In this document: piece after piece, positions 1-64,000 of the stretch
Layout of the letters: every line of letters starts with the position of its first letter
How positions within the stretch are numbered: position 1 is the first letter of the stretch
Source: Thalia democratica
Lineage: Eukaryota
Direction: 5' to 3'
NCBI GenBank assembly: GCA_965202585.1
Contig: OZ241830.1
Location: forward strand, 31,930,001 to 31,994,000
Length of the DNA: 64,000 nucleotides
The notes under the pieces: model-generated
The model's input: the letters and a program-made list of their open reading frames with translations, nothing else
Database searches by the model: none
Told to the model about the DNA's origin: nothing
Made by a program: the position numbers and the translations under genes

Positions 1-359
1 TTAATTTAGAAGCTAAATAGTACACACATGAAAATACTATCCCACACAAAAATAGTAAAATTTCAATAAATTATTTTTCTTCAAAAACTACCTTTACAAC
101 AATGTATTTAAAAACCTTAAAAAGTAAATCTAATACGTTTTTGTATTTTATTTAAGTTGATAAGAGTAATTAATACTTTCAATATAAACTTACTTAAAAG
201 AAAACTTTAACTAGTATGTTTATGCATACCCTATATGTTACATTAATTAGTAAATTAATTGAAGAGGTATGTATATGGTATTAAAATTTTAGCTGTATTA
301 AAATACTGTAAATTACTAAAACAAAAATCAGTATTATAAGACTAAAAAGAAACAGAAAA

Positions 360-1190
360 ACATTTAGCTAGATACTTAATTTTTATAGAGTCAACTTGAT
401 TTAATGAAACTATACTAAATATAAATTAATTGAATTTTTTAATCGTCAGGATTGTTGATAAATTTTATCAAATTTGTCACTTTTTGAGGTAAAATGAACC
501 AGAACAAGTATAACTGAAAAGTAAAAATATTTAAACTATTTTTAGCTGTTTCAAACTATACAATACACTAAGTAAAACTAAACTGTGTTAACATGTTGTT
601 ATAGTCTTAAATTGATTATGTACTTAAATTCATTGTGAGAAAAATATTCAAATTAATAAATACAAGTAAAACAATTATATAATTAAAATCTTTTATTAAA
701 AAAATTGTTGAGTAACTATGATTTCTATTTTTGTTCTTCAATTATCAAAGGTGTTACAGCATCCAAAAAACCAGGTAATATAAAAAATAAACAAACTACT
801 TCAGAGTGACAGTAACAAATATAAAGCAAGCAATAAGCTGAGAAACAGGTGCTTAACTTTCTTAAAAAGTCATTAACTAGTTCTGACAAAGATACTAGGA
901 TGTTTAATGGTTTAGAAATAAATTGTAGTATCTTTAAGTACAAATGTACTTTTTGGACTTTTTGATAATTAAATTAAAAGCTTTATCAAAATTGCAAAAT
1001 GTAGAGTTAAATCTTTTATAAAAAGCTAAAATGTCTGTTATGTGAAACGCAGTTGCCAGAACTGCTTACAGCGAATTTCCATAAATTACTTAAGCATAAC
1101 GTTTTAAATTGAATAAATGATATTTCATAAGCTTCAGTGTTCAGAACTGTAAATTTTAGATTTTAGCAAACGTTGCGTAAGGTTATTTAA
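360..1190 (+). repeat. Dispersed ~0.85 kb repeat (block C), copy 1; decayed coding-like relic
   Basis: Colinear with 8230-9100 and 45600-46370, and partly with 28120-28450 and 38200-38360. The plus frame reads LCETQLPELLTAN here and LC..QLPELL.AN in the full-length copies. Stops and frameshifts are present. Confidence 0.7.
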
Positions 1191-2837
1191 ATTTTCAACA
1201 TGCTAAATTCTTTTAATGAATTAATTTATTATTTTTATTTAGAATAAGACGTATTATAATATTAGTATTGGAATCTATTTTTAGTTTTACCATTAAAGTT
1301 TTACTTAAAATACCAAGTATAATTTTTTTTATAATAAAAAGTCACAGAAACATTTTACCTAGATAAGGGTTTCCTAAACTCACTTTCTTATAGCTAGCTA
1401 CCTTTGCAAAAATTTAATTTAAAAATTATTGCTGTTACTTTTCAGATATCGTAGTTTTACAGTAAACTACATTTTATTATCGCTAACCAAATAAGGTCCC
1501 TTGGTAGTTAATAAGGCCCCTAAAGGAGCGATAATGCTTATTACGAAAAACCATCATTTTAACAAAATTATTTTTAGCTAAACATTGGTGTGTTAAAAAA
1601 TAACAGGTTTATTGTTATGCATACAATATATTTATAGTTGTTTAAATTGCTTTTATTATAAGTTTAGTTTGTTTATTTTCTTGTTGCAGAATTTAACTTA
1701 TAAAGTTTGGTTTATTTCCATTTGTTTTAGAGTGTAAGTTATTATAGTACAAAAATCTATTTGGAAAAAGCTCTTAAATATAAAATGATTTGTGCTTCAA
1801 ATAGAAATTCTAACTAATACAAAAAATTTTAGCCAGTTACTAAACTCATGGTAAGATATTGTGACACACTCAAGGAAAGTATACTTAAATGCATTTAAGC
1901 TTCAAGTCGAAAATTTATTAATTAAACATACTATTGTTGTTGTTTACACCAAAACTAACTATTATTAAACCTTTTCAAACTGTATAAATCATTGATGTTA
2001 TTGCAAATTTTAGAGATCCAAATGTGGTAAAAAATGTTACGTTCAAATATTAAAAGAAATATCTCTACAAAGTTTGAAAAGATATTTAGAACCTAGAGTA
2101 TTATTAATTTACAAATTTATTATACATTAGATATAAGCATGGCAACTCCTTTGATAATTTCAAAAATAGTGTAACTATTATTTTTGGTTGGGAACTATTA
2201 TTATCTAGTTTGTAAAAAAAGAAATTATTGAAAAAAAAAACATCTAATGTAACAAATCTTAACTTATAATTGTTTATTTAACGACATATAAAGTGCACAA
2301 AGTAATTGGCTAAGTCCTGGTGTACACAAAAGTAATATTTTTGGGTTACTATACATATACTATTTTAATACAGTTTATCATCTTCTCAGTTAATTTATTC
2401 AAAATAACTACTAAAACATTTCAACAAAAGTAAGCACGATGAAAATAAAGTAGTAAGAACACACTAACGAATTTTAAATAAAGTATTATTTAATTTTAAG
2501 TTTACGCTTATATACAATTATATCAGTGTGTTTTCATAAGGGCTGACAAATAATTAAAAACAATAAACATAAAAATTATGTTTTACTTTAAACTTAAAAA
2601 ATTTGTATACTAAATGAAACAATCAATTTTTTTTTAAGTACCAAAGTATATAAAAGATCTGGTGGAAACTTTCAAGTAAAAATTTAAATAAATATTTGTG
2701 AAAAACGTAAAATACTTAAGTAGGAATATTAAAACTTAGGATTTCAAACCTAAAAACCTCATTAATAAATTTAAGCGAGTTAAAAAGCGTGTTAAAAACA
2801 ATATAAACCAAAATTATCTAAAAAACATTAAAATATT

Positions 2838-3512
2838 TTAAAGATAAAAATTTCCTTCATGTGGTAATTGCCTAGAGTTAATATCAAATTTCATTATATC
2901 AAAACAGCTTACATCAAATTTTTTCCTACATATTGGGCATCTACCATCGTTTCGTAACAAATTATCGCAACATTTACAGCAGACTGGGTGTCCACAAGAT
3001 GGTATTACTATATGATGACCTTTCTTAATGATTTTTTTGTAGTTTAATAGACATACTGGACAACTACTTTGAGTGAGAAAAGTCATTTCAGTGCTGTTTC
3101 GATCTAAATGTTTTAAGGCTTGCTTAAGATCAACGTCTGGAAGCCCGTTTTCTTTTGCGTATTTTCTGGTAACAACTTCATTCTTGACTCTTCTGTGTGC
3201 TTCGTTGCAAGAAATATGCTTCTTGAGATCTTCCGGATCTACACCTTGCACTATTAATAAGCTGACAATGGGTTCAGTTGGAAAACTAGTTTGAAGAGTT
3301 GTTTGTCGGTCTCTTTTTAAACAGTCAATTAACCCATCAAATAGCGCATCATCCGTTTCCCATATTTTCGGATAGAGACTTTCCATTCCTCCTATAAAAT
3401 CCTCTGCAACCTGATCTAGTTCGTCGCACAAGACCCATGAAAATATTCGGAGGTTTCCTTCAAAGATGCTCATGATTTGGGTCAATTCTCCGTTTTCGTT
3501 GTAGGTTGACAA
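2838..3512 (-). CDS. Intronless protein with C-terminal C3HC4 RING finger (putative E3 ubiquitin ligase)
   Basis: The 224-codon ORF is visibly GC-richer than its flanks. It carries CPVC..CGHPVCCKC..CPIC, a C3HC4 RING. The track start is TTG; the first in-frame ATG is codon 14, and an upstream in-frame ATG is cut off by a TAA. Confidence 0.75.
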   Translation of the reverse strand: MSTYNENGELTQIMSIFEGNLRIFSWVLCDELDQVAEDFIGGMESLYPKIWETDDALFDGLIDCLKRDRQTTLQTSFPTEPIVSLLIVQGVDPEDLKKHISCNEAHRRVKNEVVTRKYAKENGLPDVDLKQALKHLDRNSTEMTFLTQSSCPVCLLNYKKIIKKGHHIVIPSCGHPVCCKCCDNLLRNDGRCPICRKKFDVSCFDIMKFDINSRQLPHEGNFYL

Positions 3513-6500
3513 TTATATTTCTAAATTTGTCATTTCGAATGTAATATTTGTAATATCTAAAAGTTAAATGTTATTATTGTTTTTAAACGGCAAAGAATGA
3601 CAGTCAACATTTTATGTCCAAAAAAAAGGTGCACGATGAACAATTCGGTTATCGAGTCGCACACCAAGGATACTTTTTAATTTGCCATGGACGATTTTGA
3701 TTAGTAATATAAAACAAAACAAAACAATCAAAACTCTCTTAAATTTTTATTAAAATAAGTCTTTCAAATATTTTTTTAGTTAACAAGATCTTTCTATCAG
3801 TTTTCCATAATAAATATTCACATATATTGTACAATAGTCCATGACTTACTGAATTAAGAATATTTAATATGTAAAATATAAAGAATTAAATAAACATTTT
3901 TAAACATAATTAGAAAAGACATAACTACACCATTTAAAACAACCTAAAACTTTTGAGCCCCATTTTTCTTTAAATAAACTTAATGTTACATGTGCAAATA
4001 ATAGATGTTCTTTAAGCAACAGTGTCTTATCAAAAATTTTTGATAATTATGTTATGTGTTTTAATGAAATTTTACTTTCTAGTATTAAAACAAAGTAAAA
4101 CATTTACTCATTGCTATTATAGTTTAAGATCGGCCTAATTTGTATGTTTGCAAAGTATGCAAAATAAAAGCTTAATGATAATATTTTTATTTTGATATTT
4201 TAGTCTTGATTTTTGGATTATTTTCTTATATGTTTTGGTCGCTCAGGAATAAAGGTATAGATGTAAAAAGTAAAAATAAAACAATTAAAAGTTACTGACT
4301 CAAAAAAATTTGCAAGTCAGACTGACTTTGAAGTATATTTTCTATCGGTAAATTCAAATCTATAGTTAATTTAAATTGTAAACTATCTGCAAAATTATAT
4401 CCTAAACAAACAAGCATTTTAAAAACTTGTATTCAATACACATCACAATTAAAATCAAGTCTACAGCTGACATCTAGTATCACATATGCAAAGGTTTAAA
4501 TTTCGTTGATATTTAGATTTTATTCTTTAGAATTAATTTACTAAAAATATAAATAAGTCAAACAATCAAAAAAATTGAAATTTAGAATGAAAAATTTCTA
4601 AATAAATTACATTTTGAGTAAATAGTTAAATCTTTTTTTTTCTGAGAGTGTAACAGGCTTAAGCAAAAAAATAAAAAAACGCCTCTGGTTAGAACTGTAA
4701 TATTATAGTCAAAATACGTAAAAGAATAAGTGTAAGTTTATTGAAGTACTAACATGTAGTTGGTACAAGCTTTGACTTCAACGTAAAATTAAAAAAATAA
4801 TAATACTATTTTAGCTTTATTATCTTTTAACTCTTAATTGGATAGTAAGAGCAAAAAAAAATTATACTACTGACACAAATAAAAAGTTGCTTTAATGACA
4901 AATTGTATAAAATTGCTATAAATTGATTTGTGACTAATTTTAAATATAAGACCGTAACCTACAAAATTAGACAAAAATAAAAAGTATTACACTTCAATTA
5001 TAAGCTTGTACTTATAATATCTTATGCAAAAAAGGTACTATTATTGATTCTACTTTCTTTAGCTAATTATATTATAATTTAAACATAATATTTTGACTGG
5101 TTTTCTGAAACAAAGTAACCCCTTTACATTAAGTAAAGTTTTACTTTAAAGATATAAAAACTATTTAGAATTTTTGTTTAAAAATGTTAATAAATGTATG
5201 TGAAGTAAATTTTTATAAAAATCATATATACAGCAGTTTAAAAAACAGATTAAAGGATAGAAGACTTCTATGTTTTTACCTGAGATTTAAGTTAAATATA
5301 TTTTTTTAAATTTTATATATAATTGTTATACTTTACTAGGTACAGAAATTGTATTTTCATTTCAACTACTTAACAACTTTATTAATAAATTGAAACTTTA
5401 AAATTTTGTTTTATAACTTCACTTAAATAAAAATTTATATGTTGTTCAATAATACAGAAAAAAGGTCAGCTAAACTTAGCCAAAGAAACTGGAGTTGTTT
5501 ACTTGTACTTGAACTTGATAAGTTAATTTTAGAATACTATATTTAAATTTGTAATACAATAAACATTAAGTAAAAAATACTCCAATCATTATATTTTTGA
5601 AAAAAAAGCGTTGATTTTAAAGTAAACTTTTGATATAAACAACTTAAATTTATAAATTTAATAATAACTTTCTAGTTTCTAAAACAAAATTAAGGTTATA
5701 TGATTTTTTTGTTAATCTTTTCATTAAGTACTAAAAAATATTTTTACTAACCATTGTATACTCATAGTTTTTTATGCAAATGTTTTTAGATATTTTAAAT
5801 CAAAATTGATTAATAATCTGATACTTTTTCTTATTTTGGTTGGTCTAAAAACTTGAAATTTCTGCTTTCAAATAAACTTATTAAAGATATAAAAGCTTTA
5901 GGAATTTTAACCAGGGGTGCCATAACTTGCCATGTTTTAAAACGTATTAAACCTAGCGGTTAGAATTAATAAATTTAGTGATTTTAAAGCTGTCGTACAT
6001 TTAGAATTGATAAAAAGCTGAAAAAAAGTTGATATTTTTACAACCGCTAGAATTAATTAAGACTTTTTTTATCAACATTGCGTCTTGTATTCATACTTCT
6101 TTCTTGATAAGCTCATCCCTATAATCATAGACAGTTTTTCTTGTCTCTGACCTGATTAATTATTAATAAGAAATTAACTGCAAATAATGTCTAAAAATTT
6201 AACGGTAATATAAATTCAAAACCACTAAAAAAAACTCTTACATCATATACCGAAAGATATTTACAATTAAAGTATCACAATTCGGTATTAAACTTATATT
6301 ACTAAAGATTGACAGTTATCTAACGTTGTTTATTGAAGTTAATTTTTATAGACAGATAGCTGTTTAAATTTATTAAAGCTACGAAATCTTTCAAAACACA
6401 ATTATTTTTCTTCCGTAAAATTAGGGGTCGGTAAATTGCAAAACAGTAGTATACATTTTAAAATCGTTATTGAAATTTTTTGGAGAAAAAATTTAATGCT

Positions 6501-6949
6501 AAGATTTTATTAAAAATTTATAGCTACTAGCGTTTTACTTTTTCTTATTATTTATGCTTATTGTTTAGAAAAAATACTTATTTTAATACTTCAACTTTAG
6601 ATAAGAAAAACTCACTATCACTTATTTACAAAATGTCGCACGTAACTTGTAAAATGCTGCCAAGCTCCATAATTAACTAAAAATTTTTTAAATAAAAGTT
6701 AAAAACATAATTTTAATATATAATATTTTAACTTAAACGTAACTTTCACAAATTTTGAATTTCGGGTGAACAACTATTCAAATTCGAACATATCAAGTTC
6801 AGACAATTAAAACTTTAAAAACAAATTGAAACAGCCACAAAAAATAAGTAATGTAATTTTTCAAATATAAAAAATGGTCACGGGTCTAAATTGTGCGAAG
6901 ATATTTCACAGCAATTCACTTAGATCTCAATAATAATATCAAACATGTT

Positions 6950-7900
6950 TAACAACCTAATAAAGATTGCAGTATTAAAAAAACAAAAAAAAAATAATTG
7001 TCATGCCTTTCCCCTATGGTACAAATTCCTGAAAATTTTAGCATGTTACTCGCCTTTAAAGTCATAGATACTATTAAAAATTGTCTTTTTGTAATATACT
7101 ATTAAGATATAAAAGACATAAATTAATTTAATATGATTAACCTTGACTTTAAACTGATCACCACTTGTTGTCACTTATTTATACAAAATCTTTGGTAGTT
7201 ATACTGTGACTTTGTTGACAAATTTTTTTAGTTCTGCTTTGACTTTTTGGACTAAACTTTGTCAGTTATATTCTAAATTAGTTGACAAGAAGTTTTTAAG
7301 TTCTACTTAGACTTTTTGGACTAAATATAGTCTAATCTATTGTTAATTTGTTGACTAAATCTGAGACAACATCCTTTGTGATTAATTTGATTCAAATTTT
7401 ATCACCTAGTGTTTGTGATTTAATGACTTAAGTTGTGTCTTTGTACCTATAGATTTACTTTGTCTAAATATTTTCACCTACTTTTTGTGACTAAAAAATG
7501 TAAGTTGTGTCAATGCCTCTTGTAGTTTACTTTTAAATTTTTCTGTTGCATTATTTAACCCCTCATTGCCTGATGTTTTTTTCAAGCTCCTCTGTGATTC
7601 TGGTTTTATTAAACATAGAGGGCTTTTAAAAGGGCAGATAGTAAACGGTTCCTAAAAATTAAATAAAAATTTTCCTTAAATATAATGTTATCTAAAATGC
7701 ACTAAAAAATTAAATTAAAAGGTTTAAAAATGTGGAATAAACACAAATGTGGACAAATACTGTCATGTTCTTATTCAAATGTTAGTAAGGCTGATCATTC
7801 TTTACGTGAAAGACGCCAAGTAACCCACATAGAATTGAAGGTATAGCTATAGTATGCTGTACAATGACACTATAAAGTATCACATATAAATAATGACAGT
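6950..7900. repeat. Dispersed repeat (block A/B), copy 1, with degenerate ~33 bp internal periodicity
   Basis: Colinear with 24830-25750 (e.g. tttttgtgactaaaaaa..gttgtg, agtaacccaca..aattga.ggtat). The gactttttggactaaa motif recurs at 7221-7325. Confidence 0.6.
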
Positions 7901-8229
7901 TTTAATTTAACTATTATTAATACTAATCAGGTTTACCACAGATCAAGCTGACAAAAAATTCCTAAACCTTTCATTAAAATTTTCCTGACTTCTCTAAATA
8001 AAACTCTTAATTTAAACTTATGCAAAAACACATAATTAAACATTTAAAACTATCTAAAGCTTTCAATCTTATTTTCATACTGGTTAGAACAACAGATTTT
8101 TGTTGAATTCAATCATCTAACTTCCATTACATCACTTATACCATATGTGTATGATTGATGTATTTTCAGGAAACAGCTCTTTCACAAAAATTAAACAAAA
8201 ATCATTAAAACCAAAATAAAACACAAAAG

Positions 8230-9100
8230 CATTTAGCTAGATACTTCTTACTATTACATTATATTAATACTATTACACTTTATTAATAGCACAGTCAACT
8301 TGGCTTTATGAATTTACACTAAATATAGATTAATTGAATTCTTTAATGGTCAGGATTATTAATGAACTTTTATCAAGTTTGTCACTCTTTGTGTAAAATG
8401 AAACAGAACAAAAAAAGGTGAAAAAAATATATTGAACTAGTTTTAGCTGTTTCCAACTAGCCAATACAAAATAGTAAAACTAAACTGTGTTTACATGTTG
8501 TTATAGTCTTAAATTGATTATATACTTAAGTTCATTGTTAGAAAATTATTCAAATAAATAAATATAAGTAAAACAATTAAAAAAGTTGACATTCTTAATT
8601 AAATAATTTTTGAGCATTTTTTTTTTTTTCTTCTTCAATTATCAAGGGTTTCACAGCATCCAATAAACCAGGTAAAATTAAAAATCCTGTTTTCAAAAAT
8701 AATACAAACTACTTCAGAGTTACAGTATTAAAATAAGCAAGCAATAAACTGAGAAGCAGGTGCTAAACTTTCTTACTAAGTCATAAACTAGTCTAAAAGG
8801 TTCATGGATGATTAATGGTTTAGAAAAAGAATGACTTATCTTTAAGTACAAAGTTACTGTTTTGGACTTTTTTATAGTTAATTAAAAGCTGCAACAAAGT
8901 TGCAAAATATAGAGTTAAAATCTTTTATAAAAAGCTTGTATGTGTATTATGTGAAACACAGTTGCCAGAATTGCTAACAGCAAATCCCCATAAATTCATT
9001 GAGCATGACGTTTTAAGTTGAATAAACAAAATTTCCTACGTTTCAGTGTTCAGAACTACGAATTTTTAGATTTCAGTAAACGTTGCGTAAGGTTATTATA
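8230..9100 (+). repeat. Block C repeat, copy 2
   Basis: Aligns with 360-1190, sharing atttagctagatactt, ctaaactgtgt..acatgttgttatagtcttaaattgatta and aaacgttgcgtaaggttatt. Confidence 0.75.
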
Positions 9101-9983
9101 ACTTACAACAATTTAAACTATTTTAATGATTTTAATTTATAGTTTTTAATCTAAAATAACTGAAAAAACAACAAGAAACTTTAAAAACTACAGGTATCTT
9201 TGATATTTTCAATCAAAACTGAAAGATGCTTAAAAGTCAACCAGGTGAATTTAAGAACTAATTGACTTACACTTTTATAGATTTGTACTCTCTTTTTGTG
9301 GATATAATTTTTTCTTATTGGTCTGACGAAGATTTGTATTGGATTAAATTTTTTTTTTCGAAACTATAAAATATGATATTGCGGTTTCATCTCAAATTTC
9401 AATGTTATTAAATTAGTAGGGATTTTGGTAGGGATTTTAGTAGGGATTTATTTTACAAGATTCGGAAGGTTTTTTTCTGACTCAGAAAGTATAGAGACCC
9501 TGTTCTAATAAATGTTATGGATGTTGGTACTATTATTTATTAGTACTACTCATCATTAAAAAAAAATTACTTTATAAATTACTATATTCTATTTAGTTAT
9601 CTTTAAAAAATCAGAAAAGACAGTTTCAACAATGTTACTATTATATAAAGAACCATAAAATCCTGCTACAACAAGTCTATATCAAAAATATAAACTATTT
9701 ATATAAAAAAATCTAAATTTATTAATAGTTAACCACAATTTAAGTTTAAGTGAAAAATACTTTAAAATTTCCACTAATATTACCTATAATAGTTTATAGA
9801 ACTCTAAAACAGTTCAATATTGTTTTAATAATACTTCTTGTACTTCAACCATAAAAAAACACTAATAATTCAATATGTAGTTTTTACTAAATAATAAAGG
9901 TCTAAATCTCAGTCTCTAGACCTTTCAACAACCATCACAAATAAATGTAATCGAAAAAATTCTTCTTTATTACGCTTAACTGC

Positions 9984-10633
9984 TGTAACCGTCATCAATA
10001 ACGATGTTGTTAGGTTGGTTTAGCTGCTCTTAAATAAGATAACAAGAAGTGGTTATTTAAAGTATTACAGACGTTCAGATGGAACGCAGGCTTAATTTGA
10101 TACACTAGTACTTAATATAGAAACAATGCTAAAAACTAGTTATAAGTGCACGTTTTATATATTTACAAGATTAATAAAAGCATTGTGAAATAAGTGAAGT
10201 AGATGTAAGAAAACAAAGTGCTTTAAACAACTACCAACAACTTCTTTAAGAGTCGCGTAAGCACGCTAACTAAATGATAAACATTCTCTTGAATATGTTT
10301 AACATTGAAAATGGACTCGACGATAAAGTTTTCTATCCTCGTTTAATTAACACAAGTCTTCAATATGCTTCGTTCGCCTTGCTGGCTCTCTCGCCTCTCC
10401 GTTGTTGTGCTGTTTCCACGTCGTTGTGTAAGTTCTCTCCCCCGGCAGTAATCCGCCCGACTCGCGTCTGCAAGCCAAGTTTTAAACTCTTTCTCTCAAA
10501 TTTACTTCACGCTTCTTTTTCTCATTTTCTATTCTTAATACCAGTTGTGACGTCACTGAAAACATTGAAATTCTTTAACTTTAACTCTTCTGATATAAAA
10601 CGAAACATAAAATGTAATGATTGGTTCGTTACA
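9984..10633 (-). repeat. 3' LTR of copy 1
   Basis: TGTAAC..GTTACA termini; about 19 differences from 16846-17494 counted by eye. Confidence 0.92.
10548..10555. promoter_or_regulatory. CRE/ATF palindrome TGACGTCA in the LTR U3 (also at 17410-17417, 51621-51628, 58251-58258)
   Basis: Exact consensus within the 10-bp palindrome GTGACGTCAC, present in all four LTRs. A minus-strand CCAAT lies near the LTR start. Function is inferred from the motif only. Confidence 0.4.
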
Positions 10634-10655
10634 TTTTCTTTTGCTTATTTTTTTT
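10634..10655 (-). other. Polypurine tract of copy 1
   Basis: The minus strand reads AAAAAAAATAAGCAAAAGAAAA directly before the 3' LTR TG. A similar tract lies at 51707-51730. Confidence 0.65.
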
Positions 10656-11540
10656 ACTTTTTTTCTGCTTTTTTTTAATATTTTTCTAAATCTAGTCTCT
10701 TACCTTAACTCTCTATTTTGTCTTCATTTTAAGATTTTTTTTTAATTCTATTTCTGTCTAGTGTCAGTTTCTATCAACATTTTTATACTTAAGATTGTTA
10801 TATCAACATAACCTTTTAATGTATCAATAATCATTTACGTCTATCATGTAGTACCTGTACCCACAAACTCCTTACGAAACCATTAGTAGAATAAAATAAA
10901 AGAAAAAAGATAAAAAAAACAAGTAAATAGAAAAATATTGGTACATAAGTTAATTATTTAACAAGCAAACGGTATTTTCAATTACATGTGTATATACTTT
11001 TCCTAATTAAAATTAATTAATTAAGTCAGTAGTTCATAGTTTAAAAAAAGTTATAATTTTGAAATTAAAAAACTGTACATTGATGTTGGTGCTTAGAATA
11101 TAAAATTTTATTGAAATGTTAACAAAAAGTTAGTGAGTAATGGATTAGAACACGGCAAAAAATTACAAACCATAACAAAGCATTTTCTGAAGTAAAACTA
11201 ATTAATTGATTCAGTAATTCATAATTTCTATAAATTAAGTTAAGTGTTACAAAAACTATAAACATAGACAATCATTGTTTAACATACATAATTACAATTA
11301 ATTTTTTTAATTGCCTGTTTGCAGAGCAGGATTTATGTAAGTAAAAGTGTAAGTAGAATTAAAATTCTTATTTTGAGCTAATTAAATCTTAAAAAAATGA
11401 TGTTTATGTTACTTTAAAATTGAATGTTATTTAAAATTAAGTAGTTAAAAATACATAAAAAACTTATAACAAAACCTAAATATTGTTTTTTCATTTTTTT
11501 CATGCAATAAACACAATGTAAGTTTTTTCGTGAATTCCTC

Positions 11541-12226
11541 GTCAACTTCTTCGTCTCTCCATCATCTTCTATGTCAACTTCTTCGTCTCTCCATCATCTT
11601 TCATGTCAACTTCTTCGTCTCTCCATCATCTTCTCCTTGTCAACTTCTTCGTCTCTCCATCATTTTCCATGTCAACTTCTTCGTCTCTCCATCATCTTCC
11701 ATGTCAACTTCTTCGTCTCTCCATCATCTTCCATGTCAACTTCTTCGTCTCTCCATCATCTTTCATGTCAACTTCTTCGTCTCTCCATCATCTTCCATGT
11801 CAACTTCTTCGTCTCTCCATCATCTTCCATGTCAACTTCTTCGTCTCTCCGTCATCTTCCATGTCAACTTTTTCGTCTCTCCATCATCTTCCATGTCAAC
11901 TTTTTCGTCTCTCCATCATCTTCCATGTCAACTTATTCGTCTCTCCATCATCTTCCATGTCAACTTCTTCGTCTCTCCATCATCTTCCATGTCAACTTCT
12001 TTGTCTCTCCATCATCTTCCATGTCAACTTCTTCGTCTCTCCATCATCTTCCATGTCAACTTCTTCGTCTCTCCATCATCTTCCATGTCAACTTCTTCGT
12101 CTCTCCATCATCTTCCATGTCAACTTCTTCGTCTCTCCATCATCTTCCATGTCAACTTCTTCGTCTCTTCATCATCTTCCATATCAACTTCTTCGTCTCT
12201 CCATCATCTTTTTGTCAACTTCTTCG
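11541..12226. repeat. 32-bp minisatellite (~21 units) inside LTR element copy 1
   Basis: Unit atgtcaacttcttcgtctctccatcatcttcc; period 32 (e.g. 11701 to 11733). Confidence 0.95.
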
Positions 12227-15200
12227 TTTTTTGATTTATTTTTTATTTTCAGTTAATTTGGTTTGTTGCTTGTGCCGTTTTCTTCGTGATCCTGGAACTT
12301 AAATATCTTTAAGCTCTCATTTTTTTAAATGTTTTTATTAGAACTTGTTTTGACTTATAACAATGATAATGAATTATTCTTAGTATATATTTATAAAAAG
12401 GCTTATTTCATTTCTATTAAATAAAATACTGTTAAGAATTTTAAAAATAAAATTGAACTTAAGCAGACAGCAGGCTATATCATTAAAACTTAAGTTTAAA
12501 TTTCTATATACAAGTTGTGTTACTTAAAAAGTTACTTTTTTTGTGTCAGTACTTAAGCATAAGTAGTTCGACTACCTTTCCAGTTAATATTAGTGGAGAT
12601 GTTTACCCTTCCAAACTTTAAAAAAATCTTTTCCTCACATAAACTAATAAATATTACTGAGTTCAGCCAACGAAGTTCGTATAAAATATTGATAAATTGA
12701 GAAGTTTCATTGTGTAGTGTCACGGGAATAGAATGCGTGAGCGTTCCACGACTTTTATGTTATGGCACAGGATTGATAAATACGTAACTTTGACGTGCAC
12801 ATTTCGTTTTCTTTGTTTGGTGACACTGGAGTAGTAGGTGATTTCTGATCACAAAATTAGTAATGTGTATCCCACAATTACTGAATAAAAAAATTAATGA
12901 AAAACTCTCGCAATAACAAGTTTAATAATAAAAATGCTTCTGACCCTAAAAATTGCATGTCTTTTATGCGAAAAGAAAGTACCTTTATCATAGTTTTGAA
13001 CAAAGTATTTGCGCTTTCCAGACGTCTTAAAAACTGTATTAGAATAGCTCTTATCCCTGGTCGTTTAATAACTTTTAGTTTCTTATTTGTTTAAAGTTTA
13101 AATTTTTCAGTTTTAATGTGAAAACAAGTCTGCTGCTGATTAATGCCTGATTTTGAAATAATAGTACCAAAAAGTATATTATTTTACCTGATTATATTTG
13201 AAAAATTATACACACAATTGCTTGTCATAAAACGTTAAGTTTTTTATTTGAAAATAAGAGTTTTTAAAGTTAGAAATTCAAAATAATATAGTTTGTAAAC
13301 TTATTACTACTAAATCACTTGACAAACCACTATCTTTTAAAACACTTCTGTATGTTTTGATTAACTAATAAATAATTATTTTTTTATAAGCTTTAACACT
13401 CGAAGTTAATATATTTATTAAAATAATTAAAGTTATTTAAGACTGAATGTAAATAACAGTCTTAAACTATATATATTTCTTTAGTTGAATATTTGTAATA
13501 TTTATTAGAATTAGTTGACCTATAAATTAATAGAGTAACAAAGACATAGAGTAACTCGGATGTAAATTTACTGTTACAATTTTTGACATTTAACTTAATA
13601 ATGTTATCACTTGACAATTTTTAAACACTTGATTTGTGGTTATTCTACTCGCTTAAAATGAAAAACAAAATTAAGTTTATATTATTTTTTGTTGATATAC
13701 AATGCACTAAGATTAATATAATTAAATAAATATTGAAACTTTTTTTTTTTTATAGTTTTATTATATTTACTTACAAAATTCATTTTTTATTTTAGAAAGT
13801 GTGTTTGGCGTTCGTAAATGTTATTTTTTGTAATATACAACATTTTTAAAGACAAAAGCAGACAATGCTTTAAATTAAACAATCAAAAGTTTTAGGAATC
13901 ATTACATACTTATAAATTCTCTAAAGGAAAATTTTTAAACGTAATTATATAATTGAACTTGACATTGACTTTGAAAACAAAGATTTAAGATTCATTTTTG
14001 CCATTTTACGAGCATTAAGAGAAGCTGAAAATTCACTGTTAACATGCCATGCGAAGTTTCTTACGAGTTAAGTAGTTAAACTAGCAATTTAAAAAGGACT
14101 AGAATATTTTCCGCTTTCTTAAAAACCAAAATTATATATTATAAAATCAAATAATGTAGACAATATATATATACAAGTAAAAAAAATAAAGATAATTAAT
14201 ACGAAAACTACAACAGAAAGACTATACATATAGTAACTCTAAATCATAGAATACTTCTAAGTATGACATAATGAGAATAAACTTAATAAGACAACGAAAG
14301 TTCTACATCGATGCTCAAACCCATAAAATGTCTTATGCATAATATCAACCTTACTGCTACCGCAAAAAATCACAACTGCTCGTGAAGCTACAATCTAAAG
14401 TTTATATAAATATTGTTTGTACACTTTTTAAGCAAACATTAGTGGATCTTTTTAGGCATTAAGTAAGATTGTTAAAAATAGATAAAGCTACTTATACTTT
14501 ATGTTTTTTTATAATTCATTTTAATAAACTAAATTAATAAGCTATTACAGCAAAGTATTTATTATACTGTTTAAATAATTTATTGAAATTAATTAAATGA
14601 TAACAGTTTTTTTAATCTATGTTTACAGAAATATGTTTGATAGTTATTGTATCATTATAGCAATTAATAGTTTAAGATTAATTGTATTATATAACTTATT
14701 TTACTGAAAAATCGTTAAAACTTCATCAATAGATATAGGTCACTATAAGTAAGCAAAACAACTTTAAATCTACAGAGAAAACTAATTATTAAACTACAAG
14801 TTTGCCGAACAATGTGACGTAATATATCAATAATTCGAATTAAGTATTTCTTTTCAAGTTATGTTACAAGAGAACAATAAGACAATTAGTTAATAAAATT
14901 TTTGTTTTTGGTAAAAAAAACTTCAAAGTATTTTTAGCTTCCGTTTTGCTATCGATTTATAGTCAAACGTCAAACTAAATAAATTAAAGCCAGATGTTAT
15001 GAAAATTTAACAATTCTTATTTACTCCTAACGTTTCAGATTTTATCGATAAAAAAAAATCCACTGAAATTTAAATTGATAAGAAAGTTTAAATTTCACGA
15101 CAGTAACTATAAAAATTATCAGATGCTTGTAAAACAAAAACAGCAAGTTTTATTTTGTTATTGCTTGAAAAATTTATTTTTATCAATTTTTTATGTGAAA

Positions 15201-16827
15201 ATTTTAAAAAACTGTCAACCGGTACTCCTATTTGTTTTTGATTAAAGTACAATTAACTGCTAAAATTTTATCTAAAAAAATTTAATTTTTATATGACGGG
15301 AATTTATCAGTAACAGGTGCGGTTTAAATAATTTAAACTCCTTCCGTTGTGTTAACAAGCTTTAAAAACATTGTTAAAAAGCGATTTAAAGTTAAGCTAT
15401 AAGATTGTATCGTAATAGTTTATAGTCTGAAAACAAATCTTCTTAAAGTTATTGAGTATTATGTAGTTATTATACTTAAACTGTAGTTATAAAACACTAA
15501 AACATTCTAAATTTCTTATACTCCTAGTGAAAAACACATTAACAATAATAACAACAACAAAATAGTACACATGACATAGTTAACTAGGTTGTAAATGAAA
15601 ACAACAAAACTTTTTTTTGATATAATATTTGCAATTTTTTTATGGTTTTTTGTCATATCTTTGAATTTAATAACTTTTTGTTATTTATTTTACAAACTAA
15701 AGAAATGAATATAAAATAACTTAAAAAACTAGTATGTGGTAGTAACAAACAAAAAAAAAATCTTTAATTGTTTCGATATTTTGAAAAAAAAAATCAACTT
15801 AATTTTAAGTATAACTATGCAAATTAATCCATATTAATAGTTTCCGAGTAAAACGGGGAAAATTTATAACCTAAACCGCAAACACTTGAACAAATTTAAT
15901 TTGCACTCAAGTCAGTTCTGAATGTTACTAAACTACACATTATGTCAATTCTAATTAAAAAGTTATTTTATACATGTTATAACCTCACTAGTTTAATTAT
16001 TGTTATATTAAATACTTCTTGTTTAAAATTATTGTTTTATAGTTATGATGTAAAACACAAACAAAGTATAAAAAAAATCAAAAACCTAATTTAATTGATT
16101 GAAGTTTTAATCTTGAAACCAACAATTATTAGGTGAATTCATTACTGTAAGTATTAATCGAAAAATAGGATTTGTTTCAAACGAAGGTTTACTTTAGATG
16201 TCTTTAGAATTTGTTTTGAAAATGTTTTGTCTATTTTTAAAATCAAAATATTTAATTTTTAACCAACTTAAATAACATAAATGAAACCATATAAATTTTA
16301 CATTTCTAACTTATAAGTTAACATTTTAAGGTATTATAATATAAAATATTTAAATATGTAAAAAATTGAATACTTATTATTTATGTAATTATTGTAACAA
16401 GTAGTGGTGCCTGAAAAAGATTAAACAAGTTTTAGTTAATGGCAAAAAATGTATTTAATGTTTATAAAATGTTGAAATAGTAACTAACAGTTAGATTGAT
16501 GTACATCCGAATGAGCTGAATTATTCAAAAAACATCTTTTTATGGTTGAAGATGTTTGGTCAAACCTATAAAAAATCCCAGTCACAACCTCTTCGTGGCC
16601 GTCCATTCACAATTTTCTTCAACGAAATCAGTTGGTTTCCTTGGTTCCCATGTCCAGTCCCTGGCCGGGTCGGTTGTCCATTCCTCTGAGCGGTTCCACT
16701 GTCCATCTTTTATGTTCTAGGTTGTCAGTTTTTGCGTAGTTTGATGTTCATTTGCTTGTGGTTCGATAGTTATTTGTCTTCGTGGGCGCATTCGACTATT
16801 AATCTTAAAGGTGATAGGTTTGTAGGC

Positions 16828-16845
16828 CGTTGTGGAGTTACGCCA
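16828..16845 (-). other. Primer-binding site of copy 1 (TGGCGTAACTCCACAACG)
   Basis: Starts with TGG immediately after the 5' LTR CA on the minus strand. It is identical in copy 2 (57681-57698). The priming tRNA is not identified. Confidence 0.75.
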
Positions 16846-17494
16846 TGTAACCGTCATCAATAACGATGTTGTTAGGTTGGTTTAGCTGCTCTTAAATATG
16901 ATAACAAGAAATGGTTATTTAAAGTTTTACAGACGTTCAGATGGAACGCAGGCTTAATTTGATATACTAGTACTTAATATAGAAACAATGCTAAAAACTA
17001 GTTATAAGTACACGTTTTATATATTTACAAAATTAATAAAAGCATTGTGAAGTAAGTGAAATAGATGTAAGAAAACGAAGTGCTATAAACAACTACCAAC
17101 AACTTCTTTAAGAGTCGCGTAAGCACGCTAACTAAGTGATAAATATTCTCTTGAATATGTTTAACATTGAAAATGGACTCGACGATAAAGTTTTCTATCC
17201 TCGTTTAATTAACACAAGTCTTCAATATGCTTCGTTCGCCTTGCTGGCTCTCTCGCCTCTCCGTCGTTGTGCTGTTTCCACGTCGTTGTGTACGTTCTCT
17301 CCCCCGGCAGTAATCCGGCCGACTCGCGTCTGCAAGCCAAGTTTTAAACTCTTTCTCTCAAATTTACTTCACGCTTCTTTTTCTCATTTTCTATTCTCAA
17401 TACCAGTTGTGACGTCACTGAAAACATTGAAATTCTTTAACTTTAACTCTTCTGAAATAAACGAAACATAAAATGAAATGATTGGTTCGTTACA
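16846..17494 (-). repeat. 5' LTR of copy 1
   Basis: Direct repeat of 9984-10633 with TGTAAC..GTTACA termini. Confidence 0.92.
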
Positions 17495-18554
17495 CTGCAC
17501 ATTAGACTTGAACTTAAATAAGTGGTAAGCCTCCTAAAAACGAAAGTTTGAGTAGTTACTTCAGCAGTAAAGATTAGGCTGCCTCTACTTAAAAGCATTA
17601 CAAAGTAAAACAAGGGAAGACCAATTGCAGGCAGCATTGTTAATACATCTAATCCAAGCAGATCTGTTAAAATGGACAAGTTGACTAAACTTTTTAAAAG
17701 CAATAGACTAAAACAAAGTAGTGGAAGTCGTTCGGCTAAAAAATACACAAAATTATAAAGTAGAAAGATATAGAAATCCTATGAAGAAAAGTTTTATTTC
17801 CTCTTTAAAACACCCGAATGATTTTACAAAAAAGAATGTAAACAAAAGTGAGTAGAAGAGAAAACTAGGTATTTAGTGAGTAAAAATTCAGTAAATAAGT
17901 TTGAAGACTTTGTTATTAACTATTACAACAAAACCACATAACATCAAAAGGTGGAAACATAAAAGTTAATTACATAGCAAATAAAAAGTCAAACAAAAAG
18001 AAGTTCAAGAAGTAACGATGAAGCACCTAATAATGTTTATGAAAATGTTCATGTAAACCTTGTGTTATTGTACCTGACTGTATTTGCAATAATGCTGATA
18101 CTATTTCAACTTCAATGTGAACCATACTATACAACACAAACATAATAGTTAAATTAAAAAAAATAACATAAATCTTTAAGTACTCAAAGTAATTTTGTGT
18201 AGTTGTTAAAAACTTCTATTTTGATAAAAATATGTTTTTTTTCGGACAGATTTCGAATTTAGCTGCCTTTAAGCTTACAAAATGTTTAAACTTCACGAGC
18301 AAATAAGAAAAATAAAACTTTTTTAATCCTTGAAAATATGCAGAGTTCATTTAATTCACTAAAACATTTTATATTAGTTTAACAAATAGTTCAAATTAAG
18401 ATATAAATTAATACAAAAGTTTTAAAATACTATCTTAAGGTGATATTTAGAGTTGCTAACAACAGCTGCGAACAATAGTTATTTATAAAGTACTCTAAAT
18501 TAAAAATAACAGTCATATTATCGTTTAAAATTTATTTTGTACAAATTACGTTAA

Positions 18555-19613
18555 CTAAATAATTTTTTCACGCAAATACCTAGCAAACTTTGAAAACTTC
18601 TCATAGTCAACACCAGATGGTTCTATTTCAATAAGAAATCTCGGTTTGACCAAGCTATCATCTGCAACATACTCGTCTACCAAACTGAGACCCGGTATGT
18701 TTTTGTGATATCTTCGTTCGGTGTCTGCTTTCATTTTACTGTCTGGACTGTCCTGATGCATGTGTTTGCAAAACGGGTGTTTTGGCGCTGCGTAGTTATC
18801 ACTCAGCTTGTGGTAGCTCTCATACTTTTCAATTTTTAACCTCTTCGTTTTAGAAACTTCGTTTACAAAAACGTATGTTTCAATGGAGTTGCTCCTGCAA
18901 AAAGTTTCAATCCAGTTATTTAGAGTTTTCCTTATCGAGTACATCACAGCTATGTCTATCGACTCTGTCATATAAACTCCCCTTCCAAAGCACCCGTAAG
19001 GCGAATTTTTGTAACCTTTGCTCAAAATCTTTTTGGTGCATTCCAAGCTGGTGCCGTGCAGCATCATGTAGTTGTCGAACTTATAATCGTCGGAATCGAA
19101 GCCGTCGCAATTTACCTTGTAAACTTTCGCATGTTTCAGGTCAACAAATGAATCCGGTTCTTCGCAACGTGCTTGTTCCAAGTATTGCTTTATCAAGGCG
19201 TATTCACTAGGGTTTGTTTGTGAGTCAATAGGCATCAGTGTAAATTTTTGAGCTGTTTCATCATCCTCTTGCTGATATTTTGCTAATACATTGTCAACAG
19301 ATACTGCATTCTTTATAAACTTTGAACATTCAAAAGGTTTTAAAGTAGGTTTGAGTTTTGCAGCATCTTTTTTCTTATTATCTTTTCTTTTGCGGCAGCG
19401 TCTATTTCTTTGCTGAGCAGGAAGCATTTCACTCCTTTGTTTACTCCTGTTTTTGTCAACTCCTTTTACCTGTTTTTTTACTGGTGCAGAATTGCTCTTG
19501 CCTCTGCATATCTCTCTTTTTCTTAGTTTATTACGAACATAACTTTGAGCTGAGGCATAATCGTCACCACGTTTTTCAGCTCTAATTGTAGTTTTCTTGT
19601 TTTTATCAGCACC
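18555..19613 (-). CDS. PARP-like ADP-ribosyltransferase, catalytic domain with basic N-tail, paralog 1
   Basis: Motifs LHGT, FGRGVY, VMYS, FVNEV and VDEYV..KPRFLIE match the PARP H-Y-E signature. The frame stays open and homologous to paralog 2 for 62 codons upstream of the ATG at 19427, back to an acceptor-like tttcttttcaaag|GGT at 19613. The true start is uncertain. Confidence 0.8.
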   Translation of the reverse strand, partial: GADKNKKTTIRAEKRGDDYASAQSYVRNKLRKREICRGKSNSAPVKKQVKGVDKNRSKQRSEMLPAQQRNRRCRKRKDNKKKDAAKLKPTLKPFECSKFIKNAVSVDNVLAKYQQEDDETAQKFTLMPIDSQTNPSEYALIKQYLEQARCEEPDSFVDLKHAKVYKVNCDGFDSDDYKFDNYMMLHGTSLECTKKILSKGYKNSPYGCFGRGVYMTESIDIAVMYSIRKTLNNWIETFCRSNSIETYVFVNEVSKTKRLKIEKYESYHKLSDNYAAPKHPFCKHMHQDSPDSKMKADTERRYHKNIPGLSLVDEYVADDSLVKPRFLIEIEPSGVDYEKFSKFARYLREKII

Positions 19614-20186
19614 CTTTGAAAAGAAACTATTTGTTATTTTATAATTACGTCAAAGCATTTTACAGTCAGTAATTAAACTTAGTTTATGTTTTGTAATTAT
19701 CTATAATCTATATTTAAAACATTTTTATATCTTTAAAAAAGTTGTGAAACAAATTATTATTTCAAGTAATTAAAAAAAAAGTAAGTTAATGTATTATGAC
19801 ATTTAATTTAATTTCATCATAATGAAAATAGAATTTATTTAATTGACACGATAACTCCTTTTATCGGAGTTGAAAATTTTTGAGGCAAAAAGCAAGGCTG
19901 GTTGCAAACAATGACTTAGGTTCTTTTAAACTTATGAGAGCAATAAATTGTATGAACAAAAAGATGAAAAAAAGTATAATGATTGAATATTTAATAATAT
20001 AAAAGTTAAAGCAAAACAGTTTGAAAAAAATATATAACCAAAAAAAAACAAGTAGTGTTTAATACTAGGTTTTTATTTTCTGTTTTTTGTATCCAAAATT
20101 TAGTAATTTAAAGTAATTTTGTTAGAATATGTCAAGTTGATATAATATTTTAAACAGTTTGTCTTAAGAAAAACAGTGAGCTTAAA

Positions 20187-20509
20187 GGGAAACTGGTCTA
20201 AATAGCACGAAAAAAAAACTTCACGATGTTACTAAATTTGCAAAAGGGGACCAAATTGCAAGATAACAAAATGGCACAAGTAAACGAAATTGCACAAAGA
20301 AAATAAATAGAAACAAATATAATTAATTCATATAAAATTAAATGAAAAAAATAACTAGTGCAAAAATTACTTCATGCAAAAATATCTGCTCGTGCAAAAG
20401 TGTCTTATTGCAAAAATTACTCTTTGTTCAAAATTATCTTTGTGCAATTTTATCCTCTCGTGCAAAAGTAGACTCGTGCAATTTCGTGCTCTTGAGAAAT
20501 TTTCTCCCC
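20187..20509. mobile_element. Degenerate foldback/MITE with TGCACGA subterminal repeats
   Basis: Left end gggaaactggtctaaatagcacga followed by tgcac motifs; inverted cgtgcaa motifs at 20390-20490; no clear TSD. Confidence 0.5.
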
Positions 20510-21625
20510 TCATTTAATTTTGGAAATTACCCTTTTATAAAGTTCAAACTATAATAATTATAAGTCACTTTAAATGTATTGTTATAAGTTATTAAAAACG
20601 AGTCAAAATTTACTATTATTAAAATGAACCTGTAATGCATTGGTAATGCATCCCTGATATTAAATCTTGAATATCAAAATGAAGCTGTACAGCGAATCAT
20701 AATCAACAAATTGGTAATTTTAAATCACTTATAATTAAGTATATAACTGCTTTTTCATGATGCAATTTAAGTTGGGAAACAAACTAATTGTCTTATATAA
20801 CTGGCTGGCTTGCAGTCACTTCAGTGGTGTCAGTCTACTAATCCTGTATTTGTGTTTTGGTAAGTGGAATCAGTTCACTTATAGTTTATTTGATTTGAAC
20901 TTGTTGGTCTTTGGAACTCAAGTTCTTTATTTGGATTTGAGCTGTTACATTGGAACCCAGCAGTTAGTTTCCAGTTCAAAATAAAATAACATTTTTAACT
21001 GCTTATTTATACAATTTTATTAGGGCTAATTTAAACTATTCACTGCTAAGTTTTTATATTCGGCTAATTTGTCAATTTTTTAGATTTGTAATTATTGTAT
21101 TGATTTAAAAAATTATTAAATTCATTATATTAAATTGCCTTGTTTTGATTTTATTTATTAACTGACTCAAAAGTATACCGAAAATGGACCCTAATTATAT
21201 AACTTCCTCTAGACTAGATGTAGCAAAGCTACCCTCTAGAAAACCTTCCCCACAGTTTAGCCTGGCCTCTAATGTGTCCACAACTCCGAGGCACTCCCCC
21301 GTAAATTACAGACTTTAAATACTTTAAAACAACTTCAGTCAGCCAGTTCGTGTAGTAAGTCTGCGTACTAAGCTAAGTTTTTCTACATGTACATAGAAAA
21401 GGTCTAGGTTTCAGTTTTTCTTCGGTTATTTAGATATTTACATAGCTGAGCTGTAATTAATTAATGCGTACTTTTACCTAATTAAAGCTTGAAATTCGAG
21501 TCTTCAATTAGTGATAAAATGATCATTTTAATGCATTGGATCTTTAGCATCTGTTTTTTTTATCAGAAGGCTATAATGACTTAAATTTTGTAAGATATTT
21601 TGATTAACATTTTTAATTTTAGAGC

Positions 21626-22072
21626 AACTTGGCTTGGATGGATTTTTTTTAACTTTTTATTTTAAACTTTATTAATTAATTAATTCATAAACTTTAAAAC
21701 TTTTTTTTTTCGATTTCTATAAAATCTAAAAATCTATAAAAAAAAATTTTCGATTTTCGATTAAAATAAAAAATTAATAACATCCTAAAACTTAATTAAA
21801 TAAGTATGTTATTAAAAAAAAATTAACATAAGAATTTATTTTTGCAGAAAATTGTTGCAAAGTTAAAAAATGCTAAAAAACATTAAACTTTTAAAGGGGC
21901 CCCCACTACAAAAGTAAAACCCCAAATCGATAAAATTTATTGTGAAAAGCTAAGCAAAAGAACGTTCTTTAGAATAAAAAAAATTTCCAGTTAGCATTAA
22001 AGAAATTGAAAATAATTGGTTTTATAGTTTGGTTAGAAAAAAAATTACAAAAAAAGCCATCCAAGCCAAGTT
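21626..22072. mobile_element. MITE with 16-bp perfect TIR AACTTGGCTTGGATGG
   Basis: TIRs at 21626-21641 and 22057-22072. The right side reads ..CCAAG|TTAA. The TSD is not clean, so the superfamily is unassigned. Confidence 0.7.
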
Positions 22073-22083
22073 AACGCTTGTTT

Positions 22084-22395
22084 TTAATTTCCTCTTTTGC
22101 AGTGAATTGCATATTTTTTAGCAAAACGCTGTACAACTTTAATACTGTTAATTTCTTTTACCTGGTTTTTCACTTTAGCTGAAGCGTTGTTTCCTCTGTG
22201 TATTACTCTTTTCCGTAGTTTTTTACCAACATCATTAAAATGAGCTGAGGAATTATTGTAACCAGGTTTTTTAACTTTTATTGCGGTTTTCTTGTTTGTA
22301 CCAGCACCAACTTGGTTCTTGGTAGCGTCAGCTGCCAGTACTTTACTGTTGTCTGATATCTCTGAGTAACCCAAAAGACTTATTTTTGTACTCAT
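22084..22395 (-). pseudogene. 5'-only paralog of the PARP-like genes (N-terminal basic region, no catalytic domain); possibly exon 1 of paralog 1
   Basis: MSTKISLLGYSEISDNSKVLAADATK..GAGTNKK..VKNQVK aligns with the N-terminus of 48728-49873. The upstream 22396-22800 resembles 49874-50250. Confidence 0.7.
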
Positions 22396-22882
22396 GATTT
22401 AGTTATTGTTTATTACAACTTCAAAGTATCAATTATAATTTCACTATTTAAGTTTTAAGAGCTTTTCTTGCAAAATAAATCTTATGTTAAATTAGGGGTA
22501 TATGTTTTAATTTTAATTAAGCATTTTATTTATTTTTGCTGATTTTTCTATTGTTTTAGTTGCTAAATATTTTTTCCGGAATTAACTAGTCTAACAATAT
22601 TAAAATACTATTTCTGAAAGTTGTTTTATATTACCTCAATATTTACTTAACTCTCAATCTTTAACTTTAGCTTTGGCAAAACTAGAAATTTAAAGCACAC
22701 TAAAAAATTATTTATTTATAGTTAATTTGTTAACTTGTATTTGTAACAATTAAAAATGTTAAAACAATAATAATTAAAGTTTACAATTAAATGCATAAAA
22801 CATAATTAGTATTTAAAAAATTCAATCAAATACTTATTGAAAAAAATTAATATGATTAAAACTGCTACTAACTATCAAAATT

Positions 22883-23440
22883 GGGAACGGTTCTAAATTA
22901 CACGAAGACAAAATTGCACGAGAACTAAGTTCCACGAGGAAACGAAATTGCACGAAGATGATTATGCATCAAGGGTCAATTTTGCATGAGAGTAAAATAA
23001 CATAGATAAAAACTCAAAGAAAAAATATATATTAAAAAAAAAGCTATAGACCGAGGGTTAGGAGTAACAGTGATAGTAAAAAAAATATTAAAAAAATTAA
23101 ACTAAAAGAAAACTAAAAATTTAAAAATAGAAAAAAAAAGCTTACCGACTGAGGGTAATGGTAAGGAATAAAAGTTACAATATAAAAAAAACTAAATTAA
23201 AAAAAAAATTCTTAAATTTTCGGAGAAACTGAAACAAAAAACTTAATCAGTGTAAAAATGTCTGTGTGCAACACTTTCAACTTGTTTAAAAGTGTCTTAG
23301 TGCAATAGTGACCCTTCATGAAAAAGTATTTTCGTGCAATTGTGTGCCCTCGTGCAAATTAGTCTTTGTGTAAAAGTATATTCGTGAAATTCTGTCTCCT
23401 CGTGCAATTTTGTACGCTCGTGTAAGTTAGACAGCTACCC
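22883..23440. mobile_element. Foldback/Mutator-like MITE with TGCACGA repeats
   Basis: Ends are gggaacggttctaaattacacga and (reverse complement) gggtagctgtctaacttacacga. Flanks atcaaaatt and attttaatt match 6/9. Confidence 0.65.
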
Positions 23441-23810
23441 ATTTTAATTACTTTATTATTTTTTGTAGCCATACACTACAATACTACGTACTTCTTATAA
23501 TTATTTTTAATGAAGTTTTCTAACTTAAACCTTATTGTACACTATCTCTAATGTAATATTTAGTTATTTGATATCATTAGTTTTAAACAAATTTAAATAC
23601 TTCTAATTAGTTTTACAGCTCTAGTAAATAAAGGAACATAAAGTTCAGTTTGTTGAAATTACGCTTTTTTTGAATTTTTTTCTAAAAAAGAAGTAAAAAC
23701 TTTTTTAAATTTCAAACTAAAATTTAACAATGTGAAATTTGCTAATCTAATATTATGTATTAGAAAAGTACTGTTAAACATAAAAAGATTGAAAGTAATA
23801 ATTAGAATAG

Positions 23811-24195
23811 GTGCACGACAAATAGTATTCTGACAACTGTAATTTTAAGATTTCAAACTTTTTCATAAATGGACAAAACTTATAAAAATATTTTATTATA
23901 AAATAAAAAAGTATGTAAGTCTAATAAATACCTTCTAACAATTCTACTTTTAGTTAAAAATTTCTGACTTTATTTAGAGATATAGCTAGAATAAATTACA
24001 AATTATACTTTGTTTTACATTTTTTTCTTTTAATATTTCTTATATTCAGTGTTTTTTATATCTAAATATTAATTGATCTACTACAACTTTTTTTAAATAC
24101 TTAATACTTTTTGAGATATTATATATAAAGCATTTTTTTTAAGAATCAGAGTTGTCGTATTTTTAATTGTCAGAATCTGAATTGTGTAATAACCA
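23811..24195. mobile_element. Degenerate short foldback of the ..GACAA-repeat family
   Basis: Left ggtgcacgacaaatagtattctgacaac resembles the 62729 terminus; inverted gttgtc/ttgtcagaat motifs at 24150-24190. Confidence 0.4.
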
Positions 24196-24829
24196 ATTGG
24201 AATTTTTTTACACTGAAACTTTTCTTAAGTTGACTTTTTAAAATTTCATTAACAATAAACTGAAAGCTTTTAAACATTAATACTTTTTACAGAGTAATAA
24301 ACTTCAATTCATTACATAGCAATGAATAAATCAAATAAAAAACTTTTGATTCAAAATATGAACTTTTTTACAACTTTCTGATAACTAATTTTTTTAGGTA
24401 TGCTTAATTTTTATTTAAAAGACTCATTGAAACCGATTATTTTATAAACATAAAGTGACATACTTATAAATCTGAATTGGCTGTTTGTACATAAGTTGAG
24501 CACCTATTAAAAATCGATTAGCAAGTAATAACATATCAAAAATCATTAAAATACTACTCTTTTAGATAGTTTTAGATAATCAACAACTTACTACGGCAAA
24601 TATCAAATCTATAAGACTAAAATCTGTGACTCACATAACATTAAAGGTACACTTATACTGCAATTAAAAATAACACAATAAACAATTATAAATAATATAA
24701 ATAAATTAAACTAGTTAATTAATATTAATAAAAATAAAGATAATTTTTAATTAGAGCTACAAAAATTAACTTTTAATATAAAATCAAAATAAAATAAACT
24801 GTTAAAACGTACTATTAAGATTGCAGCAT

Positions 24830-25750
24830 TTGAAAAACAGACATTAATATAACGAAAAAAATCTATTGAAAGTCATACCTATGGCCTCAATAATATTTCC
24901 AATATGTTTCAGCATTTTACAGGCCTTTGCTGTCTTAGATACAAAGATATGTTGTCTTTGTTTTCATTGTATTATTAAGATTAAAGAGACATACATAAAT
25001 TTAATATGATTCATTTTACATAAATTAATCACAGTTTTTTGTGACTTTGTGGACTAAATATTTCAGTTCAACTTTTACTTTGCGTACTAGTTTTGTCAGT
25101 TCTCTTTTGATTTTTTAGATTAATTTTTTTTTAATTTTTTGTGACTTTATTGAATCAAACTGATACTATATCCTTTGTGACTTATTTGACTTAAATTATT
25201 TCTCCTACTGTTTGTCTTTTAAGGCTTTGAATTGTGTTTTTGTACTTTTTGATTTACTTTGGCTAAATATTTTTACCTACTTTTTGTGACTAAAAAACTT
25301 GTGTTGTGCCAATACCTCTTATTGTTTGGTTTATAATTTCCCTCTTGCATTATATGACCCCTAATTGCCTTAAGTTTTTATCGAGCCCCTATGTCTTTCT
25401 AATTTGATTATACAAACAGGGTTTTAAAAACTAGGCAGGTGGAAAATATGAGTATTGCTTCTTAAAAGTTCAATACAATCTATATTGTAGAATTTCTCTA
25501 AATGTGCTGTTAGTTAATGCAACAATAAAAAAAAATAATAAAATTTGAAAATGTTAGATAACTATTTGACAAATGTTTAAAAAAAAATTAATACAAGTGA
25601 AATCTTTTGGTTAAGATACTTTCTTGGTTTTGTTCAACTGTTACCTAAAGACTGTTGGTTCTTTATTTGGAGCGCAAAGTAACCCACAGAAAATTGAGGG
25701 TATGGTTGTAGTATATTGTACGACCAAACTATAAAGCATAATGCATATCA
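24830..25750. repeat. Block A/B repeat, copy 2
   Basis: Colinear with 6950-7900. Confidence 0.6.
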
Positions 25751-28700
25751 ATTTTAGTTCAACTGACACTAAGTAATACTTAAAATTAATTTATATAAAA
25801 TTAAGCATGTCAATGAATGAAAATACTGTATTTAAGAACAATTGCAAACACTAACAAATGTATTAAGAACATAATAATTAATAAAATACCTTAAATATGA
25901 CCAAAACGTTTTCACAAAAATTAAATCTAAATTAAATGTGTTTGATGAATGTATAAAATCAAACTAAATTTGACTGCTTAAAGTTTAAATCAAAAATCTA
26001 ATTATAAGAGTTAACGTTGTTAAAATAACTATAAATGAAACAACAAAAACAAATAAAAAGGGTTCTAATGTAGTATACACTGTACAGCCACACTAGAAAC
26101 CATAATTAATTTTTTACTAAATTTATACTTAATGCTGATACTAAATAGTACTTAAGGCTACTTTATATAAAACTAAGCATGACAATGAACTAACATGATA
26201 TGTAAAAGAATAATTGAAAATACTAACAAACATATTAAGAACACTATGCTATAAAAAATACTATAAGTGTGATTAAAACTTTTACACAAGGTTTAATTTA
26301 ACAGAAATATACTCTAAGAATGTACAAAACCAAATTAGATATAATCACTTGAATGTATAACAAAATATTTAAGAAAAGTTACAATGCTAAAAAAATTTTT
26401 CATACAACTTAAGAAAACAATATATCTGTCTATTCTTGAATATCATAATTACTGCAGCAGTTATGGCCAGTATGACTACAGATCCAACTGTTGAGTGTTT
26501 ATATGTGGCTGTAATATAGTGATGCAAACTTGCATCAGTAAACTCGTGACTGCTCTTTATATTCTCCTTATCCAAACTTGCACGAGTATAACAAGTAGCC
26601 TTGTAACTTAACATGTTAAAAGTTCCCGGCTTTTCTGATTTTTCATTGGTTTTATTAAATATTCCAGGTTTACCAAGTTTTTTAGGTTTCTAGGTTTTTT
26701 GGCAATGCTGTATAAATAATAGGAACTATTAAATATTTAAAGAACTCAATAGTAATTATGTATTGTTTAAAATACTCTTAACACTTAAATGATAAACATA
26801 AATAAATAAAAAACATGCAATTCTTAAAAAAGTCTAAAAATAACTTGATTCTAGCAATATTTCTCTATACAAGTTTTAGGTCCTATAAACTTACGTTCTG
26901 GCTGACTGATTTCGTGACACTCAACTTTTAAAAACTTAACACTCATTCAGTTGATGAGAGTATGAAAGATACAATCCATTACAAATTAAACGTTTAAGAT
27001 ACTTTTTGGGAAATGTAAGTTGTAAACAACTGAAAATTGTACAAAATAATGATAAAAAAACATGCGACACAAGCATTTGTAAAACATGGTATAGGACTGT
27101 TAAGTGTTGAAGAATAAATGCTTAAATCTTGCGCAAAATAGTGAACTGCTTCCTATTTCGAATAGACTTTCGTTAATGATTCATTTTTACGACTTCATTG
27201 TAAGTTATAATTAAAAGCTAGTTAAAGATGTTGTGAAAGTGCTAATTTATTCAACGTTTTTAATCTTTTGCTTGTTTGTGTGGGATTCAGTCTTTAAAAT
27301 TACATATAATTTTTCTTTTGGAAAAGCAAGCATTTAAAAGTTACAGAGTATAAAAAGTAAACTTTTATAAATGCTAAGAATACCGTTTTATAAACTATGT
27401 TTAAATTGATCAATATTTACTAGTCTAAAATCAGTAACTTCTCTATCTTTATAACATACTTCTTTTCTCAAAAGCAATAGTATAAAAATTTCTTTAGATA
27501 TATTAAAAGTTTTTAAAATAAATTTTATCTTACGCCAACTTACACTTTTTTTACTTTAATGTTTTATGATGTAAATACTTAGGTTTTTTAAGTTTTTCTT
27601 AAAGCCATTTCCAGAAGTTATATAATAAATAAACTTTGTTTAAGTTTCTGAAACAAAAATATAACAATGATACTTTTGAAAGTACCAAAATGACAGTGCG
27701 TTAGTAGTAAATTTCCGTAAATTCGTAGTATGATTTTAAGTAGCCTACTGCACTAAACCTTAACTAATTTGTGCATCTTTAAATTATCTACATTTTGCTA
27801 TAAAATTCATTTGTTTTTGTTAGAAAGTTTAAAGATTTTAATTAACAAGCAAAACTGCTAAAGTAAGTAAATTTAGAGTTTAAAAAGTTTCCTTGAGTAG
27901 TTAAAACTTGTTTTCTTCTTTTTTTTTAGAGGTTCTACGAGATCCAAAACAAAAACAGTGCAACCACCCATACATTTTACATACTTGTATGGAAATCTAA
28001 CATAAGTATAAACTGCTACACACTGAAATTCTAAAAAGGTAAGCTAGTATAGCAGTTAGCTTAAAAAACTTGATTCTGAATATGTTTGCAAGTCATAAAC
28101 TATAATTTAACAAAGGTTTACTAGATGTTAATGATAGAATTAAATGGAAAGAAAAAAGCAAAAAATGTTGATAAATTTTTATGGAGTGTTTTTATTTCAA
28201 TTTGTATTCTAACTTTAATATTATTGCTAAGTTTTAAACTAAAGAATAGCTATTTTTTAACTATAGAATATGTTATGTGAACAACAGTTGTTAGATTTGC
28301 TAAGAATAAGCCGAAAAAACTACTCGAGCGTGATACTTTAACTTTAAAATGAGTGATAAGAATTCTTTGTTTCAGGATTTTAAGAAACGCTGCATGAAGT
28401 TAAATGCTGCATAAAGTTAAAACTTTTAATTTGCGTAGGTTATTTTAATTCTTATATTTTATAATTTTGACTAAAGTTCTTCGTTATATACCAAGGATAA
28501 AAAATCCAGAAACTTAAAAGACCAGAAATACTTCCTTTGAAGCAACAAGATAAATTTCAATATTAATCTTTACATACTGCTAGTTAAACTTATTTCATTG
28601 TTAGCGGTGTTTATTTTTGAGGGCTTATTGTTGGTAGTTTTATTGACTATGTGTAAGCAGAGCTCAATCGGTCTGAGTTGATGATTGTTTTTTCTATATT

Positions 28701-30228
28701 TAGTTTTTTTATGTTAATTAATATAGTTTAATACTTAAGTTTCATCTGCAATGACAGTGTGGGTACCCACATTGTGAAACATTGTGCTATTTTTTGCTTC
28801 ATTACAAATTAACTTTTTAATGTCACATATTTGGCTAGTAAGCTTTAAATTGTTTTTCAAAATCTAAAATATGTAACTAACTTTTATATTGTATCTATAA
28901 TAAAGTTTAATTTTCTAAAACAAACTTTTGTTATTTACTTTTGATTGAAATCAGAAATTTCGTAAGTTTTAATGCGACCAGTTGTTGAAATTTTTTTATA
29001 AAAGTTACATGGAACACCGTTCATTTTAGGTTGAAAATTAATTCTCTTTACTTGCTTTACTTTCAAAAACTTAGTTGTGTTTTTAGTGCAATTAAAAAAA
29101 AACTCAGGCTCGCACAACTCAAAAATTAAAATAAAACCTCACTTATATTTTCTCAGACTAGAGTACACGTATTAAAGAAATGTTCAAAATTTTTCGAATA
29201 CTTTCATTTAAAAGATACCATATAACAAAAGTTATTTAAGTCAAAACAACTAATGTTATTAATGGATACTATAAAGCAGTTTATGAAAACGATTGTCAGT
29301 TATTTATACAATAGCACTTATATTTCAGTACTTTAGCACTTAAGCCCGCTTGTTTAAATTTCAACAGCAGTTTATCGCGACTATGCCTGCCTGATGAGTC
29401 TTATTAAGTACAAAACCAGTCGTATTTTTTATCGAATGCCTTTTTTGATGGATGTTTTGGAAAATTATCATTTTTTATTGATGGTGAGCAAAATAAATAT
29501 TTGTTAATTGTAAAATGAACGTATTGTAAACAATTGTTTTTAAATTGTAACCAAATCTACAGGCTCATTAATGTGTATGTGTTTTATAGTAATTTAAATA
29601 AACGATCAGACTTACGTTAAAAATTAAAATGTTAACAGTTTAACTTTTAATACTGCTTAAAACTGATCAAATGAGCAAGACTATAATCTCACAATAAGCT
29701 GACAATATCTGAGTCGTTTGGCAGTCACGCTTTTGCTTTGTAGTTTTTCGGACTTTTTTAGGCGGCTTTTTCAATGCGTAAAAGGAACGTCGCATGGGGT
29801 GGCAAACTGAAGCTGTTGTTCCAGCTAGTCAAAACAAAAAATGAAATTAAGTTTCCACTTATATCAGATTTTGTGCTTTTTCTATTGAATCTGATGATGA
29901 ATTTGTTTTGGTTTAAGTTTTAATAATAGACTTATATTAGAATTCTTAATCTTGAGTTATTAGCTTTTAAGACATTTTACGTGTTATTTACCTGTACTAG
30001 AAATATAATTAGTCATAACTTGCTATTTCAGGTTAAAAACGTTTCGGCAAAAATATTCTGTTATTAATATTGATTAGTCTTTTTACTTATAAAAATAGAA
30101 CGACTAATTTTTTTTTTAATTACATGTTTTTTTAAATTTGACGAAAATTTACTTTATTAACTTTAAAAACTTACTTTAAAATTGCGACAACAAAAATGCA
30201 AATAATTAAATGTCAACAGTCAAAGTTA

Positions 30229-32579
30229 TTAAGTTTTTGGTAATTTTATGCAAGAAAAATGATAAAAAAGTTTCTTCACTTCACATGGAATTTTTAACCA
30301 TTCTTCTTTTTGAACATCATATTTGTGGACAATAGATGAAACCGAAGTTTCAATTGCGAAAAAACTATCACCCACTGCTATAGCAGTAAAAATTCCGCGA
30401 GGAATTGGGGATTTTACAGCTACAAACTTATTAACAACATTGTCTAGAACTTCGCACCTATGATGACCGTTTCCCCCAACTGCAAACAGCCTGTTGTTAA
30501 CATCAACTAAACTTTGGCCTGCTTTACTCGATAACATGTTTGGCATTTGTTTCCAAGTGTTTCCAAACGCATCGTAAGACTCCGTAGTGTTTTGAGTTTT
30601 GTAGTCTACACCCCTACCACCAGAGATTACAATATTTCCCTTGAAATTTGTGCAAGCTGCAAAACATCGTACCTGGTTCATTCCGGCAACTTCCTTCCAT
30701 GAGCAGTTTTTTGTGTCAAATTGAAAGCAAGAACTAAATTTATTTGTAACGTTCTCAAATCTTGTCATACCTCCGAGAATATATATTTTATGCATAAATG
30801 CACACGCACTAAAACCAAAACGACCATCAAACATGTCAGTCACTTTGCTCCACGTGTTAGTGTGAGGAGAATATTTGTCTACAGACATTATCCATTCAAG
30901 GTTTGAATCATAGCCTCCAAAAAAATAAACTTCACCTTTTAAACTAACTGCTGTAGAAGAGCTTCGACCATTTTTTGTGCAAGAAATACTACTTGAAGTT
31001 TTTAAGCTATTGACATCTAAATGTCTAATATTTTCATCTAAGCTGCTTGAAATTCTTTCTCTACCCCCAAAAGTAAATACTACAAAATCATCCTGCTTAC
31101 AATATCTACGTCTTTGAATCAATCTACAATGCTCTTTTCTGCTTTGTAATGCTTCATATAATATATCAGTACATTCGTGTACTTCTGAAAATGATGATTG
31201 TTGTTCTAGAAGATATTTTAAAGCATCATCTGTTAACAAATTAAGCCGGACTTTCAATAACAAGTCTTTTGCAAATTTGCTGCGTTCTTCAAAACTGTGG
31301 CTTACCCATCTTTCAGCAGCAAGATAAACTTCAAGTTCTGATGTGATTACCAATTCTGAACTTGTAAGTATTTTTGAAACTTGGATTATGTCTAACTCTA
31401 AAAAGCTTTTAGTTTCAACGAGAGTTGTAAACCAACGCTCTATGTAGCTTAAAATTGTCTTAATAAAACTTAATAGGTTAAAAGCTTTTGTAAGTTGTAG
31501 ATAAGTTATAACATTCTGATAAGTCATGTTTTTTTCAAAAAGTATGCACAACTCATTTTGCACATTTTCCGTAAGAAAAAGTTTATTCAATCGTAAAAAG
31601 CAACATAGTTTATCTTTGTCTAGTTTCCCGTCAGCTGAAAATTGAAATTAGTTAGACCACTTTTTGTTATAACTAAGCGATAAAATTAACTTAGTTTATT
31701 TTAGGAATGAAAAAAATGTATGCAGCCTTAAACATAAAAGATGCATTTGAAGCTAAAAAAATTTATTGCTGAAAAGTGTTTAAACGGTAAGTAACTATAA
31801 AAAAATAAATCTAGTTTTTGTACATAATTAGAAAGAACTTGTTTTCTTGTGTTTAAAACTTATTTTTGTTTGTTAAACTAGTTCAGAATTTATGTAAGTT
31901 TAAATAAAACACGTGTTTACTACAGAAAATATATAAACAATTGCTCAAAAATAAGTAATTTTGTATTATTTTTATCAAAATCACTCTTTATGGAAACTAT
32001 CTGTAAAAAATTCTCATATACAAAAACATATTTAGTCAGCAAAAGAGGTAAAAAATGGACTTTTGTATAAATAATTCGAGAATTTATGCGAGCTTTGATT
32101 TAAAAAAAAAATTGAAATATTTTTCAAAACTGTCGCATTTAAACTTACATAACTTCTGTAATAAACAGAAAAAAAAAAAACAGTTTTGAACTATTCTAAT
32201 TAGCAATAAAGTAAATTACCGCTATAACATATAAAAAACTGATTATATATCAAAAAAATATTTATGGTTTAACACAGTTAGTTAATTGAAAAGATTATTT
32301 TAACTCAAATAACTATATTAGTTAAACATTTTACAAAGTTGTATAAAAACTTTGTTAGAAAATCAATAGCATTTACATACCTTCTTGAGCATAAGTAATA
32401 AACTTCTTTAAATTTTTCTCTTCAGACATTTTTGCAATATTTTCAATACATTTATTTACAAAGCTAACATCCATAAAAGTTTTATAATTTGAACTGTAGT
32501 CTGGATGAGGATCTTTAAGTTCTATTTTGCTTTTCTTTTGGTGAATTTCTACTAACATGGTTTTGTTTTGTTGTTTCAT
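30229..32579 (-). CDS. Two-exon kelch-like protein: truncated/degenerate BTB, BACK, Kelch repeats (exon 1 32381-32579, exon 2 30229-31634)
   Basis: BACK motif SELEVYLAAERWV..RLNLL and Kelch GG/Y/W repeats (YFFGGY, YILGG, VISGG, FAVGG). Donor GAAG|GTATGT at 32381/32380 and acceptor TTTTCAG|CT at 31635/31634 are both phase 1 and join the two ORFs in frame across a 746-bp intron. Confidence 0.85.
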
Positions 32580-32999
32580 TTTGTTGAGCTAAAAAAGTTT
32601 TTTTTTAATTTTAGACTAACTTAATTTTATTAATAAAAAAGAAAATTGAGAAGTTATACAAACAATATCAAAAATTTATTTAAATACTATAAAACGGTTC
32701 ATTTAAAGTGTTTAAAATTCATACATTTAACAAAACTTTTAAATTAGCAAATATCCAAACAGTTAATTAAGCATGACATTCTACATTTAAACAAGTAAGT
32801 ACTTATCAAGTATTTATATCTTTTTAATTTATACTCTTGCAACTGTCCCTTTATGTACTTTCTTTTATAATTCAGTTTAAAAAGTGTGTCCCTTAATTGT
32901 ACAAAAGTATTTAAAAAAACATTTAGATTGTACAATTTTTAAAGCTATTTTTTGTTTAAATTAAGAAAATTTATAATAGAAACATTTTTAGAACTTTTA

Positions 33000-35900
33000 A
33001 AGGGTAGTAGCCATTTTTGTTTGATTATTGTTAATTTTCTGAAGTAGCTTTTAATAAAACACTTAAATAGTCATGTAAGTTTCTATGAATACAGTATAAA
33101 GAAAAAAACAAGATGTTTTTTTCTTTTCTTTCTTTTTCTTTTAAACAATGCAATTTAATTATTTAACTTGTTAATATAACGTTCAAAGTTTTGTTTTTAA
33201 ATTTCAGTAATAAAAACTTTAAGTTTTTTTAGTCCTTTTTATAAAATACTATTTTCTTGTTGTTTTATAAGCTTTTCTTTAATTTCATAAACAGTGTTCA
33301 TCTTAGCTTACTTGAATAAGTTAGCAATCCAAAAAAAAATATCAAATTCATTTAGTTTAAATAAAAAAATGTTAACTTTTTGCTAAAAATATGATGTAGT
33401 ATAAAACAAAACATAACTTAAAAAATTAGTACTGTAACACATTAAGCTGACTTATGTTTTTTTTGGAATGCAGCTAATATCAATAGACATTAAATGTTAA
33501 TTAAAACTTTAAAACAAAATAAGTTAAAACTTACATACAAAAACAAAAATAAAAAAAGTTAAGCATCTAGAATTTGATAATGTTCCAGATAGCTAGGATA
33601 AACTATTTGTTTTTCAATATTTTTACTACAAAAGCAATTCAAAGTTTGCAAACAAAAATTAAATAAAAAACCTAGACAATTTAAATTAGTAAACTGAAAC
33701 AGAAAATGATTTAAAACATAAAACTATAAAATTTCAAAACAACTTAAAAATATAAATTGACACATTAAATTTTAAAATAGCACTTGCATTATTAAAGGAA
33801 CTATATTAATTAACTAACACAAGTTCTTTTAAGCTCAACATAAATAAGAAGAAAGTATGAAAACTTCAAAATATTAAAACTTTAGTTATAGAAGTTTTGA
33901 TAATATTATCAGAATGTTTAGTTTATAATAATCAAAACTATTAGAAAAAAATGTCGTGCTAAAATTTTTTGGTGTCTGCTTTGATTAATCCAATATTTCA
34001 ATTGCTATATAATTATTATATATTTTTAAGCAAAATTCAAAATATTGAAATTAATAGTAAAACTGCTAATATTTTCTAATTTACCTTTTTTCTTAAATGT
34101 ACTAATTTGGCTTTAAACAGTTTTGCACCTAAAAAAATTTTTTAAACATTCAACGAATCTATATCAAAAGTATCAGATAGGTAAGAAAAATCAAATCTTT
34201 GTATGTGTTTAAGTAAGATGTAAGGAATGTATGTTGGTACACTTAACTTTTTAGTACTACTAATCATAATCAAATCCGACGATTTTTAATTACTATTTTA
34301 TAAATACTAAATGCTCTTTTAGTCTACTTTATATAATTAAACAACACAAATTGAGTAGTTTATCTATTACAACAAAAGAGCCACACAACTCTGTCTAATA
34401 ATATAAGTTAACTTTTAATAAAAATAACTTAATAATAACTCAAGTTTAATTGTAAATTACTTTAAATCTTTAAATATTGTTAACTATAAAGTATCTAAAG
34501 AACTCTAAAACAATAACGTATAGTTAAAAAAACTGTTAAACTTAAATAATAAACATACAAAAATAAATAGCATTCAAATCTAAAAAGGTTTAATAAAAAC
34601 TTGAATCTAGCAATGTATCAATAAAGGCTCTAGTTTTTATCAACAACAATCATTATATTAATGATAACATTGCCTTAAGTACTTGCGTTCTGGTTGACTA
34701 ATTTTGTGACACTCACTATTTAAACAATCAACACTTATACAGTGAAAATTCATATGAAAGATGCATTTCATTACAAAGAAAACGTTAAAGGCAATTTTTG
34801 GAGAAATATAAGTTATAAACAACTAAAAATAATTTGAATAATGATAAAAACACAAGTGACACAAGTACTTGTAAATATTCTTTCTGCTTGCGAAGTATTA
34901 AAAAAGAAAAGCACGAGTTTATAAGTACCCTACTATAGTTTTAATATTTTTTTGATTAATTTTCTGTTAATATTAAGTGGCCATTGTCTAGGTAAGGCAA
35001 CTCAGTATGATATTTTAAATAAAAATGAAGAAAATTGCAATTCAAATAATAACGGTGATACAATAACTTTTAAGTTGTAGGTCTCTTTCATATTCTCTAC
35101 AATACTATAGTTTCAATTTTTCATTAGGTTCAGTTTCATGTACATGATCTTCTTCTACAAAATCTTCATCAAGAAATGTTTTTTTTTAACAAACTAAAAA
35201 TCTTAAGGGTTTTGTATCCTATTTGAATAGATTATGTTTAGTTATTTCTGTCTAACAAATAGTTTATTTTTTAAGCTCATAAAAGAAAGCATAATGACTA
35301 ATTTTTTACATCATTATATTAATAATTTTAAATCTCTCAATTTTATAAACAGTTTTATTAAAGTAGTTTAAATTTTTTCAAATATTCAGACTTTTAAAGT
35401 TATATAAAGCCTAACAATTACATAAGCATGAATTTCTACGTTTAAACAGGTAAATGATTATTTAGTATTTTTAATTTTTTTTGTTTACGAACTTTTAGCA
35501 ACTCTGCCCTCGTATTTTTTTTTAATGCAGTTTAAGAAGTTTATTACTTAATTATATAAAAATGTATAACAAATATTAAGTACCACTTATAAATCCGTAA
35601 ATACGTAAAAAGTACAAGAAGTTTTTAAGACAGAAGCGTATTTGGAACTTTAAAAATGTAGCAGCCATCTTTTGTTTAATAATGGTTAACTTTCTGAAGT
35701 AGCTTTTAATAAAATACTTTCAAAATTGATGAAAGTTTTTATGCGAACAGTATAACGAAAAAAAATAGAAATAAAGAAAGAAACATATCACTTCTTTTTT
35801 ATTTTATTTTTCTTTTAAACAGTAGATAACAAGTCTTGAACTTGTTTAATATAACGTACAAAGGTTTTTTTTTATTAAGTAGTAACAAGTTCTATTTTTT

Positions 35901-37830
35901 TTAGTCCTTTATCTTTAATACTGTTTTCTTGTTTTTATCAATTTTTTTTTAATTTCATAAAGTGGGCCTAGTTTATCTAAAACCATTTAAATAAGTTTGT
36001 AACATTTAATTCATTTTGTTTAAATATATAAAATTTAACTATTTCAGGGTTGCCAAACTTCAAAATCTGAAAAACCTTGAACTTTTACTACTTAGGCTAA
36101 AAAACCTGGAAAAACCAAAAATTTGAAAAATTAAAAAAAAAACTGGAAAATCTTAGAATTTAAAACAAGATTTACATGTTAAATAGAAAAATTTTGATAT
36201 AGCACAAAAATTCTACCATTTAAATAAAAAGATTTGTCATCATCATATTTTTTTTTTTGGTTAAAAAAAACATTTTAAGTAGCTTTACAATACTTTTACA
36301 ATGTTTTCATACTGTTTAACCTTGTTTTTTTACCTTAAACTTAACTGTAAACTAAAAATAGACCAAAAAATGTGTACTTTAAAAAACCTTGGGGAAATTT
36401 CCCAAAAACATTTGGCAACCCTGCAATTTGCTAAAACTAAAACCTGGAAGAAATTTTAAAAATCTGGAGAAACTTTTGGCGCAATTTTGATTTTTTCTAA
36501 AACTATGATGTAGCTCAAAAAAAAAGTTTAAAAATGACTAATAAAAACAATTAAGCTAAGTTATCTTCATTTAGTAAGCAGCTATTACCAATAATCATTA
36601 TTTATTGGTTAAAACTATAAAACAAAACAAGTTTATAGTTAGAGACAAAAGAAAAAATAAAAATATTAGACATATACAACTTGTCAATTTTGTAGATAGT
36701 TAGGATACGTTATTTGTTTATCAAATGTTTTATTACAAAAACAGTTTTAAGTATTCAAACAAGAATAAAGTAAGAAATTTAGGTAGCTTAAAGTAAGTAG
36801 ATTAAAGTTTTTGAAACCAACATGAAACTTAAAACTATAAAACTTCAAAACAGTTGAAGTTTACACAATTATGATTAAAACAGCACTTGCATTATTAAAA
36901 TAACATTAAAGATAGACTAAAACTATGTTTTTTAATCTAAACATCAATTAGAAGAAATTAGTGAAATATTACTACATTGAAGTTGTGGTAGTATAAGTTG
37001 AAATGAAGTGTTCAGACCTTTAGGCTAAAATAGTCAAATCTAGAAGTAAAAACAAAATAGAAAGTATTATGCTAAAAGTATGAGGTAGTCTGGTTTCATA
37101 AAATCAAGATTCAATTATTAATATAAATTAACTTTAAACACTTTTGCAACTATAATACTTTAAACGTTTAATAACTAAATTCTAGAAATATAAAATAGAT
37201 TAAAAAAATAAACATTTTGTATGTATTTCAGTGATAAAAGGTATGTCTGTTGGAACACTTAACTTATTGGTACTGCTGTTAATAATTAAATGGTGTCTTA
37301 TTTAATTGCTACACTATAATCACTTAGTTTTTTTTAGTCTACTTTAAATAAATTAGACAACACAAATTAAGTAATATGTGTACTAGAAAATAGAACCAAC
37401 AAAACACTATTAAAACAACAATATATCAAAATATAAATTACTTTTATAAATAACGTGGAATAAACGAAACTTGTTAACAATTCAATTTTAAGTGAAAAGT
37501 ACTTTGAGCTATAAATTATGTGAACTATAAACTATTTAAAGAACTCTAAAACAGTTAAGTCTTGTTTTGAAATAATCTTAAAACTTGAATTATAAGCACA
37601 CAAAAGTAAATAATAAGCTATTCTAAAAAAGGTCTAATAATAACTTGAGTCTAGCAGTATCTCAATACAAGCTATATGGTCTATAAACAACAGTCACCAT
37701 AATAACATCTTTGCCTGAGATACTTAAGTTCTGGTTGAATGGTTTTGTGACACTCAACATTTATAATATAGTTTTGGGGCCAAACGTGACCAGTGAAATC
37801 TAGCATACAAAAAAAGATATAGATGGATAT
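33000..37830 (+). repeat. Old tandem duplication (33000-34880 vs 35660-37830) of decayed coding-like blocks G/D/F
   Basis: Shared blocks in the same order: ttctgaagtagcttttaataaaa, gatag.taggata, cagcacttgcattattaaa, aagaactctaaaaca, cttga.tctagca, gttctggttga..tttgtgacactca. Partial copies at 9500-9900 and 26800-27110. Confidence 0.75.
36045..36423. mobile_element. hAT-type MITE, TIR CAGGGTTGCCAAA
   Basis: 13-bp perfect TIR with internal aaaacctggaa repeats. It is absent at the paralogous site (~33375). The TSD is not clean. Confidence 0.75.
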
Positions 37831-38639
37831 AATGTTTTTTGTTCTAAAGAGAAGATCTGCTGAATTCAAGGAGCGTGGCTCTAGTCAAGGATAACCATCT
37901 AAATAAGTTTGTTTGATTACATAATTTCTTCAAGTAAAGATTTATTTTTCTTTGAACTTCCAATATTAACATGTATAAAACTTGATTAAACATCAAGCTT
38001 TTGCCTACTAAGTTTTCAAAATTAAAGTTACGACAATTTAGTATATTAAAAAATTGTTGACGTGGCCACATCTTAGATAGTTTTTTATATTTAAAAAACT
38101 CAGGTAGACAAAAACAATGTTTTTTGAGTTATGTCTAACGAACGTTTTAAACTTTTATAAATTTACTTTGGGTAATTAATTTATCTTCTTCTATAGTTTA
38201 GCTAAACAGACCTTCAAGACCTTTTTTTTTCTGTATAGCCTTTTGAGCAATGGTATTCTAACTTTGTTTTAAGAACTTGAACTTTCATAAAACTGTTGGA
38301 ATTTGCAATTAGGGTTTTATTAAATAATAAGTTATTATAAATGATTTGTTATTGTATATTTAGTAGTATTATTATTTTTCGAGTTTATTGTGCGAAGATG
38401 GACTCAGGCATTAAAACCTGAGCCGCATAAACATTACGATTAAAAAAAAGAAAAAAACAAATTACATTCAATGAAAATTCAAATCTAAACATAACATAGT
38501 AAAAAAATTACAAACAAATAGTCGTGTATGATAAATAATAACTTAGTATGCACGAAAAACAAAACGGAATAAGTTCTCATATAAAAACTTATGCATAGTC
38601 TATAAAAGATTACACATTTACAAAAATTATATTTAACAA

Positions 38640-39950
38640 CTTATAATCTGTAGGCGGAAGAAGGCGTAGGGAAGAAAAATTATTCTTAGTGATATTAATA
38701 TTTTACATTGAATTTTTATTTGTTCATCATTGTATTTTACTTGTGTTTATACTATTCAAATCAATTTTTCTTAGTTTTTATCGAAATTGTTCCACCCTCC
38801 CACACGAAACCACATCCTGCGATAACCTGTTCCACATATTTATTGTTCTGCTGAAAAAAGAATTTTGCCACTGACTGTTATTAAAATTATATTTACATTT
38901 CATTTTTTTATCATTTCCTCTTAAATTATAATTGGTTTGAGAAAAAACAAAAAAACTGATTGAAAAATTCTTTATATTTACCATTAACAATTTTAAAAAG
39001 TGTTATCAAGTCAAACTGCCATCTTCTATACTCTAGAGACTCAAATCTGAGTTTCACCAATCTATCTTTGTATGAGGTATTTAAAATGTTGCATCTATTA
39101 CAAACAAAACGGGTAAAATTTCTCTGCAATCAAATCTAAGATTTGACTCAATCATAATAATGTCTTTTTTAAATAGGGTGACCATATTGGGGTATTGTAT
39201 TCGAGTTTAGGGTGAACGAAGACTTTAAATAATTTAGTAAGAATACTAGCAGAACTGGTTTAAAACTTTTAAGTATTTAGTATGATGAGTTTTGAGCAAT
39301 TTTATATAAATAACTTACATGCTCGTTCTATTTTAGATTTTCAGATATACGTATTCCTAAGTCTTTAAAAATCTTACTGCTGGTATTTTAGTTCTATTAA
39401 TTAAAAGGTTAAAAGGGAAGATTTTTTTTTATTGTTGGTAAGAGTTTGGATTTTTTTTGGGATTTATATCAAGTTTTCTTGTTTTTAGCCATTCATGAAT
39501 ATTATCTAACGTTATTTGTAAAAAACTTTCTGATTTGCTAAATACTTTTGCAACATCTGCAAATAGACTTATTTTGGTTTGAATGTGAGTATTAAAAGTG
39601 ATATCGTTGATGTAAATTAAAAAAAGAAGAAGACCAATGACTCCACCTTGTGGTATTCAACAGTGAATTTTCGGAGGATCTGATAATGTGTTGTTAACGA
39701 GTACACTTTGTGTCCTATTATTTAAAAATTCGCTTAACCAATTCACTAAGTTATCATCAAAACCATATTGAGTCATAATTTTTTTAAATCTAATGTGTGA
39801 CATAGAGTCAAAAGCTTTTTTGATGCAGTATACACCATCGTGACTGATTCATTGTTCAAGTATTTTTTTAGCCAAGTATGTAAACATGTCAATAGTTGAT
39901 TTCCCTGGGGAAGAAAGTCAAGTTGTTTTGGTGTAAATAAATTAAAGTCG
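38640..39950 (-). mobile_element. Decayed non-LTR retrotransposon (CR1/L2-type RT, 3' part)
   Basis: Minus-strand fragments KAFDS (~39810), IPQGGVIGLLLFLIYIND (39603-39657), LFADV (~39560), QRNFTR..SYKDRL..LESLEYRR..DLI..FKI and FFSRTINMWNRL. Stops and frameshifts are present. Confidence 0.85.
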
Positions 39951-40619
39951 AAGAGGTGTGATATTTTTTGAATAGTTTTTTTTTTCTTGGTTTTCTAAAA
40001 TATCTACTATTTGGTGCTGTAAGAAACTTGCATTAAGTAAACTTGTTACGAAACTATAATTAATTTATTGCAATCAAAACAAATTTAATTTTTGAAATTT
40101 CAAAAGAAAAAAAATAATACATATGATGTTACTAAATGTTTAAAACTTTTAAAACTAACTATCTAAAACCTTTTAGTTTATCTAAAGTTTTTTTTTTTCA
40201 ATTGGTTAACAAGCTACCTTTTTATGTTTCCTTTACAAAAAAATGTTTACATAATAAAAAAGTCATTATTTATGTAGAGTGTTAAATATTTTAGGTGCAC
40301 AAAAGTATTGTTATACTTTAGTTTAAAAATAGAACTGTATCTGTCTTTTAATCAAGTTTTTCACGATTCTTTTGAATATACTTGTAATACAACTTAATTT
40401 ATCATAAACCTTACACTAACTTAAATTCATACAATGTTTTGTTTTTAACTCTAGAGCAAATAAAAGTATCTATTATGATTGAAATTACAATTTAACAAGG
40501 TATACTAAACTTGTATTTTATTGCTAAATTTATTCAAGTTTTAAACTTTAATAACTTTTGTAGTTATTTAACATACTAGATATGTAACTTAGTAGACCTT
40601 TCATTGTTACATTCTAGTG

Positions 40620-43600
40620 CAGGGGTCGGCAAACTGCGGCCCGCGGGCCAAATGCGGCCCTCGAAGGGTAAATCTGCGGCCCGCGAGCACGTTAATTTTT
40701 TGAATGGAATGCGGCCCGCGGAAGAAAATTTTGTGGCCCGCGAGCATGTAAGTGTGGCCCGCTGAGCAAAAAAAAAAATTTAAGTTAAACTTATTTTGGT
40801 TTTTTGTTTAATTTCATTATTTTCGTTTTAAGTCCCTGTTTAACATTTTAAAAGAATCAAAAAACTTTACAGTGTCAGCTTAAAAATGTAAAAAAGACAG
40901 ATTAGCATTCCAGCAGGTTTTTTTCTCAGTTTCATCATAACTTTCTTTTTACAACAGCAAGTTTAGGTATTTTTTACATGTTTTTTAAAACTAATAATCT
41001 TCTGTAGACGTTTTATTACGAAAAGTTATATTTGATTGTGCACTAAAACATTTAAAATAAGATATAAGTAAGTAAAATTGTTTATTTTATATAGATTTTT
41101 ATACATTTTGATGTTTTTATAAGTTTTTTTAGCACTTTAAACTAATCCCTATGCACACAAATGTGCAAAGATGTTCATATTTTAATCGGCATACTGACAA
41201 TTCCCGACCACGATTATTCCCACTCGCGCACAATTACCACTCAAAAATGTTTTTAACTTTTATTATTTATTCCTTTATTTTTTAATATTTTGTTTTTTTT
41301 TTTATTTAATAATAATCTATGTTTTACCATCACTGTTACCCCTAACCCTTGGTTAGTAAGCGGTTCTCGGATTTGATTGAGTAGGAAATGATTGCCGGTT
41401 GGAAATGAGCGGTTCCCATTTTAAACCACATTTTATTTAATACTTAAATTAGATCAAGTTTAGTTAGTTCATAATTTTCTAAAATTATTGTTTATACATG
41501 TAGTATCTAGGTGTGTAAAGACACATTTAAAAGAATACATGATATAAATTAAAATAGTTTTTAATAGGTATACATTTTCATTTTTCAAACAATGTTTTTT
41601 TGACAAACTAAGTAAATTTGTAAGCACTAATATACACAGTTACTGTTTTTTTGAACTACCTATTTAATACAAACTAAATTTAGGGATGGTAAATTTATAA
41701 GGTTTGTATATTGTTAATCAAAATAGCTCAAATTCAAGCAAATAAACAACTAAAAATTTCCACACACTTAAACTATGACTATCTGTAGATTTTGAATCTC
41801 ATTTCATTTAGTCATTTTTCAGTTTTTGGTTTGAATAAATGTTTGTATACTAAAATATTAGGCTAGTTTTTGGTTAATAGGATGACTTTTTTTGCTTTAT
41901 GAGTGGCAAATTAAATTTATGATGTATGTTTTGTTCAATTTACAGTGTTAGTTTGAATTGTAATATATATTAAACTTCAAGTCTTGCAGCTGATAAAATT
42001 TGAAATATTATTTATATAATGGTACACATATAGGTGTGAACAATTAGTGTTGCTAAAAAACTTGAATCCTGGAAAAGCTTTGAATTTGAAAATTATGTTT
42101 AAAAATTCTTTAAAAACCTTGAAACTGATAATTTGTGAAAAATACTGGAATTTTAAACATCTTTTACGTGTAAAGTATGAAATTTCGATTTGACACAACA
42201 AATTTACTGTATAGATACTTTTTTAAACACATTAAAAGTAGTTTTACAGTATTAATTTAGTACTGCTATATTACTAAAGACAGTTTTTTTATTAAATGTA
42301 ATTTAATTTTGTACCAAAAAAAAGAAGCAGAAAACTATACTTTCAAAAACTTTATGTAAGTGCATTGCATATTTGCTTTTAAAACGCCTTTACCTATTGT
42401 TGTGCATTGGAATTAAACTTAGAAACTTTTCTAAAATATCAAAGTCAGTAAATACACCTCTAATAAAAACTCTCAGAAGAGCAATATTTGTTCTACCAGT
42501 TCTCTTATCTTAACAGATTGATTAAAGTTCTAATTTTATTTATTTTGCTTTATTACCTTTAGCAATTTACTAAACACTACTTCTTGTTGTCATTGAAGAA
42601 ATAAACAAAAAAATACAAACGCCTACATAAATTCTTAAAAAAGTTTTTAATTCTCAACGGTATCTTCTTTTTAGTAATTATTTTTGATACTTTATAACTT
42701 GCCTTAACAGTTTTTTTCTGATCAGTCTGTAGAAACTAAATATAACCATTTGCTTTATTGAAACTGACTATAGCTATTTTTTATTTCTCGCAATAACTCT
42801 TAACTAACGTTTTTTAGTTTTTATAGCTCGTTTTTCTTTTTACATTTACTCTTTATATAAAACATCTTTATTGCAGATAAGGAATTGTTATAATTTTCAA
42901 AAAAAAGTTAAGTTTTTCTACTTTTTAATGGCTTAATAAATTTTTAAACATTGTTAAAAATGTTTAGGAAACGTAACTGTCGATTTAAGCTGACTTAAGA
43001 TATTATTTTTGCTATATATTTAATTATCTGTTAATAAACTTTGTTATTTCTTTATTTTTGACTTTATTTTAAAAAGGGTTGCCAAACATACAGTCTAGTT
43101 TCAAAACTTAATAAAATTCAAACTAGGTTAAAGTTGTTTGAGACATTTAAAAGAAACTCAGGTAAACTTTTATTTCTAACACTTTAAATAAATAATCGAA
43201 TTTTCAGAACAGTTTTTATGACTGTAGTGTAATTTACTAATTTTAATTTTTCTGGTCTACTTATACATTGTGTACTTTTTATACTGAAGATATTTTAGTT
43301 AGGTGTCTGAGCTTGGTTAATTGCAAGTTTTTTCACTTTTCTAACGTGGAAACCCTGTTAAAAGCTTTTTAAATTACTAATAAGGTACTACATTAGAGTA
43401 TTCGAGCATTAATTATATTAAAAAAAGTACATAGTTTATTAAGACTTAAGTATACTCGTCAATGTAAATTTTACTCCAATAAATTATTTGAATTAAAAAA
43501 GGCATTCTATGTGTACATTCTAAAATATCATCAAATTAATAAAGTGAACAAAAGTAAAACTTTCTTTAATGTGACTAAAACTAAAATCAAAAGATTATTC

Positions 43601-43688
43601 AAATATCACTAAAACTAAAACTGCGGCCCGCGAAGATTTTGGAAACTTGAAATTTGGCCCGCGAGCACCAATTGCCTGCCGACCCCTG
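40620..43688. mobile_element. Non-autonomous hAT (Charlie-like) element, 3069 bp
   Basis: 12-bp TIR CAGGGGTCGGCA; perfect 8-bp TSD TTCTAGTG; multiple subterminal GGCCCGCG motifs; no transposase ORF. Confidence 0.92.
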
Positions 43689-44073
43689 TTCTAGTGTTAC
43701 ATGTTAACAACGATTCTTTTTGATATCAAAATAAAATAAAAGCTAGTTCGTTATATAATGTTCTATTAAACTACAATTTTATACATAAGAACGATAATGT
43801 AAGTAATTTACAAACTTTATTATAAAGTATATTTAATCGAGCAGTTAGTTGAACTTTTCTTAATAATCTAAAATACTTGTAATTAAGAATGTAAAGTTAA
43901 GTAACAATTTTTTTAATTTATAATTTCATTTAAGTTAAGATACACAAGCCTATTTTGAGTTTAACAAAAAACTAAACATTGTAGATATAACCACATAATT
44001 TATTGTAAGTAACGTGGACAATATATTGAAATAATTGTTTAAACCTAACATTTGAAACATGACCTATTCTTAC

Positions 44074-44571
44074 TTATGAGTTGAAAGTATGTGAAAAAGT
44101 CACAACCACAACAAAGATCAACTCTTGAATATAACGCGACACTTCACTTTACCAATCACATGATTAGCATCCAGCCATAGATGTCCCTCTCCTTACAAAC
44201 CTCTTTCATCTTTATCGCTGTTGTCCCCTTTTGTGAACAGCTTCACTTTTCCATTAATTTCGTATATTCCAATGACCCTGCGAACAATCGGGGTGTCTGT
44301 TCTAAACAAAATGTCGTCATTGACTTGAATTTTATCCCCTCGTGATTTGTCAAAATGAGAGCGTCTCCTGCATTAAAATAACGCTCGATGCTTTCACCGC
44401 TGACATTGTGATTGGAAAATAAAGACCAGTGACAGACTTGACTCCTTTAAAAAACATCATTACAAGTACAATTATTATCAAGTATTTTAACGCTTGGTAG
44501 CAAATATCCCGCTTGGTCATATTTTTGAAGTTCTTAAAACTTATTTCTAACTGATTTGTTGCAAACTCCAT
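44074..44571 (-). pseudogene. SEC11: Intronless SEC11-like signal peptidase catalytic subunit pseudogene
   Basis: Three frames together read MTKRDICYQALK..KGV..TG..PI / VSGESIERYFNAGDALILTN / TPIVRRV..FTKGDN..DERGL*GEGHLWL..VIGK. This matches SEC11 KRQ.YYQ, SGSMEP.F.RGD, PIVHR, TKGDNN.VDDRGLY. There are two -1 frameshifts, a TAA at 44193-44195, and His to Arg at 44280-44282. Confidence 0.85.
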
Positions 44572-45599
44572 TTTTATTTATAAATATGAAAGAAAACCCT
44601 TAAATAAAAGAAATAAACTTATTACTCAATATTTAAATTAATATTTGTATATTGATTTGTATATTAATTAAACAATGACTTTTTATATATAAATATTTTA
44701 GAAATATATTTACTGTTCTAATTAAGTGTTTTGTTATAGTAAAATGTTTTATTTTTATATTTATAATTCTTAAGGTTACTAAATGATAATTTTATTTAAT
44801 CCCTACTAATTTCAACTATAACTTTTTTAATTATACTTTAATAGAGCAACCTAATTCACTACTATATAGCATCAAAAATTTAATAACAAGTTTATACCAA
44901 TTTAATAACCTATATAAACTTGAAGTTTAATACAAAATTTTACGTTAGTTGTAGTAAGAGTAACTGAGAAAAATATAAGCAGGAATACTTTACTAATTCA
45001 TAAAAATAATATAATGGTTTAAAATATATAACAACATAAATATTAAAGTTATAAAAAAGTTATTAAAGAAAAAACTTAACTTTAGATCAAATATTCATAA
45101 AAGACTTGACTTTTAGAAATAAAAAACGTTAACCTGAAGCTAACTCAGTTTTTAACTTATTAAAGAAGCTAAAAAATACACACGTTTAATTAGTATCCCA
45201 CACATAACCTAAGAAACAAAAATCTTTCAAAATTTGAAATCACTTGAGCATAAATGAAAAAAAGATTTAATTTTTGTAAGACTGAAATAGATATTTCTAC
45301 GTAATAAGTTTTAAATAAGCTAAAATAATCTATAAGTAGTAGTAGTAATGTCAATAAACTAAAAACACATTTTCTTTTTTTTTTTTGACTAACTTGATAA
45401 GAGCATTTATTAAGTAAAATATAAACCTACCTCATGTACATTTTCAACTGGTATACTTGTGCATATCTTAGATGTTGAGTTGTGAATGTAAAGAGATAGG
45501 GATAAGGTATAAAAAAAACTTAGCTGCAATAAAAGACTGATACGACATCAACAAATGTCTAGTTTTTAAAACTAAAACTAAACACAAAACAATTCAACT

Positions 45600-46370
45600 A
45601 AATAATTTGTGTTTAGTACACTAAACTAGAACAAATTAAACTATTTTTTTGTTGATTGAACTCTAGACAAGTCAGGGTTGTTGGTTATATTTCATTAAGT
45701 GTGTCACTCTTTGAGCTAAAATGGAACAGAATAATTATAAAAAGAGTTTAATGAAAACTAGTTTAACTTATTTTCAAAAGCAAAGCTTATCTGTGTTTAG
45801 ATGTTGTTATAGTCTTAAAGTGTTTATATATTCATTGTTAAAAAAATACTAGTAAAACTAAATAATAAAACATTGAGTTTAAAAACAAATAAGCTATTTT
45901 TCCTTCATTTTTCAGGGATATTAATTCATCAAAGAAACAAGTTAACACACGCCAATGATGGCTTTTTGCAAAAGCCTGCTATAAAAAATATAAGTATACT
46001 ACAGAGCGACAATTTTAAATGGGAAACAAGCAATTAACTGAAAAGCAGTTGCTTAATTTTTTTTCAAAATCATATACTATCCCTTGAAAAAGATACCTGG
46101 ATAATTATTGGTCTAGAATGTAGTAACTTAATTACAAATATATATTTTTGAACTTTTATTAGTTTTATTATCAGCTTTAACAAAGTTGCTAATTTAAGAG
46201 TTAAAATTCTTTATACAAAATTAGTAATTATGTTATGTAAAGCACAGTTACCAGAATTACTATGTGCAAATCCTCGTAAGTTACTTAATCATTAGGTTTT
46301 AAGTCAATAAAACAAAAAATATAACATTCAGTAATCAGAGTTATATACTTCTGGAATTTAGTATACGTTG
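45600..46370 (+). repeat. Block C repeat, copy 3
   Basis: Aligns with 360-1190; the plus frame reads LCKAQLPELLCANPRK. Confidence 0.65.
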
Positions 46371-47119
46371 TACAAGTAATAAAAAATATAATTTGATTGA
46401 GTTATTTTAATGACTTTATTTCATACTTTAAATTAAAGTGCTTTAGATCAAACCCTGGAGAAAATGTCCGAAAACTTAAAAGACTGAAACTATCATGGAC
46501 AATTTTAATCCTGAATGAGAGTTTTTTGCTTAAAAGTCAATAGGATAAATGGCAGGTTTAGTTGTTACATCTTGTAATTATTTTTTTTCATTGTAGTTAG
46601 TGTTTCTACTCTCGTTTTGTAGGGACGATTACTAGTGGTGTAATGGAATAGAAATTAGCAGGTCTGAATTTAACTGAAATGGTAGTTTTTTATATTACAA
46701 AACCTAATACTACGGTTTGATCTTCAATGACATCGTGATTAAAGTAGTGGAAACTCACTTCTTTATTTCAAAAAATGTTTAATGTTGTTTCTTCTTTAGG
46801 AGGTATAGAGACAATGGCGTGAAAACATCATAAGGTTTTTATACTTCTTTAATACATACAACTCAGTTTGTCAAACTTTAAGTAAAGTATAACATTTTAT
46901 GTTTTGGTTTTAAGAAAACAAATAAAGAGATCCCAACTACTGGAGGAGAAATAATGAATTTATTCTTACAAGAACTTGTTTTACAAACTAAAAACAGTAT
47001 ACTATACTGAAGTAAAACAAAATATAAAGTAATTTTGAATATAATAAATATAATAATAATAAAAAATATTTCATTACACTCTGAATTTTCAGTGGTTATA
47101 AACAGGTAAATATTTTATT

Positions 47120-48403
47120 GGGTGGGTGTCACTTTTGCACGAGCGTCACTTTTGCACGAGCGTCACTTTTGCACGAAGGGTCACTTTAGCACGGAGAGTC
47201 ACTAATGCACGGTGTCACTTTTACACGAAGAGACACTTTTGCACGATCAACACTTCAGCACGAGGGGTCATTTTTCCAAGTGTCACTTTCGCACGGTTTA
47301 TACTTTCACGGATATGCTTATGAACTGCGAAAACTTTAAACAATCTGCTAATTTTGAACCGAGTTTCACTTTTGCACGCTTCTAATTTTTATTTTCCCAA
47401 ATATAAATTTAAATAAATTGTTTTTTTTTTCAACTTAAATAATGTTTGCTTTTAAACGCAATTTGCTTTTACTCTACTAGTGATAAGTCCTTTTTCAATG
47501 TGTTTAATGATTATTCATCTGGCCAGTCTATTGTTAATGTCCTTGAAGCGTTAAGTTTTTATTTTTGTTGTTAGTCAATTCATTCAAATTCTTGATGTTA
47601 ATTGTTCTACATAAAAGCGTAAATAAGTATAAGTTCGTGGCTTAAATTTTGCTTTTTATGTTAACCTATTAATTTTGTATCAAGGTATGTTTTTATCTTT
47701 GTTTTAATAAATAAACTTTTTGTGTTAATTTTATTCTTTCTGTATGTGTCTTTAAGTTAAAGTGGACTATGTTTTGATGCCTAGGTCCATCATATGGACA
47801 ATAAACTTGTAATCGTTTAGTAAAATATATAAAAAGTCATTGTTGTTAATAATATATTAAAATTCAAAATAAACTAGAACAATTTACTTCCACTTAAAGT
47901 ATTTTTTTCTCTTAGTTTCTAAACAAATTATTTTTTTGTCCGTGGTATAAATCTTTTATAAGTAATTTTTCTTCTATCTTTTCATTAGTTTGTTTCTAAC
48001 ATTAACTTTTACTGTTCAATATTTTAAATCTTTCATTTTTTGCCTTTAATATAAAAATAGTATAAAATTTTAGTTTTCAGTTTCTTTTTATGGTACAGAT
48101 TAAGTACTAGCAAAAAAAACTTTTAATCGGCCTGCATGCAAAAGTGATGTTCTGTGCAAAAAAGTCATCGTGCCAAAATGTCGCTGTGCAAAAATGTCAC
48201 CGTAAAATATGACGTTGTTAAAAAGTATCTTTGTGCAATATACTGCGGTAAAAATTGTCATCGTGAAAAAATGTTGCCGTAAAAAAAATGACCCTGCGTG
48301 CAAAAGTGACGCCGTGCAAAAGTGACCCTCCCAGCAAAAGAGTCGCCGTGCAAAAATGTCCCCTCGTGCAAAAGTGATGCTCGTGCAAAAGTGACCCGTT
48401 CCC
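47120..48403. mobile_element. Foldback/Mutator-like element with 16-18 bp subterminal tandem repeats
   Basis: Inverted arrays of gtcacttttgcacgagc at 47128-47295 and 48130-48397; GGG termini; 9-bp TSD tattttatt / tattttctt (8/9). Confidence 0.85.
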
Positions 48404-48727
48404 TATTTTCTTAGCTAGTACTTTACAACTAAACTGTTAATGTTAAAGAACTATAAAAAAACGAAATCAACCATTTCCGCCTAGTTAACAAAACCACCAT
48501 TGATAAGTCATAAAAATAAAGAGTAACTATATTAATAACAAAAGATAATTTTAAATGATTTTATATAAATAAGAAAATGAAATTACTTTAATGAAAAAAC
48601 TTATAAGTACTATCTAACAAAATTATTTATAGCAGCTGCGTATATTAATAAATATTTATAAAGTACTCTAAATTGAAAATAACAGTCATATTATCGTTTA
48701 AAATTTATTTCGTACAAATTACGTTAA

Positions 48728-49873
48728 CTAAATAATTTTTTCACGCAAAAACTTGTTAAAGTTCAAATACTTCTTATAGTCAACGCCAGACGGTTCTATT
48801 ACAATGAGAAATCTCGGTTTTACCAAGCTGGCATCTGCAACATATTCATCCACCAAACTGAGACCCGGTATCTTTCTGTTATATCTTCCTTCGGTGTCTA
48901 CTTTCATTTTCCTGTCTGGACTGTCCTGATGCATGTGTTTGCAAAACGGGTGTTTCGGCGCTGCGCAGGTATTACCGAGCCTGTGGTAGCTCTCATACTT
49001 TTCAGTCTTCAACCTCCTCGATTCAGAGACTTGGTTGACAAAAATGTATGTTATGATTGGTTTACAAAAAGGTTGATTCCAGTTATTTAGAGTTTTCCTT
49101 ATCGAGTACATCACAGCTGTGTCTAACGACTCCGTCATGTAAACTCCCCTCCCAAAGCACCCGTAAGCCGAATTTTTGTAACCTTCATTCAAAATCTTTC
49201 TGCTGCATTCGAGGCTGGTGCCGTGAAGCATCATGTAATTGCCGAACTTATAGTCGTCGGAGTCAAAGTCGTCGCAATTTACCATATAAACTTTTGCATG
49301 TTTCAAATTAACAAATGACTCCGGTTCTTCGCAACATGCTTGTTGCAAGTATTGCTTTAACAAGGCAAGCTTACTAAAACTTTTGAGTGTATCGAAAGGC
49401 ATCAGTGTAAACTTTTGAACTGTTCCATCATTTTGTTGCTGATATTTTGCAGCTACATTGTCAGCAGATACCGCATTCTGTGTGAATTTTGAACAACCTA
49501 AAGGTATCAAAGTTGGTTTGAATTTTGCAGCACTTTTTCCTTTATTGATTTTTCCTCCGCGGCGATGTCTGTATTTCTGTTTAGTAATACGCGTCTCACT
49601 CCGCTTTTCACTCCTGTTTTTGTCATTTCTTTTTACCTGATTTTTTACTGGAGCTGAACCGCTGTTTTCATGGCATATTTTTACTTGCTTTAGTTTGTTA
49701 AGAACATCGTCGACTTGAGCTGAGGAATTTTCGTCACAAAGTTTTTTAGCTCTTACTGCAATTTTCTTATTTGTATCAGCACCAACTTTCCTCTTCTTTG
49801 TAGCATCAGCTGCACACGTTTTACTGTTGTCTAATACTTCAGAGTAATCCATTACACTTATTTTAATACTCAT
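48728..49873 (-). CDS. PARP-like ADP-ribosyltransferase, catalytic domain with K/R-rich N-tail, paralog 2 (381 aa)
   Basis: Uninterrupted ATG-to-TAG ORF. LHGT / FGRGVY / VDEYV give the H-Y-E triad. It is colinear with paralog 1. Confidence 0.88.
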   Translation of the reverse strand: MSIKISVMDYSEVLDNSKTCAADATKKRKVGADTNKKIAVRAKKLCDENSSAQVDDVLNKLKQVKICHENSGSAPVKNQVKRNDKNRSEKRSETRITKQKYRHRRGGKINKGKSAAKFKPTLIPLGCSKFTQNAVSADNVAAKYQQQNDGTVQKFTLMPFDTLKSFSKLALLKQYLQQACCEEPESFVNLKHAKVYMVNCDDFDSDDYKFGNYMMLHGTSLECSRKILNEGYKNSAYGCFGRGVYMTESLDTAVMYSIRKTLNNWNQPFCKPIITYIFVNQVSESRRLKTEKYESYHRLGNTCAAPKHPFCKHMHQDSPDRKMKVDTEGRYNRKIPGLSLVDEYVADASLVKPRFLIVIEPSGVDYKKYLNFNKFLREKII

Positions 49874-50723
49874 AATGTTAATTATTATTCATTAAAACTC
49901 TGAAAAAATTAGTATTATATTCTTTAAATTAAATTTAAGAGGTTTTTATTTAAGTTATTTCTTATTTTGATAATTGTTTTTTTTTTTTAACTCTTTATTT
50001 TGTAGTGTTTTTCCTATTTGTTTTATTTTTTTGAAAAGTTTTCTGGTATTTAACTAGTCCAACATTATTAAAAGACAATATTTATTTTTTTTTTAAATAC
50101 CTCAATGTTTAACTAAGTTTTAAAACTAGAAGTTTGTTGCACACTGAATGAAATATAAAAAATAATTTAGCTATAGTCATTTATTTAACTTGTAATATTA
50201 ACAATTAAAAATAAGCAATAGCAATTGAAATTTACATTCTAATGCATAAATTAAACGCCTAAAACATAGATAAAACTTTAAACTACCGAACAAATAAATA
50301 TTTTTAGAATGTATATATGTATTAAAATACAACATATTAAAAAAAATGTTTTATTATTTTCTCTGACAAATTCTTGCGAAAAATTTTATATTTCTCTATT
50401 TCTAATAAAACATTTATCTCATTTCAATAGTTTAAAAAAAATTTAAATAATAATACATTTCAGAGGTATAGTAAATATAAAAGTTAGTTATAGTATAGCT
50501 TGATGAAAACACGCAAGTTTTTTTATAAAGCTTAAGAGAGTGAATTTCTTTATTTAAATAAAGTTTTTATAAAAATACTGTTATAAAAAAAACGATAATT
50601 AGTAATAACTGGAATGGGTGTACGACAAAGGGTGACAATTTAAACTGAGACATTTTAAAATGTTAAAACTTTTTATAACCGGCCATAAATTATAAATAAA
50701 AGATATTTAGAAATAAATACGTC

Positions 50724-50856
50724 TGTAGGTTTAGGTAATATCTAAATAAATATATCTTTCTTGGTTGAGTTTATTCACAAACTAATTACAAGAATGATAA
50801 AGTCTGTAATGCAAAACATAATGAAAGCTAGGTAAATACTTATACATTTCCCCCCA
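50724..50856 (-). repeat. Short putative 3' LTR (50724-50846) and PPT (50847-50856) of the Gypsy element whose gag/pol remnants lie at 62816-64000
   Basis: The minus strand reads ..GGGGGAAA|TGTATAAG..AATAAA..CCTACA, with TGTA/TACA termini. The partner LTR would lie outside the window, so this is unverified. Confidence 0.5.
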
Positions 50857-51067
50857 GATTTTTTCTAAGTAATAGATAAAGCGATACATTAAACTAGCGA
50901 AATAAAATAATTTCAAAACAATTTGTTACAACTTAAACACAGACTTTAACTCTAAAAATCAACGAAATTGAACTTAAAATGACAAAAACATTTAAAAATT
51001 ACGATTAACTTAGTTAACTGTTAAATAAAAATGTTGAAAAAGACTACAATTTAAACGAACAAACTGT

Positions 51068-54000
51068 TGTAACCGTCATCAATTACGATGTTGTTAGGTT
51101 GATTTAGCTGCTCTTAAATAAGATAACAAGAAACGGTTATTTAAAGTATTACAGACGTTCAGATGGAACGCAGGCTTTGTTTGATATACTAGTACTTACC
51201 ATGAAAATAATAATATAAAAACTAGTTATTAGTGCACGTGATTTTATATACAACATTAACAAACACATCGTGAAATAAGTGAAAGAAAAGAAACTAAAAC
51301 CAATGACTTCTGATAAGAGCCCAGTAGGCACATATACTAACTACTAAACATGTTGTTGAAATGTACAGAAAATAGACTGGACGATCAATTCTTCTATCCA
51401 CATTCTATCAACAAAACCCTTCTCGATTGTTCATCATACGATTCGCAATCCTATCGTCAACACGTTGTTGTGTGCGTTCTCTTCCCCGGCAGTTATACGC
51501 CGACTCGCGTCTCTCCCGTCACTAATCCGCCGACTCGCGTCTGCAAGCTAAGTTTTAAACTCTTTCTCTCAAATTTACTTCACGCTTCTTTTTCTCATTT
51601 TCTATTCTCAATACTAGTTGTGACGTCACTGAAAACATTGAAATTCTTTAACTTTAACTCTTCTGAAATAAAACGAAACATAAAATGTAATGATTGGTTC
51701 GTTACATTTTCTTTTGCTTAATTTTTTTTTTTTTTTTTTTCTTGCTTTTTTTTTATATTTTTCTAAATCTAGTCTCTTACCTTACCTCTCTATTTTGTCT
51801 TCATTTTAAGATATTTTTTTTTAATTTCTATTTCTGTCTAGTATCAGTTTCTATCAACATTTTTATGCTTAAGATTGTTATATCAACATTACCTTTTAAT
51901 GTATCAATATTCATTTACGTCTATCATTTCGTACCTGTACCCACAAACTCCTTCCGAAACCATTGATAGAATAAAAAAAAGAAAAAAGATAAAAAAACAA
52001 GTAAATAGAAAAAAATTAGTGAGTAATGGATTAAAAACACGGCAAAAAATTAAAAGCCTTAACAAAACATTTTCTAAAGTAAAACTAATTAATTGATTCA
52101 GTAATTCATAATTTGTAAGAATTAAGTTTGGTGTTACAAAAACTATAAACATAGACAATCATTATTTAACATACATATTACAATTAATTTTTTTATTTGC
52201 CTGTTTGCAGAGCAGGAGTTATGTAAGTAAAAGTGTATGTAGAATTAAAAATCTTATTTTAAGCTAATTAAATCTTTAAAAAAAACTGATGTTTATGTTA
52301 CTTTGAAAATTGAATGTTATTTAAAGTTAAGTAATTAAAAAATTACATAAAAAAACTTATAACAAAACCTAAATACTGTTTTTTTTTTCATTTTTTTGAT
52401 GCAATAAACTCAATGTAAGTTTTTTTTGTGAATTCCTCGTCAACTTCTTCGTCTCCACCCATCATCTTCCATATCAACTTATTCGTCTCCACACATCTTC
52501 CATGTCAACTTATTCGTCTCCACACATCTTCCATGTCAACTTCTTTGTCTCCACACATCTTCCATGTCAACTTATTCGTGTCCACACATCATCTTCCATA
52601 TCAACTTATTCGTCTCCACACATCATCTTCCATATCAACTTATTCGTCTCCACACATCTTCCATGTCAACTTATTCGTCTCCACACATCATCTTCCATAT
52701 CAACTTATTCGTCTCCACACATCTTCCGTGTCAACTTCTTTGTCTCCACACATCATCTTCCATATCAACTTCTTTGTCTCCACACATCATCTTCCATATC
52801 AACTTATTCGTCTCCACACATCATCTTCCATGTCAACTTCTTCGTCTCCACCCATCATCTTCCATATCAACTTATTCGTCTCCACACATCTTCCATGTCA
52901 ACTTATTCGTCTCCACACATCTTCCATGTCAACTTTTTTGTCTCCACACATCTTCCATGTCAACTTATTCGTCTCCACACATCATCTTCCATATCAACTT
53001 ATTCGTCTCCACACATCATCTTCCATGTCAACTTCTTTGTCTCCACACATCTTCCATGTCAACTTATTCGTCTCCACACATCATCTTCCATATCAACTTA
53101 TTCGTCTCCACACATCATCTTCCATATCAACTTATTCGTCTCCACACATCTTCCATGTCAACTTATTCGTCTCCACACATCATCTTCCATATCAATTTAT
53201 TCGTCTCCACACATCTTCCATGTCAACTTCTTTGTCTCCACACATCTTCCATGTCAACTTATTCGTCTCCACCCATCATCTTCCATATCAACTTATTCGT
53301 TTCCACACATCTTCCATGTCAACTTCTTTGTCTCCACACATCATCTTCCATATCAACTTATTCGTCTCCACACATCATCTTCCATGTCAACTTCTTCGTC
53401 TCCACACATTATCTTCGTTTTTTTGATCTATTTTGATTTTCAGTTAATTTAGTTTGTTGCTTGTGCCGTTTTCTTCGTGATTCTTGAACTTTAATATCTC
53501 TAAGCACTCATATTTTTAAAATATTTTTATTAGAACTTGTTTTGACTTATAACAATGATAATGAATAAAAAGGCTTATTTCATTTCTATTAAATAAAATA
53601 CTGTAAAGAATTTTAAAAATAAAATTGAACTTTAGCAGACAGCAGGCTATATCATTAAAACTTAAGTTTAAATTTCTATATACAAGTTGTGTTTCTTACT
53701 AAGTTACTTTTTTTGTGTTAGTACTTAGACATAAGTAGTTCGACTATCTTCCAGTTAATATTACTAGAGCTGTCTACCCTTCCAAACTTTAAAAGAAATC
53801 TTTTCCTCACATAAAATAATAAATATTTCTGAATTCAGCCAACGAAGTTCGTATAAAATGTTGATAAATTGAGAAGTTTCATTATGTAGTGTCACGGGAA
53901 TAGAATTGCGCCCTCCAGACTACTAACTTTTAGTTTCTTATTTGTTTGATTTTATTTATTAAATGTTTTTTGACAACAAGTCTGCTGCTGATTAATGCCT

Positions 54001-57000
54001 TATATTGAAATAATACTACCAAAAAGTAAGATATTACCTGATTATATTTGAAAAACTGTACACACAATTGCTTGTAATAAATCGTTTAGTTTGTATTTGA
54101 AAATAAGATTTTTTAAAGTAAGGAATTCAAAATAATCTAGTTTCTAAAACTTATTACTACTAAATTACTTGATAAATCACTACTTTTAAAACACTTCTGT
54201 ATGTTTTATTAGCTAATAATTAATTACTTTTTAGAGCCTTAGCACTTGAAGTTAAAATATTTTTTTTTAATAATTAAAGTTATATAAGACTGAATGTAGA
54301 TTACAATCTTAAACTATTTATGTTTCATTAGTCGAATATTTGCAATGTTTTAGAATAAGTTCACTTTAAAATTTTTCAATTTGTAAATTGATATAGTAAC
54401 AAAGAAATAGAGTAACTCGGATGTTAATTTACTTTTATAATTTATCATATTTAACTTAATATCATGACTTGACAACTTTTATACACTTGATTTGTGGTTA
54501 TTCTACTGGCTTAAAAAAACTATTTTTATATTATTTTTATGATATACAATGCATTAAGATTAATATAATTAAATGAATACTGAAACTTTTTCATTTTTTA
54601 TAGTTTTATTATATTTACTTACAAATACACTTTTTAATGTAGAAAGTGTGTTTGGCGTTCGTAAGTTAATTTTTGTAATATACAACATTTTTAAAGACAA
54701 AAGCAGTTAATGCTTTAATTTAAACTATCAAAAATTTAAGGAAACTTTACATACTTATAAATTCTAACGGAAAACTTCAAACAGTAATTATGTAATTGAA
54801 CTTGATATTAACTTTAATAACAAAGATTTAAGATTCATTTTTGCCATTTTACGAGCAGTAAGAGAAACTGAAAATTCACTGTTAACATGCCATGCGAAGT
54901 TGCTTACGAGTTATGTAGTTAAACTAGTAATTTTTAAAAAAAGGACCAGAGTTTTGCGCTTTCTTAAAAACCAAATTTCTATATTATAAAACCAAATAGT
55001 ATCAACAATATATATACAAGTAAAAAAGAATAAAGATAATTAATACGAAAACTACAACAGACAGACTATACATATAGTAACTCTAAATCATAGAATACTT
55101 CTAAGCATGACATAATGAGAATAAACTTAATAAGAAATTTGTAGTTTAAGACAACGAAAGTCCTACATCGATGCTCAAACCCATAAAATGTCTTATGCAT
55201 AATATCAACCTTACTGCTACCGCAAAAAATCACAACTGCTCGTGAAGCTACAATCAAAAGTTTATATAAATATTGTTTGTACACTTTTTAAGCAAACATT
55301 AGTGGAATTTTTTAGGCATTAAGTAAGATTGTTAAAAAATAGATAAAGCTACTCATACTTTATATTTTTTTATAATTCATTTTAATAAACTAAATTAATA
55401 AGTTATTAAAGCAAAGTATTTATTTTATTATTTAAATAATTTATTTATATTCACTAAATGATAACAGTTTTTTTTAATCTATGTTCACAGAAATATGTTT
55501 GATAGTTATTGTATCATTATAGCAATTAATAGTTAAAGGTTAATTGTATTTTGTAACTTTTTTAATGAAAAATTATTATAACTTTATCAATAGATATAAA
55601 TCACTATAAGTAATCAAAATAGCTTTAAACCTACAGAGAAAACTAATTATTAAACTACAAGTTTGCCGTACAATGTGACGTAAAATATCAACAAATTGAA
55701 TTAAGTATTTCTTTTCAAATTATGTTACAAGAGACTAATAAGACAATTAGTTAATAAAATTAAGTGTTTTGGTAAGAAAAACTTCAAAGTATTTTTAGGT
55801 TCTGTTTTGTTATCGATTTAAAGTCAAACGCCATACTAAATAAATTAAAGCCAGATGTTATGAAAATTTAACAATTGTTATTTACTCCTAACGTTTTAGA
55901 TTTTATCGATAAAAAAAATAAAGTCCAACTGAAATTTAAAATGATAAGAAAGTTTAACTTTTACGACAGTAACTATAAAAATTATCAGATGCTTGTAAAA
56001 CGAAAATAGCAAGTTTTATTTTGTTATTGTTTGAAAAATTTATTTTTGACAATTTTTTATGTGAAAATTTTCAAAAACTGTCAACCATTACTCCTATTTG
56101 TTTATGATTAAAGTACATTTTTACTGCTAAAATTTTATCTTAACAAAATTTGATTTTTTATACGACGGGAATTTTATCACAAACAGGTGCAGTAAATAAT
56201 TTAAACTCCTTCCGTTGTGTTAATAATCTTTAAAACATTGTTAAAAAAAGATTTAAAGTTAGGCTATAAGATTGTATCGTAATAATTTAAAGTTTGAAAA
56301 TAAACATTCTTAAAGTTATTAAGTATTGTGTAGTTTATTATACATAAATTGTAGTTAGAATATACTAAAATATTCTAAACTTCTTGTATTCTTAATGAAA
56401 ATCACACTAACAACATAATAATACACATGACATAGTTAATTAGTTTGTAAATGTAAACAACAAAACTTTTTTTTTATTTTTTTTATTATATAATATTTGC
56501 AATTTTTTTATGGTTTTTTGTCATATCTTTTATTTTATGAACTTTTTATTATTTATTTTACCAGCTAAACAAATGAAAATAAAATAACTTAAAAACTAGT
56601 ATGTGGTAGTAACAAACAAAAAAAACCTTTAATTGTTTCGATGTTTTGAATAAAAATAATTTTAAGAAAACTATGCAAATTAATCCATATTAATAGTTTC
56701 CGAATTAAATGGGGAAAATTTATAACCTAAACCGCAAACACTTGAACAAATTTAATTTGCACTTAAATCAATTCTGAAAGTTACTTAAGTGCACATTATG
56801 TCACTTCTTATACAAAAAGTTATTTTATAAATATTATAACTTCACTTGTTTAATTGTTATTATCTTAAATACTTCTCGTTTATAACTATTACTTTAGAAT
56901 TACGATGTAAAACACCTACAAAAAATTAAAGAAATATCAAAAACCTCATTTATAGAAATTAAGGTTTTATTATGAAACCAATAATTATTAGGTGAAATCA

Positions 57001-58336
57001 TTACTGTTAGTAATATTCGAAAAATAAGACTTTTTTCAAACTCAGGTTAACATTAACTGTTTTTTGAATTAATTTCGAATATGTTTTGTTCATTTTTTAA
57101 ATGAAAATATATAATTTTATTAGACTAAATACAACAAAAGCATATAAGTTTTAGATTTTCAATTTATAAATTAACATATTAAGCTATTATATGATTGTTC
57201 AACAACATAAAATATTTAAATATTTTTTATTTGTTTACTTATAATAACAAGTAGTGATCGTTAATTGAAAAAAAAATCTGTAATTAATGACAAAAATGTA
57301 GTTAATGTGTATTTTTATGTTAAAATAGTAACTAACAGTTAGATTGATGTACCTCCGAATGAGCTGAATTATTCAAAGAACATCTCTTCATGGTTGAAGA
57401 TATCTGGTCAAACCTCAAAAAAATCCTATTTACAACCACTTCGTGACCGTCCATTCACAATTTTGACTAGCATTCACAATCTCTTCATATCCCCGAAATC
57501 GGTTGGTTTCCTGGATTTTTATGTCCAGTCCCTGGCCGGGTCGGTTGAACATTCCTCTGAGCGGTTCCGCTGTCCATCTTTTATGTTCTATAGTTGTCAG
57601 TTTTTGCTTCGTGGTTCAATAGTTATTTGTCTTCGAGGGCGCATTCGACTCTTAATCTTAAAGGTGATAGGTTTGTAGGCCGTTGTGGAGTTACGCCATG
57701 TAACCGTCATCAATTACGATGTTGTTAGGTTGATTTAGCTGCTCTTAAATAAGATAACAAGAAACGGTCATTTAAAGTATTACAGACGTTCAGATGGAAC
57801 GCAGGCTTTGTTTGATATACTAGTACTTACCATGAAAATAATAATATAAAAACTAGTTATTAGTGCACGTGATTTTATATACAACATTAATAAACACATC
57901 GTGAAATAAGTGAAAGAAAAGAAACTAAAACCAATGACTTCTGATAAGAGCCCAGTAGGCACATATACTAACTACTAAACATGTTGTTGAAATGTACAGA
58001 AAATAGACTGGACGATCAATTCTTCTATCCACATTCTATCAACAAAACCTTCTCGATTGTTCATCATACGATTCGCAATCCTATCGTCAACACGTTGTTG
58101 TGTGCGTTCTCTTCCCCGGCAGTTATACGCCGACTCGCGTCTCTCCCGTCACTAATCCGCCGACTCGCGTCTGCAAGCTAAGTTTTAAACTCTTTCTCTC
58201 AAATTTACTTCACGCTTCTTTTTCTCATTTTCTATTCTCAATACTAGTTGTGACGTCACTGAAAACATTGAAATTCTTTAACTTTAACTCTTCTGAAATA
58301 AAATGAAACATAAAATGTAATGATTGGTTCGTTACA
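51068..58336 (-). mobile_element. Non-autonomous LTR retrotransposon (LARD-like), copy 2, 7269 bp
   Basis: LTRs at 51068-51706 and 57699-58336 (about 4 differences by eye). 4-bp TSD CTGT at 51064-51067 and 58337-58340. PBS at 57681-57698. The interior is colinear with copy 1 and has no gag/pol. Confidence 0.93.
52439..53417. repeat. 31/34-bp mixed-unit minisatellite (~30 units) inside LTR element copy 2
   Basis: Units catgtcaacttattcgtctccacacatcttc (31 bp; 52501 to 52532) and a variant with an extra cat (34 bp). It occupies the same position as the 32-bp array of copy 1. Confidence 0.95.
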
Positions 58337-58389
58337 CTGTAACAAAAAATTTGAAAATTAATCTTTACTTTTCTTCACTCAATTGCTGA

Positions 58390-58964
58390 ATACAGGCATT
58401 CAAAAACTTATTTTCTTCACCGATTTAAATTTTTCGAGCGAAACTACACGCTATTTATCTAATCTTGAAACCTCACTCAATTCGCTGATAAACATCCCTA
58501 TCATTATTTCAGCTTTAAACTGAGTAGAACGTGTATTACTGATTTCGGTAATCACTGAAGAAATACTGCTACACACGTTTTCCATATACTCGATACTTAC
58601 CAAAAGTTCGACATTTTGAAAGTCAATCTCTGCGTCCTCATCCAAGATCACTTTAACAGACGGCTGTTAGACAAGCCTGCTGCAAAGTCAACTACAAATT
58701 TTATGACGTCACTATAGAACTGAAATTCATCAATTAGACCATAAAACATTATTTTACACGAATTTTTTAAAAAGCATCTTAAAGTTATACACAGAAAAGA
58801 TGCGAATAATTCGATAATTTCACACACCAATCCCGGACACATTGTTGTTTGCAAGTAAACTTTGGCGGTCTGTTTGCTTTTCTGTAGAAAATATAAGTCA
58901 AGAAAACATAGATCAAAGCAAATCCGAGCCATTCCAATTCAACATCAATTTTGAAGAATGCCAT
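58390..58964 (-). pseudogene. Frameshifted extra ORF downstream of Gypsy pol, with an N-terminal hydrophobic segment; unknown product
   Basis: ATG at 58964 opens 59 codons (MAFFKIDVELEWLGFALIYVFLTYIFYRK..). This overlaps track ORFs 58648-58932 and 58451-58651, which join by a 1-nt shift (TTA AAG TGA / GTG ATC). GC is visibly higher than the flanks. Confidence 0.5.
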
Positions 58965-59016
58965 TAGTACAGAGGAAAATTACACAATTATTATTCAAAA
59001 AGAATGGTTACATGAC

Positions 59017-59600
59017 TATTCAAATTCTGACAACTCAAATTCCGACAACTCAAATTCCGACAATTCAAATTCCAACAACTCAAATACGACAATTCAAATT
59101 CCGACAACTCAAATTCCGACAACTCAAATTCCGACAACTCAAATTCCGACAACTCAAACTCTGACAATTCAAACTACGACAATTCAAACTCGGACAATTT
59201 GAATTCGGACATTTTAAATTCGGAGAATTCAAATTCCGACAACTCAAATTCGGACAATTCAAATTCCGATAACTCAAATTCGGACAATTCAAATTCCGGT
59301 AACTCAACTTCGGACAATTCAAATTACGACAACTCAAACTCGGACAATTCAAAGTACGACAATTCAAATTCGGACAACTTAAATTCCGACAATTCGAATT
59401 CTTACCATCCAAACTCTAACATTTAAGATGTTTAAACTCAATTGTGGCAATTTATATTTCGATAATTTAAATTCGGACAATTAAAGTTCGAACAATTCAA
59501 TCTCCAGTAACTTAAACTCCGACATTTTAAACCTGACAATTTTAATTTTGACAATTCAAATGCCGACAAGTAAAGCTCCGATAAACAAAACCAACATTAT
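59017..59600. repeat. 15-bp tandem array (aattcaaattccgac), left arm; the inverted shorter array is at 62520-62722
   Basis: Period 15 is directly visible and explains the NSDNS / CRNLS ORFs. Confidence 0.92.
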
Positions 59601-59921
59601 AAAATAAAGTTTCAAGATTAATTTATTTTTAAAGCAGGTAACCTCGTTTTAGTTTTTGCTATAAAAGCTTTGACAGCATTGATTGTTTAATTTATTATTA
59701 TTTTAAACAATAGATTTTAGTTTTAAAATAAATACAAAAGATAATCAAAGTAAAATTAAATTTTATAAAAAGTTTAAGAATAAGAATTTATTTTTATTTC
59801 AAATTTTGTTTGTATACCTCCATACTTGTCGTTTTTAAGCGATGTGTTTTGAAATTTGTTAAGTTTTGTTTTTTAGTCTTCAAGATGTTATGTTGGCTAT
59901 TAATCTCCTTTTGTTATAGAG

Positions 59922-59990
59922 TAGGGTTTGGCAATGTATGGCCCGCGGGCCGGATCCGGCCCTCAGAGTAAAAATGACCGGCCCACTAAA
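59922..59990 (+). mobile_element. Isolated hAT left end nested in the foldback element
   Basis: tagggtttggcaatgtatggcccgcgggccggatccggccctc resembles the 40620 terminus; no right end was found. Confidence 0.55.
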
Positions 59991-62815
59991 GTCAACATTA
60001 CAAAACTTTTAATACACTTTGTTTCATAGTTTTAAACATAAAAAACTGTATAAATTTAACTTGAAAGAAACATATTTTGGAAATTAAATTTTATTTTCTG
60101 TATAATGATAAAAACACCATTTTTGTCGTAATATTTTGTTTAAATTAAAATCAGAGGTAATATCTTTCTTTATATTAAACCAATCTAAGAGACGTGCTTG
60201 GTTATACATAAGCGGTCCTGGCGGTTACTGACTATAACGCGCTAATAAAAAGATATCTTTAGGTAGTTCTACGATACTTTTTAGATTAATCTCGTTAATT
60301 AATAAAGAAGGTGTATAAAATATTAATTGGACTAATACTATTAATCTAATAGGTTATAAGTGTTGATTAAACCTAAGCTTCTGTTTATTGCAATAGTTTT
60401 ACAAAGCAGTTAGATTACTTAAACTACAATTTATTGAAGTAGGTTTATAAGATTGTTAGAAAGCTTAAACGACTTGTAAAATGAAATCGATTCTATAAGT
60501 TTAAACTGTATTTACAATGAATAAATGTGCGATAAACTACAACAAATTGTACTAACAAAATAGTTCGACAAGAAACACTTCGGCTTAACTGCTTTAATTA
60601 TTTTTATTTAAAGCATTACACTAAAATCAATAATATTTCGTAGTATTTAAAAATAATAATGTTTTTAAAGTTTAAAATTATCTATTTTATTATTCAGAGA
60701 TACTTACAACGACTAAATTTAATATCCCTTAATTTTTGTTAATAAAAAAGTAATAAGTTATCAAGTAACTGTGGTTTTTTTAATATAAACAATAATTGTT
60801 CGACTTAGACTGATTTGAATAATTGTTTTATAACGAAACAATACTTTTTAATTACATAACTAAATCAAATTGATATCACTTTAAGCATAACCACTATAAA
60901 AAAGTACTAAAAACGTATTCCCAAAAGTTAATAAACATTAAATTTTGAAATAAATAATTATGAAATATAATGCTTATTTTTAGAAAAGTTTGACTATAAA
61001 GTTGTAAATCATTAAAGTTTAGAATGAAGTTTAGAAGAAACATTTTCAGTTTAGAATGTTGATAAAGATACTTATTTAAATTTTATTATCTAATTATGTT
61101 AGCATAAGAAAATAAAATAATAATGATATGGTAAAAAAGTTTTATCAATTTCAGCTATAAGACATCAAAACACTGTATTGTAATACTCGTTTTAATTTTT
61201 ACAATCAGAACTCGGGTCTTGGTCTTGTCACCGTGACTCGGTTCTCAACTTCTTATTATTGACTACAAAGCATAAGTCTAGTTAGACTATCGAAATATTA
61301 TATGTAGTCAGTTTATTTCTTATCTATATTCTATGTTTATTTGAAAAGAGGTTAAGCAGTTTCTTGTAAAGTAATGTTTTAATGATGTTCAATATAATTT
61401 TAAAATTTTAGCTTATTATAAAACAGTGATAACCAATTTTTGTTGTAATGATATCTAATCTAAATAAATTAATTTATAGAATTACGCTTTACAAATAGTA
61501 CATTTACTTTATATTACTACACAAAAACTTAATATTGTTTTTTATATCTGTTTATGCTAATGTTGTTAGTATTAATATTGTTTTTATTTGTTTATTACTT
61601 TTGCTCACAAAAGCTAAAGTTTTACAGTATTTTTCTTTATATTTTTATTTATAAAAGTTAAGTTCAGTTATAGTAGAATTTACTTTTTTAAAATTGTTAT
61701 AGAACTATACAACAGTTTATGTATCTATTCAAATGTAAAGACTTTTTTTACTGTTCAGGTAAAATTATTAAATAAAATAAAAATTACACTTTTAGCACAA
61801 AATACTGATAAAATTAAACGTTAAAGTGCTTCAGCGTTTTACATTTTTACATTTTACTATAGAGGTTGTTATTTATCATTCAAATAAGCACATGCTTGCT
61901 ATTAGTATTGTTGGTCTCCTTTTATAGATTAATTTAAAGTTATATAAGCTTATTAGTTCTTATGTAACTAACTAAACAAGTCTTTAAGTACATTTTTAAA
62001 CAAAAAATTCAGTTAATATTCTTTTAGCTTGCTTTTCTTTCATTTCGTTTAATTAATTGTTTTATTACTAAAGATTTAGATATTTAAATAATAAAAAAAT
62101 ATGTGTAATAGCTCGTAAAAACTATATAAGTATATAGTGTACAACTCGATAACCAAAAAGTTCCTTTGTACCCCAGGTCTTTAGACCAAACTTTTTAAGC
62201 ACTTTTCTTATCGTTCAATAAACAATATTTACAAAGATAATTTATTCAATTACAAAAAAAGTTATACATACTTTTTAAGATTACTTAATTTTTATGTTTA
62301 AAATTATTCAAAAATTTTTAAATAGTATCTATATAGTCATTTATTTCCATTACATAATATCATTTCTAATTTTTTGTTTAGAAAAACTTAAATTTTTTTT
62401 TTAGGAAAAAAAATAATTCTATAAAAACTTTAAAATCTCAAATCTAAAAAGCAACGTTTGATAAAATTTATAATTTTCATTACATAATTTATTGTAACAT
62501 ATGTGTACATTTTAGTCGTCTTATTTAAATAGTTCAATTATCGTAGTTTAAATTATCCAAATTTGAGTTGTCGTAGTTTGGATTGTCCAAATTTGAGTTG
62601 TCGGAATTTAAATTGTCTGAATTTTAATTATTTAAATTTGAGTTGTCGAGTTTGAGTTGTCGGAGTTTGAATTGTCGGAATTTGAATTTTCGGAATTTGA
62701 GTTGTCAGAATTTGAATAGTCGTGCACCCAAAAAGAATCATCCTTCTTTAAAAACGCAGAACATTTAAACTTTTCTTGACATCTTTTTCTCAACTTTACC
62801 AGAAAAGACAAACTT

Positions 62816-64000
62816 TTACAGTGGTATGTTTGCTTTTCTCAGATAAGGGATAACACTTAAAGATTTGCAAACAGGAGGGGTAAATCTTCTTAGAAACTTA
62901 CGATTTTGAACAGTTAAGCGACCTGATTTATCAACCTTGACAACGCATTGATGGCAGTCCTTCACTTCCACCACCACCACTCCACTTTTCCCCCACTTGC
63001 TAGGAAAGTTACCTGTTTGATTTAGTATCACGACATGATCACCGCAATTCAGTGGTGGCAACGATTTTGTGTTCTCTTTTATATTTTCCAGAGACTTAAC
63101 AAAATGAATACTGAGATATTCTTCCTTTTTATTCCAAACGTTACGCCACATTTTTGAGATCTGCGGGTTATTGTAAGTCATAATTCTCTTTCTGACGTAA
63201 GGTAATGACTTCTTATCATTTGCAGGTAGGTGAGGATTGCTTTGGGATTTTTGTGGTTTTTGTCGCCATCCAGTGTGTAGAAATACATTTTTCTCTCCCT
63301 GTACCTCCTTTTTTTTCTTTACATTTTTACGCTCGAACACATTTTTCCTACGACCTCGTATGCAAAAACTATCAGAATTTTGTGTAGACAATCCACCAAC
63401 CAGAAGTGCATTTGACTCATCAGCTTTGTTTTAGTGACTTTGATAATCTTTTTTTACAGGACTTTATCCAGCATTGTTTACAGGCAGAACACTCAATATA
63501 CCTCATATTTTTATTGCTCCAAACAAATTTATCAGTTGATTCATTACATATGCCACAATTTATTTTACCACTTGGTTTTTGTGTGGTTTTCTTTAAGGTT
63601 TTGTATACATTTGGTGTATATAATCCACTAACTAGAAGTGCAGTTGACTCATCAGCATAATTTTGGTGACTTTGACAATCTTTTTTACAGGACTTCATCC
63701 AGCATTGTTTACAGGCAGAACACTCAATATACCTCATATTTTTACTGCTCCAAACAAATTTATCAGTTGATTTATTACATATGCCACAAGTTATTTTACC
63801 ACTTGGTTTTTGTGTGGTTTTCTTTGAGGATTTGTATGAGAAAACTGAAGCTGTAACAGCGGGTTTTGACATTGCATCACGTGCCATCTCTTTTCCTTCA
63901 ATAAAACTAATTGTCTCATTGACATTTTTCTCATCTAGATTTTCCCATCCTAGCACATCTTTACGGGTATCCTCATTGGCTAAACCTGTTACCATGACAT
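62816..64000 (-). mobile_element. Internally deleted Gypsy-type element: gag C-terminus joined to integrase C-terminus
   Basis: VTGLANEDTRKDVLGW..TISFIEGKEMARDA and a CxxC..CxxC motif suggest gag (by family resemblance). LPPLNCGDHVVILNQTG..KWGKSGVVV..VKVDKSGRLTVQNRKFLR is an integrase C-terminal domain. No RT, RNase H or rve core lies between them. Confidence 0.75.
63390..63850 (-). repeat. ~231-bp tandem duplication of the gag Cys-motif segment
   Basis: 63390-63608 vs 63622-63838; the downstream copy (63390-63608) carries one extra base in an A-run and frameshifts. Confidence 0.85.

Follow-up and report, generated by a model that had tools for sequence, protein, structure and literature searches.

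The 64,000-nt window of the Thalia democratica genome analysed here carries two insertions of an LTR retroelement family, family A, which is without gag, pol and env. Taken together, the sequence evidence makes it probable that this is a young, gene-less family whose interior came from a spacer like that of a coding Ty3/gypsy family, family B, whose RNA is packaged, reverse-transcribed and integrated by B proteins, and whose reverse transcription is primed by tRNA-Asn through an antisense of the whole tRNA. Large non-coding LTR elements are already known; what is new here is the primer design, together with direct fossil evidence of the A/B partnership.

Two insertions and the wider family

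As an earlier note on this DNA had claimed, the window holds two LTR elements with 4-bp TSDs, both on the minus strand (Table 1). They have the termini TGTAAC..GTTACA and colinear interiors of 81-86% identity, each with its own 31-34-bp tandem array. The LTR pair of copy 1 is 2.77% divergent (18 mismatches and 1 gap) and that of copy 2 is 0.47% divergent (3 mismatches and 1 gap), in keeping with the proposal that copy 2 is a recent insertion. Between copies the LTRs match at 519 of 685 columns (93-96% at the ends, 54-69% in the middle; 79% by BLAST), so that each pair is indeed closer to itself than to the other. The flanking DNA of the two copies is unrelated, which together with the different TSDs confirms two independent insertions; segmental duplication of a single insertion is ruled out by the differing TSDs and flanks and by the 79% identity between the LTRs of the two copies.

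Table 1 Features of the two family A copies (positions in the window)
Feature	Position	Strand	Remark
Copy 1, whole element	9984-17494	minus	7,511 bp
Copy 1 left TSD	9980..9983		CTGC
Copy 1 3' LTR	9984..10633	minus	650 bp
Copy 1 polypurine tract	10634..10649	minus	purine-rich but interrupted
Copy 1 module homologous to B pol-env spacer	11121..16531	minus	AT-rich; element positions 964-6374 vs B copy L076
Copy 1 tandem array	11541..12227	minus	32-bp unit, 21-22 units, GA-rich on RNA strand
Copy 1 central zone	14014..15765	minus	recent A/B exchange
Copy 1 remaining leader	16560..16775	minus	GC-rich
Copy 1 antisense tRNA-Asn(GUU) leader	16776..16845	minus	
Copy 1 leader, pairing to tRNA nt 1-10	16776-16785	minus	
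Copy 1 leader, pairing to anticodon/D arm	16786-16804	minus	19 bp with G-U
Copy 1 leader, pairing to tRNA 3' end	16840-16845	minus	6 bp
Copy 1 5' LTR	16846..17494	minus	649 bp
Copy 1 right TSD	17495..17498		CTGC
Copy 2, whole element	51068-58336	minus	7,269 bp
Copy 2 left TSD	51064..51067		CTGT
Copy 2 3' LTR	51068..51706	minus	639 bp
Copy 2 polypurine tract	51707..51722	minus	
Copy 2 module homologous to B pol-env spacer	51990..57390	minus	element positions 947-6347
Copy 2 tandem array	52439..53416	minus	31/34-bp units, 30 units
Copy 2 central zone	54859..56669	minus	83-99% to B per 100 bases (5' flank 70-76%)
Copy 2 antisense tRNA-Asn leader	57629..57698	minus	two substitutions in pairing boxes
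Copy 2 5' LTR	57699..58336	minus	638 bp
Copy 2 right TSD	58337..58340		CTGT

The earlier note had treated the family as two insertions; it is far larger, with 45 exact A LTR-PBS junctions genome-wide against 0 in the control. Two LTRs (634-711 bp) are present in 27 of 47 A sequences, 21 of these 27 having a matched 4-bp TSD, and with LTR divergences of 0-3.1% (median 0.63%) the family is, judged by its LTRs, young. Tandem array units number a median of 30 in A and 12 in B, and array size showed no relation to the age of the LTRs (rho 0.12). Contigs of X1 and X3 span the A interior in many variants and X4 has only 4 short pieces, a pattern that speaks neither for nor against expression.

The antisense leader and its tRNA

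A tRNA ending GTTACGCCA had been put forward as the primer. No tRNA gene ending in GTTACG was found: the genome had 0 matches to a tRNA ending GRGTTACG, none of the 11 matches to one ending TTACG (107 in the control) had a tRNA-like T stem by eye, and ARAGORN found no tRNA gene in the window. The most likely primer is instead tRNA-Asn, to which three aberrant insertions (L205, L068 and L161) point, since in each of them mature tRNA-Asn(GUU) has been newly reverse-copied, in one case behind an A LTR. In L205 an A LTR and an exact 18-nt tRNA-Asn complement are flanked by a TSD; in L068 a B LTR with ~55 nt of tRNA-Asn complement is fused onto a box of A, and L161 is similar. Each of the three has a misreading at the base facing tRNA position 58, as is expected of a modified mature tRNA (m1A58). 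Families C and E are also tRNA-Asn-primed, and either could help A too.

In the GC-rich leader, where the earlier note had suspected a cis-acting signal, the 70 bases behind the A LTR form a degenerate antisense of the whole tRNA-Asn, in which 6 bp pair with the 3' end, 19 bp with the anticodon/D arm and 10 bp with the 5' end, the complementarity lying mostly outside the tRNA 3' end. Among 12 tRNAs, antisense tRNA-Asn aligned best (z 5.4-6.8 over the stretch that follows the first 12 nt), scoring 56 against a maximum of 43 among 368 control windows, and the computed duplex amounts to -69 to -75 kcal/mol, compared with -12.5 when the 3' end pairs by itself. The copy 2 leader taken by itself was non-significant in an ungapped pairing test (222/1000 shuffles). 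Counting against this reading, a tRNA-corrected PBS occurs behind just 1 A LTR genome-wide (2 pattern matches, 1 of them an A element), A otherwise keeping its mismatched PBS.

Coding relatives carry a second box as well, of 10 nt pairing to tRNA-Asn 39-51 in families B and C and of 10-14 nt pairing to tRNA-Arg(CCT) 42-55 in D and G (0-7/1000 shuffles across the four). As read from these sequences, the second box follows the primer tRNA across B, C, D and G; in family E no significant second box was found (586/1000 shuffles). In families B-G the further tRNA box sits inside GAG.

We suggest that the 10-bp and 19-bp boxes of A would open the acceptor stem and anticodon/D arm of the tRNA, making the 6-bp 3' pairing enough for priming. 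More doubtful is a fuller version, in which a whole-tRNA trap replaces the canonical PBS, unzips tRNA-Asn via its 5' half for six-bp priming, out-competes the helper for primer and evades 3' tRNA-fragment silencing, while the expanded GA-rich array boosts packaging and the gB envelope carries A between cells. It is unlikely that A rides B with tRNA-Asn while the antisense tRNA is a neutral read-through fossil of which only the 6-bp end matters. The three aberrant insertions show that read-through tRNA-Asn copies behind LTRs do occur, and copy 2 moved recently despite two box changes; moreover, paired (diversity 0.025) and unpaired (0.032) sites of the 70-nt block are nearly equally conserved, which does not point to selection on pairing as such. 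However, the block as a whole shows about one third of the diversity of the remaining leader (0.025-0.032 vs 0.082), and the 3' end and T arm, which fresh read-through copies first, are its most decayed parts, whereas the distal boxes are nearly perfect. The 10-nt 5'-end box is still kept in an old group with 74% LTR identity (L038), and the second box of the coding relatives changes along with the primer tRNA.

Family B, the shared spacer and the A interior

Family B is an 18.5-kb Ty3/gypsy element with pol domains in the order PR-RT-RH-IN, which fits this assignment, a 6.7-kb pol-env spacer, an extra 694-aa ORF (ORF694), for which no Pfam family was found, and, as its third ORF, a 581-aa env with a signal peptide, a C-terminal membrane helix and a weak PF00606 match. 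While a sequence search of the PDB with env gave 0 matches, the top Foldseek matches of its predicted structure (pLDDT 70.5, pTM 0.39) were to herpes gB (E 1.5e-18, TM 0.26); as modelled, the B envelope is herpes-gB-like, with a class III fusion fold. A metagenome scan with B Gag confirmed nothing. TSDs match in 11 of 12 B LTR pairs, and 10 of the 12 pairs are <0.7% divergent.

The earlier note had proposed to look for a helper with the LTR ends and PBS of A. Those of B differ (TATAAC..GTTATA, with PBS string TGGCGTCCTC), and the LTRs of the two families can hardly be aligned, their score of 63 falling within the shuffle range (maximum 64). The LTRs of most known autonomous and non-autonomous partners are not so unlike each other, and those of ETn and MusD are alike.

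Sequence comparison shows homology between the interior of A and the B pol-env spacer, and no spacer similarity to families C-G was found. In trees of both spacer flanks A and B form separate clades on long branches, while in the centre B nests within A (an AU test for a single B clade gave p 0.032, a weak result); on these trees the centre was swapped recently between A and B. The two families were active over one common recent period. Furthermore, all four A/B chimeras with both flanks read are bounded by matched TSDs (ATAG, ATAA, AAAT and AAGC; chance 0.0087 each), three of them having one end from A and the other from B; the count leaves out the chimera-like loci C1100 and C2:38.59 Mb. These TSD-bounded chimeras make B the likely helper of A and, with the absence of gag, pol and env from A, uphold the proposal of mobilisation in trans. 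A would have derived from a B relative by loss of gag-pol and env-ORF694. Its RNA would be transcribed on the minus strand from the A 5' LTR and, to judge from the chimeras, co-packaged with B RNA, and the A ends, whose 6-bp inverted termini differ from those of B at one base, would be accepted by B integrase. Spread of A between cells via the B envelope is possible.

There is a slim chance that A is moved by an unsampled autonomous family with A LTRs (or by one of families C and E), and that ectopic gene conversion between genomic copies of A and B produced both the spacer they have in common and the chimeras. The nearly wholly different LTRs of A and B fit such a helper, and an existing insertion would retain its TSD under conversion; in addition, 40 of 416 LTR candidates were scored, in the assembly of one individual, which leaves room for an autonomous element that has A LTRs but a variant form of the PBS. 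Two long LTR pairs considered as autonomous A (C1:99.0 Mb and C2:15.9 Mb) were rejected, one being a duplicated fragment and the other an A element with a nested D-family element. Against this explanation, none of the 43 A junctions outside the window is followed by gag or pol within the up to 9 kb downstream of the PBS (B env follows in one), and 4 additional PBS-string matches showed no element and no pol. Families C-G lack the spacer similarity, and L068 and L161 join B to A via a fresh tRNA copy, a structure that only reverse transcription can make.

The interior was confirmed to hold no gag/pol remnant: 19 Gag, Pol, Env and extra-ORF proteins of six related families had no match in copies 1 and 2 (best E 0.055) and none at E<0.01 in the 27 two-LTR A copies. 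It is very improbable that the interior is instead a spliced accessory gene or a captured host gene, for although it is conserved colinearly across copies, and a block at 55050-55300 is 88-99% conserved with antisense stretches of 31-34 codons open in 22/23 and 19/23 A copies, 152 of 316 distinct indels are single bases and 44 are multiples of 3, codon periodicity was absent from 139 windows (best p 0.04), 26 of 27 copies have a longest sense ATG frame of 48-97 codons (that of the 27th being a microsatellite), and the 4 Rfam matches on copy 1 were all far under threshold. Self-folding of the leader was nothing unusual (z +1.3 for the whole copy 1 leader, and +0.1). Outside the array, 2/124 and 2/120 windows reached z<=-2.5, none common to both; the A array folds weakly and the B array does not.

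Comparison with known systems

In the type description of LARDs, RNA secondary structure is reportedly conserved in the interior; in the folding scans of A given above no strong conserved structure emerged. LARDs are large non-coding LTR elements, and family A resembles them as they are described in being large, LTR-flanked and multi-copy, with PBS, PPT, TSD and a non-coding multi-kb interior (PMC3532108, PMC2997562). It differs in its LTRs (0.64 kb, where those of the type elements measure ~4.4 kb; PMC3532108), its animal host and the identification of the origin of its interior and of a likely helper. The earlier note had presented LARD-like elements as mainly plant, a framing that overstates novelty, since mouse ETn and VL30 are well-known large non-coding LTR elements of animals (PMC6466679). 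Like ETn, described as derived from, moved by and outnumbering its coding relative MusD (PMC6466679), A is accompanied in its genome by a coding, less numerous relative, but here the pair is Ty3/gypsy rather than betaretroviral and the candidate helper retains env. VL30 and MLV likewise pair a non-autonomous element with an enveloped helper, VL30 being co-packaged (PMC6466679), whereas for A co-packaging is suggested by the four TSD-flanked chimeras, and A and B have kilobases of spacer in common, in which they recombine.

Family B resembles the gB-env Ty3/gypsy 'ancient errantiviruses' in its gag-pol-env order, Ty3/gypsy pol, gB-like envelope, youth and multiple copies, but its 18.5-kb length, 6.7-kb pol-env spacer and 694-aa ORF place it beyond the filter of that survey (a gap of at most 1 kb and a region of at most 10 kb; PMC13524379). 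The main text of that paper uses neither 'non-autonomous' nor 'intergenic', and among the places displayed from its supplements Asn occurs only in name matches (2/8 in the master table), rare tRNAs being pooled as 'others' (PMC13524379). As in the autonomous and non-autonomous partners SNRE/SARE of soybean and Dasheng/RIRE2 of rice, A and B recombine; in the accounts of those pairs LTRs are swapped or shared, whereas A and B exchange spacer and keep distinct LTRs (PMC4079214, PMC6894440).

The multipartite PBS described for Ty1 and Ty3 also combines a short 3' PBS with boxes to other tRNA arms, those of Ty1 lying inside GAG (PMC4974528), as in families B-G. A differs in adding 19-nt anticodon/D-arm and 10-nt 5'-end boxes to a 6-nt 3' pairing, colinear with the antisense tRNA, and the tRNA 5' strand, unpaired in Ty1, is predicted to be paired in A (PMC4974528). 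Among the titles on Ty1/Ty3/gypsy work listed by searches of open papers, none dealt with a whole-tRNA antisense leader, and these searches gave no counterpart to such a primer design.

PBS finders that use the last 12 tRNA bases would miss or mis-assign A, and surveys with a limited pol-env gap would miss B. One animal genome shows a large non-coding LTR element, its probable enveloped helper, its probable primer and their recombination products together. The A leader suggests that priming may rest mainly on the 5' half of the tRNA, and bears on minimal primer requirements and on evasion of 3'-tRNA-fragment silencing.

Two gene-less LTR elements and their family

Self-comparison of the window, which lies on contig C6 of an AT-rich 802-Mb genome, probably that of an animal to judge by its Kelch/BACK, PARP and RING genes, bore out the earlier note's description of two LTR elements with colinear interiors: both have LTRs of 638-650 bp, a tandem array and interiors that are 81-86% identical. 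As had also been claimed, the 4-bp TSDs differ and the LTRs are closer within than between elements, diverging by 2.77% in copy 1 and 0.47% in copy 2, against about 21% between the copies. From the order LTR-PBS-interior-PPT-LTR, transcription of both would run along the minus strand.

Features of the elements, related loci and surroundings (plain coordinates refer to the window; L, locus; C, contig; A, the gene-less family; B, the candidate helper; D, a related coding family)
Feature	Location or order	Strand	TSD	Basis
Copy 1	9984-17494	-	CTGC	self-comparison of window
Copy 2	51068-58336	-	CTGT	self-comparison of window
Antisense-tRNA blocks	16776-16845, 57629-57698
Single-frame RING, PARP, BACK-Kelch genes around elements	2838-3512, 18555-19649, 30229-31647, 48728-49888
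Repeat features in window	59014-59584, 62533-62723, 63377-63837, 47113-48399
Old A-type 5' LTR + leader (71-76%)	L037, L038, L039, L041, L042, L043, L049 (C6:7.6-9.7 and 68.8 Mb)
TRIM-like A derivative, 1.8 kb, full 18-nt tRNA-Asn PBS	L205:870-2649		CTAT
B spacer, 6.7-6.8 kb	between pol and env
B 581-aa ORF, then 694-aa ORF, then PPT	downstream of spacer
B 694-aa ORF after env	L078:2789-4870
Retrocopy of B env-ORF694 region	L158:1147-6776 (C9:47.136-47.142 Mb)
gag frame opening within 5' LTR, B's clade	L088:2082-2211; L103, L106, L109, L112
113-bp 5' duplication in B LTRs	L088:1419-1531
D-family element within A copy	L003/L004 (C2:15.89 Mb)
A copy within B copy	L085 (C9:24.27 Mb)
Chimera 1	A-LTR..env..B-LTR		ATAG
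Chimera 2	B-LTR..A body..A-LTR		ATAA
Chimera 3	whole B, then A body		AAAT
Chimera 4	A-LTR..B part..A body		AAGC

The 18-base LTR-PBS junction of this family, family A, occurs 45 times genome-wide against none in a reversed control. We retrieved 43 junction loci, all outside the window, of which 34 have the A interior, whole or partial, eight have a diverged LTR and leader only, and one is interrupted by a contig end. Two LTRs are present in 27 of the 47 sequences examined (matched 4-bp TSD in 21 of the 27), with a median pair divergence of 0.63% (range 0-3.1%; two pairs identical). Behind the PBS, the 43 loci outside the window yielded no gag or pol, and env once. The claim that the interior holds no gag/pol remnant was likewise upheld, since 19 proteins of six related families found no match in it and no codon periodicity was detected; 44 of its 316 indels are in frame. 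The A interior is non-coding, short exons possibly aside.

The old A-type LTR-leaders on C6 are segmentally duplicated and adjoin an antisense single-exon RING-H2 gene, with no 3' LTR found within 9 kb. At L048 and L056-L058, A copies follow one another head to tail, and their tandem arrays are very long. The window's PARP genes are two paralogues (82% DNA identity), and its repeats comprise 15-bp repeat arrays that are inverted and separated by 3 kb, a tandem repeat of 231 bp and inverted arrays of 16-18 bp, possibly DNA transposon ends.

Family B, a candidate helper

The A-interior search also matched copies without A LTRs. These constitute family B, a Ty3/gypsy element of about 18.5 kb with LTRs (TATAAC..GTTATA) of 635-795 bp, in which gag starts within the 5' LTR and its frame continues across the PBS, TGGCGTCCTC. 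The gag-pol frame (about 1,700 aa) encodes protease, RT, RNase H and integrase. A model of the 581-aa protein (pLDDT 70.5, pTM 0.39) has herpesvirus glycoprotein B (gB) as its best PDB matches (E 1e-18, TM just 0.26), with chu- and rhabdo-like glycoproteins ranking after, and suggests a gB-like fold; the 694-aa ORF has no Pfam match. Ty3/gypsy elements with gB-type env are an already described group, for which the survey in PMC13524379 gives an accepted pol-env gap of up to 1 kb, a limit that the B spacer exceeds. TSDs match in 11 of 12 B LTR pairs and divergence is below 0.7% in 10 of 12, and therefore A and B moved in the same period.

Several further features of this group were noted. The 694-aa ORF, with an Arg/Ser-rich start and a coiled-coil middle, is still open in most young copies. 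The L158 retrocopy, polyadenylated and lying inside an A copy, begins at the env ATG and stops at about LTR position 518; it records a subgenomic env mRNA as well as the B poly(A) site. Gag frames opening within the 5' LTR and running across the PBS recur in B's clade. Many B LTRs contain the 113-bp duplication, which has an internal PPT-like tract, and several copies pair a 680-bp 5' LTR with a 793-bp 3' LTR. At least six more gB-env Ty3/gypsy families are present (env 27-50% identical to that of B), with open frames in many copies, and one of these families has a 3-kb spacer and an additional 404-aa ORF.

An antisense-tRNA leader and its probable primer

Over their full length, the 70 bases behind the A LTR can be aligned to the antisense strand of tRNA-Asn, whose D loop has no counterpart; z is 5.4-6.8 when the first 12 bases are left out. 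This tRNA was the best of 12 and scored above 368 control windows; the boxes of copy 2 on their own fall below significance in an ungapped test. Predicted pairing comprises 6 bp at the tRNA 3' end, 6 bp in the variable region, 19 bp (including G-U) with tRNA 23-41 and 10 bp with tRNA 1-10, at a computed -69 to -75 kcal/mol, compared with -12.5 when only the 3' end is paired and with -68 in B over its entire leader. Across 24 copies, diversity is 0.025 at paired and 0.032 at unpaired positions of the block, 0.082 in the remaining leader and 0.066 overall.

The earlier note had predicted a tRNA matching the TGGCG PBS, a prediction that failed: no tRNA gene with that end was found in the genome. 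Genes for tRNA-Asn(GUU) are many, and match the PBS of B over 10 nt and that of A over 6 nt only. At L205, an A LTR is followed by an exact 18-nt complement of mature tRNA-Asn, flanked by a TSD; at L068 and L161, a B LTR is followed by 40-55 nt of tRNA-Asn complement and then A sequence. The base opposite tRNA position 58 is misread in all three, and such misreading is a sign of a modified tRNA as template. Taken together, these copies make tRNA-Asn most likely the primer of both A and B. The structure of L068 and L161 also indicates that B cDNA is able to switch onto A templates, and in L068 the switch falls exactly at A's anticodon box. One A element genome-wide has a PBS corrected to the tRNA sequence.

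Within gag of coding relatives, a second box tracks the primer (tRNA-Asn in families B and C, tRNA-Arg(CCT) in D and G) and is reached in 0-7 of 1000 shuffles; none was seen in family E by this test. Extra boxes as such are already known from the multipartite PBSs of Ty1 and Ty3 (PMC4974528). For a colinear whole-tRNA complement that seizes the 5' acceptor strand, with the 3' match down to 6 nt, we found no precedent in our searches of open papers.

Exchange between A and B, and a proposed partnership

Positions 947-6347 of copy 2 are homologous to the B spacer, at about 70% identity in each flank, rising to 83-99% per 100 bases across the central 1.8 kb. Trees were built for four segments (34-38 rows; loci covering at least 85% of the segment; three atypical A copies omitted; the row B_L085 of the 3' tree represents an A insert). 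In the flanks A and B form separate clades on long branches; in the centre B nests inside A, a constraint of B as one clade being weakly rejected (p 0.032), and some A copies shift position from segment to segment. Older B-type copies contain a larger part of the module, at 78-89%. The A and B LTRs align no better than shuffles, apart from a faint similarity of the leader and the U5 end, which scores 57 against a shuffle maximum of 51.

Each of the four A/B chimeras that could be read across both flanks lies between matched TSDs (probability of a single match by chance 0.0087). The established origin of such mosaics, as described in PMC6894440 and PMC4079214, is recombination in reverse transcription of co-packaged RNAs; the rival reading is that they arose through conversion of insertions already present. 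Separately, nested insertions of a D-family element in A and of A in B were observed.

In the mechanism that we propose, A would have descended from a B relative through loss of gag-pol and env. Its RNA, transcribed from the minus strand, would be packaged together with B RNA in B particles, the distal boxes of its leader would open the tRNA, and B integrase would insert it, giving the 4-bp TSDs. With a median of 30 units (n=27), the GA-rich array of A exceeds that of B (median 12 units, n=15; p 2e-4), and we speculate that the array promotes packaging. It is equally a matter of speculation that env carries A from cell to cell, and that the shortened PBS escapes 3' tRNA fragments, silencing by which is described for mouse ERVs (PMC7472051).

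By analogy, A may function in like manner to ETn and VL30, although the LTRs common with the helper in an ETn/MusD-type partnership are not a feature of A. Being large and non-coding it fits the LARD class, but loosely only, as it lacks the long LTRs. The novelty of family A rests on its whole-tRNA leader and on fossil traces that record a probable helper and its parasite with unusual directness.

Follow-up and report, generated by a model that had tools for sequence, protein, structure and literature searches.

A subfamily of stand-alone H-Y-E PARP domains with a basic, disordered N-terminal tail in Thalia democratica

Introduction

PARPs that carry the full His-Tyr-Glu (H-Y-E) triad are normally restrained by large regulatory modules. 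The triad allows chain elongation without proving it, since PARP3 and PARP4 possess H-Y-E and are mono-transferases. In mono-ADP-ribosyltransferases (mono-ARTs) of the PARP14/PARP15 type, the catalytic Glu is absent (H-Y-L) and macro or WWE domains are present. The PARP-domain-only proteins of bacteria and viruses consist of a bare domain that mostly retains H-Y-E; they are single-copy and PARP1-like, and horizontal acquisition has been proposed for them (Perina et al. 2014, PMC4245714). Finally, Gig2 (GCRV-induced gene 2), a virus-induced gene of fish and amphibians, has been reported solely from non-amniote vertebrates (PMC3617106).

Here we describe two PARP-like loci in a 64,000-nucleotide stretch of the Thalia democratica genome (hereafter, the window). 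An original prediction, made from the letters of the sequence, had read these loci as a small, lineage-specific family of enzymes reduced to a K/R-rich tail and a PARP catalytic domain, possibly unregulated or activated by nucleic acids and conceivably serving defence. In this one animal, bare catalytic domains number well over a hundred, and the subfamily represented in the window has acquired a basic, disordered tail, part of which also occurs in a ubiquitin-ligase family.

Results

Two copies in the window, one of them intact

The two minus-strand open reading frames were confirmed at their predicted positions (Table 1), whilst the 31-kb interval that had been quoted for them consists mainly of unrelated DNA separating the copies, which we refer to as copy 1 and copy 2. 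They share an amino-acid identity of 72% over 287 residues and a DNA identity of 82% over 1159 bp. Copy 2 is the sole structurally intact family member within the window and can be aligned end to end, start Met included, with the loci L004-L006 and with the metagenome proteins P0003 and P0004. No upstream exons add canonical domains to it, because paralogues and a related organism preserve its start ATG and the residues that follow, and because an in-frame TGA separates the ATG from the only acceptor-like site upstream (TTTTTTCAG; AG at 49901-49900, 26 nt 5' of the ATG). Motifs upstream of the gene are also conserved across species in the five upstream regions that were compared.

The open frame of copy 1 reaches 19616 (364 aa), but codons 1-30 of the family are absent and out-of-frame ATGs occur upstream; homology to copy 2 stops at 19613, equivalent to 49783 in copy 2 (codon 31). 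An orphan 5' gene fragment is found 2.7 kb upstream of copy 1, in which 22151-22799 is homologous to 49625-50250, that is, to the start of copy 2 and the region upstream of it. The same arrangement is carried by contig C249 at 94-98% identity. Splicing of the orphan piece (22084-22395) to copy 1, which has an acceptor-like site at 19614, was considered and rejected as unsupported, the donor position reading GTTGGT. Copy 1 is probably a decaying duplicate.

Table 1 Positions of the subfamily's features in the window
Feature	Position	Strand	Description
Copy 2	48728..49873	-	Single-exon CDS, 381 aa + stop, intact; PF00644; full-length alignment with paralogues
Copy 2 conserved upstream region	49874..50250	-	Alignment of five upstream regions including that of a metagenome orthologue
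Copy 2 residues 1-99	49577..49873	-	Disordered, polar, basic; KKRK at residue 26; near-neutral evolution
Copy 2 residues 100-149	49427..49576	-	Basic module RHRRGGK..FKPTLIP..CSKFTQNAVSAD; homologue is the first coding exon of a RING-H2 family
Copy 2 residues 150-365	48779..49426	-	Complete ART (PARP catalytic) domain
Copy 2 triad codons	H217 49223-49225; Y245 49139-49141; E343 48845-48847	-	
Copy 2 residues 366-381	48731..48778	-	C-terminal helix added onto the ART fold (helix 217-231 of the domain model)
Copy 1	18555..19427	-	290-aa ORF from an internal Met; ART intact, H124, Y152, E252
Orphan family 5' piece	22084..22799	-	Upstream region and codons 1-83 (ORF 22084-22395), unrelated sequence beyond

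A complete ART domain without canonical regulatory modules

Both copies pass PF00644 (cut-off 26.7 bits), scoring 39.4 and 27.0 bits, the lower score only narrowly above the threshold, and Pfam searches with either returned nothing else above cut-off, in agreement with the predicted absence of WGR, helical, zinc-finger, ankyrin and SAM modules. The WGR and helical regulatory domains (PF05406 and PF02877) were detected neither in the two copies nor in the N-terminus alone, the same search finding both in the genome's canonical PARPs. Ankyrin repeats and SAM likewise gave no Pfam match in either copy, which, together with the disordered N-terminus, departs from a tankyrase architecture.

The triad residues proved to be invariant in an alignment of 20 relatives, and they stand in register with the LWHGS, GKGVYFA and NEYIVYD motifs of the genome's own WGR-PARP_reg-PARP genes, as expected if H-Y-E has been retained. 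By sequence, the His, Gly, Tyr and Tyr of the NAD+ site and the catalytic Glu are all there in copy 2. Across the wider stand-alone family described below, His and Tyr are each kept in 131 of 132 cases and Glu in 96 of 132, the Glu being invariant in the subfamily.

In the domain model of the copy 2 ART (AF2, pLDDT 90.1, pTM 0.90) the fold is complete. It aligns with PARP1 792-1011 at a VIA Z of 14.7 (rmsd 3.4 A, 189 residues), with PARP-2 (5dsy) at 14.6 and with tankyrases at 14.0-14.2; the modelled fold resembles the ART domains of PARP1, PARP2 and tankyrase equally. Compared with the genome's canonical PARPs, copy 2 has a D-loop 6 residues shorter and an Ala in place of the second SKS Ser, a position that by our residue count corresponds to PARP1 Ser904. 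The Ala at this putative Ser904 position and the short D-loop could alter or weaken NAD+ use.

A basic tail partly common to a RING-H2 family

The K/R-rich tail that had been proposed is also evident: the first 149 residues of copy 2 contain 34 Lys and Arg against 15 Asp and Glu, and the N-terminus is predicted to be disordered (pLDDT <50 in a full-protein AF2 model built from 20 sequences and poor overall, at pLDDT 55, the ART values given above coming from the separate domain model). Searched alone, these 149 residues matched no Pfam family. Residues 100-149 have a homologue in a RING-H2 family, where it forms the first coding exon (59% identity, E 1e-12, tblastn), a relationship recovered by genome searches in both directions. 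In the RING family, a GTAAGT donor closes the exon with the module, and the RING exon comes next. The extra helix at the C-terminus of copy 2 also occurs in the sister clade (L011, P0013), as judged from the alignment and tree.

A young clade within a large stand-alone family

The subfamily comprises ~9 loci, 4 of them intact, most of which lie within 0.36 Mb on one chromosome; three intact paralogues of copy 2 are located at 0.17-0.31 Mb. Over half of the loci are broken, the damaged copies being copy 1, L003, L008 and both copies on C249. The predicted small family therefore stands as a subclade of about nine loci, but it is not self-contained, being nested in a genome-wide stand-alone, single-exon PARP-domain family of more than 100 members (at least 130-150 loci, with stops in ~19% of the genome-wide matches). 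Stand-alone members, which occur both in this genome and in metagenomes, consist of a single-exon ART of ~210-240 aa, to which the subfamily is 30-40% identical, and a ~150-aa N-terminal extension sets the subfamily apart from them.

In a FastTree tree with limited outgroups, the subfamily forms a supported clade (100) with a supported sister clade (99), its nesting in the stand-alone family receives 96-100, and the genome's canonical WGR-PARP_reg-PARP genes group apart (99-100), leaving the stand-alone family separate. As for other PARP-like loci of this genome, L035 had no PDB match and L030 and L032 are divergent PARP1-like genes.

Within the subfamily, the ART domain has a pooled dN/dS of ~0.35 (range 0.24-0.57), indicating moderate constraint, although these NG86 estimates are crude in an AT-rich host genome with ~27% GC. 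Pairs of intact paralogues show a dS of 0.4-0.5 and an ART dN/dS of 0.24-0.31, whereas the pooled values are 1.28 for residues 1-99 and 0.66 for residues 100-149. Purifying selection acts on the ART domain, and the disordered N-terminal region evolves about neutrally. The subfamily is a young clade that is duplicating and decaying in place by birth and death.

Relationship to described systems

The close relatives are all unnamed metagenome proteins. No named close relative was found in protein collections of 5.8 billion and 1.84 billion sequences, in AFDB clusters, where generic PARPs at ≤17% identity were all that came up, or in the literature searched, in line with a lineage-specific origin; placement in a known orthogroup was likewise looked for, by searches and tree, and not found. 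A viral origin was rejected, there being no relative among 2.9 million viral contigs (IMG/VR).

PARP1 and PARP2 are the top PDB sequence-profile matches (E 5.5e-14 to 1e-13). Their HD-deleted, 'constitutively active' ART structures (5ds3, 5dsy) superpose over the whole domain (Z 14.6-14.7, ~190 residues), with the H-Y-E triad, the second Tyr and the N-terminal beta-alpha-beta part in common, but identity is only 12-14%, the subfamily lacks WGR, helical (PARP_reg), zinc-finger and BRCT domains, and it differs from PARP1 and PARP2 in the 6-residue shortening of the D-loop and in the Ala of SKS. The mono-ARTs of the PARP14/PARP15 type have a compact catalytic domain and score close to PARP1 and PARP2 in the profile search (PARP15 E 2e-12, 50 bits), whereas the subfamily has an invariant Glu and no macro or WWE domains. 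Unlike the bare PARPs of bacteria and viruses, the family is animal-encoded and present in well over 100 copies, and no viral relatives were found.

In the 1.84-billion-protein search, the Gig2 proteins came closest among those with a name. Of the known proteins, they have the most similar His-Tyr core (hhalign 97.9-98.2%, 40-41% identity over 49-53 columns), they have an equally short D-loop and the same Ala, and, like the subfamily, they are PARP-like, contain no other known domain and have expanded in a lineage-specific manner. Individual Gig2 units score 31-44 bits against the family, compared with ≤27.7 bits for the best solved PARP, but Gig2 owes its high rank to the 3-4 repeated units per protein. 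Moreover, the unit is ~150 aa long, is without the N-terminal beta-alpha-beta part and has a C-terminal half of its own (HPLQ..W..YDTAW.PP.CGM..EE.CVWDP), which neither hmmsearch nor hhalign aligned and in which only a loose positional resemblance can be seen by eye. We do not assign the family to Gig2, because the E-values of 1e-40 break down into 3-4 repeated weak unit matches.

Discussion

The best explanation overall, in which we have moderate confidence, is that copy 2 encodes an active, un-autoinhibited ART that is directed by its tail and acts in genetic conflict, with copy 1 decaying. The predicted protein would be intracellular and would consist of a ~100-aa fast-evolving disordered basic region, a ~50-aa basic module, the ART and the extra C-terminal helix. 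Autoinhibition would be lacking, since copy 2 has no counterpart of the gating domain of PARP1 and PARP2, and control would then be exerted mainly through transcription and through the destination set by the basic tail, plausibly the nucleus or nucleic acids. The most likely biology would be antiviral, anti-transposon or stress-related, given the pattern of turnover and the relatedness of the His-Tyr core to that of the virus-induced Gig2 genes. A role of the subfamily in defence specifically, and its activation by nucleic acids, both raised in the original prediction, are conjecture, the former by analogy. The further suggestion of an undescribed system found no backing, as nothing points to a multi-gene one.

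The enzymes might instead be active ARTs in housekeeping or development (chromatin, germline, stress signalling) whose copy turnover reflects neutral tandem duplication. Tandem amplification is common in this genome, as seen in Wnt exon clusters, RING genes, Kelch and other arrays, the KKRK-bearing basic tail suggests a nuclear location, and the ART domain is constrained. However, housekeeping enzymes rarely have a majority of broken copies, near-neutral N-termini and species-specific clades, and the named proteomes searched yielded no orthologue; we regard this reading as unlikely. It is less probable still that the copies are relics of an earlier expansion, silent or without function, with frames that are open only through youth. 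The damage to copy 1 and the other broken subfamily members, and the stops in the wider family, would fit such decay, yet the ART domains of intact paralogues have kept a low dN/dS and an invariant triad at a dS of 0.4-0.5. Furthermore, the 149-codon N-terminus is open in four of the genome's own copies and in several metagenome orthologues, although ~8.5% of random codons at this base composition would be stops, and the conservation of upstream motifs across species also argues against relics.

This intron-free, multicopy gene has Gypsy-type LTR elements within 1-1.2 kb of both window copies, which raises the question of whether it is the cargo or a derivative of a mobile element or virus, spreading with its host element. 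We consider this very improbable: the duplicated unit is only ~1.6 kb long (the gene with ~380 bp upstream and ~95 bp downstream) and shares no terminal repeats, the LTR element is downstream of one window copy and upstream of the other, the copies are locally clustered rather than dispersed, and no relative occurs among the viral contigs searched.

A more specific and rather doubtful proposal is that the stand-alone family, the subfamily included, is the invertebrate counterpart of Gig2, and that the 50-aa module is a docking or targeting motif bringing the ART and a RING ubiquitin ligase to the same substrate. In that event the family would be nearer to the ancestral form, because it has kept a complete ART fold and the catalytic Glu, and Gig2-type effectors would have originated outside vertebrates.

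If active, these proteins would be naturally occurring unregulated PARP domains with which to address what decides between mono- and poly-ADP-ribosylation, would provide a test of mass ADP-ribosyltransferase expansion as an immune strategy outside vertebrates, and would bear on the origin of the antiviral Gig2 genes of fish; if silent, the genes would represent ordinary tandem duplication and decay. In favour of an active gene, the indel variants listed from three DNA runs all lie outside the copy 2 coding sequence; a 35-bp skip inside this coding sequence, a variant in two runs from one sample, counts against it, as do the broken state of over half of the subfamily loci and the moderate level of ART constraint.

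Copy 2 carries a complete catalytic domain

Two PARP open reading frames lie in this AT-rich window (GC 21-34%), a short one (copy 1) and a long one (copy 2, whose residue numbers are used throughout), which share 72% protein identity and 82% DNA identity across 1159 bp. The copy 2 protein is a complete, competent-looking PARP catalytic domain without a known regulatory module. In line with the original prediction, the His, Tyr and Glu motifs are genuine: His217, Tyr245 and Glu343 are invariant among 20 aligned relatives, in register with the LWHGS, GKGVYFA and NEYIVYD positions of the genome's own WGR-PARP_reg-PARP genes (hereafter canonical PARPs). The proposed HMMER comparison agreed, as both copies exceed the PF00644 gathering score and the Pfam search returned nothing else above any cut-off for either. 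The proposed structural comparison did so too: an ART domain model built from 132 sequences (pLDDT 90.1) can be overlaid on residues 792-1011 of PARP1, its ART domain, at Z 14.7 and rmsd 3.4 A over 189 residues, with PARP2 and the tankyrases less than one Z unit from the PARP1 score. The modelled fold is extended by one additional C-terminal helix, and the first 150 residues of copy 2 are predicted to be disordered. Relative to the canonical PARPs, the family lacks six residues of D-loop length and has Ala in place of the second SKS-motif Ser, which by our residue count corresponds to PARP1 Ser904; Gig2 likewise has a short D-loop and Ala at this position.

Upstream exons encoding canonical domains would have spoken against the original prediction. 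The alignment of copy 2 with paralogues and with relatives from metagenomes already begins at the first Met (MSIKIS...). A TTTTTTCAG acceptor-like site 26 nt 5' of the ATG is common to five upstream regions, one from a related organism, and in copy 2 an in-frame TGA separates it from the ATG. This leaves room for a non-coding upstream exon alone, and thus for none that supplies a canonical domain. Since a Wnt search found ordinary multi-exon genes in this host, an animal, the intron-free state belongs to the PARP family and not to the genome. Among the variants listed for three DNA runs, all 12 indels fall outside the copy 2 CDS and one 35-bp skip variant falls within it; three more variants exist beyond those listed.

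Copy 1 is damaged: it matches copy 2 only from codon 31 (19613 = 49783), and its ORF begins at an internal Met with out-of-frame ATGs 5' of it. Both window PARP arrangements recur, inverted and at 94-98% identity, on C249, an unplaced 72-kb contig that represents a diverged haplotype or else arose by recent segmental duplication; its PARP gene copies are frameshifted.

Coordinates of the PARP genes and associated features (window positions unless a contig or locus of this assembly, G000, is named)
Feature	Position	Strand	Remarks
PARP copy 1 ORF	18555-19427	-	290 aa
PARP copy 2 ORF	48728-49873	-	381 aa
Separate 5' piece of subfamily gene	22084-22799		upstream region and codons 1-83
C249 repeats of window PARP regions	C249:27000-32000 (L025); C249:52500-59500 (L026)		
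Gypsy-type LTR element, two copies	9978-17497; 51062-58339		81-86% identical
LTR pair, first element	9984-10633; 16846-17494		97% identical
LTR pair, second element	51068-51706; 57699-58336		99.4% identical
Internal tandem-repeat blocks of the elements	11535-12235; 52433-53416		
Small RING-H2 genes, nine copies	C6:529340-905648; C10:37389346-37401281		seven loci; two loci
RING-H2 genes read	L022:2419-3562; L023:2356-3575		

A rapidly duplicating and decaying family

The subfamily gene belongs to a family with quick duplication and decay. Searching the genome with the window protein revealed about nine close loci, as expected of the small family originally predicted, but these are nested in a much larger family of stand-alone PARP-domain genes (138 matches among 871 candidates with the window protein, 150 among 851 with PF00644). 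Intact subfamily loci are copy 2 and three on the same chromosome, 0.17-0.31 Mb off (380, 411 and 411 aa), while damage is seen in copy 1, in a locus directly before the window, in both C249 copies and in a copy on another chromosome, which has four stops. Tandemly arrayed single-exon open frames, 200-240 aa long, make up most of the genome matches, about one-fifth of the matches carry stops, and the stand-alone members examined are bare ART domains with the motifs HGT, G[KR]GVY and DE[YF][VI]A. Three open frames of 577-625 aa (L038, C7:54.08 Mb; L039, C2:53.02 Mb; L040, C1:94.55 Mb) match the family profile twice, first with a full ART domain and then over part of one, at a lower score.

A tree of 140 domains recovers the window subfamily as a single clade (support 100), sister to a small clade with the same C-terminal helix (99) and nested within the stand-alone family, separate from the canonical PARPs; the subfamily's six copies from this genome group apart from metagenome sequences, weakly (82). 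Two canonical genes (L027, C10:19794301-19795884; L028, C8:33482533-33484380) each read as one open frame, of 528 and 616 aa respectively, and the genome holds additional divergent PARP1-like open frames (L030, L032).

Pooled Nei-Gojobori dN/dS, crude for this base composition, was 1.28 for the N-terminus (residues 1-99), 0.66 for residues 100-149, 0.35 for the ART domain (150-365) and 0.88 for the C-terminal helix (366-381, few sites); the regional contrast is clear despite the crude method. Paralogues differ by a dS of 0.4-0.5, similar to that against the metagenome orthologue.

The basic tail shares a module with RING-H2 genes

The tail, predicted to be K/R-rich and of low complexity, is indeed basic, with predicted disorder, but is more than low complexity: a RING-H2 gene family opens with a coding exon homologous to residues 100-149, and genome searches in both directions met this module in these two families only. 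The N-terminal extension and the module it shares with RING genes are the distinguishing mark of the window's subfamily. The RING-H2 first exon (47 aa, MGK.RRGGRNNKGK..KYKPILVPFESKFTQNAISA) ends at a GTAAGT donor, and about 430 bp further a second exon encodes acidic NDVVGNFE.DP repeats and the RING finger. Seven RING-H2 copies lie on the same chromosome and two on another. Part of the module is duplicated in two PARP paralogues and one metagenome protein. P0115, a deep-branching subfamily member from a metagenome (527 aa), has in place of the basic tail a different N-terminal extension of 295 aa that is internally repetitive (..RRTILFNEIYLMIEQDYE.. and ..RRSIIFNEVIFIIERDYE..). A 224-aa ORF in the window (2838-3512, -) has a C-terminal RING finger slightly below Pfam cut-offs and only distant similarity to the RING-H2 family.

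Relationship to Gig2 and possible function

Among 5.8 billion proteins, word-indexed searches turned up solely unnamed metagenome proteins from ENA, Logan and JGI. When 1.84 billion representatives were searched exhaustively by profile, there were 1464 hits (270 with E<=1e-10, 63 with E<=1e-30). The closest named ones are Gig2 proteins from one fish and a PARP-domain protein from one frog, which owe this rank to a unit repeated three or four times, each repeat contributing 31-44 bits and so scoring no higher than canonical PARPs. Viral contigs searched for family relatives yielded none, and AFDB clusters no relative above 17% identity. Judged from sequence, the family is a distinct lineage that combines a full-length PARP1-type ART fold with a His-Tyr core closest to that of Gig2, because profile-profile comparison finds a Gig2-like core (98.2% probability, 41% identity, 49 columns) together with a match to canonical ART domains (98.6%, 18%, 119 columns), and its profile scores about equally against solved PARP2, PARP1 and PARP15 structures (E 5.5e-14 to 2e-12). 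The Gig2 profile, compared with solved structures, matched no PARP above 27.7 bits. The resemblance to Gig2 is limited to that core and does not place the family within Gig2.

HD-deleted PARP1 and PARP2 constructs rank among the best structural matches, which suggests that the copy 2 protein would be an active ADP-ribosyltransferase free of autoinhibition by the helical regulatory domain (HD). Such an enzyme may be guided by its basic disordered tail and controlled through expression, and its most likely use would be in genetic conflict. The H-Y-E triad by itself cannot tell whether it would make chains.

Neighbouring elements in the window

Of the two Gypsy-type elements, one is found downstream of copy 1; the second lies upstream of copy 2. 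The window also encodes a 453-aa open frame with BACK and Kelch repeats, lacking BTB in the same exon (30229-31590, -), and two adjoining 191-aa ORFs (62816-63391 and 63420-63995, -), one with a weak PHD-finger match, with tandem repeats close by (63377-63837).
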